A DNA stretch of 64,000 nt from the NCBI GenBank assembly GCA_964016885.1, contig OZ024745.1, positions 89,032,001-89,096,000 on the forward strand, in the 5' to 3' direction. The translations under genes were made by a program, and so were the position numbers. This DNA comes from Eledone cirrhosa. Taxonomy: Eukaryota. The notes below the pieces were generated by a model. That model was not told the DNA's origin, made no database searches, and saw only the letters and a list, made by a program, of their open reading frames with translations. Shown in pieces: positions 1 through 64,000 of the stretch; the first letter of the stretch is position 1; each line of letters opens with the position of its first letter.

Positions 1-670
1 AAAATGTCTATAGACGAAGATAAGGTAGAAATCCTACGGCTAATGTTAGGAATAAGATTATTAAAAACTATAGGGGGATGGCAAGACTCTTTGTGTATAT
101 ACCTAAGATTTTCATTAGGTTTATGATAGAGTTTAAAAGAGGCAGTAAGTAGATCAAGATTAATATCAAGAAAGTTAGAATTTATCAAGATTATGGCCGT
201 TGGTGGTATGAGAAACTGCTAATCCGTCATCACGGTATAAACCGATATTATGGGACGGAAATTTCTCTTTGAGTGTGTGGAGAAGGAATAATCCTACTAA
301 GTCACACACATCCGCACTGTCATATGAACCCATTGCAACATCAAAAGAGTTTTCAGGGTTTGACTTTTTAACCCAAATATTATCATTAGTAAAAAGTAAA
401 GTTTTTCTAGCATGAAAGATAATGTCCTCTTCTAATTTAGAGATATTAATGAAGGGTCTTACAAAATCTAAGGCATTAGTTAATAAGGAAACAGTAATAG
501 AAGGGTAAAAATCGACAATATCAAATTGGGTAAATCTACACTTATTTTTACCTTGTATATTATTGAACCAAGAAATAACAGAGGAAATATTTAGCCACTG
601 TGAAAGGTCAGTGTTAGTTCTAATTTGGAGAATTATTTTTCTTAAGATTTTCTTACTAGCAAGGCCAACC
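1..670 (-). mobile_element. Penelope-like element (PLE) reverse transcriptase remnant, runs off the window edge
   Basis: Minus-strand translation gives FTQFDIVDFYPSI, FDVAMGSYDSADVCDLVGLFLL, NIGLYRDDGL (catalytic YxDD) and NFLDINLDL...YHKPNENLRYIHKESCHPP...RRISTLSS, all typical PLE RT motifs; frame-disrupted. Confidence 0.85.
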
Positions 671-675
671 TTTTT

Positions 676-1160
676 AATATATATATATATTTTTTTTTCT
701 TATATTTATTTGCGTGTGTGAATATGTAGAGGAGTGCATTCATGTATGCGTATGTATGTACGTTCTGTATGTTTGTGTGAATGTATGTATGTGTATATAT
801 ATGTGTGTGTGTATGGCTATGTTTGTGTATGTGTATGCTTGTACACACACATGTGTATATGTGTGTGTATGTGTATGTGTGTATATGTATATATATGTAT
901 ATATATATATATATATGTACATATATATATGTGTGTGTGTATGTGTGTGTGTGTGTGTGTGTGCGTGTATATATGTGTGTGTGTATGTGTATATGTATTA
1001 ATGTATGTATGTGTATATGTGTGTATATATGTGTATGTGTATGTAAGTGTACGTTTTATATATATGCGTATATGTATATATGTATGCGTACATATATATA
1101 TGTATATATGTATGTGTGTGTAAGTATGCTTTTGGGTTTTTTTGTGTGTGTGTTTGCATG
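676..1160. repeat. Mixed (TA)n/(TG)n/(TATG)n microsatellite
   Basis: Seen directly; overlapping ORFs are low-complexity artefacts. Confidence 0.95.
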
Positions 1161-1272
1161 TGTAGTTTTATTTTATTTTATTTTTCCTTTCCTTCTCCCT
1201 TCTCCAGCCTCACTTTCATATAGATTGCATTTTTGCTTTTGTAATCCAAATTCAATAAACAAACCAGGATTT

Positions 1273-1332
1273 TTTCATTCTGAGGATTGAAAGCAAAACC
1301 TTTTGCTTTTAAGAAACCACTGGTAAATGGAA
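1273..1332 (+). ncRNA. Type I hammerhead ribozyme (PLE-associated type)
   Basis: Stem I TTTCATT/AATGGAA; core CTGAGGA 1280-1286; stem II TTGAAAGCAAA/TTTGCTTTTAA; GAAA 1313-1316; short stem III ACC-ACT-GGT; GUA cleavage site after 1325. Confidence 0.8.
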
Positions 1333-1925
1333 TAATTGCCTTATGTTGTTTATTACATAATAATAATAAATAAGCTCTGTTGCCTACATAGAGCACTCTT
1401 TTTTCCTGGACTTTTCCGATGGAATTACTTCATTCACACATATATATATATATATATATATATAGGTTCATGCTGTCATTACCACAGCAGAGGTCCGAAG
1501 AGCTTTTGATTCCAGAGTCGGGCCACATCGATACTGACCAAACCTTCAGCTGATCAATAGCGAAACGTGCGTCACCACTCAATAAACGTAATGAAGACAT
1601 AACAAATCGTCATTTTATTATTATTATTATTTTTGGCGACCTCCGTAGGAAATCGTATTATCGTGAGCTCCACAAAGGTTTGTTGTTTTCAGTTGTTTCA
1701 AATTGCCAGTTATGGAAAATTTTGTTGTTAAGCGTTTATAAGTTCACATATATTGATTTCTGAAAAGGACACTCAATAAAATTTAAATTTCTATTTATCA
1801 AACAAAATATTTCTTTGAAAAAAAACATGGACGACAAATCTCCTGTTTCTAACAGACTAACATCCCCCACCACCACCACCATTGTAAACCTTGCCCCGGT
1901 TGCCAACACTGAAAATATAATTAAT

Positions 1926-2111
1926 TGTTTCTACTTTAGGCACAAGGCCAGCAATTACCTAGTGCATCACTGGTACTTTATTTTATCGACCCCGTAAAGA
2001 TGAAAGGCAAAGTCAACCTCGGCGGGATTTGAACTCAGATCGTAAAGGGACGTAACTATGCTGGAAAGCATGGCGTCCGACCCTCTACCGATAATGCCAA
2101 TCCACCGCCCT
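1926..2111 (-). mobile_element. tRNA-derived SINE inserted into Tx1 copy 1 ORF1
   Basis: A-box TGGCATTATCGG, B-box GAGTTCAAATCC, central GCCTTTCATC..GGGGTCGATAAAATAAAGTACC (Meta-domain-like); 16-bp TSD TGAAAATATAATTAAT at 1910-1925 and 2112-2127. Confidence 0.92.
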
Positions 2112-4082
2112 TGAAAATATAATTAATAGCAGTCTCAATTATTTAGATTTGCCGCATACAGACATGGATTTCCCGCTATTACCAACAACTACAGGTGTTA
2201 AAGCCGCCATCCCCACCTTCACAATGTCAAAAAGAACAACCAACACCACTGATACCACCACCACCACCACCATCACCACCACAGCGACAACAGAAACAAA
2301 AAATAAATTATTATCTCGGGACATCGAAATGGATTCACCCAGAATCGACTCTTCTATGCCGAACATCACTGACATCACCACCACCACCACAACCGAAACT
2401 AAATTAACAATAACAACAACAGCAACAACAACAATGAGAATAACAACAACAACATCAACACCCGCGCAAAACAAAATAAGTCGTTTGCCAAAGCAGCCAA
2501 GAAAAGTGAAACAATCGAGGTAAGCCAGGATAAATTGAATGAAGCCAACCGAAGGGTAAAAATAGATAGGTACAGGGTCAGCCCCCCCCCCCCCACTCAT
2601 CTAATAAAATGGAGCATCGGCGCCTATGCACCGTGTCATATCGCACGATAGACACAAAATCACGCCGAGTGGAACGGGCATCCGAGTCCCAGATACAAAA
2701 AGCTTTGGGACATGTGTGGGCCAAAAAACCCACATCAGATGTGGGCAGAAATATGGAACTGTGGCCGTGTTCTTTGGAACACCACAGGAAGCTAGAGAGC
2801 ACTCCATGGCCCCATTAAGACGTGACGAGTTCACACTCGTCCCAAGCTATTGTGGTCAGAGACTCGTGAAGATCAGGGTGACCCACGTTCCGCCGGCCAT
2901 TGAAATTCCCTGGCTTATGGCTGCCGTCCTCGCCGACATTGAGGCCAACACTAAAATAATTGAGGTATCAAAAGTAAAGCAGGAGAACTGGTCCGGATCT
3001 GGGATGGAGCTCCTGATCCTAGCGGACCAAAATAAAATTGAGGATATTCCAGAGGTGATAGACCTCAATGATGGCAGCCACCTCACCGTAATCGTTGACG
3101 GTAGAGGCTTAGGTGTGTCGTTTGTGGCGAAGGAACCCCCCTTCCCACCAAAAGGATTTCTACCCTAAGGCTAAAAAGTTGGGGCCACCTTTCCTAGCCA
3201 CCCCAGTGACTCAACCATCAAAACTAGCAGCAGAAATGGCAGCAACAACTGTAGCAGCAACAACCCCAGCAACTGTAGCAGCATCAACCACAGCAACTGT
3301 AGCAGCAACAGTGGCAAAACCAACACCTCCACCACCCAACGCGCCAGAACTAGCACCAACGCCTCCACCATCCACCACGCCACAACTAAAACCAACGCCT
3401 GTGGAGGATTTTCCACTTCCCGACCTATCGTAACTGGAGACAGATTGTGTCTGCGAGGAGGAGTTGGAAACTGTATCTGGAAAAAAGAAAAAAAAAGAAC
3501 CCCAAAAAGAAAAAAATCCTCTTCCTTCGCCCTACAAAAACAAAATGCAGGGTGAAACAAACAAACTAACAAAAAGGTTAAGACAGCTATGTCCCCACCC
3601 ACACCACCATCACCAGCCCCATGACCACAAACACCAACATCATCACCATCATTAACCCCAACACCAACATCACCAACACCACAAAAATAACCAACAAGCG
3701 AAACAGAAACAAACTCACAACAAACGCAAAGAAAGCAAAACAACCAAAACGATATAAACTACACAGCATTAAATTTGAACAACAACCAATTATTACACTA
3801 CAGCCAACACAACACCAGCATCACAAAAAGATTTCATAAGACCACAAAAATTCATACCACCTCCACACATACAAATCACTCGCATCACACAGAAAACGTA
3901 CACGACACTAAAATTTAAATTCCCCAAGGACATGGGAGACATCCGACAAACACTCTCCAGGAGGATTTATAAGGACATCCTTCCGGAGGGGGCCACGAGC
4001 AGTGAGAAGGACAGAAAAACCATCCTTCCTCCACGAGAAGTGAAGTAAGTGATGTTTCCCATCTTTTGCCACTCCATTTCAA

Positions 4083-7000
4083 ATGACCTCACTCAGAATA
4101 GGCAACATAAATGCGCGTGGCCTGGGGTCATCATGGAAGAAGAGCCACCTGTTCAACGACCTCAGATCACTAAACATATATGTGGTGGCCATCAGCGAGA
4201 CCAGAATCTCTGAAGCACGAGCCTTCGCACCGATCTTCGGCGGCTACGGTGTATACGCATCTCCTAGCCGTCCTGGATCGGGTGGAGGAGTTGCTGTGCT
4301 TTTTCGGAGAGGCTTGGATCTCGCCATACGGGCCATCTTCCTGGACCTATAAGGTAAGTCGGTGGTGCTGGACGTGACCAGCGGAGACGGGCAAGCTTTC
4401 AGGTTAGAGGCCGTCTATGCCCCGACAGGAGCAGGGCGGCCTGATTTCTTCCGGCGTCTGGAGACCTTTCTTGGAACGTCCCGGTGTTAGTGTTAGTGGG
4501 CGACTGGAACGGGATCTTAGATACACGCTGGGACTGTGTGGGATTAGTGGATAGGGGAGGAGGGTGTAAAAGCCTAGCAAACCTTCTCGGACGGTTTCAA
4601 CTGTCTGACAGCTACCGTCTGGATTTCCCGAATGTGCCGATGTGGACATGGACAAACTGCATCGGGTCATCCAGATCATATCTAGATAGGGTGTTTTGTA
4701 GGGTAACAAATAGGTCTAACATAGGCTGTCCACATTTCAAAATAGTCGACTACACGGACCACAATTTCGTGATCTGTGAGGTTGACTTAGATAGGCTTCA
4801 TAGACAGGGACCCGGCTACTGGAAGCTAAACGCTTTGTTAACAGCGTGCAAGGCTTACAGAGACAGGATTAGCGAATTAGTTAAGCGGGCGTTGACGGGG
4901 GCCATCGTCAACAACAAATGGTGGTTTGCTCTGAAAAGAGCGATTAGAATAGAATCCATTAGGTTTAGTAAGGCTTTAGCAATAGAGAAAAATAGAGCAG
5001 AGGGAGAACTGGTTAGAAAATTAGACGAGACCGACGTACTTGACCAATTCTTCAATGCAAAGCACGAAGGCTGCGTTGTCAGAGCTAGGGTGCGTGCTCT
5101 CAGACACGAGGGGGCGAAAGCCGTTCAATGGGCCCGAGCAGCGGAGGCGCGTCGTGGCAACAAAGCTTCGATCCGGTCTTTGGTGGACCACGACGCGCGC
5201 ATGTTACTCGATCCCGGGCAAATCTGTGAAGCTTTTCAGCGACACGTCGCTCAGCTGTTCGGGGGCAGCGGTGGGCCGGATCGAGGGATGGGATTTAGTG
5301 CCTACCTCGACGGACTGCTGCGGCTCTCGCCAACTGAGGCAGAGTGTTGCGAAAAGCCGATAACAGCCGCTGAAGTACGGGAGGCAATGACTGGCTGCAC
5401 AAGGGGTAAATCGCCTGGTTTGGTTGGTCTGCCCTACGAACTTTACGTACACATGCCAGACTTCTTCGAAGGCCTCTTGGCGGACGTCTACTGCAACTGG
5501 CAACAGAGCGGGAGAATTCCAGCTCTGTGAGCCGAAGAGCGGTGGCGCTGCTGAGAAAGGATCTGAACAAGGAGGATAACATAGATAATTTCAGGCCCAT
5601 AACTCTGCTAAACACAAAGATCAAGATTTTGGCCAAGGTGCTAGCAAAGAGGTTGGCGCTTGTCGTTAGTGGTCTGGTGGGAGAGACGCTGACATGTCCA
5701 TTCCAGACAGATCCATCCACGACAACCTCCACCTCATGAGATACATCGTGGAGAGGGTAGCTAGGGAATCCGGCACGAGTGGGTCCTTGATCAATTTAGA
5801 TCAGTCGAAAGCTTTCGATAGGGTCGACCATCGTTATCTGACGGCAGTCCTGAGGGCGGCTGACTTTGGGCCCGTCTTCAGAGGCTGGATCGCTGCCATG
5901 CACAGCGATATCTGCTCTGTGGTGAGATTGAAAAGTCACCTTACTTAACCGTTCAACATCATGCGCTTGGTCCGCCAAGGATGTCACCTCTCGTCCCTGT
6001 TATACTTATTGACTCTCGAGCCATTACTGCACAAACTGGAGACGTTGAGGGAGGTCCCGCGCGAACTAGGATGCGGAAGATCCATGTCAGCATATGTGGA
6101 CGATGTCACCGTAGTGGTGTCGAACGCCAAACACATTGAGGCGATCGGCACTACACTAAGAGAATATGAAGCGGTGACAGGAGCAATGATCAACCAGGAA
6201 AAGTCGGTGGGCTTGCAGCTCGGCACCTGGAGAGGCAACAGCGTCCAACAGCGTCGTCGGGCGCTGGACGGACGGACCGGTTTAATTGCTAGGGGTCTGG
6301 TTCAGTCCGGACTTCCGGACAAAAACTGGGACGAGGTGACGAGCAGGGTGCCTTCTCTCACCTAGAAATGGGCAGAGAGGAGGCTATCCCTGAAAAGTAA
6401 AGAGGAGGTGGCGAATGCGTACATCGCGTCCGTCATCTACTACTACCTGAGCGTCGTGCCTTGTCCTAAGCCTCGCCTGACTGCGCTGGAACTTTTGCTC
6501 TTTTGCTTTTTGCGGCGGTCCATCTGCTGTCAACACCCGCTACCTGGAGGGCTGGGCACGACGTGGCCGATGATGCGGAGATACCTGCTCAGGCTACACC
6601 TCCACCTCTTCCTTGACGGTGATCAGGTGTGGTCGCCGTTTTCTAGACGCGTCTTTCCCTAGCTCATCTCCTTGACGGAGCTGCAGTCCTGTGTCAAGCG
6701 AAGACCGAGATGGAACGCTTGGAGACTGGAATGTCTTCAGGCGCTCACAGCCCTAGACCAGTCGAGCAATGTGATCGATGGAAACTTCACCTTGGCGTTC
6801 TATAGAGCATTAGTGGAGTGCTACAGAGGAGCTGTGCCAGTTTGGGATAAACTCTACATTCATTGAAGCGCCGTCAGCGAACATGTCCGAGATCCGCGCA
6901 AGGCGACGAAACCGTCCTGCCCGCACTCGTCCAGTGTCCGAACATTGCTGACTTGTGGGTTTATATCGAACACCTGCTGTCGCGTGTAGGACTGAACCGG

Positions 7001-7294
7001 CTATCAGCTGAGTTCATCGTGAGGATTTCCCCGCCTTCTTCCTTTAGCCGCGAAGGGCAGGCAGTTTTTATCTGTCTGATGACCATGGCGAAAGAGATAG
7101 TATGGTGGACGCGTTTGAAAGGGGTGAAGACGAGCACTTACCTCTTCGGTGATGCCCTGATTAACTTTTTCAAATTTCATTTGAAAAGGAAAATTAGGGT
7201 AGAGAGGGAAGTGCTCTCTTCGCAGCATTTTGTTGAAAGATGGTTGAGAGAATCAAGCATGGTCCGAGTAAATACTCTGAGTATGTGCCTGTAA
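4083..7294 (+). pseudogene. Tx1 ORF2 (APE endonuclease, RT, C-terminal CCHC), copy 1
   Basis: LRIGNINARGL, AISETR, VGDWNGILD, SYLDRVF, YTDH (APE); FRPITLLN, LINLDQSKAFDRVDH, VRQGC, SAYVDD (RT); stops, frameshifts and a deletion near 6817. Confidence 0.9.
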
Positions 7295-7576
7295 ATTGAA
7301 GGTGGAAAACAAAGACAGGGCACTTGCCCTGGTGGTCAGGTTCACCGTGGCTTTTTTAATGGGCTTTCTCCACGAATGTCCCTCGGAAGCCTCCACTCTA
7401 TTGGGGAATTTTTCATTGTTTCTTTTTGTTACATCCTCCGTTTTTGTTTTTTTACACGCAGAAATGCCCATTTGCACCGTCCTGTATGTCCTGTATTGTC
7501 CTTAATGTCTTACTTTGTGTAAACCCTTGTGGTTAATAAAGAAAGTATTATTATTATTATTATTATTGGTCTGTTC

Positions 7577-7667
7577 AAATCCTTTCCTTTCATCCTTACC
7601 GGGTCGATAAAATAAAGTACCGGTAATCTACTGGGTAATTGCTGGCCTTGTGCCTAAAGTAGCAACA
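7577..7667 (+). mobile_element. 5'-truncated SINE at the Tx1 copy1/copy2 junction
   Basis: B-box remnant plus SINE 3' half; flanked by direct repeat ATTATTATTGGTCTGTTC (7559-7576, 7668-7685). Confidence 0.85.
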
Positions 7668-7676
7668 ATTATTATT

Positions 7677-10600
7677 GGTCTGTTCGGACGTTCTTTTTGC
7701 TCGCTCCCAGTAAGTCGCTTTATTTGCCTGTTAAAATTATTTGTTGTTAAATATTTCTTGTTGTGTAAGTGATATATGCCCTTAGACTTTGCCCTGTGAA
7801 GGGGAAAGTATAATATTTGGGCCCTTTGGCCCAAATATTTAAACATTTTATTTGAAAAAAAAGAAATATGGCTGAGCCACGCCCCCCAGCAAGCAATATG
7901 TCTGGTGTCTTGTGACAACGGCGTAAAAGTTGAGAGGAGGGTTAGTGAAATTCATGCAGGAGCACCAACAACAAGACCAGTAGCGGCAGCAATAATGGTG
8001 ACGCTGAAAAAGGGGCCATTTCTTTCGCAGGTGTGGGCTGAAATATAGAGACAGTGCTAGTCACGGAGGAGGAGATGGCAGTCGCAAGAGCCATGGTGTT
8101 GAGAAACGAAAATAGAGTTTCCCTGAAACCTCCAACCGATTTCTTCAAAGACCAGCAACTGCGCACGGTGCCTTACCGCACCGTAAGCAAAATGTCAAAT
8201 CGGGTGGAGAGAGCCACGGAGGGCCTTGGAGTGCGACAGGGCACGCAAAACGCACATCACCCGAGGCAAAAAGTATGCCACACTATACGTACTTTTCGCC
8301 ACCCTCCAAGAGGCGAAGACTCACTCTTTGGAAACCTTAAAGAGTGAAGAGATAGTGTTGGTGCCCTCCTACTGCGGACAATTGTGAGTGTCAAAGTGAC
8401 CCAGGTCCCGCCCGACGTGGCCATACCTTGGCTGGCCGCGTCTGTACTGGCTGGAATCGAGAAGACCACCACACTGCAAATACAGAGAATGGGAAGAGAG
8501 AACTGGTCAGGAATAGGCATACAAATGATAATACAGACTGACTAAGGGTGCATCGAAGTCATTCCAGATATCATAGACCTAGAAGAAGGACTCCGACTCC
8601 CTATAAGCGTGGAAGGAAGGCGCCCAAAGTGCTATCTCTGCGAGCAGAAGGGTCACCTCAGGGCAGAAGACAGCCAAGAAGAGGGCTCACCCTCCTTCCG
8701 ACGCATGATCCGCTGCTACCGAGAGCAGGACAGGCAACAGGGGCAGAAGGCCCTTCCATGGTGAGTAGGACGGCAACGTTCGTGGAACCCATACAAAGGC
8801 CACCGAAACTAAAACAGCGGCAGCAGTGACGGCAACACCAACAGTCGCAGTAGCTACACCGTCGGCAAAATCGCCGGAGCGGGAAACACTACCACCACCA
8901 ACAGCAGTGGGGCGCACACCCCTCCCAGACGCCACGGAATCTGACATGGAGTATGAGTCGCGCAGGGAAGTGGCAAACGGTCTGCCACAAAAAACAAAAG
9001 AGGAAAAACACCTTAGCTTCACCCTCCAAAAGTGAAGGCAGACAAAGAGGTCTAAGCTCTGCAAGGAGACTTGCAGCAACACCACCACAAGCAACACTAC
9101 CAACAACAACCACACCAACAACACCAACATGGCAAACACAACAAAACACACACACCCAACAGCAACAAGAAAACAGCAACAAAGTCACCCCCCCCCCCCC
9201 CCCCAAAAAAAAGGTTCACAGCCATAAACATGGCAAATAAAGAACTCTTACAACATATAAAGCAGCACACAGACATCAGAGAAAAAAACTACTACACCCC
9301 ACCAACACCAAGAATTCTCCCGACAAACATAAGCATCGTTGAAATCAAAATAGAACAGTACACTTTTAAAACAAAAATTCCCCAACGCAGTTGGAGACTT
9401 CAGCAGGTCGGTTACCAAGAGGATATACACCGACATCCTCTTGGAAATACCCATGACCAGCCAAAGGGACGGTTCTACTGTACCCTCACCACACGATCAA
9501 GGTAAATGATCCTTTCTCACTTGCCCCGTTTCTCATCCAATATGGCCGTACTTAGAATAGGCAGTACGTGGCCTGGGGTCATCTTGGAAGCAGGGTCAAC
9601 TGCTCAACGACCTCAGGTCACTAAACATAGATGTGCTGGGCATCAACGAGATCAGAATTTCCGAAGCCTTCGCACCGATTTTCTGTGACTACGATGTATA
9701 CTCATCTCCCAGCCGTCCAGGATCAGGAGGAAGGGTGGCAGTGCTTTTTCGGAGAGGCTTGGATCTCGCCATACTGGCCATCTTCCTGGACACAGAAGGT
9801 AAGTCAGTGGTGTTGTACGTGACCTGCAGCGAAGGCAATGTTTTCAGGCTAGTAGCCGTCTACGCCCCAACTGGGGCAGGACGGCCAGATTTCTTCAGAC
9901 GTCTAGAGACCTTTCTTGGAACGTTCCGCACTTTAGTATTAGTGGGCGACTGGAACGGTATCTTAGATGTACGTTGGGATTATGTGGGGCTAGTAGACAG
10001 GGCAGGAGGGTTTCAAAGCCTCAACAACCTGCTCAGACATTTTAAACTGTCTGACAGGTATAGACTGGATTATCCGAATGTGCCAATGTGGACATGAGCA
10101 AACCGCATCGGGTCATCCATTTAGATAGGGTATTCTGTAGGGAAACAGATAAGGCTAGTGTAGGTTGTCCACAATTTAAAGTAGTCGCCTACACGGACCA
10201 CAAATTTGTGATCTGTGAAGTTACTTAGATAGATTCCATAGGCAAGGGCCCGGCTACTGGAAGCTGAACGCGTCGTTTCCGGCGCGCAAAGCTTACAGAG
10301 ACCGGATTAGCGAATTAGTTAAGCGTGCGTTGACGGGTGCGATCGTCAATACCAGGTGGTGGTTTACCCCGAAAAGGGCTGTTAGAGTAGAATCGATAAG
10401 GTTTAGCAGAGGAGTAGTGCCAGAGAAAAATATAGTAGTAGGAGAGTGAGTTAGAAAGCAAGAAGAGGCGTTTAGGAGAGGAATCGCAACCGACGAGCTT
10501 GCGGCGAGATTGGCACCCGACCAATTCTTCAACGCAAAGCATGAAGGCTGCGTTGTCAAAGCTAGAGCGCGTGCTCTAAGACACGAGGGGACGAAAGCCG

Positions 10601-13101
10601 TTCAATGGGCCCGGGTGGTGGAGGCGCGACGTGGCAACAAGTCCACAATTCGGTCTTTGCCTGATCAAAACGGGTGCATGTTGCTCGAATCCAAGCAGAT
10701 GTGTGCGGCTTTTCAACAGCACTTTGGTCAATTTTTGCGAAAGGCCGTTAACAGCAGGTGAAATACGGGAAGCGATGTCTGACTGCACGAGTCGTAAATC
10801 GCCAGGTTTGGATGGTCTGCCCTACGAGCTATATGCGTATATGCCAGACTTGTTCGGCGACCTCTTGGCAGATGTCTACTGTAACTGGCAGCAGAACGGG
10901 AGCATTACCAGTTTTGTGAGCCGGGGAGTGGTGGCGCTGGTGAGAAAAGACCCGAAGAAGGGGGAAGTTATAGACCACTTCAGGCCCATAACTCTGCTAA
11001 ACGCAGAGTTTAAGATTTTGGCCAAGGTGTTAGCTAAGAGATTCGTGGTTGTCGACGGTGATCTGGTGGGAGAGGCACAGAGATGCGCCATCCCGGACAG
11101 ATCCATCCTCCATCTCATGCGATACATCATAGAGAGGGTGGTTAAGGAACCTGGCACGGGTGGGGCCCTGATCAACTTGGATCAATCTAAAGTATTTGAT
11201 AGGGTCGACCATCGTTACCTGGCTGCGGTCCTCGAGGCGGCCGGCTTCGGGCCCGTTTTTAGGGGCTGGATGGCTGCGATGCACAGCGACACCTGCTCGA
11301 TTGTGAGGGTGAATGGTCACCTGTCACAGCCTTTCAGCACCATGCGCTCGGTCCGCCAAGGTTGCTCCCTCTCGTCCCTCTTGTACGTACTGGCCCTAGA
11401 GCCGTTACTGCACAAACTGGAGACGATTTGGCGGGGTCCCACGTGAACTGGGATGCTGGAGATCCGTGTCAGCTTACGCCCATGACGTCACCGTGGTGGT
11501 TTCAATCACCAAACACGTCCAGATGCTCGGCACCGCTCTCAAGGAATACGAAGCGGTGCCGAGCAAAGGTAATCCAGGAAAAGTCGGTGGGCTTGCAACT
11601 CGGCAACTGGAGAGGCAAGTCCATGCCGCCCGACAGCGTCGTGCGGCGCTGGACGGAAGACCTGTTAAATTGCTCGGTATCTGGTACAGTCCGGACCTCC
11701 AGATGGAGAAAAACTGGACCGAGTTTACGAGCAGGGTGGCCTCTCACACCCAGAAATGGGCCGAGAGGAGGTTGTCACTGAAAGGTCGGGCGGAGGTGGC
11801 GAATGCGTACATAACCTCCGTCATCTGCTACGGCCTGACCGTCGTACCTTGCGCCCTCCCACCTCTGACCAAAATAGAGTGCCTTCTTTTCCGCTTTTTG
11901 TGGAATGGACGTGCTCCTATGGTTAGACGATCCATTTGTTGTCAACAAGGAAGACTAGGCATGCCGTGGATGATGATGTCAAACATGCGCTGATGCTGCG
12001 ACATCTCTGGTGCTTCCTTGACGGTGAACAGGTGTGGTCGCCGTTTGCCAGACGCGCTTTTCCCCAGCTCGTCTCCTTGACGGAGCTGCAGTCCTGGATC
12101 AGGAAAAGACCGAGGGATAGCGCTTGGAAGCTGGAATGTCTCCAAGCGCTCATCGCCCTCTACCAGCTGGGCACTAGTATCGGTGGGACATCCACCTCGG
12201 CGTTCTAAAGAGGGCTAGGGGAGGGAAATAGCAACGACGTTATCGGGGAGACCCTGGGCGTCGAAGACGATCAGCTGTTCGCTCTCTTCAAGAGAACTTT
12301 CAGACCGGGGCCTATGGACAACTGCCAGACATCCCTGGCCTGACAGTGCTACTGGGGAGCGTTGCCGATTCGGGATGAGCTCTACAAGCTAGGAGGTTCT
12401 GTCAGCCGAACCTGTCCGCGATGCGCGCAGGGCGACGAAACCGTCCTGCACGCACTCGTTCAGTGCCCGAGGATTGCTGTCTTGTGGAGCTATGTCGAAG
12501 AGCTGCTGTCGCGTGTAGGACGGATCCGGTTATCGACTGAGTCCATTGTATAGTTAGCTTCTCCCTCCTCCTTTAAATAGGAGCAAGGGCAGGCAGTTTT
12601 CATCTGCCTGGTGGCCATGGCGAAAGAGATTGTGTGGTGGACAAGGTTGAAAGGGTTGAAGACTGACATTTTCCTCTCCAGCCAATCCCTGATTAACTTT
12701 TTCAAGTTTCATTTGAAGAGGAAAATCAGGGTGGAGAGTGCTGTCTTCTAGTAAGTTTGTTGAAAGGTGGGTGAAAGTAGCGAGTCTGGTCCGAGTGAAC
12801 GGGCCCGCTCTGAATATACGCCTGTAGACTGAGGAGTGGAAAAAATTGAGAGAAGGCGCTTGCCCTGGTGGTCAGGGTGGCCGTGGTCTTTTGTGTGGTT
12901 TTCACCACGAGTGACCCTCGGAGGTTTCCCCACTTCTTGGGAAATTTTGTTGTTTGAAATTTGTTGGATTTCTAGCCCGATTTTGTTATAACCTGTTTAC
13001 ACGACCAAAACCCACTTTGTATAGTCCTGTACTGTTCTGTGCCGTCTCTAATGTTTTTCTTCGTGTCAACCCGTGTGGCCAATAAAGAAACTATTATTAT
13101 T
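7677..13101 (+). mobile_element. Tx1/L1-clade copy 2, full length, decayed
   Basis: Leader from GGTCTGTTCGG, ORF1 ATG 7868 with zinc-knuckle remnant GRRPKCYLCEQKGH (~8615-8660), ORF2 9542-12827, AATAAA 13081, (ATT)n tail. Confidence 0.9.
9542..12827 (+). pseudogene. Tx1 ORF2, copy 2
   Basis: VYAP/VGDWNG (APE); KSPGLDGLPYELY, FRPITLLN, VRQGC, SAYAHD (RT, catalytic motif mutated); CPRCAQGDETVLHALVQC; multiple disruptions. Confidence 0.9.
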
Positions 13102-13104
13102 AAT

Positions 13105-13290
13105 GTGGATTGGCAGTATCAGTAGAGAGTCGGACGCCATGCTTTGACGCATGGAGTTACGGCCCTTGCCATTCTGAGTTCAAATCCCGCCGACGTTAAC
13201 TTTGCCTTTCATCCTTACGGGGTCGATAAAATAAAGTACCAGTAATGCACTGGGTAATTGCTGGCTTTGTGCCAAAAGTAGAAACAATTA
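13105..13290 (+). mobile_element. Near full-length SINE at the Tx1 copy2/copy3 junction
   Basis: Same family as 1926-2111; embedded in (ATT)n on both sides. Confidence 0.92.
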
Positions 13291-13304
13291 TTTTTATTAT
13301 TATT

Positions 13305-16300
13305 GGTCTGAACGGATGTATTTCGCTCGCTTCCAGTAAGTCGCTTTATTTGCCTGTTAAAATTATTTGTTGTTAAATATTTCTTGTTGTGTAAGGGATA
13401 TAAGCCCTTAGAGTTTGCCCCGTGAAGGGGAAAGTATAATATTTGGGCCTTTTGGCCCAAATATTTGAACTTTCTTTTTACAAGTTAAAAAATTTACTGA
13501 AAAAAAAAAACATGGCTGAGCCACGCCCTCCAGCAACATGTCTGCTGTCGTACGACAACGACGTAGAAGTTGAGAAGAGCGCTACAGCGAAATTAACACA
13601 CATTGATAACACAAACACCACCACAAGCAATGTAAACAAAGACACCAATGATACCAATGAGAACTCTAATTGTGAAAAAAATGAAAGTAACAGCGACAAC
13701 GAAAATACAGATAACAAAAAAATAATGACAAATGCAACAATATCAACACCACTAAAATAAAAACAAATACCAACTGCACCGAGAACAACGATGGCAACAA
13801 AGACAACAATGATAACAGCGACAGTGATAACAACAACACAAACAAGAACAACTACAACGACAACAACACCCCCAACGAAAACAAGAAGAATACATTCGCT
13901 GCGGCAGCAGCAAAAAAGAGGCCATGCTTCAACATGGACCTCTCAAAGAAAGATGAAAAGTTGGCGCAGGAATGGAAGCTCATCAAGCAAGAGAAAACCT
14001 GGGCCAACTTAACTGTCCCGGTAGAAGCTATTGAGGCAGTGGAGCGCAGAACGGTGCATTATAGATGCATCTCAGCACAAACCAAAAGGGCAGCTATAAT
14101 CCCACAAGAAGATGTCGAAGTCGCGCTGAGGTGCATCAGAGAAGACACCGAATACATAGAGAGGGGCAGACAGTACGGCACCATTTCGGTGTTGTTCAAG
14201 TCATAAGCCCTCGCTATGAAACACGCTAAGACTCCTTGCAAAACCAGTAAGGTCATAATGTACCCCTCCCACGTGGGAAAAATAACGGCCTGTCTCCGCA
14301 TTCCCAGAATCACCCCAGGACTTGACATGTGGTGGCTTCTGGGCTGTGTGATTGTGGAGGGGACGGATACCGTCCCTATAGAAGTGACCAGAACGGCCAT
14401 AGAGGACTGGTCCGGGGTTGACCAGGAGATCCTTCTCCAGATCAGGCCCGAGAATGTGAAGACAATCCCGCACCACATCCGCATTCAGAATGGGACGGTC
14501 ATTCACATTATGACCCAAGGCAAAAGGCCGCAGTGTTTTGTTTTTGGGGGAAAAAAACCCATTTGCGAGCCTTCTGCCCTCCACTGCTGAAAGAGGCAAG
14601 GGGTGGAAAGGCTCCACTGCTGCCAAGGCCGGGGCGAGGACCACAACCAACACCACCACCGGCAAAACCACCAACAACAACACCAATAGAAAGACCACCA
14701 CCAACATTGACCACCCAGGGGGGAAACGAGGAAAGCTGTCAAATTCCCTCTCCCCCCTAAAATACACACACCAATAAAACCATAAACATACATACAGACA
14801 CACTTACAGACACAGACCCCTCATCTACCAGTAGTGAAGATGAGGGAAAACCAAAATCCCCCAAAATACAAAAAAAGGAAACCCAAAAAGAAAAAAAAAA
14901 ATCAACAAAGCACAAAATCACCCACTAACATCTCTCCAATAACACCAACATCAACACCACCATCACCATCACCAGAATCCCCCAAACGCAAACAACCTAA
15001 ACAGACGCAAGAACAAATATACACACAAACATCTGAAACCACAGACACCGCACTCAAAACAAACACAGACACAACCGAAACAATACCACCAAAACCATCA
15101 CCATCACAGCCACGCAAACAAATAAAATCACACCAACAAAAAATACAAAACTTCGTGCTCGTCAGGAGGGCCAACAAGGAACTGATGGCCCTCGTAGCAC
15201 GAAGTTAAAATATACAGAAAGAGGGGGACATTTTTAAATCGAGCACATTTCGCGTGCGGAAAGATTTGGTTCTGGTGCGAATGTCGATCGAATTATACAA
15301 AGAAATACGAGACAGCTTTCCTCGGGACGTGGGAACCCCGAACGTAAAACAAACTTCAAGACTTTTAAAGGGGTTCCCAAAAGAAACCCCACCAACTATG
15401 GAGGTCGAACCACCCGACATTAACAAGAGCCTGGAAGGTAAGGAAAACTTTCCTCTCTCTCTCTTTTTAACCTGCCAACATGGCCGTATTAAGAGTAGGA
15501 TGTTTAAATGTTCGAGGCCTGGGATCGTCTTGGAAGCAGGGTCACCTGCTCAACGACCTCAGGTCTCTAGAAATGGATGCAATTGCCGTCAGCGAGACCA
15601 GGATTTCCGTCACGCGTACACTAGCCCCCATTTTCGACGACTATCAGATCTTTGCATCTGTTAGCCGGCCGGATATGGGAGGCGGGGTGGCAGTGCTGTT
15701 TAGGAAAGGCCTGGATCTCGAGGTAAGGTCGATCTTCCGGGACCCGGACGGGAAGTTGGGGGTCTTGGACGTGAACAATAACGATGGTAATCCTTTAGAC
15801 TGGTGGCCGTCTATGCTCCTAATGGGACAGGACAGCCGGACTTCTTTAGACGCCTGGAAGCCTTTCTGGGTTCGTCTCGCCCTTGACTGTTAGCGGGAGA
15901 CTGGAATGACATCTTAGACTCACGCTGGGACTGTGTGGGAGTATCCGATAGGAGTGGGGGGTGCAAAAGCCTCAAGAATCTGATCAGCCAGTTCCAACTG
16001 TCTGACAGGTACCGACTAGATTTCCCTAATAAGCCAGTGTGTACCTGGACTAACCGCATAGGGTCATCTAGATCGTATATAGACAGGATATTCATTAGGA
16101 AAAAAACCCAGAAATAGTGTAAGCTGTCCACATTTTGAAACGGTCGTCTATTCAGATCACAAGTTTGTGATCTGTGTGGTCGACCTAGATAAGACGCGTA
16201 GGTTAGGACCTGGTTACTGGAAGCTAAACATTTAAATTCCGGTACGTAAGGCTTATAGGGACCAGGTCAACAATTTAGTTAAGAAAAATTTGACAGGGGG

Positions 16301-18690
16301 AGTCGTCAACAATAGATGGTGGGGAGCTCTCAAAAGGGAGATTAGAATAATGTCGATAGAGTTTAGCAAAGAAGTAGCGTTAGAGAAAAATAGAAAGGAG
16401 GGGGAGTTGGTAGTTAAGTTAGACGAGGCTATAGGTAGTGGCATTACAACTGACGTGCTAGCGGCGAGAATGGCATTAGACCATTTCTTCAATGCGAAAT
16501 ACGAAGGTTGCATTGTCAGAGCTAAGGCGAGTGCTCTGAGAAACGAAGGAACCAAAGCTGTTCGATAGGGCCGAGTGGCAGAGGCGCAGCGTGGTAATAA
16601 AACCACGATTCTGTCTTTGACGGACCGAGACGGACACGAGCTGAGCTATTCCAAGAGGATGTGTGAGGCCTTTCGCCAACATTTTGCTCGGTTGTTCGGG
16701 GGAAGTAGCGGGTCAGAGATGGTGGCGGACTTCAGTCTCTACCTCGATGGCTTGACGCAACTCTCGGCGGCTGGCGCTGGGCGCTGCGAAAGGCCAATTA
16801 CTTCAGCCGAAGTACCTGGAAGCTGTCCTCGGGGCGGCTGGCTTCGGCCCCGTCTTCAGAAGCTGGATCGCTGCAAAGCACAGCGACACCTGCTCGATGG
16901 TCAAAATTAATGGCCACCTCTCGGAACCGTTTGAGGTCTCCCGATCGGCCCGTCAAGGGTGCCCTCTCTCCTCCCTTCGAGGCTTTACTGCGGAAGCTGG
17001 AGCTGTTGCAGGGCATCCCGCTCGAACCGGGACGCGGAAAGGCTGTGTCGGCTTATGCGGACGACATCACCGTGATGGTGTCGGACACCTCAGAAGCGAG
17101 GTGGTCGGCAACTTATTGGAGGAATATGAAAGGTTGACGGGAGCAAAACTTAACCCGGAATAGTCGGTGGGCTTGCAACTCGGCACCTGGAGAGGCAAGT
17201 CCATGCTGTTCAACAGCGTCGTTAGGCGCTGGACGGACGGACCTGTAAAGTTGCTAGGGGTTTGGTTCGGGCCAGACCTCCAGGTGGATAAGAATTGGGA
17301 CGAGGTGACGGGCAGGGTAGCCAGTCTCACCCAGAAATGGGCTGGGATGAAGCTATCACTGAAAGGTCGGGCGGAGGTGGCGAATGCGTACATCGCGTCT
17401 GTCATCTACTACCGTCTGACCGTCGTCCCTTGCCCCCGTTCGCGCCTCGCCATCTTGGAGCGGCTCCTCTTCAAATTATTGTGGAGGGGTCAGTTTCCGC
17501 TGGTGAGGCGGTCCATCTGCTGCTAGTACCCTCTACGTGGAGGGCTAGGCATGTCGTGGCTAATGATGCGCAGGCACGCGCTGAGGCTGCAGCATCTCCA
17601 GATATTCTGCCTAAACGGTGAACAGGTGTGGTCGCCGTTTGTCAGACGGGCCTTTCCGCAGCTCGTTTCTTTGACTGAGCTGCAGTCCTGGGTCAAGAGG
17701 AGACCGAGACTAGGTGACTGGCATCTGGAATGTTGCGAGGCACTCACTGCCCTCTACCAGGCGGGCAATGCAGTCAGTGGAACTTCCACTCTCGTGTTCT
17801 ATAGAGGATTAGTGGTGGGCAAGTGCGACGACGCCCTCGGAGAGGCTCTGGGAGTCAACGAAGTCGAACTAATCAGTCTGTACCGGAGGACTTTCGAGCC
17901 GGGGACGATGGATAATTTCCAAAAATCCCTCGCTTGGCAGTGCTACCGGGGTCACTGCCGGTTCGAGATAAACTCTACAGGCACGGAAGCGCTGTCAGAC
18001 GGTCCTGCCCGAGATGCGCGCAGAGCGACGAAACCGTTCTGCACGCACTCGTCCAGTGTCCGTGCATTATTGACTTGTGGAGTTATGTTGAACAGCTGTT
18101 GTCGCGTGTAGAACGGATCCGGCTATCGACCGAGTCCATAGTGAAGATCGATCCGCCGCCTTCTTTAGGCTAGAAAGGGCAGGCAATTTTCCTCTGTCTG
18201 GTGGCAGTAGCGAAAGAGGTTGTATGGTGGGCGAGATTGAAAGGACTGAAGACAGACACTTTTCTCTTCGGCCAATCCCTCATCAACTTTTTCACGTTTC
18301 ACTTGGAGAGGAAGGTGAGGGTGGAGAGAGAAGTGCTGCCCCCCAGTACATTTGCTGAAAGGTAGAAGAATGTGGCGAGAATGGCCCGTGTGAGTGGGCC
18401 TACTCTTGTCATGCAGTTGTAGGTAGGTAAATTTGAAGAGGAGAGGGGTGCCCTTCCAGGGTGGTCTCGAAGCGTCGGGTCGTTCAGGACTTGTGGGGTA
18501 CCTGAGCGAACCCTAGGTGGTCATCCCCCCCTATTGGGGAATTTTTTCTTGTTGTAATTTTATTGTTACTTTATTGTTACTTTGTTATTGTTACTTTGTG
18601 TAAAACCCCACTGTCCCAGTCTTGTGTATTGTCCCCTATATGTCGGCCCTTGTGGCCAATAAATGAAATCATTATTATTTATTATTATTT
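13305..18690 (+). mobile_element. Tx1/L1-clade copy 3, divergent subfamily with an internal RT deletion
   Basis: Leader nearly identical to copy 2; ORF1 ATG 13512; ORF2 15480-18422 jumps from ITSAEV to YL.AVL near 16815; AATAAA 18658; (ATT)n tail. Confidence 0.9.
15480..18422 (+). pseudogene. Tx1 ORF2, copy 3
   Basis: MAVLRVGCLNVRGLG, AVSETR, SYIDRIF, SAYADDIT, CPRCAQSDETVLHALVQC. Confidence 0.9.
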
Positions 18691-18691
18691 T

Positions 18692-21600
18692 TGAATGCTA
18701 TGGTTGACGGAGGCTCGTTTCTGTAAGGTATTGTAAATTTTGACCGCTATAACAATTGTAAATTGTTTAAAACTTTATCCAAATTGTAGACAAAAACACC
18801 CTCCTCCTCGCGAGAGGGGTCTTTCTGCACGTTATTTGGCCCTTCGGGGTTAAATAACCGCTTATTGGGGTTTTGTGCCCAATATTTATTTTAAACCCAA
18901 AAAAAACATGGCGACGAATAAGAATTTTCATAGGTCACTCCCACTCATTCCGTCTTCTTCTTCCTCAATCCTCACTACAGCAGAGAGAAGATTGTCTCTC
19001 TCCCTCCGTTCTCTTTCGCAAGCGACGCCAGTAAAGAAAAATCACGTAGAAAGCGTGCAACATTTCTCCACAACGGCGAAAAAGGTGTGCGGGAAATACG
19101 AAAACCCATTTCATTCGTCTGATGTCATGAATAATAGCAGTAGCAGCCGTAATAACAGCAGCACCAGCAACAGTGACAAGGAAAACAACAGTAGCAACCG
19201 CAAAAGCATCAGCAGCAGCATAAACAACAACAGCATTAGCAGCAACAGCAACAACAACAGCAGCAGCAGCAACAACAACAACAACCACAGCAACAGCGGT
19301 CGCGGCAGTAGTCGTAGTACCTGCAGCAACAACAAAAGTAACAGCAGCTCTGACGACAACAACAACAACAACAGCAGCAGCAGCAAATAAAAACCAATCT
19401 CGTTTGCAGGTATCGCAAAGAACCTGGAAACCATCCTCATAACAAATGAGGAATTACAGGAAGCGAAGAAGATGATGACGAAAACCGGACACCGAGCAAT
19501 CTGCAAGGCAGCCGAAATATTTTTCGAAACCCAACAGCACTGTACGGTCACTACCGTAGATTAAGCACAAAATCCCGTAGGGTTGAAAGAGCCACAGAGG
19601 CTCAAATACAAAAAGCCTTAGGGTCTGTGTGGCAGCGGAAAACGCACATCACCCCAGGCAAGAAATATGCTACCGTAGACGTGCTTTTTGCCACACCCCA
19701 GGAGGCAAAGGCTCAATCCTTAGTGACCCTAAGGAGCGAGGAAATGGTGTTGGTGCCCTCATACTACGGGCAAAAAATTGTGAAGGTGAAACTGACCCAC
19801 GTCCCCGTCCCCCCGGGATGGCCCCTTCTTGGCTGGCCGCGTCTGTCCACGTCGGAATCGAGGACTAAACAACTGTACTGCAAGTACAAAAAAAAGTAAG
19901 AGAAGATTGGGTCGGCACCTCCATTGAGATGTTAATCCAAACCAACCAGGAGTGCATCGAAGCTATCCCGGATGTGTTAGACTTCGATAACGGCACTCAA
20001 CTGCCCATAAGTGTTGAGGGCAAACGCCCGAAATGCTTTCGCTGTGGTTCGAAGACTCACCGCAGAGCCTTCTGCACCTAGGCCCCACGGCTACCAGCAA
20101 CAGGACAAGCGGCAACCAGGAACGATAGGTCCGTGGCACCCATACGCACGCCACGGAAATCAAGAAGAGCAGCAGCAGTGGAAGTATTAACAACAACAAC
20201 AGTAATACCAAATGTAGCTGCAACAGTGACTCCACTGCAAACATCACCAACAACAACAAGTGAAAGAGTGGAGCTGGTACCCCTCCCCGACCTCACAGAA
20301 TCAGACATGGAGTGTGAGGTGGGAGAGGGATGGCAAAAGGTCGTAAGAAGGCACAAACGCAGAAGCAGCGCATCGTCGCCTTCGAAAAGGGAGGAAAGAA
20401 ATGAAAAAAGGGTAAAGGCTACTGCAAAGAGACTCACAGCAGCAACACCACCAACACCATCACCACCCACACTAGCACAACCATTACCACCGGCGACAAC
20501 CCCACCGCCAACAACAACAACACCTTCAACACCACCACCGTAAGCACCAACATCGCAAACACAACAACAAAACACACACACCCAGCAACAACGACAAGAA
20601 AATAGCAGAACCACACCCCACCCCCAGAAAAACAAATGCACGGCAATAAATACACACAACAAGAAACTAATGACTTACATAATTGAACACACAGACATTT
20701 CACAGCACGACTACATAATACCAGCACCAATCAAAACGCCAACGAACATTTGACTGCTAAAATAGCACAGAAACAATACACAAACATTAAAACGAAATTC
20801 CCCAACGCAGTTGGTGATTTCAGAGACCTAGGAGGGACTCTCAACCGGAGAGTATATTCGGACATACACATAGAAGAGCCGACGACCAGCTGAAGGGACG
20901 ATTCAATGGTCCCTTCACCAGACGATCAAGTGAAAAGTGATGGAGAAACCATCCTTCCTCTACGAAAATTACGGTAAGTGGTCTTTCCCATCTTTTCCAC
21001 TCCATTTTAAACATTACCTCACTCAGAATAGGCAGCATAAATGCGCGTGGCTTGGGGTCGTTATGGAAGTAGGGCCACCTGCTCAACGACCTCAGGTCAC
21101 TAAACATAGATGTAGTGGCCATCAGCGAGAACAGAATTTCCGAAGCACGGGCCTTAGCACCGATCTTCGGCGGCTACGATGTGTACGCATCTCCGAGCCG
21201 TCCTGGATCGGGAAGAGGAGTTGCTGTGCTTTTTCGGAGAGGTTTGGATCTCGTCATACGGGCAATCTTCCTGGATCCAGAGGGTAAGTTGCTGGTGCTG
21301 GACGTGACCAGCGGAGACGGGCAAGCTTTCAGGCTAGTGGCCTTCTATGTCTCTCTCAAGAACAGGGCGGCATGATTTCTTCCGGCGTCTGTAGACCTTT
21401 CTTGGAACGTCCCGCTCTTTAGTGTTAGTGGGCGACTGGAACGGGATCTTAGATGCACGCTGGGACTGTGTGGGATTAGCGGATAGGGGTGGAGGGTGCA
21501 AGAGCCTCACCAACCTACTCAGGCTTTTTGAACTGTCTGACAGGTACCGATTGGATTTCCCGAATGTGCCAATGTGGACTTGGACAAATCGCATAGGGTC

Positions 21601-24600
21601 ATCCAGATCATATCTAGATTGAATATTTTGTAGGCCAATAGATAGGTCTAGCATAGGCTGTCCACAATTCAAGATAGTCAGCTACACGGACCACAAATGG
21701 TCTGTGTGTTTGGCTTAGATAGGCTTCATAGACGAGGACCCGGCTACTGGAAGCTAAACGCGTCCTTACCAGCGCGCAAGGCCTACAGAAACTGGATTAG
21801 CGAACTAGTTAAGCGGGCTTTGACGGGGCCATCGTCAACAACATGTGGTGATTTGCTCTGAAAAGAGCGATTATAATTGAACCCATTAGGTTTAGTAAAG
21901 CTTTAGCAATAGAGAAAAATAGAGCAGAGGGAGAACTAGTAAGAAAATTAGACGAGGCGCTTAGCAAAGGCAACGCGACCGACGTGCTTGCGGCGAAATT
22001 GGCCCTTGACCAATTCTTCAATGCAAAGCACGAAGGCTGAGTTGTCAGAGCTAGGGTGCGTGCTCTCAGACACTAGGGGACGAAAGTCGTTCAATGGGCG
22101 CTAGTGGCGGAGGCGCGTCGTAGCAACAAAGCCACGATCCGGTCTTTGGTGGACCACGACGGGCGCATGCTACTCGATCCCTGGCAAATGTGTGAAGCTT
22201 TTCAGCGACACTTCGCTCAGCTGTTCGACGGCAGCGGTGGGCCGGGTCGAGGGATGGACTTTAGTGTCTACCTCGACGGACTGCCGCGGCTCTCGGCCAC
22301 TGAGGCGGAGTGTTGCGAAAAGCCGATAACAGCCGCTGAAGTACGGGAGGCAATGACTGGCTGCACAAAGGGTAAATCGGCTGGTTTGAATGGTCTGCCC
22401 TATGAACTTTACGTACAGATGCCAGACTTGTTCGGAGGCCTCTTGGCGGACGTCTACTGCAACTGGCAACAGAACGGGAGAATTCACAGCTCTGTGAGCC
22501 GAGGAGCGGTGGCACTGCTGAGAAAGGATCCGAACAAGGGGGATAACATAGATAATTTCAGGCCCATAACTCTGCTAAACACCGAGTTCAAGATTTTGGC
22601 CAAGGTGCTAGCAAAGAGGTTGGTGCTTGTCGTTGGTGGTCTGGTGGGAGAGGCGCTTACATGCGCCATTTCCGACAGATCCATTCACGACAACCTCCAC
22701 CTCATGCGATACATCGTAGAGAGGGTAGCTAGGGAACCTGGCACGGGTGGGTCGTTGATCAATTTAGATCAGTCGAAAGCTTTCGATAGGGTCGACCATC
22801 GTTACCTAGCGCCATCCTCAGGGCGGCTGGCTTTGGGCCCGTCTTCAGAGGCTGGATCGCTGCCATGCATAGCGACATCTGCTCTGTGGTGAGAGTAAAC
22901 GGTCACCTTTCGGAACCGTTCACCATCATGCGCTCGGTCCGCCAAGGATGTCCCCTCTCGTCCCTCTTGTACCTATTGACTCTCGAGCCATTACTGCACA
23001 AACTGGAGACGTTGAGGGGCGTCCCGCGCGAACTAGGATGCGGAAGATCCGTGTCAGCATATGCGGACGATGTCACCGTAGTGGTGTCGAACGCCAAACA
23101 CATCGAGGCGATCAGCACTACACTAAGAGAATACGAAGCGGTGACAGGAGCAATGATCAACCATGAAATGTCAGTGGGCCTGCAGCTCGGCACCTGGAGA
23201 GGCAGGTCCATGCCGTCCAACAGCGTCGTCGGACGCTGGACAGACGGACCGGTTAAATTGCTAGGGGTCTGGTTCGGTCCGGACCTCCAGACGGACAAAA
23301 ACTGGGACGAGGTGACGAGCAGGGTGGCTTCTCTCACCCAGAAATGGGCGGAGAGGAAGCTATCGCTGAACGGTCGAGCGGAGGTGGCTAACGCGTACAT
23401 CGCGTCTGTCATCTGCTACCGTCTGACCGTCGTAGTTTGACCTAAGCCCCACCTGACTGCGCTGGAGCGTTTGCTCTTTCGCTTTTTGTCGAAGGGACGC
23501 GCTCCGATGGTCAGGCGGTCCATCTGCTGTCAACACCCGCTACGTGGAAGGCTGGGAATGCCGTGGGTGATGATGCGCAGACACGCGCTCAGGCTACGAC
23601 ATCTCCACCTCTTCCTCGACGGTGATCAGGTGTGGTCGCCGTTTCCTAGACACGTTTCCCCAGCTCGTTTCCTTGACGGAGCTGCAGTCCTGGGTCAAGC
23701 GAAGACCGAGAGGGAGCGCCTGGAGACTGGAATGTCTTCAGGCGCTCACAGCCCTCGACCAATCGGGCAATGTGATCGGTGGAAACTCCACGTCGGCGTT
23801 CTATAGAGGATTAGTTGAGGGGAAGTGCGACGACGTGGAAACTCTAGGCGTCGACGAAAATCAACTAGCCAATCTCTTTGGAAGAACTTTCGGGCCGGGA
23901 CCTATGGACAACTTCCAGAAATCTCTGGCCTGGCAGTGCTACCGAGGAGCCTTGCCAGTTCGGGATAAACTCTACAGGCATGGAGGTGCCGTCAGCCGGG
24001 CATGTCTGAGATGCGCGCAGGGCGACGAAATCGTCCTGCACGCACTCGTCCAGTGTCCGAAAATTGCTGACTCGTGGGTTTATGTCGAACACCTGCTGTC
24101 GCGTGTAGGACGGATCCGGCTATCATCTGAGTCCATCGTGAGGATTGCCTCGCCCTCTTCCTTTAGCCGGGAAGGGCAGGTAGTTTTTATCTGTCTGGTG
24201 GCCATAGCTAAAGAGATAGTATGGTGGACACGTTTGAAATGGCTGAAGACGAAAACTTACCTCTTCGGTGATACCTTGATTGACTTTTTCAAATTTCATT
24301 TGAAAAGGGAAATCAGAGTAGAGAAGGAAGTGCTCTCTTCCCAGCATTTTGTTGAAAGATGGTTGAGAGAAGCAAGAATGGCCCGAGTGAATGGGCCTAC
24401 TCTGAGTATATATCTGTAAATTATAGGTGGAAAACTGGGAGAAGGCACTTGCCTTAGGTGGTCAGGGTCACTGTGGCCTTTTACTGGGCTTTCTCCACAA
24501 ATGTCCCTCCGAAGACTCCCCCCAATTGGGGAATTTTTCATTGTTATTTTTTTGTTACATCCTGTTTTTGTTTTTTACACGCAGCAATGCCCATTTGTAC

Positions 24601-24687
24601 CGTCCTGTATTGTCCTGCACTGTCCTTAATGTCCACTTTATGTAAACCCTTGTGGTTAATAAAGAAATCATTATTATTGTTGTTATT
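18692..24687 (+). mobile_element. Tx1/L1-clade copy 4, full length, decayed
   Basis: ORF1 ATG 18908, CCHC knuckle GKRPKCFRCGSKTHRRAFC (~20018-20075); ORF2 ~21013-24419 with start mutated to ATT; AATAAA 24658; (ATT/GTT)n tail. Confidence 0.9.
21013..24419 (+). pseudogene. Tx1 ORF2, copy 4, closely similar to copy 1 ORF2
   Basis: Complete APE-RT-CCHC motif series including VRQGCPLS and SAYADDVT; several stops and frameshifts. Confidence 0.9.
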
Positions 24688-27600
24688 CCTTGAATCTCAG
24701 TCATTGATGTTGGTTAACTGGAAAGTCCGTTGGATTGAATATCAAGCCACTACCTGCAGCCTCAGATATTCAGGACGTATCGGAGGGTTCTTGCTGTTCC
24801 AAGCAAGCATGCCTTTTGAAGCGTTCCAAAAAGCGTGAAGGGCCCGATTTTCTTTAACCATCCCTGGAAACTTTTGGAGATAGTCCCCAGTGCGCCTATG
24901 ACAATCGGGATCACTTTGACTTCATGGCAGTTCCACATCCTTTTCACCTCCCACTTTAGGTCCTGGTATCGGTTAATTTTCTACCTCTCCTTCTCTTGCA
25001 CTCTCGTGTCGAACGGGCAGGCCACATCCACAATCAGACACGATCTTTTTTCTTTGTCCACAACCACCAGGTCAGGTCTATTGTGTTCCAGTTTTTTGTC
25101 CGTCTGTATCCTAAAATCCCACAGCACCTTCACCTGATTGTTCTCCATCACCGCCTCTGGCCTATGCTCATACCATTTCTCAGAATGTGGTAAATTGTTT
25201 ACTTTGCACAGGTGCCAGTGGATCACCCTGCCCATCACATCGTGTCTCCAGCCCTTATAGTGGGTCTGGGCTAGGTGTTTACACTCGGACACAATATGAG
25301 CCACAGTCTCCTCTCTCTCTCCACAGATCCTGCACAGTGGGCTAGCCTCCTCCTTGTAAATATGGTGCTTCAACCACTTCGTTTTGAGGGCCTGCTCCTG
25401 CGCAGCCATTAGCATTCCTTCTGTACCCTTTTTGAGGTCTCCTCTTCTCAACCAGTTCCATGTCTGTGGATCTCTAAATTCAGTTTTCTCAAAGAAGGTA
25501 CTATGAAGGGATTTTCCCTTAAGGCTGCTCTTCCTCCTTGATGTTATTTCCTCCTTGGACATGCCCAGGCCTACTGTCCCCTCCTTCAGTACAGTTCTGA
25601 GCATTGGCTCCTTACCATAGGTCACGTATTTGTATAGGTTGTTTTTCTCCATCTGAACACAGTCCTCTATGCTGATAAGACCTCTTCCACCCTCAGATCT
25701 CCTTAGGTAGAGTCTATCGACATCACTCCTCTTGTGGAACATGTTGTAGATAGTCAATAGCTTCCTAGTCTTCCTATCCATTTCTTTTTGTTCAGCAACA
25801 TTCCATCTCAGAATTCCCGCACTGTACCTAATAATAGACACAGCTCGGGAATTTACTGCGCTTATGGCATTTCTGCTGTTCAGATGTGACTTCAATACGC
25901 TCCTTACTCTCCGAATGTATTCAGTTCTTAACAATTCCTTCATTTTTTTGTTCTTTATGCCATCAGCCTCCAGAACGCCCAAATACTTGTATCCTTCCTC
26001 AGAGTCAATTTCCTTTATCATCTCACCTGTTGGTATCTGGATCCCGTTACTTCTGCTCAACCTACCCCTCCTCATCACAATGACTCCACATTTACCAATA
26101 CCAAACTGCATACATATATCACTGCTGAAAATACGGACAGTGTCAACAAGCACATCCAACTCCTTCTCACTTTTCCTGAAGAGCTTAAGATCGTCCATGA
26201 AGAGGAGGTGATTGATGGTAAGCTCTCCCCTTCCCAACTTGTATCCTGCTCTCACTTTTCGCAGCATAATGGTCAAGGGCATCAGGGCAAGGACAAACAA
26301 CAGAGGGGACAGGCTATCTCCCTGGAAGATACCTCTCTTGATCTTCACGCTTCCCAAGGATACTCCAGTTGATGTCAACTCTGTCTCCCAGGACCCCATA
26401 ATCCTGCCTAGCAACTGTCTGATGTTATCTGCCACCCTGAAGATCTCCAGGCTTTTGGTGATCCAAGAATGAGGCACCATGTCAAATGCCTTTCTGTAGT
26501 CTATCCATCCCATGGCAAGATCAGTGTGTCTCCTCCTGCAATTCCCCATTACCATCTTATCAATAAGTAACTGGTCCTTTGTACCACGTGACTTCTTTCG
26601 GCATCCTTTCTGTTCGTCCGGTAACAAGTTGTTTGTGTAGAGGTGATGGTAGATTTCCTCAGACACAATGCTCGTCAACAGTTTCCACATTACGGACAGA
26701 CATGTGATAGGTCTATAGTTGGTAACATCATTACCCATGATTCGGTCTTTCATTATCAGAACTGTGGTACCTTTTGTCAACCACTCTGGCACCTCACCCG
26801 ACACCAAGCAGTCATTGAACATGGCCGTCAGCTTCGGGTGGAGGGATGTTAAATGTTTAATCCAATACCCCTGCACACCATCTGGGCCTGGTGATTTCCA
26901 GTTGGTTAGTTTTTTGGCCTGCCCCTTAAGAGTTTCAACTGTGATACTCAAATCAGTTTGTTGTTGTGCCTGCTCACCGATCTCCCTCTGTACTGTCTCA
27001 ATCCACCCTGCCTGGACATTATGTCTAACATCCTGCTCCCATATTCCTCTCCAGAATGTTTTAGTTTGCTCCGCCCCAGGGATCAAGTCGTTGCCTCTTT
27101 CTTTCCCCTCAAGCTGTCCAAACAGCATCTTCTGGTTGTTGTCGAACATGCGGTTCTGTTTATACTGACTGACTCTGTTCTCGTATCGCCTGATTTTTGC
27201 ACTCTTTGCTACAATGCGTTGCTTCAGTTCCTCTATGATAATATTTTGCTTTTTCCTCCTAGTTTTGTATTTTATTTCCAGTCTATTTTTAGTGCCTATG
27301 TTTTTTAGTGTCCCATTCAGTAGTGACTCAAGCTTTCCTATGTCATTTCTCATTTCCCCGATTTGCCCACTCAGTCGCTTCTTCCACCACAGCTCTGCTC
27401 TTTCTTGTCTGTTGCTTCCTATCGCTTTTATACCAAGTAGTTTCCTCACCGTATTTGCTGTTGCTTTGAGGATATTGTTGCACTGGTGAAGGCTCCTCGC
27501 CTCAAGGTATGGGATGACTTTGTTTACCTTAGCTGTTGTTTCTTTTAACTTTTTCCTGTCTACAAATCTTAGGTTCATAGGTCTCCCACTATCATTGTTC

Positions 27601-28290
27601 AATTCATCTACCACTAAATTTAGGATGTCAACCGAATCTTGTCCTAGCCCGTCAGCATTCATCTCCTCAGTGGCCGTATCTCTGTTCCAGGTATTATTTA
27701 TCTCAGTATTCAGATCATTGTCTGCTTCGGGTGGTTCCTCCGTTCTCAGGACCTCTTCACCTTCATTTCCCACTGGCTCGCTTGTCTGGCATACTACACC
27801 CGCCATCTCCAAGCCATTCTCTCTGCTCAGTTCCTCCAGTTCCAGCTCGCTTATCCACCCATTAGTTCTTATTACCCGAGCCTGCCCGGCCAATTTTTGT
27901 TCATCTAATTTAAATAAACCAATCTCGTTCCAGATGTTATGCATCCGTCTCCTGTAGCCCCTCTCCTTGGGGTTACTTTTCAGGTAACATTGCATAGCAG
28001 TTCTATTCAATTCTTTCGTCCAGTTGGTTCTGGCCCCTTTCCTTCTTCTCCTTCCTCCAACATCAGCAGTATTTGGTTGACAGTCAGGTTCCTGCTGCTG
28101 AGCCAGGGGGCACCTGTTGGGTGAGAGTCTGTCACATGACGTTCTAGTCTCCATTTCACCGTTATTCGAACTGTTTATGTTCGATATTTAAACACTCTTA
28201 TCGAGGATTGGCGAATGTATGGTTACATAGCCATCTGTGGATCCGCCATTCCACTTGGCCCTTGTGTGGCATTATCACCACGCTGTATAC
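24688..28290 (-). mobile_element. R4/Dong-clade non-LTR retrotransposon (RT plus restriction-like endonuclease)
   Basis: Single ORF, no APE domain; 3' end abuts (TAA/CAA)n on its sense strand; Dong-type elements are established TAA-repeat targeters. Confidence 0.88.
24762..28154 (-). CDS. R4/Dong polyprotein; 1057 aa open, then one in-frame TAG (24981-24983) before the last ~70 aa
   Basis: N-terminal WTKELN..YRRRMHNIW domain; KSPGPDG, YRPITCL, IDYRKAFDMVPH, GIFQGDSLSP, LFMDDLKL; CRICGEREETVAHIVSEC; RHD; RPDLVVVD..IVDVACP (PD..D RLE); in-frame continuation YQDLKWE..VIPIVIGALG. Confidence 0.88.
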
Positions 28291-28329
28291 TAACACACAT
28301 AAACAAACAAACACACAGGCAGAAAGGGC

Positions 28330-29212
28330 CCCCAAAATGAATAAGCATAAGTTTCATCGTAATGTAGTGTTCGAATGTCTGACTTAGTTTTTGTTTTTTA
28401 AGTTTTAGTTTTCCCCCCTCTTCTCTGTCCGTCCGCCTGCTTCTCTCTTCATTCTTATTTTCTTTACGTTTTTGGGTTTTTTTTTGTTTTTTTTGTTTTT
28501 CTCTGTTTGTTTTTCTCGTTTTTTGCTGTTGTTGCTGTGCTGCTTTGGTTTTGTTGTTGTTTTTTCTTTTTTCTTTTGAGTCTATCTATATATTTTGATG
28601 CCTTCCTCTTTTTTAGCAGTAGGGATTCTATAATGTGGTGGCAGCAGCCAGCTGAGAGAAGTGGGTGACTGGCGGCGGTAGCGATACTGAGACAGTGGTG
28701 GTGGTGATGTCGATACCGAGGCAGTGGTGGCGGTGATGTGACCGTATTACTGTAGTGATGGTGCTGTGGCGTTGGTAGCAGTGAAGGAGTGAAGGGGTGG
28801 TGGCGGCGGTGATGGGATAATGGTGGTAATGATGGCCGTAGTGAGCGGTGGTGGTGAAAATGCCGTTATCTGGCTGTTGTGTTTAGTGTACACAGGTGAT
28901 GGGGTGGGTGGTGTATCTAGTTTCTGGTGTTGGTGAGTTTGGCTGTTCTATATAGTGTAGACAGAGGAGAGGGGGTGTTCTTCTTCCATTTATAGCCATT
29001 TTCTTTTTTGGATATACAGTGTACAATACAAAGTTGAATATTTGAATGTTTGAGCCTTATAACAATATATTTTGGGTCCGAATTTTTTGGGGCTCAAGCC
29101 GTGTGCTTTACGTAGCATTTGTACTAAGAGTTGTTATTTCACAAATGATTTAAATATGTTAAAAATTCAAAACTTACGGGAGCGATTTCATGACCTCCGT
29201 CACCTCGTGCGT
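28330..29212 (-). other. Tx1-like 5' leader plus degenerate ORF1-like low-complexity region upstream of the Dong element
   Basis: 213-nt leader, A-run before ATG at 28999 (MAINGRRTPPLLCLHY, compare copy 3 MAEPRPPATCLLSY), TCGCTCCCGTAAGT shared with copy 2/3 leaders, then T/P-rich and A-rich tracts. Confidence 0.55.
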
Positions 29213-29234
29213 CTTCTTCTTCTTCTTCTTCTTC

Positions 29235-29273
<39 letters not shown>

Positions 29274-29276
29274 TTA
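29213..29276. repeat. (CTT)n(ATT)n microsatellite
   Basis: Seen directly. Confidence 0.95.
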
Positions 29277-29280
29277 AATG

Positions 29281-29548
29281 TCGGTGGATTGAAAGTATCG
29301 GTAGAGGGTCGGATGCCATGCTTTGACGTATAGAGTTACGGCCCTTGCCATTCTGAGTTCAAATCCCGCAGTATCGGTGGAGGGTCGGACGCCATGCTTT
29401 CCAGCATAGTTACGTCTCTTTACGATCTGAGTTCAAATCCCGCCGAGGTTGACTTTGCCTTTCATCCTTACGGGGTCGATAAAATAAAGTACCAGTAATG
29501 CACTGAGTATTTGCTGGCCTTGTGCCTAAAGTACAAACAATTATTATT
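29281..29548 (+). mobile_element. SINE with a duplicated tRNA head (two subfamilies joined)
   Basis: Head to B-box 29281-29368, then a second head and complete body to the ATT tail. Confidence 0.88.
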
Positions 29549-29834
29549 TTTTTTTTTTCTTTCTTTTGCCTTTGTCATGACAATATATATTGAAAAGATA
29601 TATCGTACTGTCTTGAAATTATTCTCAAGAAGCCAATTTTTTTAATGATGACAGGAATATTTGAAAGAAATCGATAAATTGTAAGAATCTATATTATATA
29701 ATCAAGGAATGACCTCCTTTCTTAATACAACCCAACTAATCCACCTTTAGAATATCTACATGTCATTTTCCTTCACGATAATGTAATGTCACCTACATAT
29801 AGATATCTACACCACATTCTAATGTTTTTAGCCA

Positions 29835-30195
29835 TCTTCTCTTTCTTTCTTTCTATCTCTCCTCTTCTTTCTCCTTATCTTTCTTTCGTTTTCTTTCTCG
29901 CTCTCATTATTTGTGCCTAAAGTAGAAACAATTATTTCTCTTTCTTTCTCTCACTCTTTCTCTTTCTTTCTTCCTTTCTATCTCCTTCTTTCTCCCTTTT
30001 TCTCTCCTTCTTTCTCCCTCTCTTTATTTCTCCTTCTTTCTTTCACTTTTTCTCTCTTCTTCTTTCTCTTGATTTCTCTTTCTCTCTCTCACTATTTCTC
30101 GTTCTTTCTCCCTTTCTTTCTCCCTCTATCTCACTTTCTTTCTGTCAAGCTTTTTCTTACTTTCTCCCTTTCTCTCTCCTTCTTTCTCCCTCATT

Positions 30196-30266
<71 letters not shown>

Positions 30267-30360
30267 TCTCTCTCTCCCTCTCTTTCTCGTCCTTTCTCCC
30301 TCTATTTATTTCTCTTACTTTCTCCCTTTCTCCCGCTCTTTATTTCTCAGTCCCTCCCTC
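29835..30360. repeat. Polypyrimidine/(TC)n low-complexity tract
   Basis: Seen directly; contains a SINE tail fragment at ~29911-29936. Confidence 0.9.
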
Positions 30361-31249
30361 ATGTTCTCTTTCACTGCATATTTGATGATACGTTGAGAGG
30401 CTTACATGATTCATGTTATGAATTTGATTATAAAAATCTACAAGAAACAACTGACAAAATATATAGAATGCTATGTGATTAGATATTTCATCCGAAATGA
30501 ATTTAAACAGAAAGATTATAATTTTCAATGAATTTAAATTCTGTTGTAAACATTGGGATTAACTTGTCATTTTGAAGAGAATTGCAACCAAGAAATTTAT
30601 TTAGGTAACTTATATAGCTATGGCCAACTCAGAAATACTAAAGGAACTGCTAAAGTTTACTGATTATTCCCATAGGCTCAGTGTATAAAACTTATTAAGG
30701 AACTGCACTGGAATTGTGGGAATTTAATGCTCTTACCAAAGAAAATATACATATGATTATAATCGGAAACCAAAACCCCTGAAAAATTATCTAGGTTCAA
30801 CCAAACGAAAAAGCAGGAACTATATGATTGCTTAAATTCCTAGAAATAGTAGCCAACTCTTTCTCAAATTATAAATTACGGTCTTGAAAAAAAAGATGCT
30901 TTGGATAATGTAGTGTTCGATATATTATGCATGATAAGATTAGGATGCTTGACCAGAGATGACGTTAAACTAAAAAAACAACGACCGACAACTCATAGGA
31001 ATTTTTAGACTCTGCCCAATGCGGAACCATTGATGTCTGAATTACAAACACAGAATATTTAAGAAAATTAACAAAATTGATGATTAATAACCCGCGGTTA
31101 AGTGAAACAAACAGTTAATAGGGAGAGCCTGAGTCTGCCTGGCTTGTTGTCGATAGGACACGTTTATATAATTTACTACTATAAGGTTCTGTAGCACAAG
31201 TACACTGAAGTAGGTGCTGAAAGGATTCAGTCTTCTTTTTCTCCTTCAC

Positions 31250-31602
31250 CCACTTATTCCTGAGAGGGTCATGTGGCAGACTTCTCAAACACCTGCAGAA
31301 GGGGGCCTGTCAGAAGTAACCGTCTCCAACTGATCCGACTGGATCTCCAAGCAAGATCAACCGAGCTCATAGATATTATCCAACCGTCTTGCTCGGTGTC
31401 GACGCCTGAGTCTCCAGCTGGTTGCTTTGCCTATAAAATATGTCCAGTGATGCTTTCCTGAGACATACTAGCAACATGTCGATAGTATCGGAGCTGTGAT
31501 ATCTCAATTTGGAGAATTATCGGCTCTACTTGGAATGACAGTCTGATATCCGAGCTACGTATTATATCAAGTAACGTTACTCCAAATACCTTTCGGAGGA
31601 TT
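31250..31602 (-). mobile_element. RTE-type LINE 3' fragment
   Basis: Translates LRKVFGVTLLDIIRSSDIRLSFQVEPIILQIEISQLRYYRHVASM, matching the RTE C-terminal pattern. Confidence 0.65.
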
Positions 31603-31806
31603 CAGTGCTAAGTTTAAATCTTCGTGTAAGTAGGCTTGGAGGAGGTAGGCAAACATGAATCACTGCAGTCTATTCTTTCTTGCTAACTTTAAACTTTTCT
31701 TGAAAGGATATTCAGCATATCTCTTTTGATTTCATGATAGAATTATGAGAATGAAAAATATAAAGCTGAAATATTCTTCAATAAATGAGATTCTTTATAA
31801 AATTTA

Positions 31807-31877
<71 letters not shown>

Positions 31878-32059
31878 TATATATATACCCCACTCTCAAG
31901 CGTCAACCCAATACTAACACTTTGTACTGCACTCTTCGTTATTGTATATGTTTTCTGTTTTAACTTATATATATACCAGCAGAGGTACCCGGCGCTGCCC
32001 GGTATAACTCTCAATGGAGTAGTCGTTCTAATGAACCGAAAGACTTCTGTTAAACACGA

Positions 32060-32391
32060 CTATAGAAGTAACAATTTATAAGTGTTGGCCCTAAAGATGT
32101 CCTTTGAATGTTCACTTTGAAATATCTCTGCGGCGGTGCTGCCAGCAAGACGAATCCGATGGTAACAATATAAAGTTGGTGGCCCTAAAGAGAGCCTTGG
32201 ATCGTTTACTCTTAAAAGTCTCAGCGACGGTGCTGCCAGCAAAGACGAATCCAGCGATAACAAGTCATAGTTGGTGGCCCTGAAGAGGACCTTTTAACGT
32301 TCGCTTTGAAATATCTCAGCGGCGCTTCTGTCAGCAAAGATGAATCCGATGGTAACAATTTAAACTTGGTGGCCTTGAAGAAGGCCTTGGA
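32060..32391. repeat. Degenerate ~90-bp tandem repeat inside the Helitron 3' region, resuming at 33541-33620
   Basis: Recurrent GTTGGTGGCCCT..AG..GCCTTGGA..TCTCAGCGGC..CAGCAAAGACGAATCC units. Confidence 0.75.
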
Positions 32392-33540
32392 ACTCAGACT
32401 CAGAAGCTCCCGCGTCTTGCGACGCATGAGGCAATCATAGTGTTCCACCGCGTTCGGTCAGCAGCCAGTTGCACAGCGTATCGCCATTGTCTGTTTGTCG
32501 CTCGCAGGTCCCTCTCAACTGTCTGGCGCCAGTTCATTTTGGGTCGCCCTCTCCGTCTGCTACCCTGTGGGTTCCATTTAAGTACTTGGTTTGCCAGTCT
32601 CTCCGGGGGAAGTCTCAAAGCGTGCCCAAACCCGCCCAGGTGTCGCTTGCAGATGGCAGAAGAGACTAGCTGCTGGTTGGTGCGGTTCCTGACTTCCTGG
32701 TTTGTTGCATGGTCACTCCATTTAATCCCCAGGATCTTTCGCAGACACCTGGAATCGAATGCGTCCAACTTCTTCTCTTGGCTGGCCTTAAGGTGCCATG
32801 TTTCACTTCCGTACAAGAGTGTGGACAGCATGTTGCTGTTGTAGAATCTCATCTTTGTTTTGAGGGTGAACTTCCTGCTCTTCCAGATCTTGACAAGCTG
32901 GTTAAATGCTGCTGAAGCCTTTCCTATTCTACATTGCAATTCACTGTCCATGGCGCCCCCATTGTCAATGGAGCTTCCTCGGTAGGTGAAGTTGTCCACT
33001 ATCTCCACCTCCCCCTGTTCAATGAAAACACTAGTTGGTGATGGGTGTGTCCCAGATAACATGCTTTTGGTCTTCTTAGCACTGATATTGAGACCTAAGC
33101 TTCCTGCTTCGACATTGATATTGTTCATAATGATTTGCAGGTCAGCTGTGCTCTCTGCAAGTGCAACAATATCATCCGCAAAGTCCAGGTCAGACAACTT
33201 TTGCTCTTCCACCCAAGATATACCCTGGTCTTTAGACGCTCTTCTTAGTACCCCTCTTCTTAGCACCCAGTAACCACCTCAAACCAGTCACTCTAACCAT
33301 CCTCTGTCCGTATGCAGCACTTGGAGTTTGCGTAAATCTGTTTGATTGCCGAAATGACTTTCTGAGGCAGACCATACTTATGCATGATGCTCCAGAGTGA
33401 CGGTCGATGAATGCTATTGAATGCTTTGGTGAAATCGATGAAACTGACGGCGAGGGGGCCTCTGGAATTCGTTGTACCTCTCAATGATGCGGCGTGACGT
33501 AAAGATCTGCTCTGCACAGGAACGTTTTGGTCGGAACCCT
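32392..33540 (-). mobile_element. 5'-truncated RTE LINE nested in the Helitron
   Basis: GFRPKRSC, FIDFTKAFNSIHR, DLDFADDI, LLYGSETW, GSRRRGRP; (GTCTGA) tail; 8-bp TSD GCCTTGGA at 32384-32391 and 33541-33548. Confidence 0.88.
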
Positions 33541-35651
33541 GCCTTGGATCGTTCACTCTTAAAAGTCTCAGCGGCAGAGCTGTCAGCAAAGACGACTCCG
33601 ATTAGAGGTGGTGGCCCTTAAGAAGTCCTTCACACCACTTTCGTGTGTCGTATTTGCTTTGCTTGTTATTTGAGATTGTAACCTAGAAAAGCATGTAACA
33701 GACGGTGGCCACAAAAACGGCCTTGACAAGATCACGCTGGAATGTCAAAAAAATATGTAAATAAGATGTAGGGAAAAGTAGATTAATTAAGTTAAAATTA
33801 CGGAACATCGATAGCAGAGCTTAATAGCAACATATAAATGCGGAAAACCGAGACATTGAACATTTGTAACGTATAGGAAAAGCAACCTCATAGGCGTACG
33901 TGGTATTCTCAAAAGGACAAACATAATACATGGATACAGCAAATGTAAACACTTATACAAAATTAAAAAACAGCGATTACTTGTTGGCGGATAGAGTGCC
34001 TACAAAATTTCGTTATAGACTATATTTTGGGTTTTCTCGCGAGTTGCAACAGCAAATAGGTTATGTCGGCTCCCCACTCGAGAGCAGCCAACATATAGTT
34101 GACCATGGGAGAAGAACGGTTCTTCCAAATTAAGCCCTACGGCCATCAGCGTCTGACACTATTATTTGTTAATCGACATGGCAAAACTGAGCCGCAGAGG
34201 GAATTGCAGCCTTCTGAACGTGAAAAGAATGTCTTTACCGGAAGGAATGAGAGGTATCCTTGGTATGAAGACAGTATCCTCCTTACCACATCCTGTAAGT
34301 GTTGTTGCCTCAATAACATGAGGCATCGCCTTTTGGACGACCAGACGCGGGGTTCCAAATTCCTGAGGAGCATGACAGCGGACCTTTCGTAAGTCGCAGT
34401 AAGTGTGGTAGCAATCCGGGAGGGTCTAGGGAGTTAAGAAATTATGTAGGGTAATTAGCAACTTCGTCCGGATCAGCCATAGAGTCACGGGACTTGTAGA
34501 CATGCAGGTTTCCAGGCAAGCACAGCATGAGCTGTTCATTGATGTTTCCAACTATGAGGTTTTCCGAAGCCAATATTGCGCGTTGACACAACCACTCTTG
34601 ATTTGTGTAGTTCTCCTCAAGATTAGGAAAAACAGACGTCCGTAACTCAGTAATTGACTTAACGCATCTGAAAATTCCTGAGGGCCGCTGCACCATCTCC
34701 GTCGAGTGGGACTTTGCCATCTCCCAACGACAAAATGGCAGCAGCAAAACCCGCTGATGTCTCATCACTTTGCAATTGTGCTCTCGTGTTTGTTGTAAGC
34801 GTCAGCTTTCTTACATAACGCCAAAGTGGGGAGGCCTTAAGTCATGCACCAACCTCATCAGCCCGCGTACCTTTTGAGATTACAGGCAGAGTCTGTCGGA
34901 AGTTCCCAGATAACAGGAAAGTGACACCTCCCATTGGTCTTGACAGTCCCCGATGTCTCTGAGGAATGCCGAAATGATATCCGTCCTCGCCGTTGACAAA
35001 TAGCAGTGGATACTGGAGTGTATCGTAGGACCTGGGTGTCACATTGATACGCTGTAAGGTGCGGTCTCGGTGTTTTAGAATTATATCTCCCTTGTGCTGT
35101 TCACCACAAATAATCGCAGCAATCGCATTACATGTTGGTGCGTTGAACCGACCAGCGTGTTCTCCAGATGGCCTTCGGTCAGCATGTATGACCACACTAA
35201 AGTTTGGTTCAGTGGCTGTTTCCAAAGCGTACTCGAACCTGCGAACATAGCTGTTTTTGTCATGAAGCATTTCTTAAAGTTTTATTATGGTTTCAATGTT
35301 AGTTTCGGACGAAATAGAGTTTCAGCATCTCTGCTTGCAGCTGATAGTTTCCAACGAAGTATAACTGAAGACATTGAGGATCCTTTTCTGCCAGGGACAA
35401 GAACGGAGGTATTTCACCTACGCTGTCAAATCTCCCTTCACGAAAATCGTCTGTCTACTAATTTCTCACAAGGCTTTCCCGCCTGGCTGAGTGATTATTA
35501 CTACTGCTAAAACAATAAAGTATACTAATACGCACACACGCACACATAGTAAGTTCACACTGTTTGCATTTTTACACGCACCATTTCTGTTTGTCAGATT
35601 GTATCTTTCAGATACAATACAATTATATTATAATCGTATTCTGTGATACTT

Positions 35652-35688
35652 GTATTTTCGTGGCTCTTCGAGCCACGTAAATACTAGT
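35652..35688 (+). other. Helitron-like 3' terminus (hairpin plus CTAG|T)
   Basis: GTATTTTCGTGGCTC-TTC-GAGCCACGTAAATAC overlapping CTAGT. Confidence 0.55.
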
Positions 35689-35760
35689 TTACGAATATTT
35701 CATGCTATACTTTTTATCATTCAATATTCAAATTGAATATTGTTATAATAAAATAAACAT

Positions 35761-38700
35761 TGTAACAGCACAATCCTGGTTTTATTCTTTGCATTGAAAC
35801 CATCATACCAACAATTCCATCTATTCACTTATTCGTTACAACTGGTAACTCCGAGAAAAAGACATACAACCTTCTGATTATTCACTACAAACGATGTCTC
35901 TAGCACACAACGATTCGTCTACGGCAGAAATGGCAGTCCGGGCGGCGTTTACATTAAGAAAACCACCATTCTAGGTGCACGATCCAACACTGTGATTCGC
36001 GCACATCGAAGCGCAGTTCGCATCGAAACAGATCGTTAGCGACACATCCCGTCTCACACATGTCATTGGTTCGATGTCTCCGGGGATTATAAATGCGGAT
36101 CGAGACCTCATTTTAGCACCACCTGGTTCTGTGTCATATGACACATTTAAAACGACGTTAATTAAGAGGACGTCGGAGTCACAGCAGAAGCGCTTGCCCC
36201 AGCTCCTCATATCGGAGGAATTAGGAGATACTAAGCCGACGCATCTTCTACGGCCAATGAAGCATCTCCTGGGAGAACATAAACTCCCGGATGAAATTTT
36301 CAAGCAACTCTTCCTCCAGCATTTGCCTTCTGCCACACAAGTTGTCTTAGCCTCCACCAGGGAGTCCACCTCCATTGAAGAACTCACCGATCTGGCAGAT
36401 AAGATCATGAAGGTACCACATCGGCACGCGACTTTAGCGAATGTGACGCCAGCCGTGCCTTCCACCAATCCTTTCCTTCAGCCTTCCAGTGCCACAAAGA
36501 TGCCCGATCTACACCAGTTACTGGCACAGCAAGCAACTAAGATACAGGCCTTGACGCAACAAATTCAGGCCTTGTCACTGGGTAACCCTGCCACGCGTCG
36601 GTCTAACAGTCGAACCCGACGATTCGGTAGTCGCTCAAGAAGTCCGAGCGTATTCCGTGATTCACCAGAAATGTGTTGGTACCACCAAAAATTTGGAAGA
36701 CGGGCGCGCAAATGTAGCCATCCCTGTTCATTTGTGTCGATGTCGAATCAGGGAAACGACAGGGTCAGAAAACTGAATGCGACGGAGTTTTCTGGCCCTC
36801 GTAATGATAGTCGCCTATTTTCCATTCAGGATCGCGTCACAGGTACGAGTTTCCTGGTCGACACCGGTGCTGAAGTCATCGTAATCCCGGTTTCCTGCGT
36901 TCCTGGAAAAAGGAAAGAAACACTAGCATGGCTCCATGTGGTGAATCATTCACATCCTCCGACTTACGGAGAGCAGTCCCTGACACTAAATTTAGGATTA
37001 CGCTGCACTTTTTAGTGGGTATTCGTTGTGGCTAAGCTGCCGACCCCTATTTTAGGAGCTGATTTTCTTCAGCACTTCTGACTGCTAGGGGACCTGAAAA
37101 ACCAACGACTCATTGACAACTCCACCAGTTTCGCTGTGCGCGGCATAGCCAGTCGGACAGCCACAGTCAGTCCAGTCAGTTCACGATCGGCAACAACAAC
37201 CCGGCACAACCATATAATCAACAAATACCCAGACGTAGCTCGACCAGTATTCAACGTCTGCCCTGTAAAACATGACGTCACCCACAACATAAAAAAAACA
37301 CGGCCCACCTGTCATTGCACGACCTAGAAGGCTACCACCAGACCATCAGAAGTCCGTCAGACAAGAATTTCAACACATGCTGGATCTCAGCATCAAACGT
37401 CTGTCCAGCAGCAACTGGTCCTCAACCATACATTGTGTACCCAAGAAGTCGTCTACGACTGACGAATCTGTGGCGACTACGGTGCACTGAACAACTGCAC
37501 CGTTCCTGACCCTTATCCAGTGCCTCATCTACAGGACTTCTCTAGTTCGCTGCACGGAGCTCGCATATTTTCGAAGATCGATCTTGTGCGAGCTTACAAT
37601 CAGATACCTGTGGAGCCCGCTGATATTCCGAAGTCCGCCGTCAAAACACCCTTTGGAATGTTCGAATTCCTGCGTATGTCTTTCTGTTTGCGTAATGCAG
37701 CACAGACATTCCAACGATTCATCGATACAGTTACCAGAGGTCTACCTTTTGTATACGCATACCTTGACGACTTACTGGTGGCCAGCGGCTCCGATGAAGA
37801 ACATGAAAGGCACCTGGACCTGCTATTCGAACGTTTGCATGAATACGGAATTGTTATCAACTCCATCAAATGTGAGTTCGGAGTTGCGTCCCTTCATTTT
37901 CTGGGACACATCATTGACAAAGATGGCATTCGCCCACTTAAGGAGAAGGTCAAATCCATCATTCGTTTTCCACAGCCCACATCTCTCGCAAACTGCGAGA
38001 ATTTCTTGGCCTGGTAAACTTCTACAGAAGATTTATACCCCACTGTGCAGAGACCGCCCAACCGCTCACAGATTTGCTGCGGCAGCGTACAACCAAAAAC
38101 GTAAACATCAATCTCAGCGAAAAAGAATGTACCGCTTTCGCTGAGTTGAAGAATGTGTTTTCCGAGGCTACAATGCTGAGTTACCCCAAACCTGACGCCC
38201 CAATGTGTTTATTGACTGATGCATCCGATTTCGGAGTTGGAGGTGTGCTTAAATAACTCTCTGGCGATATTTGGCGACCTGTATCTTTTTTCTGTAAGCG
38301 ACTAAAACCCGCCGAATCTAAGTACAGCACATTCAGTCGTGAATAATTGGCAGCATACCTTGCTGTCAAGCATTTTCGACACATGCTAGAAGGTCGTGTG
38401 TTCTCTATATACACCGACCACAAACCACTAGTGTACACGTTGAACGCCAAACCTGATCGCCACTCACCCTGGGTGGTCGGACATCTGGACTACATTTCTC
38501 AGTACACTACTGATATTCGGTACATTAAGGGTGCCACCAACTCAGCAGCTGATGCTCTGTCGTGCATGGAGCTTAACGCAATCCACACCAATGCCACTAT
38601 CGATCTCCAGAAGATTGCAGCGGATTAACAGGATTACGAGGAACTGCTACAGCTCAAGAAATCATCCTGGAAAGTGCAGGAATGCCCGCTGCCCTCTTCT

Positions 38701-38960
38701 TCAGGTTATATTTGGAGCGACATCGCCACAAAGCGTCCATATGTGTCCCGGAAACATCGACGCGACATTTTCTCGGCACTGCATTCTCTGGCACATCCTG
38801 GCGTCCGCGCCACGCAGAAACTGATGGTTGCCGCTTTGTGTGGCCCAACATCAACAAGAACACCCGCGAATGGGCTAGGAACTATATCGCGTGCCAGAAG
38901 GCGAAAATTCACCGGCACATCAAAGCCCCGATCGGTTCTTTCGCAACACCTGATGCTTAG
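35761..38960 (+). mobile_element. Ty3/Gypsy LTR retrotransposon, decayed, truncated at the integrase Zn domain
   Basis: LTR end GTTACA 35840 then PBS-like TGGTAACTCCGA; gag with CWYHQKFGRRARKCSHPC; protease FLVDTGAE; [19 protein letters not shown]; RNase H TDASD, TDHKPL; HHCC start HSLAHPG; no 3' LTR; 5' LTR start uncertain. Confidence 0.88.
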
Positions 38961-39164
38961 CCTATTCCCCCCCTTTTGGAACTTTCCCCCGTTGATGGGC
39001 GTAAGCCCGAAATATTGGGATTACATCTCCACTACGGTAACCCTTCTACCTTTGTTTTGTTTTCATTTTCGTTTCTCTCAATTTTCACTTTTCTCCTATT
39101 TCTCACTCACTTCCTACCTCGAGATTTCCCATCTGCATTGTTGTGGCTTTCTAAACTACATATT

Positions 39165-39855
<691 letters not shown>

Positions 39856-40653
39856 CAGCTTGAGCGCGGTAAAAACCAGTTAGACCATCGCGCACCAGAG
39901 TAGTCGCTACTTGGGGTAGGGGAGTGGGCAATATGAAAAAAATTAAGAACTCCCCGACGGGGGCTGACCTCCGGCCTTATGGATCGAGACTGTTAAAACG
40001 GCTGGAGCTCAGGCGTCGGAGTCCAGAATATTTATATATATATATATATATATAAAAACGGAAAAAATGAAACGATATTTCATTACCCACTCTTAGTACG
40101 GCTGTTACTTAAATATAAGTATGTACAGGTACATACATATATGTATACCGACGTACAGTAGTATGTATATATATATACATACATGCACATATATATATAT
40201 ATGCACGTATGGATTCACCGAACATTTATTATAATGCTCGGTGTGTTTGTAAACAAACACCCCGTATTAAGCCGTAGTGTCTAGCAACCACCGTTGCTCG
40301 TTTGTTCAACACTGACAAAGGAACGCTGTACTAGTTTCAAGCTTGTTAGCTATCGTCAGCAACGTATACCTTCCTGCCAGATTGTTGAACGTATATACTT
40401 ACCTTATGCATATTAACGGCTGAGTAGCCCAATTTGCATATATAAATATATATATATATATGTGTGTGTGTGTACACAAAATACTAATTTGTTTCTCAAT
40501 TGATATGTCATGTAATGTATAGTTTATACTTATATTATAGATGCTCTGCATAGAAGTTGATTGAGCTTTATACCGAAAAACCTTATCGATATATATTTTA
40601 TATATATTGGTTAAACCTAAAATTACACACACACACATATATATATATATATA

Positions 40654-40718
<65 letters not shown>

Positions 40719-40971
40719 ACCCCTCACAGTTTTCATATCATGCCTTAGACTCTCTTTCTTCCATTCTTCCTGTCTCTTCGTCCCTCTGCTCAACATGTAG
40801 GTATATTTTAACCCGACCTTTGGCGATGCATATAGTAATCAGCGGTGTACAGCTACTCATCGTAGTGAGATTCCTACAATTTTTTGAAGAAAAAATATAG
40901 AGAGACAGATAGAGTGAGTTGAGCTAGCTGTTGGAACAGAAAGACCCCAATCCTTGGGTCCGTCTCTTTAT

Positions 40972-41043
<72 letters not shown>

Positions 41044-42294
41044 CATATATAAGTACACTCCATCCGACAACGAATTTTTAAATACACTTTTCATGGTCAA
41101 ATTGACAAACATTTCCACCTCTTCTACCTTCATCTCCATACCAATACACATGTTTGCCCTTCTCATATATATAAACTTTTTTTGTCTCATACATGTCCTT
41201 TCTCATTTTGTATCTATGTACCTTTACTTTGGTTTGTTTACTTAATTACTTCGTTTCATACCTTAATTTATCTTCTGTTCTACTATACGCTACTATCGTT
41301 CAATATATTAATAATATTTCTGAAGTATCCAATATTGACCCCCTTTTCTAAACTTCTTACTTTAATTTAAACATCTCTCTATTTACTCTTTATATATATA
41401 TATATTTTTATTCACTTCAATCAAGTTTTTAACGTTTAATTTTTAATTTCCACTGTGAAACCATAATATATAGAAATAAGTTTATATTCTCATAGCGGGG
41501 ATGGTCAACACCATTATCCTGGCGTAGATTAGGGGTAGTATATTAGAACTCATACTCTGCCACAACCACTGGATTTTGGTTAGCTGCCACTCGCAGTATA
41601 CTTTAACAGTGTCATATTACAAACCTGTACGGGGTGGCCGTTTAGTTTGTGGGCATGGCTTGGCTAGTTTTTGGTGAGTTTGGTGTAGTGGATAGTCAGC
41701 TTTCATTTGCGCCTGCGCAGAATTGCGGAGGTGAATTGTTGACCACAGGGGAACGGACAGGCGATTCAAGAACACACGCCTTGTCCGTTCCTTTATAGTT
41801 GCTGTTTGGATTGCCTTGGGAACGAAACCTTATTTTAAAAGAATATGTCTGATGATGTCACGGCACTGGGTACATGGAATCGTGTGGCCACTGTCGTCAT
41901 TGAAATATGTATCACAGCATTACCAATAAAGGACTTTAACATCGCATTTTGTCATTCTAAATATACTCCGTTTTTCCTATGTGGAAAAAATGCGTCGAGT
42001 GCTTGATTTGATTAGCATCAATGTTTGCCGTATGAGTTATATATATATATATGTAAACATAAAATAGTGAATGACATACACATAAATATCTAATGATATA
42101 AAATATCTAATGGTATAAAAATATATATCAAACTTTAATAAGAGACAATCTGTATAGAATGTAAAATACATAGCTAGTTACAATATCATATTAAAATTTA
42201 ACAAAATTTAAAACATAGATACCTGATAAAAATCATATATTTCTCCCTCATATGTATCTTTCATAAAACATGAATACATTTCATCAAATATCGG

Positions 42295-42328
<34 letters not shown>

Positions 42329-42869
42329 TATATATATATATCGGTGTATATTCATATGTAACCCATGTGCAACAACGAAGCACGCCATTTTTCATACATT
42401 TATATTTTTTCCTCCGCTGCGACCTGTCTGTTTCTTTCTTACTGCTTCCTCATTCTCTGTATCTCTCACTTTCTTTTTACCCCCTCTGCCGGTCGCTCTC
42501 TCTCGGCTGGCCTCTTCCTCACACTTTCACTCACTCACTCTCTGCTTCTCCCCCTCTCTCACTTCCTCCCGTTTGACTTGTGTGTAATCCTTTTCTCGCT
42601 CACATCTCACACAGGTCGGATGGTATTTACCTCTCGTCTAGGATTTCACCGAACTTAAGTTCATAGATATCACGAACTTGTGTCTCCTCTTCCTCTCTTT
42701 CTGTTGCATTACTATCTATGTTTGTTTAACTGTCTCGCTCGATTCACCCTATTTTACGTGTCCCAATAACTTTCTTTAGTTATTGTTCGCACCAAACAGA
42801 GGTATATGATCTTTAAAGCGAAGAAATACCAATGAAGGTTGGAAGATCACTGATGAAGGATTAATTTTA

Positions 42870-42913
<44 letters not shown>

Positions 42914-43404
42914 CTTGGGGAGGGTCATATTTGTGTAATAATATTGCCAAAATTAATAACAGAACGCACTCACTGTTTATTGGGACACGTAAAATAGGGT
43001 GAGGCGAGTGAGACAGGTAAACAACCAAACAGAAAAGATGGTGGAGGCATACAATACAACGGGACGAAATATAATAGCACCACTGACGATGTTGCAGATG
43101 TGCAACGAAAGAAAATTGTTAGACTATATATATATATATATGTTTCTGTCTCTATTGTATCTGTATTTTTGACCGTTGGTCAGTCAATGTTAACATTGAG
43201 GACCGAATAAATTAAATTAACCGATATAAAAGATACAGAAGCAAAACCAACCAAACAGTGAGTGTGTTCTGTTATTAATTCTGGCAATATTATTAAAAAA
43301 ATATGACCTTCCCCAAGTATAACAATATTTGTTTCGTCACACGATTTCATATCAAAAACATTGTTATACTTGGGGAGGGTCATATTTGTTTAATAATATT
43401 TCCA

Positions 43405-43595
43405 GGGCGGTGGATTGGCAGTATCGGTAGAGTGTCGGACGCCATGCTTTGACGCAAGGAGTTACGGCCCTTGCCATTCTGAGTTCAAATCCCACCAAGG
43501 TTAACTTTGCCTTTCATCCTTACGGGGTCGATAAAAATAAAGTACCAGTAATGCACTGGTTAATTGCTGGCCTTGTGCCAAAAGTAGAAACAGTT
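43405..43595 (+). mobile_element. Full-length SINE
   Basis: GGGCGGTGGATTGGCAG start, B-box, Meta-like core, ends in (TA)n. Confidence 0.92.
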
Positions 43596-43966
43596 ATATA
43601 TATATATATATATACGAACAGCAAAGGACACGTTTCGCACCTTTCCGACAGACAACATTTCCCCCACCCCGGAAAAAACCCCAGTTGATGGATGTGAATC
43701 CGAAATATATAGGGACAATTAAATCTCTCCCAAGGTAACTCTCTCTCGTGTTGTTATTTTTATTTTTATCCTTTACGCTCTTTCCTTCATTCCCCTACAC
43801 GTCTTATTCACGCCACGCATCTCAACGTACACCCACTTACATCTCTCTCTCCACCACCGGATCCTGTTACCCGGAGATTTAGCCATTTTCATTGTCGAGG
43901 CTTCCAAACGACTTAAAGTAATTTACCTTATTATTCCACAATGCTTCAAGCAAACTTCAATACTCT

Positions 43967-44016
<50 letters not shown>

Positions 44017-44285
44017 AAAATATGTCTATAGAATCACCAGATAAAATATATACAATTTCCTCTCCCAATTAGCATAATTAACCATATAAAAAATCGAATA
44101 GACCAGGCTATAAGAATAAGGCTTCTATGATGAAATCTCCAACAAATAACCGAAACCAGCCCTTCGCGCCGGCTGCGACGGAATATTTATCGAATATTTC
44201 GACAGCGTAATCGCCCAGATATACAGTCAATTAAACAGAATTAGGTGTAAAATAAACTAGGAGAAAATAGAATACATTTATTTAC

Positions 44286-44358
44286 CTCGACCATGGTTTC
44301 GTCCGCATTCTAAGATATCCGATAATTCGGAACCCTGAGCACCGGACTCTTCAGGAGT
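44286..44358 (-). ncRNA. Type I hammerhead ribozyme (inverted copy)
   Basis: Reverse complement of the motif at 44776-44849. Confidence 0.8.
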
Positions 44359-44775
44359 TAGCTCAAATCTAGACAATACATTTTCCAAGTTTATATGGTT
44401 AATTATGCTAATAGGGAGAGGAAATGGTATAAATTTTATCTGGTGATTCTATAGACATGTTTTATGATATATAGCTCTGATTATTTAGTTTATTGACTTT
44501 TCATTGAGCCACAAAGTGACCCGTTGCAAAACACGTATATGTATGTGTGTATATATATATATATATATGTAAACCTTTATATGTACTAATCTCCCGTTAG
44601 GTTGAGATACAAATTTGGCTGTATTGTGCTGCGCTTTCTAGCCAAAAGCCACCAGCCGTAAGCAACTAACCACACTCCTTCCAACCTGACCGCTGCTACG
44701 TCACGATTCTTAGCCATTTTTGAATGTATTCTTGGCGCGATCACCTTGGAAAATTTATTGTCTAGATTTGAGCTA

Positions 44776-44849
44776 ACTCCTGAAGAGTCCGGTGCTCAGG
44801 GTTCCGAATTATCGGATATCTTAGAATGCGGACGAAACCATGGTCGAGG
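44776..44849 (+). ncRNA. Type I hammerhead ribozyme
   Basis: Stem I CTC/GAG; core CTGAAGA 44780-44786; stem II GTCCG/CGGAC with an internal TCCGA/TCGGA hairpin; GAAA 44834-44837; palindromic stem III ACCATGGT; GUC cleavage after 44845. Confidence 0.82.
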
Positions 44850-45197
44850 TAAGTAAATGTATTCTCTTTTCTCCTAGTTTATTTTACACCTAATTCTGTT
44901 TAATTGACTGTATATCTGGGCGATTACGCTGTCGAAATATTCGATAAATATTCCGTCGCAGCCGGCGCGAAGGGCTGGTTTCGGTTATTTGTTGGAGATT
45001 TCATCATAGAAGCCTTATTCTTATAGCCTGGTCTATTCGATTTTTTATATGGTTAATTATGCTAATTGGGAGAGGAAATGGTATATATTTTATCTGGTGA
45101 TTCTATAGACATATTTTATGATATATAGCTCTGATTATTTAGTTTATTGACTTTTCATTGAGCCACAAAGTGACCCGTTGCAAAACACGTATATTTA

Positions 45198-45249
<52 letters not shown>

Positions 45250-45389
45250 AGGAAAATAATCGAAAAGGCTACTGGAGTCTTTTTAAGAATATTTATTTGT
45301 TTCCTTTACCGGTTTCACATTTCTTATGCTTTTCAAACGTAAAATTGAGATGGTGGGTTTGTGGGTTTTCTAGCATCATATATATATAT

Positions 45390-46085
45390 ACTGATTAATG
45401 TTCAAAGCCATCCTCATCATTGTCGTGTAGCACCCATCCACTATCTCAGTGAGTTTCTTGGTTAGTGTCCAAGTCTCAGACCTGTCCAGCAGCACTGACG
45501 GTAACGAAGAGACGGATCTTCACGTCTTTACGAAGGTCCGACTTCCACTCCGATCTCAAGCTGTGCCACACCGCCCAGTCTTTGCTCTTCCTCTCGACCA
45601 CATCATCTTCCATGTTTCCATCTTTGTTGCCAAATACACGTAGTCCACAACCAATTCTAGCGGCTTCCCGCCTACATTAGTAATCTTCTCTGGCTTCTTA
45701 ATATTCTCAACCAGATATTTCCTCTTAATCTCATTCATTTTCAGCCTCACACTCATCGACACAATCTCCGCCTCTTGCATTAAATACTCTGCCTCCTTCA
45801 CTCAGAGTTGTACGGGAGCCTCCCAAATGTCAGCTCGAGAGTGGCACAGAGGAGACTGAGGTTAGCTGGACATGCTCACCGATATCCAGAGTTGACATTG
45901 CACTCAGTGCTCCCGCGGGAGCCTCTACATGGATACACTGGAAGAGGAAGACCGAGGTTAACATATGTTGGTGTACTAAGGATAGACACTGGTCTCTTGG
46001 AGACGCAGGACATGGCAGTGATATTGAGGGACAGAGACCTCTGCAGAGAACTCGTCCATGGATCTCGGGAATTTTACTCGCCCTA

Positions 46086-46086
<1 letters not shown>
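45390..46086. mobile_element. RTE-type LINE 3' fragment with 5' inversion
   Basis: Minus 45803-45390 encodes ..YVYLA..SETWTLTKKL..DGCYTTMMRMALNI; plus ~45800-46086 continues SELYGSLP..RRLRLAGH..GRGRPRLTY. Confidence 0.75.
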
Positions 46087-46127
<41 letters not shown>

Positions 46128-46251
46128 TATATATATATATATGTATTGAAGTTTCCGTTGAAAACAGAAAAAGTCATAGGAGTGAAGAGTGCTCTATATA
46201 AGTACCAGAGCAAAATTTAATGTATAAAAAACAACACTACAGTATAATTAT

Positions 46252-46319
46252 CTCATTACCAGAGGTTTCCCGAATAAGGCGAATACGAAAGAAACGTCTT
46301 CATTCGTTCGTCGGACGAG
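46252..46319 (-). ncRNA. Degenerate hammerhead motif
   Basis: Stem I CTCGT/ATGAG, core CCGACGA (U4 to C), stem II CGAAT..ATTCG, GAAACCTCTGGTA. Confidence 0.5.
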
Positions 46320-46425
46320 GCAATATAAAACATAGCTAAATATTTGGAAAGTCTCCTCAAGAAATGCAAAAAAAAATGCAAAAAAAATTATGTAAATATA
46401 GGAGAAGGTAATAAAATAGACATAT

Positions 46426-46466
<41 letters not shown>

Positions 46467-46470
<4 letters not shown>

Positions 46471-48014
46471 CCGTAACTATATGACGCAAAGCATAATGTC
46501 CGACGCTCTACCGATAATGCCAATCCACCGTCCTAATAATAATAGTTTCTCATATAGGCACAACGCCAGCAATTTTCGGGGGAGGGGAAGGTCGATTAAA
46601 TCGACTCCAGTGGGTGGCTGGTACTTTATTTTTACCGACCCCGTAAGAATGAAAGGCAAAGTTAACTTCGGTGGGATTTGAACTCAGATCATAAAGCGCC
46701 GTAACTTAATGCTGCAATGCATGGCGTCCGACCCTCAACGGATACTGCCAATCCACCGACCGAATGATAATAATTCGGGTAAAGTTTTCTCCAATTTTGC
46801 ATATTTACACCGACTGCGATCGGCCAAAAATAACCTCATTGGTTTCCGAAAGTAACCAGACAAGCGCTGATCGAAAGCTGTTCTTTGTTATACAACCACT
46901 GAAAACGGTATATACATATGCCGATCTTGTTGCTTATATTATATTATTCATAGGTCACAGTATGACTATATTATGATACAGATAATTGACATATTTACAA
47001 GGTAGATTAGATCTTGATATTTGAAATAAACATTATTTCTGGGAAGACAGTGAACACCCACATGGGAGATACGAACCACCGAACATTCGATATGTAGGAT
47101 GCCACATTATTTACTGAACAGGTTTAAATCACCTTTTACAACAAAATAAAAGCATTGTTGTTCTTTAACGATTCATTTGACTCTCTATTAAAATGGTAAA
47201 TGTTAAAATTCATTATATTGCGAAAATGCGTAGGACATCTTCCGGTGTTCGTGAAAATCCTCACTGGAATTCAATAGAAAAAAGACAAAACACACAAGAT
47301 GACAATAAAATGAATGTACTGCTTCAGAAAGCAAAACTTATTTTAAACTTGATTCGTGTTCTCAGCGTGTTTTCAACATATAATCATAATAATAATGGTT
47401 TCAGATTTTGGCACAAAGCCAGCAATTTGGGGGAGGGATAAGTCGATTAAATCAACTCCAGTACAATGTTGGTTCTTTATTGTATCGACCTCAGTGCATT
47501 ATTGGTACTTTATTTTATCTATACCAGTGCGTGACTGGTACTTTATGTTATCAGCCCCCATAAGGAAGAAAGGCAAAGCTTACCTTTGCGGGATTTGGAC
47601 TCAGAACGTAAAGGGCCGTAACTATATGACGCAAAGCATAATGTCCGACGCTCTACCGATAATGCCAATCCACCGTCCTAATAATAATAGTTTCTCATAT
47701 AGGCACAACGCCAGCAATTTTCGGGGGAGGGGAAGGTCGATTAAATCGACTCCAGTGGGTGGCTGGTACTTTATTTTTACCGACCCCGTAAGAATGAAAG
47801 GCAAAGTTAACTTCGGTGGGATTTGAACTCAGATCATAAAGCGCCGTAACTTAATGCTGCAATGCATGGCGTCCGACCCTCAACGGATACTGCCAATCCA
47901 CCGACCGAATGATAATAATTCGGGTAAAGTTTTCTCCAATTTTGCATATTTACACCGACTGCGATCGGCCAAAAATAACCTCATTGGTTTCCGAAAGTAA
48001 CCAGACAAGCGCTG
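46467..48014. repeat. 403-bp direct duplication (46467-46869 = 47612-48014) containing minus-strand SINEs
   Basis: Identical translations in the ORF track at offset 1145; SINEs at ~46545-46760, ~47395-47680 and ~47690-47905. Confidence 0.9.
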
Positions 48015-48577
48015 TAAAGATCCTATATGTTTTTATATATTTTTCTCTTTGACGAATTGTAAGGGCGTTGGAAAAACATGCTTTGCATATAGTTACGGCC
48101 ACTTATGATTTCAAATCCCTCCGGGGTCAAATTTGCTTTTGTCCTTCTAAGTTAGATAACATAAAGTGACAATAAAGTACTGGAGTTCATGAAATCAATT
48201 GTAGTCTTCCTCCATATTGATGAACTTCAGCCAATTTTAGAAAGTAATATTATAGATTTGTGTAATTTTAACATACGTGTGCAGGGTTGTTTTTAAGAGT
48301 CTTTTGTGTCTTAGTCTAGACAAAGTCGTGACATTCTCATGAAATATGAATTGATGAAGATGCTAATGAAGATGTAAATTTCCAAACGAAAACACAAATT
48401 CTGCGAAACCATATGCAAATTTAAATTTTACATTCATTTAATACTTGCACGCTACGGCTGTTTATTGGCTAGATGAAGCGAAGTATGATTCTATATCGTA
48501 AATGTTATAGACAACCAGATTTCAATTCCACACCAGATTTTTGTTTCGTTTTAAACCATTTTCGAACAGATAGAGAA

Positions 48578-51500
48578 ATTGCTATAGATGTAGTTGCTAC
48601 ATAGATTGCTATATATGTAGTTGCTACATAGATTGTCATAGACGTAGTTGCTACATAGATTGTTATAGATGTAGTTGCTACATAGATTGTTATAGATGTA
48701 GTTGCTACATAGATTGCCATAGATGTAGTTGCTACATAGATTGCCATAGATGTAGTTGCTACATAGATTGCCATAGATGTAGTTGCTACATTGATTTTTA
48801 TAGATGTAGTTGCTACATAGATTGTCATAGACGTAGTTGCTACATAGATTGTTATAGATGTAGTTGCTACATAGATTACTATAGATGTATTTGCTACATA
48901 GATTGCCATAGATGGAGTTGCTACATAGATTGCCATAGATGTAGTTGCTACATAGATTGCCATAGATGTAGTTGCTACAGAGATTGCCATAGATGTAGTT
49001 GCTACATAGATTGTTATAGATGTAGTTGCTACGTAGATTGACATACCTGGAGTTGCTACATAGATTACCATAGATGTAGTTGCTACATAGATTGTTATAG
49101 ATGTAGTTGCTACATAGATTGTTATAGATGTAGTTGCTACATAGATTGCTATAGATGTATTTGCTACATAGATTGCCATAGATGGAGTTGCTACATAGAT
49201 TACCATAGATGTAGTTGCTACATAGATTGCCATAGATATAGTTGCTACATAGATTGCCATAGATGTAGTTGCTACATAGATTGTTATAGATGTAGTTGCT
49301 ACATAGATTGCTATATAAGTAGTTGCTACATAGATTGCTATAGATGTAGTTGCTACATATATTGTTATAGATGTAGTTGCTACATAGATTGCTATATAAG
49401 TAGTTGCTACATAGATTGCTATAGATGTAGTTGCTACATAGATTGTTATAGATGTAGTTGCTACATAGATTGCTATAGATGTAGTTGCTACATAGATTGT
49501 TATAGATGTATTTGCTACATAGATTGCCATAGATGGAATTGCTACATATATTACTATAGATGTAGTTGCTACATAGATTGTTATAGATGTAGTTGCTACA
49601 TAGATTGTTATAGATGTAGTTGCTACATAGATTGTTATAGACGTAGTTGCTACATAGATTGCCATAGATGTAGTTGCTACATAGATTGCCAAAGATGTAA
49701 TTGCTACATAGATTGCCATAGATCTAGTTGATACATAGATTGCCATAGATGTAGTTGCTACATAGATTGTTATAGATGTAGTTGCTACATAGATTGCCAT
49801 TGATGGAGTTGCTACGTAGATTGTTATAGATGTAGTTGCTACATAGATTGCCATAGATGTAGTTGCTACATAGATTGCCATAGATGTAGTTGCTACATAG
49901 ATTGTTATAGATGTAGTTGCTAAATAGATTGCTATAGATGTATTGCTACATAGATTGTTATAGATGTAGTTGCTACATAGATTGCCATAGATGTAGTTGC
50001 TACATAGATTGTTATAGATGTAGTTGCTACATTGATTGTTATGGATGTAGTTGCTACATAGATTATTATAGATGTAGTTGCTACATAGATTGTTATAGAT
50101 GTAGTTGCTACATAGATTGCCATAGATGTAGTTGCTACATAGATTGTTATATATGTAGTTGCTACATATATTGAAATGGACGTAGTTGCTACATAGATTG
50201 TTATAGATGTAGTTGCTACATAGATTGCCATAGATGTAGTTGCTACATAGATTGTTATATATGTGGTTGCTATATAGATTGCTATAGATGTAGTTGCTAC
50301 ATAGATTGTTATAGATGTAGTTGCTACATAGATTGCTATAGATGTAGTTGCTACATAGATTGCCATAGATGTAGTTGCTACATAGATCGTCATAGACGTA
50401 GTTGCTACAGAGATTGCCATAGATGTAGTTGCTACATAGATTGTTATAGATGTAGTTGCTACATAGATTGCTATAGATGTATTTGCTACATAGATTGCCA
50501 TAGATGGAGTTGCTACATAGATTACCATAGATGTAGTTGCTACATTGATTGTTATAGATGTAGTTGCTACATAGATTGCTATAGATGTATTTGCTACATA
50601 GATTGCCATAGATGGAGTTGCTACATAGATTACCACAGATGTAGTTGCTACATAGATTGTTATAAATGTAGTTGCTACATAGATTGCCATAGATGTATTT
50701 GCTACATAGATTGCCATAGATGTAGTTGCTACATTGATTGTTATAGATGTAGTTGCTACATATATTGTTCTAGATGTAGTTGCTACATAGATTGTTATAG
50801 ATGTAGTTGCTACATAGATTGCTATAGATGTAGTTGCTGCATAGATTGCTATAGATGTAGTTGCTACATAGATTGTTATAGATGGAGTTGCTACATAGAT
50901 TGCCATAGATGTAGTTGCTACATAGATTGCCATAGATGTGGTTGCTACATTGATTTTTATAGATGTAGTTGCTACATAGATTGCTATAGATGTATTTGCT
51001 ACATAGATTGCCATAGATGGAGTTGCTACATAGATTGCCATAGATGTAGTTGCTACATAGATTGTCATAGATGTAGTTGCTACAGAGATTGCCATAGATG
51101 TAGTTGCTACGTAGATTGTTATAGATGTAGTTGCTACGTAGATTGACATACCTGGAGTTGCTACATAGATTACCATAGATGTAGTTGCTACATAGATTGT
51201 TATAGATGTAGTTGCTACATATATTGCTATATATGTATTTGCTACATAGATTGCCATAGATGGAGTTGCTACATAGATTACCATAGATGTAGTTGCTACA
51301 TAGATTATTATAGATGTAGTTGCTACATAGATTGCTTTATAAGTAGTTGCTACATAGATTGCTATAGATGTAGTTGCTACATAGATTGTTATAGATGTAG
51401 TTGCTACATAGATTGCTATATAAGTAGTTGCTACATAGATTGCTATAGATGTAGTTGCTACACAGATTGTTATAGATGTAGTTGCTACATAGATTGCTAT

Positions 51501-54500
51501 AGATGTAGTTGCTACATAGATTGTTATAGATGTATTTGCTACATAGATTGCCATAGATGGAATTGCTACATATATTGCTATAGATGTAGTTGCTACATAG
51601 ATTGTTATAGATGTAGTTGCTACATAGATTGTTATAGATGTAGTTGCTACATAGATTGTTATAGACGTTGTTGCTACATAGATTACCATAGATGTAGTTG
51701 CTACATAGATTGCCATAGATGTAATTGCTACATAGATTGCCATAGATGTAGTTGATACATAGATTGCCATAGATGTAGTTGCTACATAGATTGTTATAGA
51801 TGTAGTTGCTACATAGATTGCCATAGATGGAGTTGCTACATAGATTGCCATAGATGTAGTTGCTACATAGATTGCCATAGATGTAGTTGCTACATATATT
51901 GCCATAGATGTAGTTGCTACATAGATTGTTATAGATGTAGTTGCTACATAGATTGCCATTGATGGAGTTGCTACGTAGATTACCATAGATGTAGTTGCTA
52001 CATAGATTGCCATATATGTAGTTGCTACATAGATTGCCATAGATGTAGTTGCTACATAGATTGTTATATATGTAGTTGCTAAATAGATTGCTATAAATGT
52101 AGTTGCTACATAGATTGTTATAGATGTAGTTGCTACATAGATTGCCATAGATGTAGTTGCTACGTAGATTGCCATAGATGTAGTTGCTACATTGATTGTT
52201 ATAGATGTAGTTGCTACATAGATTGTTATAGATGTAGTTGCTACATAGATTGTTATAGATGTAGTTGCTACATAGATTGCCATAGATGTAGTTGCTACAT
52301 AGATTGTTATATATGTAGTTGCTACATATATTGAAATGGACGTAGTTGCTACATAGATTGTTATAGATGTAGTTGCTACATAGATTGCCATAGATGTAGT
52401 TGTTACATAGATTGTTATATATGTAGTTGCTACATAGATTGCTATAGATGTAGTTGCTACATAGATTGTTATAGATGTAGTTGCTACATAGATTGCTATA
52501 GATGTAGTTGCTACATAGATTGCCATAGATGTAGTTGCTACATAGATCGTCATAGACGTGGTTGCTACATAGATTGTTATAGATGTAGTTGCTACATAGA
52601 TTGCCATTTATGTAGTTGCTACATAGATTGTTATAAATGTAGTTGCTACATAGATTGCCATAGATGTATTTGCTACATAGATTGCCATAGATGTAGTTGC
52701 TACATTGATTGTTATAGATGTAGTTGCTACATATATTGTTATAGATGTAGTTGCTACATAGATTGTTATAGATGTAGTTGCTACACAGATCGCCATAGAT
52801 GGAGTTGCTACATAGATTGCTATAGATGTAGTAGCTACATAGATTGCTATAGATGTAGTTGCTACATATATTGCTATAGATGTAGTTGCTACATAGATTG
52901 TTATAGATGTAGTTGCTACATAGATTGCTATAGATGTATTTGCTACATAGATCGTTATAGATGTAGTTGCTACATAGATTGTTATAGATGTAGTTGCTAC
53001 ATAGATTGCTATAGATGTATTTGCTACATAGATTGTTATAGATGTATTTGCTACATAGATTGTTATAGATGTAGTTGCTACATAGATTGCTATAGATGTA
53101 TTTGCTACATATATTGCTATAGATGTAGTTGCTACATAGATTGTTATAGATGTAGTTGCTACATAGATTGTTATAAATGTAGTTGCTACATAGATTGCTA
53201 TATAAGTAGTTGCTACATATATTGCCATAGATGTAGTTGCTACATAGATTGCCATAGATGTAGTTGCTACATAGATTGCCATAGATGTAGTTGCTACATA
53301 GATTGTTATAGATGTATTTGCTACATAGATTGTCATAGATGGAATTGCTACATATATTGCTATAGATGTAGTTGCTACATAGATTGTTATAGATGTAGTT
53401 GCTACATAGATTGTTATAGATGTAGTTGCTACATAGATTGCTATATAAGTAGTTGCTACATAGATTGCTATAGATGTAGTTGCTACACAGATTGTTATAG
53501 ATGTAGTTGCTACATAGATTGCTATAGATGTAGTTGCTACATAGATTGTTATAGATGTATTTGCTACATAGATTGCCATAGATGGAATTGCTACATATAT
53601 TGCTATAGATGTAGTTGCTACATAGATTGTTATAGATGTAGTTGCTACATAGATTGTTATAGATGTAGTTGCTACATAGATTGTTATAGACGTTGTTGCT
53701 ACATAGATTACCATAGATGTAGTTGCTACATAGATTGCCATAGATGTAATTGCTACATAGATTGCCATAGATGTAGTTGATACATAGATTGCCATAGATG
53801 TAGTTGCTACATAGATTGTTATAGATGTAGTTGCTACATAGATTGCCATAGATGGAGTTGCTACATAGATTGCCATAGATGTAGTTGCTACATAGATTGC
53901 CATAGATGTAGTTGCTACATATATTGCCATAGATGTAGTTGCTACATAGATTGTTATAGATGTAGTTGCTACATAGATTGCCATTGATGGAGTTGCTACG
54001 TAGATTACCATAGATGTAGTTGCTACATAGATTGCCATAGATGTAGTTGCTACATAGATTGCCATAGATGTAGTTGCTACATAGATTGTTATATATGTAG
54101 TTGCTAAATAGATTGCTATAAATGTAGTTGCTACATAGATTGTTATAGATGTAGTTGCTACATAGATTGCCATAGATGTAGTTGCTACGTAGTTTGCCAT
54201 AGATGTAGTTGCTACATTGATTGTTATAGATGTAGTTGCTACATAGATTGTTATAGATGTAGTTGCTACATAGATTGTTATAGATGTAGTTGCTACATAG
54301 ATTGCCATAGATGTAGTTGCTACATAGATTGTTATATATGTAGTTGCTACATATATTGAAATGGACGTAGTTGCTACATAGATTGTTATAGATGTAGTTG
54401 CTACATAGATTGCCATAGATGTAGTTGTTACATAGATTGTTATATATGTAGTTGCTACATAGATTGCTATAGATGTAGTTGCTACATAGATTGTTATAGA

Positions 54501-57500
54501 TGTAGTTGCTACATAGATTGCTATAGATGTAGTTGCTACATAGATTGCCATAGATGTAGTTGCTACATAGATCGTCATAGACGTAGTTGCTACATAGATT
54601 GTTATAGATGTAGTTGCTACATAGATTGCCATTTATGTAGTTGCTACATAGATTGTTATAAATGTAGTTGCTACATAGATTGCCATAGATGTATTTGCTA
54701 CATAGATTGCCATAGATGTAGTTGCTACATTGATTGTTATAGATGTAGTTGCTACATATATTGTTATAGATGTAGTTGCTACATAGATTGTTAGAGATGT
54801 AGTTGCTACACAGATCGCCATAGATGTAGTTGCTACATAGATTGCTATAGATGTAGTAGCTACATAGATTGCTATAGATGTAGTTGCTACATATATTGCT
54901 ATAGATGTAGTTGCTACATAGATTGTTATAGATGTAGTTGCTACATAGATTGCTATAGATGTATTTGCTACATAGATCGTTATAGATGTAGTTGCTACAT
55001 AGATTGTTATAGATGTAGTTGCTACATAGATTGCTATAGATGTATTTGCTACATAGATTGCCATAGATGGAATTGCTACATATATTGCTATAGATGTAGT
55101 TGCTACATAGATTGTTATAGATGTAGTTGCTACATAGATTGTTATAGATGTAGTTGCTACATAGATTGTTATAGACGTTGTTGCTACATAGATTACCATA
55201 GATGTAGTTGCTACATAGATTGCCATAGATGTAATTGCTACATAGATTGCCATAGATGTAGTTGATACATAGATTGCCATAGATGTAGTTGCTACATAGA
55301 TTGTTATAGATGTAGTTGCTACATAGATTGCCATAGATGGAGTTGCTACATAGATTGCCATAGATGTAGTTGCTACATAGATTGCCATAGATGTAGTTGC
55401 TACATATATTGCCATAGATGTAGTTGCTACATAGATTGTTATAGATGTAGTTGCTACATAGATTGCCATTGATGGAGTTGCTACGTAGATTACCATAGAT
55501 GTAGTTGCTACATAGATTGCCATATATGTAGTTGCTACATAGATTGCCATAGATGTAGTTGCTACATAGATTGTTATATATGTAGTTGCTAAATAGATTG
55601 CTATAAATGTAGTTGCTACATAGATTGTTATAGATGTAGTTGCTACATAGATTGCCATAGATGTAGTTGCTACGTAGATTGCCATAGATGTAGTTGCTAC
55701 ATTGATTGTTATAGATGTAGTTGCTACATAGATTGTTATAGATGTAGTTGCTACATAGATTGTTATAGATGTAGTTGCTACATAGATTGCCATAGATGTA
55801 GTTGCTACATAGATTGTTATATATGTAGTTGCTACATATATTGAAATGGACGTAGTTGCTACATAGATTGTTATAGATGTAGTTGCTACATAGATTGCCA
55901 TAGATGTAGTTGTTACATAGATTGTTATATATGTAGTTGCTACATAGATTGCTATAGATGTAGTTGCTACATAGATTGTTATAGATGTAGTTGCTACATA
56001 GATTGCTATAGATGTAGTTGCTACATAGATTGCCATAGATGTAGTTGCTACATAGATCGTCATAGACGTGGTTGCTACATAGATTGTTATAGATGTAGTT
56101 GCTACATAGATTGCCATTTATGTAGTTGCTACATAGATTGTTATAAATGTAGTTGCTACATAGATTGCCATAGATGTATTTGCTACATAGATTGCCATAG
56201 ATGTAGTTGCTACATTGATTGTTATAGATGTAGTTGCTACATATATTGTTATAGATGTAGTTGCTACATAGATTGTTATAGATGTAGTTGCTACACAGAT
56301 CGCCATAGATGGAGTTGCTACATAGATTGCTATAGATGTAGTAGCTACATAGATTGCTATAGATGTAGTTGCTACATATATTGCTATAGATGTAGTTGCT
56401 ACATAGATTGTTATAGATGTAGTTGCTACATAGATTGCTATAGATGTATTTGCTACATAGATCGTTATAGATGTAGTTGCTACATAGATTGTTATAGATG
56501 TAGTTGCTACATAGATTGCTATAGATGTATTTGCTACATAGATTGTTATAGATGTATTTGCTACATAGATTGTTATAGATGTAGTTGCTACATAGATTGC
56601 TATAGATGTATTTGCTACATATATTGCTATAGATGTAGTTGCTACATAGATTGTTATAGATGTAGTTGCTACATAGATTGTTATAAATGTAGTTGCTACA
56701 TAGATTGCTATATAAGTAGTTGCTACATATATTGCCATAGATGTAGTTGCTACATAGATTGCCATAGATGTAGTTGCTACATAGATTGCCATAGATGTAG
56801 TTGCTACATAGATTGTTATAGATGTATTTGCTACATAGATTGTCATAGATGGAATTGCTACATATATTGCTATAGATGTAGTTGCTACATAGATTGTTAT
56901 AGATGTAGTTGCTACATAGATTGTTATAGATGTAGTTGCTACATAGATTGCTATATAAGTAGTTGCTACATAGATTGCTATAGATGTAGTTGCTACACAG
57001 ATTGTTATAGATGTAGTTGCTACATAGATTGCTATAGATGTAGTTGCTACATAGATTGTTATAGATGTATTTGCTACATAGATTGCCATAGATGGAATTG
57101 CTACATATATTGCTATAGATGTAGTTGCTACATAGATTGTTATAGATGTAGTTGCTACATAGATTGTTATAGATGTAGTTGCTACATAGATTGCTATAGA
57201 TGTAGTTGCTACATAGATTGCCATAGATGTAGTTGCTACAGAGATCGTCATAGACGTAGTTGCTACATAGATTGTTATAGATGTAGTTGCTACATAGATT
57301 GCCATTTATGTAGTTGCTACATAGATTGTTATAAATGTAGTTGCTACATAGATTGCCATAGATGTATTTGCTACATAGATTGCCATAGATGTAGTTGCTA
57401 CATTGATTGTTATAGATGTAGTTGCTACATATATTGTTATAGATGTAGTTGCTACATAGATTGTTAGAGATGTAGTTGCTACACAGATCGCCATAGATGT

Positions 57501-60500
57501 AGTTGCTACATAGATTGCTATAGATGTAGTAGCTACATAGATTGCTATAGATGTAGTTGCTACATATATTGCTATAGATGTAGTTGCTACATAGATTGTT
57601 ATAGATGTAGTTGCTACATAGATTGCTATAGATGTATTTGCTACATAGATCGTTATAGATGTAGTTGCTACATAGATTGTTATAGATGTAGTTGCTACAT
57701 AGATTGCTATAGATGTATTTGCTACATAGATTGCCATAGATGGAATTGCTACATATATTGCTATAGATGTAGTTGCTACATAGATTGTTATAGATGTAGT
57801 TGCTACATAGATTGTTATAGATGTAGTTGCTACATAGATTGTTATAGACGTTGTTGCTACATAGATTACCATAGATGTAGTTGCTACATAGATTGCCATA
57901 GATGTAATTGCTACATAGATTGCCATAGATGTAGTTGATACATAGATTGCCATAGATGTAGTTGCTACATAGATTGTTATAGATGTAGTTGCTACATAGA
58001 TTGCCATAGATGGAGTTGCTACATAGATTGCCATAGATGTAGTTGCTACATAGATTGCCATAGATGTAGTTGCTACATATATTGCCATAGATGTAGTTGC
58101 TACATAGATTGTTATAGATGTAGTTGCTACATAGATTGCCATTGATGGAGTTGCTACGTAGATTACCATAGATGTAGTTGCTACATAGATTGCCATATAT
58201 GTAGTTGCTACATAGATTGCCATAGATGTAGTTGCTACATAGATTGTTATATATGTAGTTGGTAAATAGATTGCTATAAATGTAGTTGCTACATAGATTG
58301 TTATAGATGTAGTTGCTACATAGATTGCCATAGATGTAGTTGCTACGTAGATTGCCATAGATGTAGTTGCTACATTGATTGTTATAGATGTAGTTGCTAC
58401 ATAGATTGTTATAGATGTAGTTGCTACATAGATTGTTATAGATGTAGTTGCTACATAGATTGCCATAGATGTAGTTGCTACATAGATTGTTATATATGTA
58501 GTTGCTACATATATTGAAATGGACGTAGTTGCTACATAGATTGTTATAGATGTAGTTGCTACATAGATTGCCATAGATGTAGTTGTTACATAGATTGTTA
58601 TATATGTAGTTGCTACATAGATTGCTATAGATGTAGTTGCTACATAGATTGTTATAGATGTAGTTGCTACATAGATTGCTATAGATGTAGTTGCTACATA
58701 GATTGCCATAGATGTAGTTGCTACATAGATCGTCATAGACGTGGTTGCTACATAGATTGTTATAGATGTAGTTGCTACATAGATTGCCATTTATGTAGTT
58801 GCTACATAGATTGTTATAAATGTAGTTGCTACATAGATTGCCATAGATGTATTTGCTACATAGATTGCCATAGATGTAGTTGCTACATTGATTGTTATAG
58901 ATGTAGTTGCTACATATATTGTTATAGATGTAGTTGCTACATAGATTGTTATAGATGTAGTTGCTACACAGATCGCCATAGATGGAGTTGCTACATAGAT
59001 TGCTATAGATGTAGTAGCTACATAGATTGCTATAGATGTAGTTGCTACATATATTGCTATAGATGTATTTGCTACATAGATCGTTATAGATGTAGTTGCT
59101 ACATAGATTGTTATAGATGTAGTTGCTACATAGATTGCTATAGATGTATTTGCTACATAGATTGTTATAGATGTATTTGCTACATAGATTGTTATAGATG
59201 TAGTTGCTACATAGATTGCTATAGATGTATTTGCTACATATATTGCTATAGATGTAGTTGCTACATAGATTGTTATAGATGTAGTTGCTACATAGATTGT
59301 TATAAATGTAGTTGCTACATAGATTGCTATATAAGTAGTTGCTACATATATTGCCATAGATGTAGTTGCTACATAGATTGCCATAGATGTAGTTGCTACA
59401 TAGATTGCCATAGATGTAGTTGCTACATAGATTGTTATAGATGTATTTGCTACATAGATTGTCATAGATGGAATTGCTACATATATTGCTATAGATGTAG
59501 TTGCTACATAGATTGTTATAGATGTAGTTGCTACATAGATTGTTATAGATGTAGTTGCTACATAGATTGCTATATAAGTAGTTGCTACATAGATTGCTAT
59601 AGATGTAGTTGCTACACAGATTGTTATAGATGTAGTTGCTACATAGATTGCTATAGATGTAGTTGCTACATAGATTGTTATAGATGTATTTGCTACATAG
59701 ATTGCCATAGATGGAATTGCTACATATATTGCTATATATGTAGTTGCTACATAGATTGTTATAGATGTAGTTGCTACATAGATTGTTATAGATGTAGTTG
59801 CTACATAGATTGTTATAGACGTTGTTGCTACATAGATTACCATAGATGTAGTTGCTACATAGATTGCCATAGATGTAATTGCTACATAGATTGCCATAGA
59901 TGTAGTTGATACATAGATTGCCATAGATGTAGTTGCTACATAGATTGTTATAGATGTAGTTGCTACATAGATTGCCATAGATGGAGTTGCTACATAGATT
60001 GCCATAGATGTAGTTGCTACATAGATTGCCATAGATGTAGTTGCTACATATATTGCCATAGATGTAGTTGCTACATAGATTGTTATAGATGTAGTTGCTA
60101 CATAGATTGCCATTGATGGAGTTGCTACGTAGATTACCATAGATGTAGTTGCTACATAGATTGCCATAGATGTAGTTGCTACATAGATTGCCATAGATGT
60201 AGTTGCTACATAGATTGTTATATATGTAGTTGCTAAATAGATTGCTATAAATGTAGTTGCTACATAGATTGTTATAGATGTAGTTGCTACATAGATTGCC
60301 ATAGATGTAGTTGCTACGTAGATTGCCATAGATGTAGTTGCTACATTGATTGTTATAGATGTAGTTGCTACATAGATTGTTATAGATGTAGTTGCTACAT
60401 AGATTGTTATAGATGTAGTTGCTACATAGATTGCCATAGATGTAGTTGCTACATAGATTGTTATATATGTAGTTGCTACATATATTGAAATGGACGTAGT

Positions 60501-63500
60501 TGCTACATAGATTGTTATAGATGTAGTTGCTACATAGATTGCCATAGATGTAGTTGTTACATAGATTGTTATATATGTAGTTGCTACATAGATTGCTATA
60601 GATGTAGTTGCTACATAGATTGTTATAGATGTAGTTGCTACATAGATTGCTATAGATGTAGTTGCTACATAGATTGCCATAGATGTAGTTGCTACATAGA
60701 TCGTCATAGACGTAGTTGCTACATAGATTGTTATAGATGTAGTTGCTACATAGATTGCCATTTATGTAGTTGCTACATAGATTGTTATAAATGTAGTTGC
60801 TACATAGATTGCCATAGATGTATTTGCTACATAGATTGCCATAGATGTAGTTGCTACATTGATTGTTATAGATGTAGTTGCTACATATATTGTTATAGAT
60901 GTAGTTGCTACATAGATTGTTAGAGATGTAGTTGCTACACAGATCGCCATAAATGTAGTTGCTACATAGATTGCTATAGATGTAGTAGCTACATAGATTG
61001 CTATAGATGTAGTTGCTACATATATTGCTATAGATGTAGTTGCTACATAGATTGTTATAGATGTAGTTGCTACATAGATTGCTATAGATGTATTTGCTAC
61101 ATAGATCGTTATAGATGTAGTTGCTACATAGATTGTTATAGATGTAGTTGCTACATAGATTGCTATAGATGTATTTGCTACATAGATTGTTATAGATGTA
61201 TTTGCTACATAGATTGTTATAGATGTAGTTGCTACATAGATTGCTATAGATGTATTTGCTACATATATTGCTATAGATGTAGTTGCTACATAGATTGTTA
61301 TAGATGTAGTTGCTACATAGATTGTTATAAATGTAGTTGCTACATAGATTGCTATATAAGTAGTTGCTACATATATTGCCATAGATGTAGTTGCTACATA
61401 GATTGCCATAGATGTAGTTGCTACATAGATTGCCATAGATGTAGTTGCTACATAGATTGCCATTTATGTAGTTGCTACATAGATTGTTATAGATGTAGTT
61501 GCTACATATATTGTTATAGATGTAGTTGCTACATAGATTGTTATAGATGTAGTTGCTACATAGATTGCCATAGATGTAGTTGATACATAGATTGCCATAG
61601 ATGTAGTTGCTACATAGATTGTTATAGATGTAGTTGCTACATAGATTGTCATAGATGGAGTTGCTACATAGATTGCCATAGATGTAGTTGCTACATAGAT
61701 TGCCATAGATGTAGTTGCTACATATATTGTCATAGATGTAGTTGCTACATAGATTGCCATAGATGTAGTTGCTACATAGATTGTTATAGATGTAGTTGCT
61801 AAATAGATTGCTATAGATGTAGTTGCTACATAGATTGTTGTAGATGTAGTTGCTACATAGATTGACATATATGTAGTTGCTACATAGATTGTTATAGATG
61901 TAGTTGCTACATTGATTGTTATAGATGTAGTTGCTACATAGATTGTTATAGATGTAGTTGCTACATAGATTGTTATAGTTGTAGTTGCTACATAGATTGC
62001 CATAAATGTAGTTGCTACATAGATTGTTATATATCTAGTTGCTACATATATTGAAATGGTCGTAGTTGCTACATAGATTGCTATAGATGTAGTTGCTACA
62101 TAGATTGCCATAGATGTAGTTGCTACATAGATCGTCATAGACGTAGTTGCTACATAGATTGTTATAGATGTAGTTGCTCCATAGATTGCCATTTATGTAG
62201 TTGCTACATAGATTGTTATAAATGTAGTTGCTACATAGATTGCCATAGATGTATTTGCTACATAGATTGCCATAGATGTAGTTGCTACATTGATTGTTAT
62301 AGATGTAGTTGCTACATACATTGTTATATATGTAGTTGCTACATAGATTGTTATAGATGTAGTTGCTACACAGATCGCCATAGATGTAGTTGCTACATAG
62401 ATTGCTATAGATGTAGTAGCTACATAGATTGCTATAGATGTAGTTGCTACATATATTGCTATAGATGTAGTTGCTACATAGATTGTTATAAATGTAGTTG
62501 CTACATAGATTGTTATAGATGTAGTTGCTACATAGATTGCTATAGATGTATTTGCTACATATATTGCTATAGATGTAGTTGCTACATAGATTGTTATAGA
62601 TGTAGTTGCTACATAGATTGTTATAAATGTAGTTGCTACATAGATTGCTATATAAGTAGTTGCTACATATATTGCCATAGATGTAGTTGCTACATAGATT
62701 GCCATAGATGTAGTTGCTACATAGATTGCCATAGATGTAGTTGCTACATAGATCGCCATTTATGTAGTTGCTACATAGATTGTTATAGATGTAGTTGCTA
62801 CATAGATTGCCATAGATGTAGTTGCTACATAGATTGCCATAGATGTAGTTGCTACATTGATTGTTATAGATGTAGTTGCTACATATATTGTTATAGATGT
62901 AGTTGCTACATAGATTGTTATAGATTTAGTTGCTACATAGATTGCTATAGATGTAGTTGCTGCATAGATTGCTATAGATGTAGTTGCTACATAGATTGCT
63001 ATAATGTAGTTGCTACATAGATTGCTATATAAGTAATTGCTACAATGATTGCTATAGGTGAAGTTGTTACATAGAATGTTATAGATATAGTTGCTACATA
63101 GATTGCTATAGATGTATTTGCTACATAGATAGTTATAGATGTAGTTGCGACATAGATTGTTATAGATGTAGTTGCTGTATAGACTGCTATAGATCTATTT
63201 GCTACATAGATTGTTATATATGTAGTTGGTACAGAGATTGTTATAGATGTAGTTGCTACATAGATTGTTATAGATGTAGTTGCTACATAGATTGTTATAG
63301 ATGTAGTTGCTAGATAGATTGCTATATAAGTAGTTGCTACATATATTGTTATAGATGTAGTTGCTACATAGATTGCCATAGATGGAGTTGCTACATAGAT
63401 TGCCATAGATGTAGTTGCTACATAGATTGCCATAGATGTAGTTGCTACATAGATTGACATAGATGTAGTTGCTACATAGATTGTTATAGATGTAGTTGCT

Positions 63501-64000
63501 ACATAGATTGTTATAGATGTAGTTGCTACATAGATTGCCATAGATGTAGTTGCTACATAGATTGTTACAGATGTAATTGCTACATTGATTGTTATAGATG
63601 TAGTTGCTACATAGATTGTTTTAGATGTAGTTGCTACATAGATTGTTATAGATGTAGTTGCTACATAGATTGCCATAGATGTAGTTGCTACATAGATTGT
63701 TATAGTTGTAGTTGCTACATATATTGAAATGGACGTAGTTGCTACATAGATTGTTATAGATGTAGTTGCTACATAGATTGCCATAGATGTAGTTGCTACA
63801 TAGATTGATATATATGTAGTTGCTATATGGATTGCTATAGATGTAGTTGCTACATAGATTGTTATAGATGTAGTTGCTACATAGATTGCTATAGATGTAG
63901 TTGCTACATAGATTGCCATAGATGTAGTTGCTACATAGATCGTCATAGACGTAGTTGCTACATAGATTGTTATAGATGTAGTTGCTACATAGATTGCCAT
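48578..64000. repeat. 27-bp satellite, consensus TAGATGTAGTTGCTACATAGATTG(CC/TT/CT)A, with higher-order blocks; runs off the window
   Basis: Seen directly; internal dyad ATGTAG-TTG-CTACAT; almost no indels. Confidence 0.98.

Follow-up and report, generated by a model that had tools for sequence, protein, structure and literature searches.

An end-to-end stack of Tx1-type LINEs, a Dong element and SINEs joined by short ATT repeats in Eledone cirrhosa

The window, a 64,000-nucleotide stretch of Eledone cirrhosa DNA, holds an array of four L1/Tx1-type LINEs (E1–E4), one Dong element and several SINEs, which adjoin end to end, every joint carrying a short ATT tract (Table 1). The LINE copies share one orientation, an APE–RT–zinc-finger order and a length of 5.4–6.0 kb, and every one ends in AATAAA(T)-GAAA(G/C/TC)-(ATT)n without poly(A). 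The first-pass annotation had described co-oriented copies with such 3′ ends, and both descriptions were borne out: all four copies lie on the plus strand, and the terminus is found in four of four. Its further claim of an (ATT)n tract at every boundary holds for all Tx1 ends (4/4 at the 5′ side, 4/4 at the 3′ side) but not for the 5′ joint of Dong, which is (TCT)8 with ATT beyond it, nor for SINE S1, which sits in E1 without ATT. Plus-strand matches to ATTATTATT in the window number 23 and are confined to nine tracts (1617–29548), each at an element boundary; both strands together give 27 matches against 2.39 expected from shuffles, and (ATT)3 lies within 15 nt upstream of 0% (plus) and 0.19% (minus) of 20,500 positions outside the array. 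Part of this enrichment is circular: at three of the four Tx1 copies, the 5′ flank is itself the tail of the element upstream. The remainder of the window also consists of repeats, among them gypsy-type and Helitron-like remnants and a 15-kb satellite.

Table 1. Elements and joints of the array, in window coordinates
Feature	Positions	Strand	Description
E1 5′ flank	1612–1631	+	(TTA)5–6 tract
E1	1632–7545	+	decayed L1/Tx1-type LINE; 5′UTR, ORF1 from about 1828, ORF2 4083–7294
SINE S1	1926–2111	-	inside E1 ORF1; no ATT tract at boundaries
E1 tail	7546–7576	+	(ATT)7, then 9-nt copy of the first bases of E2 (likely S2 target duplication)
SINE S2	7577–7676	+	5′-truncated; (ATT)3 tail; likely inserted after E2
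E2	7677–13091	+	decayed L1/Tx1-type LINE; ORF2 about 9542–12827
E2 tail and SINE S3	13092–13304	+	(ATT)3, S3 (13103–13286), ATT tail of S3 (13287–13304)
E3	13305–18670	+	decayed L1/Tx1-type LINE; ORF2 15480–18422
E3/E4 joint	18671–18690	+	ATTATTATTT x2
E4	18691–24669	+	least decayed copy; ORF1 with CX2CX4HX4C at 20034; ORF2 about 21010–24419
E4/Dong joint	24670–24687		imperfect (ATT)6 common to the 3′ ends of E4 (+) and Dong (-)
Dong	24688–28268	-	Dong/R4-type element; ORF 28187–24765
Segment X	28268–29211	-	multi-copy; no long ORF; Tx1-like 5′UTR with GTAAG at +35
Microsatellite	29212–29276	+	(TCT)8 (29212–29236), then (TTA)14
SINE S4	29277–29550	+	extra head (29277–29369), second copy (29370–29539), ATT tail 29540–29550

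All four Tx1 copies are dead. Against P0002, E1 carries five stops, five frameshifts and a 41-aa deletion, E2 four stops, six frameshifts and a 31-aa deletion, E3 six stops, four frameshifts and a 153-aa RT deletion at 16811, and E4 four stops and three frameshifts. The earlier description of the copies as full length is right in that all four are 5′-complete and keep a 5′UTR (the exact 5′ end of E1 is less certain), but with these stops, frameshifts and deletions they are not intact. An altered genetic code was rejected as the cause of the missing long ORFs, since some of the breaks are frameshifts and deletions, and no common pattern of breaks runs through the copies. No stop position is common to the copies, and the stops at 12208, 12553, 16235 and 17163 are private against the other copies. 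The ratio dN/dS is below 1 in all six pairs, at 0.24–0.31 in five and 0.57 (0.43–0.78) for E1/E4, whilst dS reaches 0.8. These ratios, together with the absence of common stops, exclude an origin by tandem duplication from an already dead copy and uphold the earlier statement that the copies are divergent and not a simple tandem duplication. Divergence is a mosaic: E1 and E4 are alike in ORF2 and the 3′UTR (87–89%) but not in the 5′UTR and ORF1, and E2 and E3 are 82% alike in the 5′UTR but just 70–73% in ORF2. E1 and E4 also differ in age, because private amino-acid changes affect 7.6% of conserved codons in E4, about half the 12.9% in its sister. After AATAAA, E4 reads GAAATC like its neighbour E3, and not GAAAGT like its closest relative E1; although only two sites are informative, this is as expected from target duplication. 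The copies differ in origin as well as decay, and sequence comparison supports E1–E4 as independent serial insertions.

The coding regions place these elements in the L1 group, with an N-terminal APE and an RT followed by a C-terminal zinc finger that is L1-like and not R2-like. Matches to PF03372 (APE) in pieces of E1–E4 range from E 8e-6 to 4e-3, with two of the four pieces above the curated cut-off, and an intact, close 1,111-aa relative from a metagenome collection (P0383) matches at E 2e-12; RVT_1 is found in E2 and E4 and zf-RVT in E2–E4. For another relative, P0004, the match to human L1 ORF2p (E 9e-63) is stronger than that to R2 (1e-27). The Tx1 clade has a separate type I ORF1 with a CCHC knuckle (PMC5203782). 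The window copies have a separate ORF1 with such a knuckle, CX2CX4HX4C in E4 and partial in E2, and all four ORF1s align to those of the G001 elements described below (best matches E 8e-7 to 3e-4), which match zf-CCHC at E 1e-5 to 2e-3; no ZCCHC3-type RRM was matched in ORF1. The copies likely belong to the Tx1 clade proper. A quick RT tree, from which E3 was dropped for its RT deletion and P0245 for its shortness and which includes no named Tx1 protein, gave a distinct lineage that is well supported in itself but weakly placed at the deeper nodes. Viral contigs held no close Tx1 copies with flanks, the ESM Atlas returned generic APE–RT clusters only, and a metagenome scan gave 23–36% relatives among the matches listed. 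Downstream sequence was available for 65 distant relatives; (ATT)3 matched in four, none of them after an AATAAA-GAAA end, which argues that the ATT end is particular to the E1–E4 family. Upstream of E1, no Rfam match to a Penelope hammerhead came near threshold.

The Dong ORF spans 1,141 codons with a single in-frame stop (24981–24983), from which we take the element to be younger than the Tx1 copies. It matches RVT_1 (E 9e-23) and not APE, and its translation reads CRICGEREETVAHIVSEC and RPDLVVVD..IVDVACP, that is, a C-x2-C..H..C finger and a PD..D restriction-like endonuclease motif. A single ORF with RT, a CCHC-type finger and this motif, without APE, is the R4/Dong arrangement. The 3′ end lies in the imperfect (AAT)6, whilst the 5′ end is set apart from (TAA)14 by (GAA)8. 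The earlier proposal that an APE element and a restriction-like endonuclease element use the same microsatellite from opposite strands agrees with the layout, in which E4 and Dong face each other across one ATT/TAA tract. Segment X probably belongs to Dong as its 5′ portion, which would bring the element to 4,524 bp, and is otherwise a separate remnant; no Rfam ribozyme match in it came near threshold.

SINEs are present in the window as about ten copies or pieces, and at three junctions of the array. S2 duplicates the first 9 nt of E2 and so probably landed at an existing ATT/5′-end joint. S1 lies between 16-bp target duplications (1910–1925, 2112–2127), its AT-rich site being free of repeats, and ATT is likewise absent from the flanks of S6. 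On the question of a tRNA origin, box-like motifs can be read by eye in the SINEs, and neither ARAGORN nor Rfam found a tRNA. Stacking of these ATT-tailed SINEs, tail to head, is seen at many other loci: joints of SINE tail to SINE head occur in 158 contigs of read run X1 (among the best 15 of 8,144 joints). In a read lay-out of four of the 24 listed runs, covering positions 12000–29700 with the junction at 18665–18695 passed over as a repeat, the 1,034 loose ends before a SINE head have an A/T-rich consensus; raw-read run X22 gave low-complexity matches only. The SINE tail resembles the E1–E4 ends weakly (2/24 pairs at ≤5 of 300 shuffles) and the G001 end more (6/6 pairs at ≤17 of 300).

A sister clade of the window Tx1 copies (SH-aLRT 100) was found as mis-binned animal DNA in G001, where intact elements stand in long head-to-tail arrays without ATT and without poly(A) (0/67 3′ ends). 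Of these 67 ends, 57 run into the next ORF1 start, three into a truncated copy and four into host DNA, with three at contig ends; an (AT)n tail was rejected as the element end, the true end lying some 200 nt beyond it. The stacked units are joined by no fewer than eight distinct linkers, none of them ATT, and the linker tracks the downstream 5′ type at five of five joints in contig C15 and four of four typed joints in C7. The 16 nt that follow AATAAA in contig C18 are a second copy of the host site found to the left of the unit, and the element end does not match that site, so RNA pairing was not required there. Near-identical ORF2s (99.3–100% within contigs) are joined to different 5′/ORF1 modules. 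This identity and the linker pattern indicate that recombination accounts for at least part of the expansion of the G001 arrays, and binning may have favoured arrayed copies. Since this clade stacks without ATT, arrays in the lineage can form independently of the microsatellite; stacking seems to be a trait of the lineage as a whole, and ATT the local landing site.

We consider it probable that the window stack arose by separate target-primed insertions at the ATT-bearing 3′ ends of earlier elements, the site being duplicated each time, although the ATT-joint evidence for Tx1 comes from one locus. A newcomer would land on the ATT-bearing 3′ end of a resident and, by duplicating the site, renew the landing place. 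The earlier suggestion that each insertion leaves a fresh target gains support here. The endonuclease would nick the (AAT)n strand immediately beyond the AATAAA of the resident; cleavage of the RNA 10–30 nt after its own AATAAA would leave a few AUU units at the end, and their pairing with the nicked strand would fix orientation. The SINE likely uses the Tx1-lineage enzymes, and Dong would recognise the same ATT tract on the opposite strand by means of a restriction-like nuclease of its own. Stacking would thus be a trait of the lineage, and ATT the landing site in the window's host.

An ATT-specific endonuclease is possible. In its strict form, an APE of the Koshi/Kibi type would cut (AAT)n anywhere and the arrays would be a by-product of ATT tails. 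ATT on both sides of all four copies in one orientation fits this, as do the published Tx1 targets (TC)n, (TTC)n, (TTCC)n and (TTTC)n and the report in the same paper that target choice is mainly endonuclease-based (PMC4494074); the ATT end peculiar to this family points the same way. However, the tracts are short (3–7 units) and, in three of the four Tx1 5′ flanks, belong to the tails of elements, stacks of the sister clade have no fewer than eight kinds of linker without ATT, and the likely passenger SINE also enters imperfect sites (S1, S6), which makes strict specificity rather unlikely. Passive pile-up, with ATT merely an encoded tail and elements abutting in a repeat-rich, low-recombination region, draws on the repeats in the remaining window and on the repeat hotspots reported in O. 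vulgaris (PMC13282606); yet random insertion would mostly strike the 5–6 kb bodies, as S1 alone did among the insertions seen, and the joints are co-oriented and exact within 20 nt, so we regard it as improbable. A single-event origin as concatemers, whether through template jumping or through co-mobilisation on a read-through transcript, would suit the 5′UTRs kept in all four copies despite an about 5- to 11-fold drop of summed contig depth (which is not copy number) as the 5′ ends of E3 and E4 are approached, but is very improbable given the different ages of E4 and E1 and the different lineages of the copies. Local tandem duplication of one copy hardly merits credence: the likeness of the E1 and E4 ORF2s and the near-identical neighbours in G001 arrays are outweighed by dN/dS below 1 in all pairs, high dS, unshared stops, differing 5′ modules and a closest pair (E1/E4) that is not adjacent.

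Beyond separate insertion at ATT-bearing 3′ ends, a broader reading is offered tentatively. The copies may belong to an undescribed L1/Tx1 lineage that homes on its own 3′ ends, has dropped poly(A), builds full-length head-to-tail arrays, uses these arrays to swap promoter/ORF1 modules on a common ORF2, and has perhaps donated a 5′UTR to Dong; the octopod landing site would be (ATT)n, used also by a partner SINE and Dong, and in the sister clade any 10–20 nt left after AATAAA. L1-Tx1, Dong-R4 and SINEs abound in octopus genomes (PMC13282606), and we found no account of their insertion sites in the literature. If true, a common ATT landing site that renews itself would account for local accumulations of repeats and add a new Tx1 target. 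The sister clade, with intact elements, near-identical enzymes and different junctions, offers a natural system for separating endonuclease from RNA-end site choice, and for studying how LINEs exchange their promoters and ORF1.

Stacking by other mobile elements, microsatellite-targeting Tx1, TAA-targeting Dong and double-insertion arrays are already published. As the first-pass annotation stated, Tx1 families can be sequence-specific and Dong targets TAA (PMC4494074; PMC3812793): Koshi and Kibi of fish and the crocodilian (TTCC)n/(TTTC)n families, like the window copies, are APE–RT L1-group LINEs seated in a short microsatellite in fixed orientation, whereas here, compared at one locus, the target would be (ATT)n and the tracts are tails of other elements. 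Our literature search, with Repbase and subscription journals outside its scope, found no ATT-targeting Tx1 or cephalopod target-specific Tx1; an ATT/TAA target may stand in the Figure 3 labels or supplements of PMC4494074. Dong is known from Bombyx, as DongAg and DongBg, and as octopus Dong-R4 (PMC3812793; PMC13282606; PMC9115989). The window element is alike in its single ORF, RT, restriction-like endonuclease motif and (TAA)n 3′ end, and differs in a probable 5′ extension of about 1 kb that resembles a Tx1 5′UTR, its (GAA)8 5′ joint and its seat in a Tx1-type tail. RNA–target pairing has been proposed for SART1 and R1Bm (PMC7265360). Double insertion renews the target in tandems of Drosophila R1, jockey and P (10.1101/158386), and tandem SINEU-3/Tx1-Mar is known (PMC4494074); such tandems share with the window head-to-tail copies around a duplicated, still-usable target, and with G001 later expansion by unequal exchange, but the window brings three element classes and several lineages to one site, with 5′-complete LINEs. 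Zepp/ZeppL of green algae is likewise an L1-group LINE that lands at existing copies and forms clusters (PMC8226300). Zepp arrays are centromeric and mostly made of 5′-truncated 3′ ends, whereas the window copies lie end to end with a 5′UTR in four of four, and 57 of 67 ends in G001 lead to a complete ORF1 start.

The elements of the array arrived serially and independently at tail joints. All 23 plus-strand matches to ATTATTATT lie inside nine boundary tracts; on both strands together 27 matches were observed against 2.39 expected, and three of the four on the minus strand are SINE tails at 46.5–47.7 kb. The first-pass annotation had every boundary as an (ATT)n tract; the Dong side is less clean, with (TCT)8 lying between segment X, which adjoins the Dong/R4-type element, and (TTA)14. 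The enrichment is partly circular because the repeat is carried by 3′ ends, and the 5′ flanks of three of the four Tx1 copies are the tail of the preceding element. Part of the pattern is not circular: new elements start exactly at tails rather than within the 5–6 kb bodies, the SINE S1 being the sole exception. We favour, with some confidence, a model of landing at the tail of a resident element, in which a nick would be made on the (AAT)n strand directly past the resident's AATAAA, AUU units at the RNA end would assist priming, and a duplication of 10–20 bp would renew the landing site. Downstream of AATAAA the letters of E4 are those of its neighbour E3 and not those of its sister E1, which hints weakly that they come from the target. 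Strict specificity for ATT is, we think, less likely, and passive pile-up of elements is improbable.

Features of the array, the rest of the window and the related arrays of bin G001
Feature	Position	Strand	Remarks
E1	1632-7545	+	L1/Tx1-type LINE
E2	7677-13091	+	L1/Tx1-type LINE
E3	13305-18670	+	L1/Tx1-type LINE
E4	18691-24669	+	L1/Tx1-type LINE
Dong/R4-type ORF	28187-24765	-	1,141 codons, one in-frame stop; RT, zinc finger, PD..D nuclease motif
Segment X	28268-29211	-	
SINEs	7577, 13103, 29277		~190 bp; a further one, inverted, inside E1
GTAAG/GTAAA, 5′UTR	7710, 13336, 18723, 29177 (-)		
GTAAG/GTAAA, ORF1/ORF2 boundary	4046, 9501, 15438, 20975		
RT fragment	32068-33278	-	DUF6451; then 3.4 copies of a 95-bp unit
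PIF1 helicase fragment	within 33300-38900	-	Helitron-like
Decayed gypsy-type LTR element	within 33300-38900		DUF7041, RT-RNase H
27-bp satellite	48578-64000 (window end)		571 copies, 90% matches
G001 array contigs	C3-C15, C17-C19		loci L081-L117, L122, L127, L132-L166

Each of E1–E4 has an AT-rich 5′UTR of ~200 nt, a decayed ORF1 that can be aligned with the ORF1 of intact relatives, which bears a CCHC motif, and an ORF2 in APE-RT-zinc-finger order. The named proteins nearest to this ORF2 are those of the octopod Argonauta hians (56–73% over the query), which points to an octopod host. They had been described as co-oriented and full length; all four are plus-strand copies with a 5′UTR, but none is intact, since measured against P0002, a relative of 912 aa, they carry 5, 4, 6 and 4 stops and 5, 6, 4 and 3 frameshifts (E1 to E4), and E3 lacks 153 RT residues. 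GTAAG stands at +32 to +34 in E2–E4 and at +38 in two relatives, in support of the 5′ ends; E1 has only GTAGG, at +14. Splice-donor-like GTAAG/GTAAA occurs repeatedly at two places, +32 to +38 of the 5′UTR and the ORF1/ORF2 boundary; the units of bin G001 have it directly past the ORF2 stop as well. Upstream of E1 (1520–1611) are AATAAA and a CTGA..CGAAAC motif, which we take to recall a Penelope-type end; an Rfam search with this stretch gave no match. Parts of 20000–29700 are present in 20 public runs from 15 studies, with at least half of the words in three runs, all from a single sample that may be the one behind the assembly.

The copies are mosaic. E1 and E4 are 87–89% alike in ORF2 and 3′UTR and do not share 5′UTR/ORF1, E2 and E3 are 82% alike in the 5′UTR and 70–73% in ORF2, and E2 and E4 are 63–69% alike in ORF1. 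Pairwise dN/dS is 0.24–0.31 in five pairs and 0.57 for E1/E4 (bootstrap 0.43–0.78), no stop is common to two copies in pairwise comparison, and at four stop positions over 99% of the depth of public run X1 reads otherwise in other copies. Concatemers made in one event are very improbable, and simple tandem duplication, already rejected in the first-pass annotation on the divergence of the copies, is scarcely credible. E1 and E4 differ in age, as E4 has fewer private amino-acid changes at conserved codons (19/249) than E1 (34/264). Contigs of runs X4 and X8 (8 pieces listed per run) lie ~4–6% from E3/E4 and 0.7–2.7% from Dong, which is therefore the youngest LINE. At the rate of 0.09 distance in 25 My (PMC13282606) this is roughly 10–15 My for E3/E4 and <8 My for Dong, crude ages that include species differences. 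The SINE S2 probably arrived after E2, because its left side repeats the first 9 nt of E2.

The motifs of the minus-strand ORF fit R4/Dong. Segment X, with GTAAG at +35, resembles the 5′UTRs of E2 and E4 (1/300 shuffles each, 21 pairs tested). In run X1 depth declines smoothly between the Dong 3′ end and X (774k, 235k, 125k, 74k); in run X4 it is level. Dong measures 4,524 bp with X and 3,581 bp without, and the mean of 4.2 kb computed from Table 1 of PMC13282606 for near-full-length O. vulgaris Dong-R4 insertions is nearer the former. On balance we lean towards X being Dong's own 5′ part; the Tx1-like 5′UTR preceding the Dong ORF may reflect promoter capture between LINE clades.

Distinct SINE 5′ flanks in the window are ATT tracts or near-tracts in five of seven copies (S2, S3, S4, S9, S10) and neither in S1 and S6, so SINE insertion at ATT is a preference, not a strict specificity. 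Among the matches listed for run X1, a SINE tail is joined to a SINE head in 158 contigs; for the 1,034 loose ends before a head the consensus is A/T-rich, though agreement is low (0.46). The SINE 3′ end matches the G001 LINE end at 81% over 36–42 nt (E 7e-4), which suggests a partner within the E1–E4/G001 lineage, although the likeness to the ends of E1–E4 themselves is weak. SINE dimers with an ATT-tail joint lie at 46460–46765 and 47380–47910 (minus strand), inside a local duplication of ~300 bp, and a further SINE (43408–43603) ends in (TA)n. Elsewhere, an open frame of 3,565 codons in the satellite is repeat only (N/Y/S/I/C/L), and each 95-bp unit has a histone-3′-like stem-loop below the Rfam gathering score (E 0.002–0.15).

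A scan of prokaryote genomes led to relatives at 43–44% in the bacterial bin G001, titled Arenicella, on 16 small contigs; these carry eukaryote-like DNA from an animal, likely host contamination, with 77 matches to LINE ORF2, arrayed head to tail in series of as many as ~12 mostly intact units. The bin also contains decayed Dong relatives. A quick RT tree with 81 rows unites the window copies, the Argonauta proteins, P0002 and the related P0383 in one clade (SH-aLRT 100), with the G001 types in its sister group (SH-aLRT 99; both together 100). All 16 contigs were inspected. The units (6.4–6.8 kb, mostly intact) share one orientation within each contig, and their 67 3′ ends meet the next ORF1 start (57), a truncated copy (3), host DNA (4) or the contig end (3); poly(A) is absent from all 67, and two ATT units occur at one of them. 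A linker of 10–20 nt follows AATAAA; the one in C18 duplicates the host site that lies to the left of the first unit. Within a contig ORF2 identity is 99.3–100%, while 5′/ORF1 modules in C7, C15 and C19 differ by 15–32%, a module swapping like that of the window copies. Three points weigh against pure insertion: linkers track the downstream module type, pointing to unequal exchange; the C19 array lacks a clear duplication at its ends; and arrays may be over-represented in the bin. The arrays are a good study system in their own right. Downstream sequence was available for 65 distant relatives: an A-run of at least 10 occurs in 13 of them, and none of the four ATT matches is preceded by an AATAAA-GAAA end. 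Five members of the P0097 cluster lie on one 26-kb contig, and P0240–P0242 and P0244 are gene models with 3–8 repeated RT stretches (turtle, pseudoscorpion, alga); both hint at further tandem LINE arrays.

Tx1 and Dong are abundant in octopus genomes (PMC13282606, PMC9115989, PMC8967140), and the passages there on these elements hold no target data. Recorded targets of Tx1 elements are, among others, (TC)n, (TTC)n, (TTCC)n, (TTTC)n, U2 and transposons, and tandem SINEU-3 copies have a duplication sandwiched between them (PMC4494074); the target of Dong is TAA (PMC3812793). An ATT-targeting Tx1 was not found in the literature searched, Repbase being outside its scope. Double insertion makes a target available again (10.1101/158386), RNA-target pairing has been put forward (PMC7265360), and Zepp elements are described in PMC8226300. 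Beside these systems the window array is a real, well-built case of target-renewing LINE stacking, at a landing site not found in the literature searched, and a lead to an array-forming LINE lineage.

What the first reader, a model, noticed from the sequence alone, without database searches (positions are those of the whole stretch)
7677..13600. Modular mosaicism among the four Tx1 copies (leader, ORF1 and ORF2 group differently)
Seen: copies 2 and 3 share a nearly identical ~190-nt leader plus the first ~70 nt of ORF1, yet copy 3's ORF1 body and ORF2 are the most divergent. Copies 1 and 4 have very similar ORF2 and 3' UTR but unalignable leaders. Copy 2's ORF1 C-terminal region (LPDATESDME) matches copy 4 (LPDLTESDME). 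Breakpoints fall in low-complexity (ACA/AGC)n tracts. Inference: leader and ORF1 swapping by template switching or by recombination within arrays, analogous to 5' UTR replacement in mammalian L1.
Basis: seen in the sequence. Interest (0 to 1): 0.7.

Follow-up and report, generated by a model that had tools for sequence, protein, structure and literature searches.

The report
Two chimeric retrotransposons in octopod array
Four decayed jumping-gene copies stacked head-to-tail in an ATT repeat, likely of an octopus-type genome, include two true hybrids: one likely copied its front end from its neighbour on insertion, and the other was likely made by RNA splicing between two elements, which would be a little-noticed way for such elements to swap parts.

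Summary
The mosaicism is real. Four decayed Tx1-like non-LTR retrotransposons (c1-c4) stand head-to-tail in an (ATT)n tract; the nearest named relatives are octopod. c2 and c3 share a 5' block with 26/269 mismatches, although a rooted ORF2 tree rejects a c2+c3 clade (AU p=4e-5). c1 and c4 differ at 59/420 fourfold sites in ORF2 but 32/45 in ORF1, where c4 is closer to c2. Single-tree simulations never reproduced either pattern.

The two chimeras differ in kind. c2's c3-like block has the geometry and neutral decay of a ~280-nt target-site duplication of its downstream neighbour, so it is probably a one-off, not a family-wide promoter swap. c4's junction (20928-20930) is not in a low-complexity tract. 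It sits on a splice-donor-like motif found at the ORF1 end of all four copies, joined to a CAG in c1-type sequence, so a spliced two-element RNA is the likeliest source.

Neither route is proven. No eukaryotic DNA collection was available to find other copies, and the acceptor is weak. Module exchange is known for L1, CR1 and L2; a splice route between stacked target-specific elements would be a new variant.

The parts
1615..1629 (+). (TTA)5 tract at the left edge of the array, with no element 3' end upstream; likely a target remnant
1630..7545 (+). Copy c1: leader, ORF1 (ATG 1827, stop 4046-4048, SINE inside), ORF2 4083-7293 (APE, RT, C-terminal region), 3' UTR with AATAAA; 6 premature stops in ORF2
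1912..2126 (-). SINE inserted in c1 ORF1 with a 16-nt target duplication
4000..4048 (+). c1 ORF1 tail ('B unit'); CAG|TGAG at 4002/4003 is the point where c4's c1-like part begins
4045..4096 (+). GTAAGT + pyrimidine tract + CAG: intron-like ORF1/ORF2 spacer of c1 (52 nt); splicing predicted, not shown
7546..7676 (+). (TAT)n tract with a 5'-truncated SINE (7577-7666) flanked by a duplication of (ATT)n plus c2's first 9 nt; the SINE therefore arrived after c2 had its present 5' end
7677..7952 (+). c2 5' block (leader + first ~28 codons), duplicate of c3 13305-13595
7953..13092 (+). c2 body: short linker remnant, ORF1 core closest to c4, ORF1 stop 9506-9508, ORF2 9542-12826, 3' UTR; 6 premature stops in ORF2
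9456..9507 (+). c2 ORF1 tail ('A unit') ending CAAG|GTAAAT; donor-like GT at 9502
13093..13304 (+). (ATT)n tract with a full-length SINE (13100-13297) between c2 and c3
13305..18672 (+). Copy c3: leader, ORF1 (ATG 13512), donor-like GT at 15438, ORF2 15480-18422 with a 461-nt deletion in RT, 3' UTR; most divergent copy; 8 premature stops
18690..20930 (+). c4 5' module: own leader and a c2-related ORF1 (ATG 18908) ending in an A unit (20885-20930)
20928..20930 (+). c4 junction: c2-like sequence ends at CAAG, c1-like sequence starts at TGAAAAG
20931..24670 (+). c4 3' module of c1 type: B unit, ORF1 stop 20975-20977, donor-like GT at 20974, spacer, ORF2 21013-24419, 3' UTR; 7 premature stops
24690..29212 (-). 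Unrelated RT + restriction-like-endonuclease element (open frame 24981-28187, 1068 aa), tail-to-tail with c4 in the same ATT/TAA tract; closes the array on the right

Best explanation
Four different decayed Tx1-like retrotransposons stand head-to-tail between (ATT)n tracts, and two are hybrids: c2 is likely a 5'-truncated insertion that duplicated about 280 nt of its downstream neighbour c3 as a long target-site duplication, and c4 likely descends from an RNA in which a c2-related ORF1 was spliced onto the ORF1 tail and ORF2 of a c1-type element. Shown: the array, the two junctions, the conflict between modules, the donor-like motif at all four ORF1 ends, and the coincidence of c4's junction with it. 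Inferred: (1) the elements target (ATT)n, so newcomers land next to residents; (2) for c2, first-strand synthesis was primed at the ATT tract just upstream of c3 and stopped in the ORF1 linker, and the second-strand break lay about 280 nt inside c3, so c3's leader and first codons appear twice; (3) for c4, at some other locus a read-through (or trans-spliced) RNA joined the ORF1-end donor of one element to a cryptic CAG 42 nt before the ORF1-end donor of a c1-type element; the product kept a complete ORF1, spacer, ORF2 and 3' end, and so could retrotranspose and perhaps found a family.
For: Mosaicism: the rooted ORF2 tree is (c3,P0001),(c2,(c1,c4)) with starred support. AU rejects c2+c3 (p=3.7e-5) and c2+c4 (p=0.001) in ORF2. 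Fourfold sites c1/c4: ORF1 32/45 vs ORF2 59/420. c2/c3: leader 21/189 vs 3' UTR 107/238 mismatches. One tree with any of 7 rate scalings gave 0 of 2000 matches per scaling, for each pattern. Breakpoint scans for c4 and c2 gave 0 of 2000 permutations. c2 as a duplicate of c3: adjacency and order are those of a target-site duplication, read directly from the sequence. Mismatch of 9.7% equals two copies' decay (4-6% each from stop counts, wide intervals). The shared codons differ at 2 synonymous and 11 non-synonymous sites. Decay-type transitions are split 9 vs 7 between the copies. c2 7958-7995 resembles c4's AGC/AAC linker (14 of 1000 shuffles), not c3's (827 of 1000). With the 4-nt extra removed, the c3-type N-terminus is out of frame with c2's body. 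The flanking SINE was not co-duplicated (76/84 to c3's SINE, 75-76/84 to three others). c4 by splicing: c4 alone has two ORF1-tail units, A (9/45 mismatches to c2) and B (9/39 to c1), and A vs B differ at 25/45. The junction is placed at 20928-20930 with posterior 0.89, i.e. at c2's CAAG|GTAAAT and c1's CAG|TGAG. The donor-like motif ranks among the top 2-8 of about 300 GT sites in each copy, is followed by a 79-83% pyrimidine tract (top 0.04-0.5% of windows) and is kept in two different reading phases. No remainder of an interrupted element lies downstream of c4.
Against: One locus only; no other genomic copies could be examined. c2 is only an 80%-identical proxy for c4's real ORF1 donor. The splice reading was found after looking at the junction, and the diagonals were fixed by hand. 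The acceptor is weak: the 20 nt before c1's CAG are purine-rich and hold other AGs. A 2-nt AG microhomology fits end-joining or a template jump equally well. Splicing at the spacer is not shown and would give in-frame ORF1-ORF2 fusions at the first AG in c1/c4 but not in c2/c3. In ORF1 protein the ORF2-type quartet is not rejected (AU p=0.13). Distances do not fix the direction of the ORF1 swap: c1/c2 ORF1 is also saturated at fourfold sites (39/51 vs 102/341 in ORF2). c2's short N-terminal region (156 nt vs 383-495) is weak evidence, because relatives with 35- and 59-residue N-termini exist. P0200, a c3-like ORF1 (66% over 119 aa), has an unrelated N-terminus, which fits family-level N-terminal turnover. 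Long duplications are rare (1 of 25 ZfL2-2 insertions, PMC2666801 passage). ORF2 itself is not perfectly tree-like: the control LRT is significant (2dL 56.3, 16 df) and c1 shows a weak shift near 4891-4900 (0 of 2000), with no discrete tract.
Confidence: 0.45

Rival explanations
1. Both chimeras arose by reverse-transcriptase template switching (or microhomology joining) between RNAs of co-active families during target-primed reverse transcription.
For: All four copies have similar decay (6, 6, 8, 7 ORF2 stops), so the families were active at about the same time. Both junctions are staggered or imprecise. Strand switching is one of three models for mosaic mouse L1 (PMC3600994 passage). It predicts zero master divergence for c2/c3, as seen.
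Against: It does not predict that c2's 5' donor is its immediate downstream neighbour (3 of 12 ordered pairs), nor that c4's junction falls on the conserved GT motif to within 3 nt.
Confidence: 0.27
2. Both are ordinary members of replicating recombinant families, as with L1 5' UTR and ORF1 recruitment; the exchange happened in master elements elsewhere, whatever the molecular route.
For: c4's ORF1 stays in frame across the junction. c4's ORF2 branch shows purifying selection (private pS 0.112 vs pN 0.032, p=8e-5). B differs from c1 at 9/39 vs 292/3123 in ORF2 codons. P0200 shows N-terminal turnover in c3-like ORF1. For c4 this is compatible with the best explanation.
Against: For c2: no divergence beyond decay, a neutral pattern of change, an out-of-frame join and duplication geometry. 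None of 150 ORF1 relatives carries the MAEP N-terminus, but none is close to c2, so that test had no power.
Confidence: 0.15
3. DNA-level deletion or unequal exchange inside this array fused the 5' part of one copy to the 3' part of the next, removing about 5.5 kb each time.
For: Head-to-tail homologous copies invite it. These copies carry many deletions (up to 461 nt). An R1/R2 5'-3' fusion is reported in D. simulans (PMC2718515 passage).
Against: Homology-driven exchange would be in register and most likely within the conserved ORF2, not staggered by 42 nt at the ORF1 end. It needs two extra vanished copies, one of them a near-twin of c3.
Confidence: 0.09
4. No exchange: modules evolve at different rates on one tree, or the pattern is an assembly artefact.
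For: The unrooted leader quartet equals the ORF2 quartet. ORF1 is more divergent than ORF2 at fourfold sites in all six pairs.
Against: 0 of 2000 simulations at each of 7 scalings. Rank reversals between modules. The shared block differs at 9.7% with a decay signature in both copies, so it is not a collapsed or duplicated read.
Confidence: 0.04

Closest known systems
Tx1-clade microsatellite-targeting elements (Kibi, Koshi; crocodilian (TTCC)n/(TTTC)n Tx1; PMC4494074 passages) and octopus 'L1-Tx1' (80 families, 56 Mb in O. vulgaris; PMC13282606 supplement row)
   Same: Two ORFs, APE-RT ORF2, insertion in simple repeats, cephalopod host group.
   Different: The repeat here is (ATT)n. Clade placement could not be tested against Tx1 references. 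The passages read describe no module exchange between Tx1 families.
Mosaic mouse L1 families and 5' UTR recruitment (PMC3600994 and PMC5381506 passages)
   Same: 5' UTR and ORF1 come from one lineage and ORF2 from another; co-active families.
   Different: Those are family consensuses of dispersed elements. Here single copies in a target-site array are seen, c2 looks like a one-off, and the leaders are short. [quoted passage not shown]
Reticulate ORF1 evolution in CR1/L2 (PMC4120745 passages)
   Same: Whole-ORF1 transfer with a junction near the ORF1/ORF2 boundary.
   Different: The route proposed there (5'-truncated insertion into another element) leaves a remainder downstream, which is absent here. 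The transfers there are ancient and have no visible junction.
Splice-made L1 chimeras: exon-L1 fusions (PMC13174262 passages) and SpIREs (PMC5860796 abstract)
   Same: The 5' partner ends at a splice donor and is joined to a cryptic acceptor, then retrotransposed.
   Different: There the 5' partner is a host exon, or the splice is within one L1 and usually a dead end. Here both partners would be retrotransposons and the product keeps both ORFs.
Tandem R1 arrays and long target-site duplications (PMC2718515 and PMC2666801 passages)
   Same: Newcomers insert into the regenerated target at a resident's 5' end; LINE insertions can duplicate more than 1 kb of target.
   Different: R1 arrays are of one family with 14-bp duplications. 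Here the inferred duplication captures a different family's leader.

Membership tests
L1 group (L1/Tx1) non-LTR retrotransposon | ORF2 with N-terminal APE endonuclease and RT | tested here: met
   Pfam Exo_endo_phos, RVT_1 and zf-RVT on window stretches; one shared frame of 1140 codons; motifs listed
L1 group (L1/Tx1) non-LTR retrotransposon | RT closer to L1 than to R2 | tested here: met
   Tested on relative P0001 (72-75% aa to the copies): 174 bits to L1 ORF2p vs 88 to R2. Only L1 and R2 types were among the 10 matches, so CR1, RTE and I were not compared.
L1 group (L1/Tx1) non-LTR retrotransposon | Separate ORF1 with RRM and CCHC knuckle | tested here: inconclusive
   zf-CCHC E=0.025, below cut-off. 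Model at pLDDT 57; RRM proteins lead the Foldseek list but none reaches E<=0.001. Atlas lead RRM_1 in 18% of one cluster.
Tx1 clade | RT phylogeny places it with Tx1/Kibi/Koshi/Keno | not testable with these tools
No named Tx1 reference, Repbase or RTclass1 was available; the tree has unnamed outgroups.
Tx1 clade | Target-sequence preference for a repeat | tested here: inconclusive
   4 of 4 copies have ATT repeats at both ends, but at one locus, and tail cannot be told from target except at c1's 5' side.
L1-type family-level 5' UTR/ORF1 replacement | Module trees or depths conflict | tested here: met
L1-type family-level 5' UTR/ORF1 replacement | The recombinant structure is shared by many independent copies | not testable with these tools
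   No eukaryotic DNA collection; protein relatives too distant.
Splice-derived chimeric retrotransposon | 5' partner ends exactly at a 5' splice site | tested here: met
   Junction 20928-20930 matches c2 CAAG|GTAAAT, 8 of 9 consensus positions; proxy donor; consensus motif recalled.
Splice-derived chimeric retrotransposon | 3' partner begins after a 3' splice site with a pyrimidine tract | tested here: inconclusive
   CAG present, upstream purine-rich.
Splice-derived chimeric retrotransposon | The spliced RNA is observed | not testable with these tools
   No RNA data.
Long target-site duplication | The same sequence lies directly 5' of the insert and directly 3' of its tail, diverged only by neutral decay | tested here: met
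   7677-7952 vs 13305-13595, a later SINE set aside.
Long target-site duplication | Empty-site allele with a single copy of the block | not testable with these tools
   No orthologous locus available.

The most novel reading that the evidence does not exclude
Octopod Tx1-like elements carry a conserved 5' splice site at the end of ORF1. Because they pile up head-to-tail in (ATT)n microsatellites, read-through transcripts are spliced from one element's ORF1 into the next element's ORF2. The spliceosome thus shuffles promoter-plus-ORF1 modules between families and founds new replicating lineages such as c4; long target duplications (c2) are a second array-specific route. The 52-61-nt intron-like spacer may also control ORF2 expression.
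Probability: 0.25. Interest if true: 0.72.

Novelty: new variant of a known kind. Interest (0 to 1): 0.5.

Why it matters
How LINEs acquire new 5' ends and ORF1s is a standing question. The models in print (DNA recombination, heteroduplex at the insertion site, strand switching; PMC3600994 passage) are hard to tell apart because old junctions are erased. This array keeps two junctions at base resolution, and each points to a testable route that depends on target-site stacking. With 80 L1-Tx1 families annotated in O. vulgaris, a genome-wide count of junctions on the ORF1-end GT would settle it quickly. It also warns that single full-length-looking copies such as c2 can be local hybrids that mislead consensus building.

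Tried and rejected
Unrooted quartet tests: uninformative for the leader, which has the same topology as ORF2 and rejects nothing. ORF1 prefers 13|24 without rejecting 14|23 (DNA p-AU 0.39; protein 0.13). The ORF1 C-terminal block is unresolved.

SINE-mediated conversion or co-duplication of SINE plus leader: rejected (the SINE's own duplication copies c2's version of the first 9 nt).

Local nested insertion for c4: rejected, because no remainder lies downstream.

An AGTGA microhomology for c4: dropped, because the c2-type end reads CAAGGTAAA and only AG is shared.

A splice origin for the c2 junction: no GT at the end of the shared block.

A further tract inside ORF2: no discrete tract; scans gave 0, 75, 1132 and 1230 of 2000 for c1, c2, c4 and c3.

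Word-index protein searches for ORF1 found nothing. The exhaustive profile search found 501 relatives; the 150 listed were all examined. None had c1-, c3- or c4-type N-termini above shuffle level, and the best to c2/c4 cores were under 50% identical.

Other blanks: Atlas search of c3's N-terminus; PDB sequence searches for ORF1 and for a frameshifted c4 stretch; Rfam and tRNA scans. The codon comparison used a start one base off and was redone. The Fisher tests used approximate site counts and are replaced. The O. vulgaris repeat paper's one supplement held no match to two short motifs. A cluster look-up could not be made, so names for P0001 and the fifth element stayed unchecked.

Ten paper searches listed no paper on module exchange among Tx1 families. 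Novelty of the splice route is therefore untested.


Full report
Setting. Positions 1615-29274 hold one interrupted ATT/TAA microsatellite. It contains four plus-strand elements (c1 1630-7545, c2 7677-13092, c3 13305-18672, c4 18690-24670), two SINEs between them, and a fifth unrelated element on the minus strand. Each of the four has a short AT-rich leader, an ORF1, a short spacer, an ORF2 with APE, RT and C-terminal zinc region, AATAAA and ATT repeats. The four ORF2s align in a single frame of 1140 codons. All are dead, with 6, 6, 8 and 7 premature stops, which is about 4-6% decay each with wide intervals. The best named ORF2 relatives are from Argonauta hians (57% and 76%) and a cuttlefish (44%), so the host is inferred to be an octopod. 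A close relative, P0001, scores 174 bits to L1 ORF2p and 88 to R2. The label Tx1 is plausible but was not tested against references.

Observation. Module identities: leader c2/c3 0.89, others 0.44-0.58; ORF1 core c2/c4 0.71, c1/c4 0.60, c1/c2 0.58, c3 pairs 0.43-0.46; ORF2 blocks c1/c4 0.88-0.91, c2/c4 0.78-0.81, c2/c3 0.70-0.76; 3' UTR c1/c4 0.88, c2/c3 0.55. c1's leader is weakly alignable to c2's and c3's (1 and 2 of 500 shuffles); c4's is not alignable to any (47-115 of 500). The description holds, except that the breakpoints are not inside low-complexity tracts.

Is it exchange? Rooting does. With 14 database proteins the ORF2 tree is (c3,P0001),(c2,(c1,c4)). On 12 of those 18 rows, AU rejects c2+c3 (3.7e-5), c2+c4 (0.001) and c2+c3+P0001 (0.003). 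At fourfold sites c1/c4 differ at 32/45 in ORF1 and 59/420 in ORF2. Simulations on the ORF2 tree with 7 rate scalings gave 0 of 2000 matches each, for both patterns. Against a clean picture: ORF1 exceeds ORF2 at fourfold sites in all six pairs, c1/c2 strongly so (39/51 vs 102/341). Unlinking branch lengths is significant even among ORF2 and 3' UTR blocks (2dL 56.3, 16 df), though it rises to 270.4 with the leader and 160.1 with ORF1 (20 df). Older swaps are possible.

The c2/c3 block. It runs from the first leader base to about codon 28 (7952/13595), with 26/269 mismatches. That is what two copies' decay gives. The shared codons differ at 2 synonymous and 11 non-synonymous sites, and decay-type transitions are split 9 to 7, with 10 transversions, so there is no sign that two masters diverged under selection. 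The block sits directly before c2's body and, a later SINE aside, directly after c2's tail: the geometry of a target-site duplication. After the junction c2 resembles the end of c4's AGC/AAC linker (14 of 1000 shuffles; c3 827, c1 117). Read in c3's frame the N-terminus does not meet c2's ORF1 core in frame, though a further indel could hide an original in-frame join. The SINE before c2 is no closer to the SINE before c3 than to others, and it duplicated c2's own first 9 nt, which excludes SINE-driven copying. Precedent: R1 elements insert into the duplicated target at a resident's 5' end (PMC2718515 passages), and a 1228-bp duplication was seen in 1 of 25 ZfL2-2 insertions (PMC2666801 passages). 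Against: such events are rare; short N-termini occur naturally in relatives; and P0200, a c3-like ORF1, has another N-terminus, so family-level turnover exists. My split for c2: local duplication 0.5, template switch to a c3-type RNA 0.2, family-level recruitment 0.2, array deletion 0.1.

The c4 junction. c1, c2 and c3 have one ORF1-tail unit; c4 has two: A, like c2's (9/45 mismatches), then B, like c1's (9/39). A and B differ at 25/45, about as much as c1's and c2's units in register (29/45). Three of four listed relatives with a comparable tail are short like c1-c3; P0121 is long. c4 is therefore most simply the recipient, although distances alone do not fix the direction. The switch maps to 20928-20930 (posterior 0.89). 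On the c2 side this is CAAG|GTAAAT; on the c1 side CAG|TGAG. All four copies carry GTAAG or GTAAA at the ORF1 end, ranking among the top 8 of 293, 4 of 326, 2 of 292 and 2 of 312 GT sites. In each it is followed by a 79-83% pyrimidine tract (16/5892, 2/5385, 12/5334, 30/5951 windows as rich) and AG 52-61 nt downstream. The motif is kept in phase 2 in c1/c4 and phase 1 in c2/c3, which suggests an RNA-level constraint. The junction thus reads as a splice from one element's donor to a cryptic acceptor 42 nt before the next element's donor. The fused ORF1 is in frame, c4's ORF2 branch shows purifying selection, and c1/c4 ORF2 dS 0.168 exceeds dN 0.079, so c4's ORF2 came from a sister subfamily of c1 or evolved on after the swap. 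Against: a proxy donor, post hoc recognition, a weak acceptor, and AG doubling as microhomology. My split for c4: splicing 0.5, template switch or end-joining 0.35, DNA deletion 0.1, other 0.05.

Comparison with what is known. 5' UTR recruitment and inter-family recombination in mouse L1 (PMC3600994, passages), its apparent absence among short non-mammalian L1 UTRs (PMC5381506, passages), ORF1 transfer in CR1/L2 (PMC4120745, passages), 5' ends shared by unrelated LINEs (PMC4758252, passages and section 10), exon-L1 chimeras ending at splice donors (PMC13174262, passages) and SpIREs (PMC5860796, abstract) cover the general phenomenon. Tx1 elements that target microsatellites are known (PMC4494074 and PMC4640811, passages). 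L1-Tx1 and Dong-R4 are abundant in octopus (PMC13282606, passages and its one supplement searched; PMC8967140 and PMC9115989, passages). PMC2861651 (passages) gave only a reference title on long R9 duplications. The locus works like L1 mosaic formation; membership in family-level replacement could not be tested. Ten searches listed nothing on Tx1 module exchange, but none used splicing terms.

Verdict. The finding is a real, base-resolved mosaic and a new variant of a known kind. One chimera is probably a local accident; the other carries a splice-like junction that makes a long-standing mechanistic question directly testable in octopus genomes and RNA data. Interest 0.5.

Noticed in passing
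window 24690-29212 (-), ORF 24981-28187: Element with an open 1068-aa frame: RT plus RHD and PD..D endonuclease-like motifs and a zinc region, closer to R2 than L1. It lies in TAA repeats, tail-to-tail with c4. Looks like Dong/R4 (TAA targeting of Dong is recalled) and much younger than c1-c4.
   Followed up: partly
window 4045-4101, 9502-9560, 15438-15498, 20974-21031: Intron-like ORF1/ORF2 spacer in all four copies. Removal at the first AG would fuse ORF1 to ORF2 in frame in c1/c4, and at a later AG in c2/c3. c3's ORF1 has no stop at this point.
   Followed up: partly
window 7766-7840, 13392-13466, 18830-18888: Leaders end in hairpins before an A-run and the ATG: a 12-bp stem with a 4-nt loop in c2/c3 and a similar one in c4, although the leaders do not align; fold z about -2.4 for c2/c3, -1.1 for c4, +0.6 for c1.
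   Followed up: partly
window 1912-2126(-), 7577-7666, 13100-13297, 29277-29367, 29368-29552, 43405-43603, 46607-46775(-), 47524-47692(-), 47752-47920(-): Nine copies or fragments of one ~195-nt SINE, mostly beside ATT-like repeats; resemblance to octopus OK/OR SINEs is recalled, not tested.
   Followed up: partly
window 4083-4900 vs 21013-21830: c1/c4 identity is lower in the endonuclease region (0.84-0.91) than in tether/RT (mostly 0.92-0.96), and a scan finds a shift at 4891-4900; possible minor older exchange, no discrete tract.
   Followed up: partly
window 35996-38144 (+): Remnant with DUF7041 and a weak aspartyl-protease match, probably a decayed LTR-retrotransposon gag/protease region.
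   Followed up: no
window 32068-32393 and 32400-33278 (-): A 95-bp tandem repeat (3.4 copies) next to an RT fragment with DUF6451.
   Followed up: no
window 48578-64000: 27-bp satellite, about 571 copies, 90% matches, running off the window end.
   Followed up: no
window 46464-46869/47609-48014 and 44007-44389/44745-45127: Near-identical local duplications: 406 nt direct at 99.8% and 383 nt inverted at 98.7%; recent, or assembly-related.
   Followed up: no
protein P0200: c3-like ORF1 (66% over 119 aa) with an N-terminus unrelated to c3's but of the same length, hinting at N-terminal turnover between families.
   Followed up: partly

Follow-up and report, generated by a model that had tools for sequence, protein, structure and literature searches.

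A 5' leader common to two diverged R4/Dong lineages, and its possible kinship with Tx1 elements

The Dong element in the window (the whole 64,000-nucleotide stretch of Eledone cirrhosa DNA analysed here) begins with a non-coding leader of about 1 kb, which is the normal 5' end of its family and not a chance neighbour. The same leader is common to two deeply diverged R4/Dong lineages (A/B and C), whose bodies are not alignable as DNA. The account that we favour, with modest confidence, is that this leader has been exchanged repeatedly between Dong lineages, and that its first ~220 nt, a likely internal promoter with an apparently used splice donor, were likely captured once, anciently, from the 5' terminus of a Tx1 element targeting the same TAA/ATT arrays.

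The Dong element and its leader

The features of the locus are listed below with their coordinates and strand.

1630..24669, plus strand: context; four tandem Tx1-like LINEs (~1630-7545, 7677-13090, 13304-18670 and 18689-24669) with Exo_endo_phos, RVT_1 and zf-RVT hits
24670..24761, minus strand: short 3' UTR with a CAA/TAA tail, lying tail-to-tail to Tx1 copy 4
24762..28154, minus strand: single R4/Dong ORF with an N-terminal R..WT region, reverse transcriptase (RT), CCHC knuckle and PD..D..K restriction-like endonuclease
28283..28996, minus strand: non-coding low-complexity leader, ACC-rich then A-rich, with a U-rich tract and TACAG at its end; no ORF1 homology
28997..29002, minus strand: A-run/ATG where ORF1 starts in Tx1, read from the sequence; opens a short upstream ORF only (38 codons here)
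29003..29177, minus strand: intron-like, AT-rich GT-AG segment of 175 nt with colinear similarity to Tx1 5' UTRs; precisely missing from lineage-C copies L111 and L112
29172..29185, minus strand: TCGCTCCC followed directly by GTAAGT, exact in one Tx1 family; contains the putative 5' splice donor (donor-exact junctions in L109-L112 and L119)
29178..29236, minus strand: Dong 5' terminus and short first exon, from the GAAGAAG start (in this copy a (GAA)n run) to TCGCTCCC; putative core of the internal promoter
29235..29276, minus strand: (TAA)n microsatellite serving as the target, on the 5' side of the Dong element, read from the sequence

Pfam searches of the Dong ORF returned RVT_1 and zf-RVT, and CRIC..H..SEC and RPD..D..P..K motifs could be read in it. 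The order of RT, CCHC knuckle and C-terminal restriction-like endonuclease within one ORF is that of R4/Dong elements, and lineage C has the same layout. A (TAA)n microsatellite target is a defining trait of the R4/Dong clade (PMC7998251) and was found in 30/30 copies; in the fetched family-A copies (TAA)3 lies within 70 nt upstream in 30/30 and (ATT)3 in 0/30. An alignment of A with C covers the N-terminal R..W[TS] region and shows no C2H2 finger. In an RT tree built by a quick method and without named Dong/R4 references, A/B and C stand apart from APE-type RTs, and the closest solved structures are R2 proteins. The element therefore agrees with known Dong/R4 elements in its one ORF with RT and C-terminal restriction-like endonuclease, in showing no N-terminal zinc finger and in its (TAA)n target, but differs from them in its ~1 kb leader with an apparently used splice donor and in comprising two lineages about one third identical in protein. 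The window's own ORF carries a premature stop at 24981-24983, and copies L210 and L220 elsewhere are open through this region. We take the Entamoeba LINEs with a C-terminal nuclease to be members of the R4 clade. A separate 5' ORF is described for these LINEs in the available part of one report (PMC2657916), so that the premise of the original prediction, that R4-clade elements always have a single ORF and no ORF1, was too strong.

On the minus strand, 213 nt separate 29212 from the A-run/ATGG at 28999, and this interval, the (TAA)n(GAA)n 5' flank and the lack of a TAA tract between leader and body were all confirmed as first described. When the genome was searched, 40/40 scored hits spanned nearly the whole leader, and 30/30 fetched leader copies continued into the Dong ORF behind (TAA)n with the same junction, bearing out the proposal that the leader was inserted as part of the Dong transcript; other Dong copies thus carry the extension, and it is not joined to Dong at this locus only. 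The GAAGAAG in that flank, however, belongs for the most part to the 5' end of the element itself, with GGAAGAAG directly before the equivalent of 29212 in 25/30 copies. The AAAG acceptor of the GT-AG segment is present in 30/30 A copies, and TACAG followed by CG, a candidate second splice acceptor, in 29/30 A and 24/30 B copies. A recent or local chimera was considered and is excluded because the leader has already diverged into many variants.

A chance juxtaposition at this locus and a working ORF1 within the leader are both very improbable readings. Nothing beyond the leader's appearance at a single locus speaks for them, and against them stand the junction common to 30/30 copies and the leader's reading frames: none is open across it, and in the 28/30 copies with the ATG its frame ends after 17-42 codons. 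The proposed ORF1 module was accordingly not upheld, there being no match to Tx1 ORF1 beyond low complexity. A Pfam search found no family for a structured RNA-binding or zinc-knuckle domain of the ORF1 kind, and in comparisons of the post-ATG leader with 42 Tx1 stretches, A scored like shuffles, B exceeded them via an ACC run only and C via a SINE piece only. The reported peptide match to Tx1 proved to be an accident of a variable C-run, as the frames vary among copies and the B and C leaders give other peptides.

Exchange between Dong lineages and a putative intron

The proteins of lineages C and A are 31-35% identical, and blastn gave no hit between C and A bodies in 5/5 copies. Family C occupies a separate branch of the quick RT tree, with proteins of other assemblies placed between C and A. 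The leaders of C-bodied elements are nevertheless 76-92% identical to the window leader, and 40 sampled motif sites, sorted by body, comprised 28 A/B, 10 C, 1 truncated and 1 unrelated. The leader tree implies 6 changes of body type, of which at least 3 are forced by branches of 95+ support, and therefore the 5' module has been exchanged repeatedly between Dong lineages. It is this exchange, not visible to the original prediction, that is demonstrably recent.

Precise removal of the GT-AG segment, whose end lies directly in front of the ATG, was found in genomic DNA of lineage C only, in copies L111 and L112. Each of them is closer to unspliced copies (96.7-97.4%) than to the other (94.2%), making them two independent intron-less genomic copies. 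Because two such copies lack exactly the GT-AG segment, the GTAAGT of the leader very probably acts as a splice donor; the same GT-AG joint is present in contigs of run X1, which are of unknown kind. Run X6, whose contigs are of the same sort, gave no cover of the leader, a result of no weight either way. The search for spliced copies gave 20 rows, with 5 donor-exact (4 events), 12 point variants and 3 unrelated, and a looser repeat added no spliced copy (17 versus 24 in the control). Donor-exact events thus number ~4 against ~2100 intact donors. Among genomic copies, no A/B copy was spliced to the downstream TACAG acceptor, and no spliced Tx1 copy was present among 2 + 11 rows, which were point variants or sequences left unclassified. 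In L109/L110 and L119 the junction matches the donor exactly but does not fall at an AG. The retroelement Penelope likewise retains an intron close to an internal promoter that has no TATA box (PMC2377424), but it belongs to a different class, and splicing here is deduced from rare intron-less genomic copies only.

Kinship of the leader with Tx1 elements

Each of the four Tx1 copies in the window lies behind (ATT)n, which is Dong's microsatellite in the opposite orientation. The claim that TGACGGAGG (29202-29194) is common to the leader and Tx1 copy 4 was correct for the window, but this sequence occurs in 16/30 family-A and 0/30 subfamily-B copies, and TGGCGGAGG takes its place in 13/30 family-A copies. 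TCGCTCCCGTAAGT (29185-29172) equals the sequence of Tx1 copies 2/3 except for one extra base, as claimed. There is an exact 14-16 nt match near the 5' ends of both Dong and Tx1; the genome contains 2189 occurrences of the exact 14-mer compared with 2 for a reversed control, one (ATT)n-preceded Tx1 family carries it exactly, and the first 100 of the 2189 matches divide into 96 Dong-type, 3 Tx1-type and 1 other. The segment from donor to A-run is of similar length in Dong and Tx1 (means 154-172 nt).

We compared these segments by anchored alignment with the motif and the A-run/ATG masked, against a background of 400 composition-matched genomic pieces, i.e., generic AT-rich DNA. Dong B reached z 4.9 versus Tx1 type 1 and z 3.9 versus type 2/3, above all 400 background pieces, and the Tx1-to-Tx1 reference (z = 5.4-5.7) is near these values. 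Type A, the window's own, gave a weaker signal (z 2.0-2.9). A type 1 profile scored 4.9-11.3 bits on B, with a top background score of 9.4, and with a type 2/3 profile Dong never scored above zero. A simple local alignment of the leader with the four window Tx1 leaders was weak (p 0.01-0.55), BLAST and local alignment of the leader against the window Tx1 copies gave low-complexity or weak hits only, and no close donor was present among the Tx1 types seen. Candidates for a leader in Tx1 context, with (ATT)n directly upstream (11 rows, 7 places), were rejected, as all 7 distinct aligned loci are Dong copies; nor does the leader head Tx1 bodies at any of 40 motif sites hand-picked from the first 100 of the 2189 matches. 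Of the promoter capture between clades originally proposed, the Tx1 link of the first ~220 nt is thus moderately supported, and the ORF1 module and the Tx1-headed copies are not.

Convergence is a substantial possibility. The leader would then be native to Dong or derived from a host gene, and its likeness to Tx1 would stem from independent selection for the same features, namely one core-promoter motif of the host, a donor that binds U1, an AT-rich intron and a favourable ATG context; exchange among Dong lineages would still hold. Six of the 14 shared bases belong to the donor consensus, GAGCTCC(G) is present in other Tx1 types here, and in frog L1 families GACGC is found at +30 and GAGCTCCG at +40 (PMC5381506), so that motifs of this sort may be set by the host. 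The profile-level similarity is also weak, with type A barely apart from background, and no ORF1 remnant rises above shuffles except ACC runs. However, the 14-mer hardly occurs outside Dong and Tx1, which account for 99 of its first 100 matches, colinear blocks lie outside the masked motif, the ATG sits at the Tx1 ORF1 position though Dong has no long ORF there, and an RTE-like control LINE family (one family, two full-length copies) is without this leader architecture.

The ATG starts ORF1 in Tx1 and only a short ORF in Dong, a contrast that indicates Tx1 as the donor. Shared ancestry with another direction or source, in which the first 50 nt of Tx1 type 2/3 came from Dong or the two drew on a third element or host gene, seems improbable to us. 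The exact 14-mer match is limited to one Tx1 type, Dong-type sites outnumber Tx1-type sites by 96 to 3 among the first 100 of the 2189 matches, and the comparison is unrooted, all of which would suit that reading; yet the Tx1 types are diverse and share a common design in which the ATG is the ORF1 start, and Dong B is as close to type 1, a type without the 14-mer, as to type 2/3.

Proposed mechanism and comparison with other LINEs

In the proposed mechanism, Dong would insert at (TAA)n by target-primed reverse transcription, and a new body could come to lie behind an existing promoter through template switching or through a 5'-truncated copy inserting in another element's leader. The crowding of such elements in shared microsatellite arrays would favour this kind of body/promoter exchange. 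Once captured, the Tx1 ORF1 that followed the ATG would have degenerated or given way to low-complexity sequence. The normal insertion template is presumably unspliced RNA, given the ~4 donor-exact events among the intact donors, and splicing to the downstream acceptor would strip the upstream ORFs to give a putative translated message. It is tempting to speculate, though we regard it as rather unlikely in its entirety, that a REL-type Dong took promoter and first intron from a co-targeting APE-type Tx1, that the cassette now moves among Dong lineages with a common target, and that splicing of the leader sets a translated message apart from the unspliced RNA used for insertion, as happens in retroviruses.

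Promoter turnover has been documented mainly within L1, as far as the available portions of the papers extend (PMC5381506, PMC5872511). There, too, promoter modules turn over separately from the ORF and simultaneously active families recombine, but those replacements bring in new, non-homologous UTRs within L1, whereas here one homologous module is found among R4-type lineages, possibly from an APE-type clade. In ORF1 shuffling among Jockey-superfamily LINEs, the mechanism proposed in the accessible part of the source is similar, a 5'-truncated element landing in another and inheriting its 5' part (PMC4120745); in that case a functional ORF1 moves between APE-type clades, whereas no ORF1 is left here and the recipient is REL-type. 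The neighbouring elements resemble Kibi and Koshi, microsatellite-specific Tx1 elements, in being APE/RT LINEs with ORF1 inserted in a microsatellite, but here the target is (ATT)n, which Dong uses in the opposite orientation (PMC4494074).

A literature search, outside which lay most subscription journals and Repbase reports, found no description of a shared or Tx1-derived Dong leader or of an intron in it. What is new is a single 5' cassette, with ~2100 intact copies, demonstrably shared and re-exchanged between two R4/Dong lineages that are no longer DNA-alignable. The cassette may also have crossed the deepest LINE divide, between APE and REL types, and if so, shared target arrays would be exchange sites for regulatory modules. 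The putative promoter and splicing offer a testable handle on the transcription and translation of early-branching LINEs. At their 5' ends, Dong families will be confused by repeat libraries and RNA-seq counts.

The leader as a family-wide 5′ end

The LINEs discussed here, and the leader, lie in the window as follows.

~1630-24669, plus strand: four Tx1-like LINEs in tandem, each with an (ATT)n tract ahead of it and with endonuclease, RT and zf-RVT matches
28154 to 24762, minus strand: single ORF of an R4/Dong element, tail-to-tail with the Tx1 tandem
28283..29236, minus strand: leader, the ~1-kb non-coding 5′ head of the Dong element

The Dong ORF contains an RT, a CCHC knuckle and a restriction-like endonuclease motif as well as a premature stop at 24981-24983; both its domains and its (TAA)n flank agree with how PMC7998251 describes R4/Dong elements. 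In octopus, Dong-R4 and L1-Tx1 are listed among recently active LINEs (PMC13282606) and Dong is mentioned in PMC9115989; the accessible passages of both papers hold no description of the leader.

Searching the 3.0-Gb genome with window 28200-29212 yielded 2272 candidates. Each of the 40 that were scored spans nearly the full query, and the 39 besides the window's own copy are 95-97% identical to it. In 30/30 fetched copies of the window's family (A) the Dong ORF follows, so that the extension described in the original prediction is indeed carried by other Dong copies, and a homologous leader was present at 30/30 fetched loci of B, a diverged subfamily with an ORF ~85% identical. The leader is real and family-wide. 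A GAA flank beside TAA had also been proposed: (TAA)3 is found upstream of all 30 A copies and (ATT)3 of none, but the flank ends in GGAAGAAG in 25 of the 30, and this word is therefore the element's own start. [quoted passage not shown] Two Dong copies are internally deleted, L094 fusing the leader and N-terminus to the 3′ end and L190 fusing the first exon region to mid-ORF.

Exchange of the 5′ module between Dong lineages

Copies with odd junctions led to C, a second, distant R4/Dong lineage. Its protein shares the layout of A at just 31-35% identity, blastn gave no match to the A body for 5/5 C copies, and a quick RT tree (37 rows, without named reference elements) places C apart from A/B with proteins of other assemblies in between. 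The leader motif TCGCTCCCGTAAGT has 2189 genomic occurrences, compared with 2 for a control, and the context of the first 100 matches is Dong-type in 96, Tx1-type in 3 and other in 1. Behind 40 sites hand-picked from these 100, with variants favoured, the bodies are A/B in 28, C in 10, truncated in one and unrelated in one; a Tx1 body follows in 0/40, contrary to the idea that the leader also heads Tx1 ORF2 copies.

Leaders with C bodies share 76-92% identity with the window leader, which some of them resemble more closely than many A/B-bodied leaders do. We built a tree from the window's leader head and those of 37 of the 40 sites (38 in all, with L190, L198 and L208 excluded). It contains six changes of body label, at least three of them forced by strong branches, and several C copies have an A-type leader that turns into C-type midway. 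Taken together, the label changes, identities and midway switches show, at the level of sequence, that the A/B and C lineages have exchanged the 5′ module repeatedly; template switching or nested insertion may have been the route.

A SINE-like repeat, with copies in or beside TAA/ATT tracts (window 29280-29553, ~1912-2097 and 13101-13290), has a piece fixed inside the lineage-C leader. Four near-identical C copies lie in tandem at 4955-bp spacing (L127-L130; G000 C28, 114.44-114.46 Mb).

Use of the splice donor

Twenty rows lack the G that follows TCGCTCCC, and in five of them the break falls exactly at the GTAAGT donor. In loci L111 and L112 the donor is joined to AAAATGG and the GT-AG segment equivalent to window 29177-29003 is precisely missing; as each is nearer to unspliced copies (96.7-97.4% identity) than to the other (94.2%), these are independent events. 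L109/L110, a single duplicated event, rejoins 5 nt earlier, with no AG there, and L119 rejoins ~800 nt further on, missing a pyrimidine-AG site by 9 nt. Contigs of sequencing run X1 contain the L111-type joint as well. All donor-exact or spliced-joint leaders are of lineage-C type, and the genomic search found no A/B copies spliced to the downstream acceptor. Splicing followed by reverse transcription has happened, though rarely (~4 events versus ~2100 intact donors). An acceptor-like site lies at the leader/body boundary in both lineages (A/B and C), and splicing there would yield the translated RNA.

In the small run X4, contig depth is ~900-2200 over the leader (window 28234-29181) versus ~80-240 in the ORF middle, with the reverse in run X1. 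Since contig depth cannot rank parts, the X4 pattern is only a lead to short leader transcripts or non-autonomous derivatives.

Relation of the leader to Tx1

The original prediction was of a captured Tx1-type promoter/ORF1 module. The leader ATG, preceded by an A-run, is present in 28/30 A copies, where its frame ends after 17-42 codons, and no frame is open across the whole leader. When compared with 42 Tx1 stretches lying 3′ of the ATG, leader A does no better than shuffled leaders, and leaders B and C exceed shuffles only through an ACC run and a SINE piece, respectively. The peptide cited in the original prediction hinges on the length of a C-run that varies among copies, and the leader word TGACGGAGG occurs in 16/30 A and 0/30 B copies. 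The element is not an ORF1 chimera.

As to the leader head, one (ATT)n-preceded Tx1 family has the 14-mer TCGCTCCCGTAAGT exactly (up to 16 matching bases), ~24 nt from the Tx1 start versus ~37 nt in Dong, and the donor-to-A-run segment is alike in length in both. We performed anchored alignments, with the motif and A-run/ATG taken out, against a background of 400 composition-matched genomic pieces. Dong B gave z 4.9 with type 1 and 3.9 with type 2/3, exceeding all 400 pieces, and Dong A and C just 2.0-2.9; Tx1-to-Tx1 values were 5.4-5.7 for types 1 and 2/3 and 0.2-1.9 for type 4. Profile searches were weak or blank and local alignments weak, no close Tx1 source turned up among the Tx1 types and motif sites examined, and the search returned no spliced Tx1 copy. 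In an RTE-like family (2/20 fetched copies with a common 5′ end) the leader design differs from Dong. As regards Tx1, the leader is no recent feature, and an ancient capture of its head from Tx1 is slightly favoured. Convergence is a less probable but serious alternative: according to PMC5381506, frog L1 families have GACGC and GAGCTCCG in common at +30 and +40, so that host-set motifs at like positions can account for part of the Dong-Tx1 match.

Tx1 5′ UTRs contain a GGGCC-TTTT-GGCCC palindrome ahead of the A-run (window ~7815-7840 and 13440-13465), and a further Tx1 type (L116, L075) has GAAGCTCCG near +25, close to the frog L1 motif GAGCTCCG (PMC5381506). The full-length RTE-like copies L229 and L232 have a common ~500-600-nt 5′ UTR, unlike Dong or Tx1 leaders.

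Earlier work describes replacement of L1 5′ UTRs and recombination among simultaneously active L1 families (PMC5381506, PMC5872511), ORF1 shuffling in Jockey-group LINEs (PMC4120745), microsatellite-specific Tx1 families (PMC4494074) and an intron next to the internal promoter of Penelope (PMC2377424). The literature searched, with subscription journals and Repbase notes outside its scope, contained no description of an R4/Dong leader that is shared, spliced or Tx1-like. From sequence comparison, we firmly regard the leader as a mobile, intron-bearing 5′ cassette common to two distant Dong lineages, and lean somewhat towards its Tx1 origin.

Elsewhere in the window lie a fragment of a young RTE-like LINE family (32400-33278, minus strand; 40 matches at ≥97%) and a plus-strand ORF (35996-37015) matching DUF7041, a domain that we take to be associated with gag regions of LTR elements. 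A satellite with a 27-bp unit (48578-63997; ~571 copies, 90% match) yields long repetitive open frames, and a MITE-like 388-nt inverted repeat (44007-44394 / 44740-45127) is 98% complementary with a 345-nt spacer.
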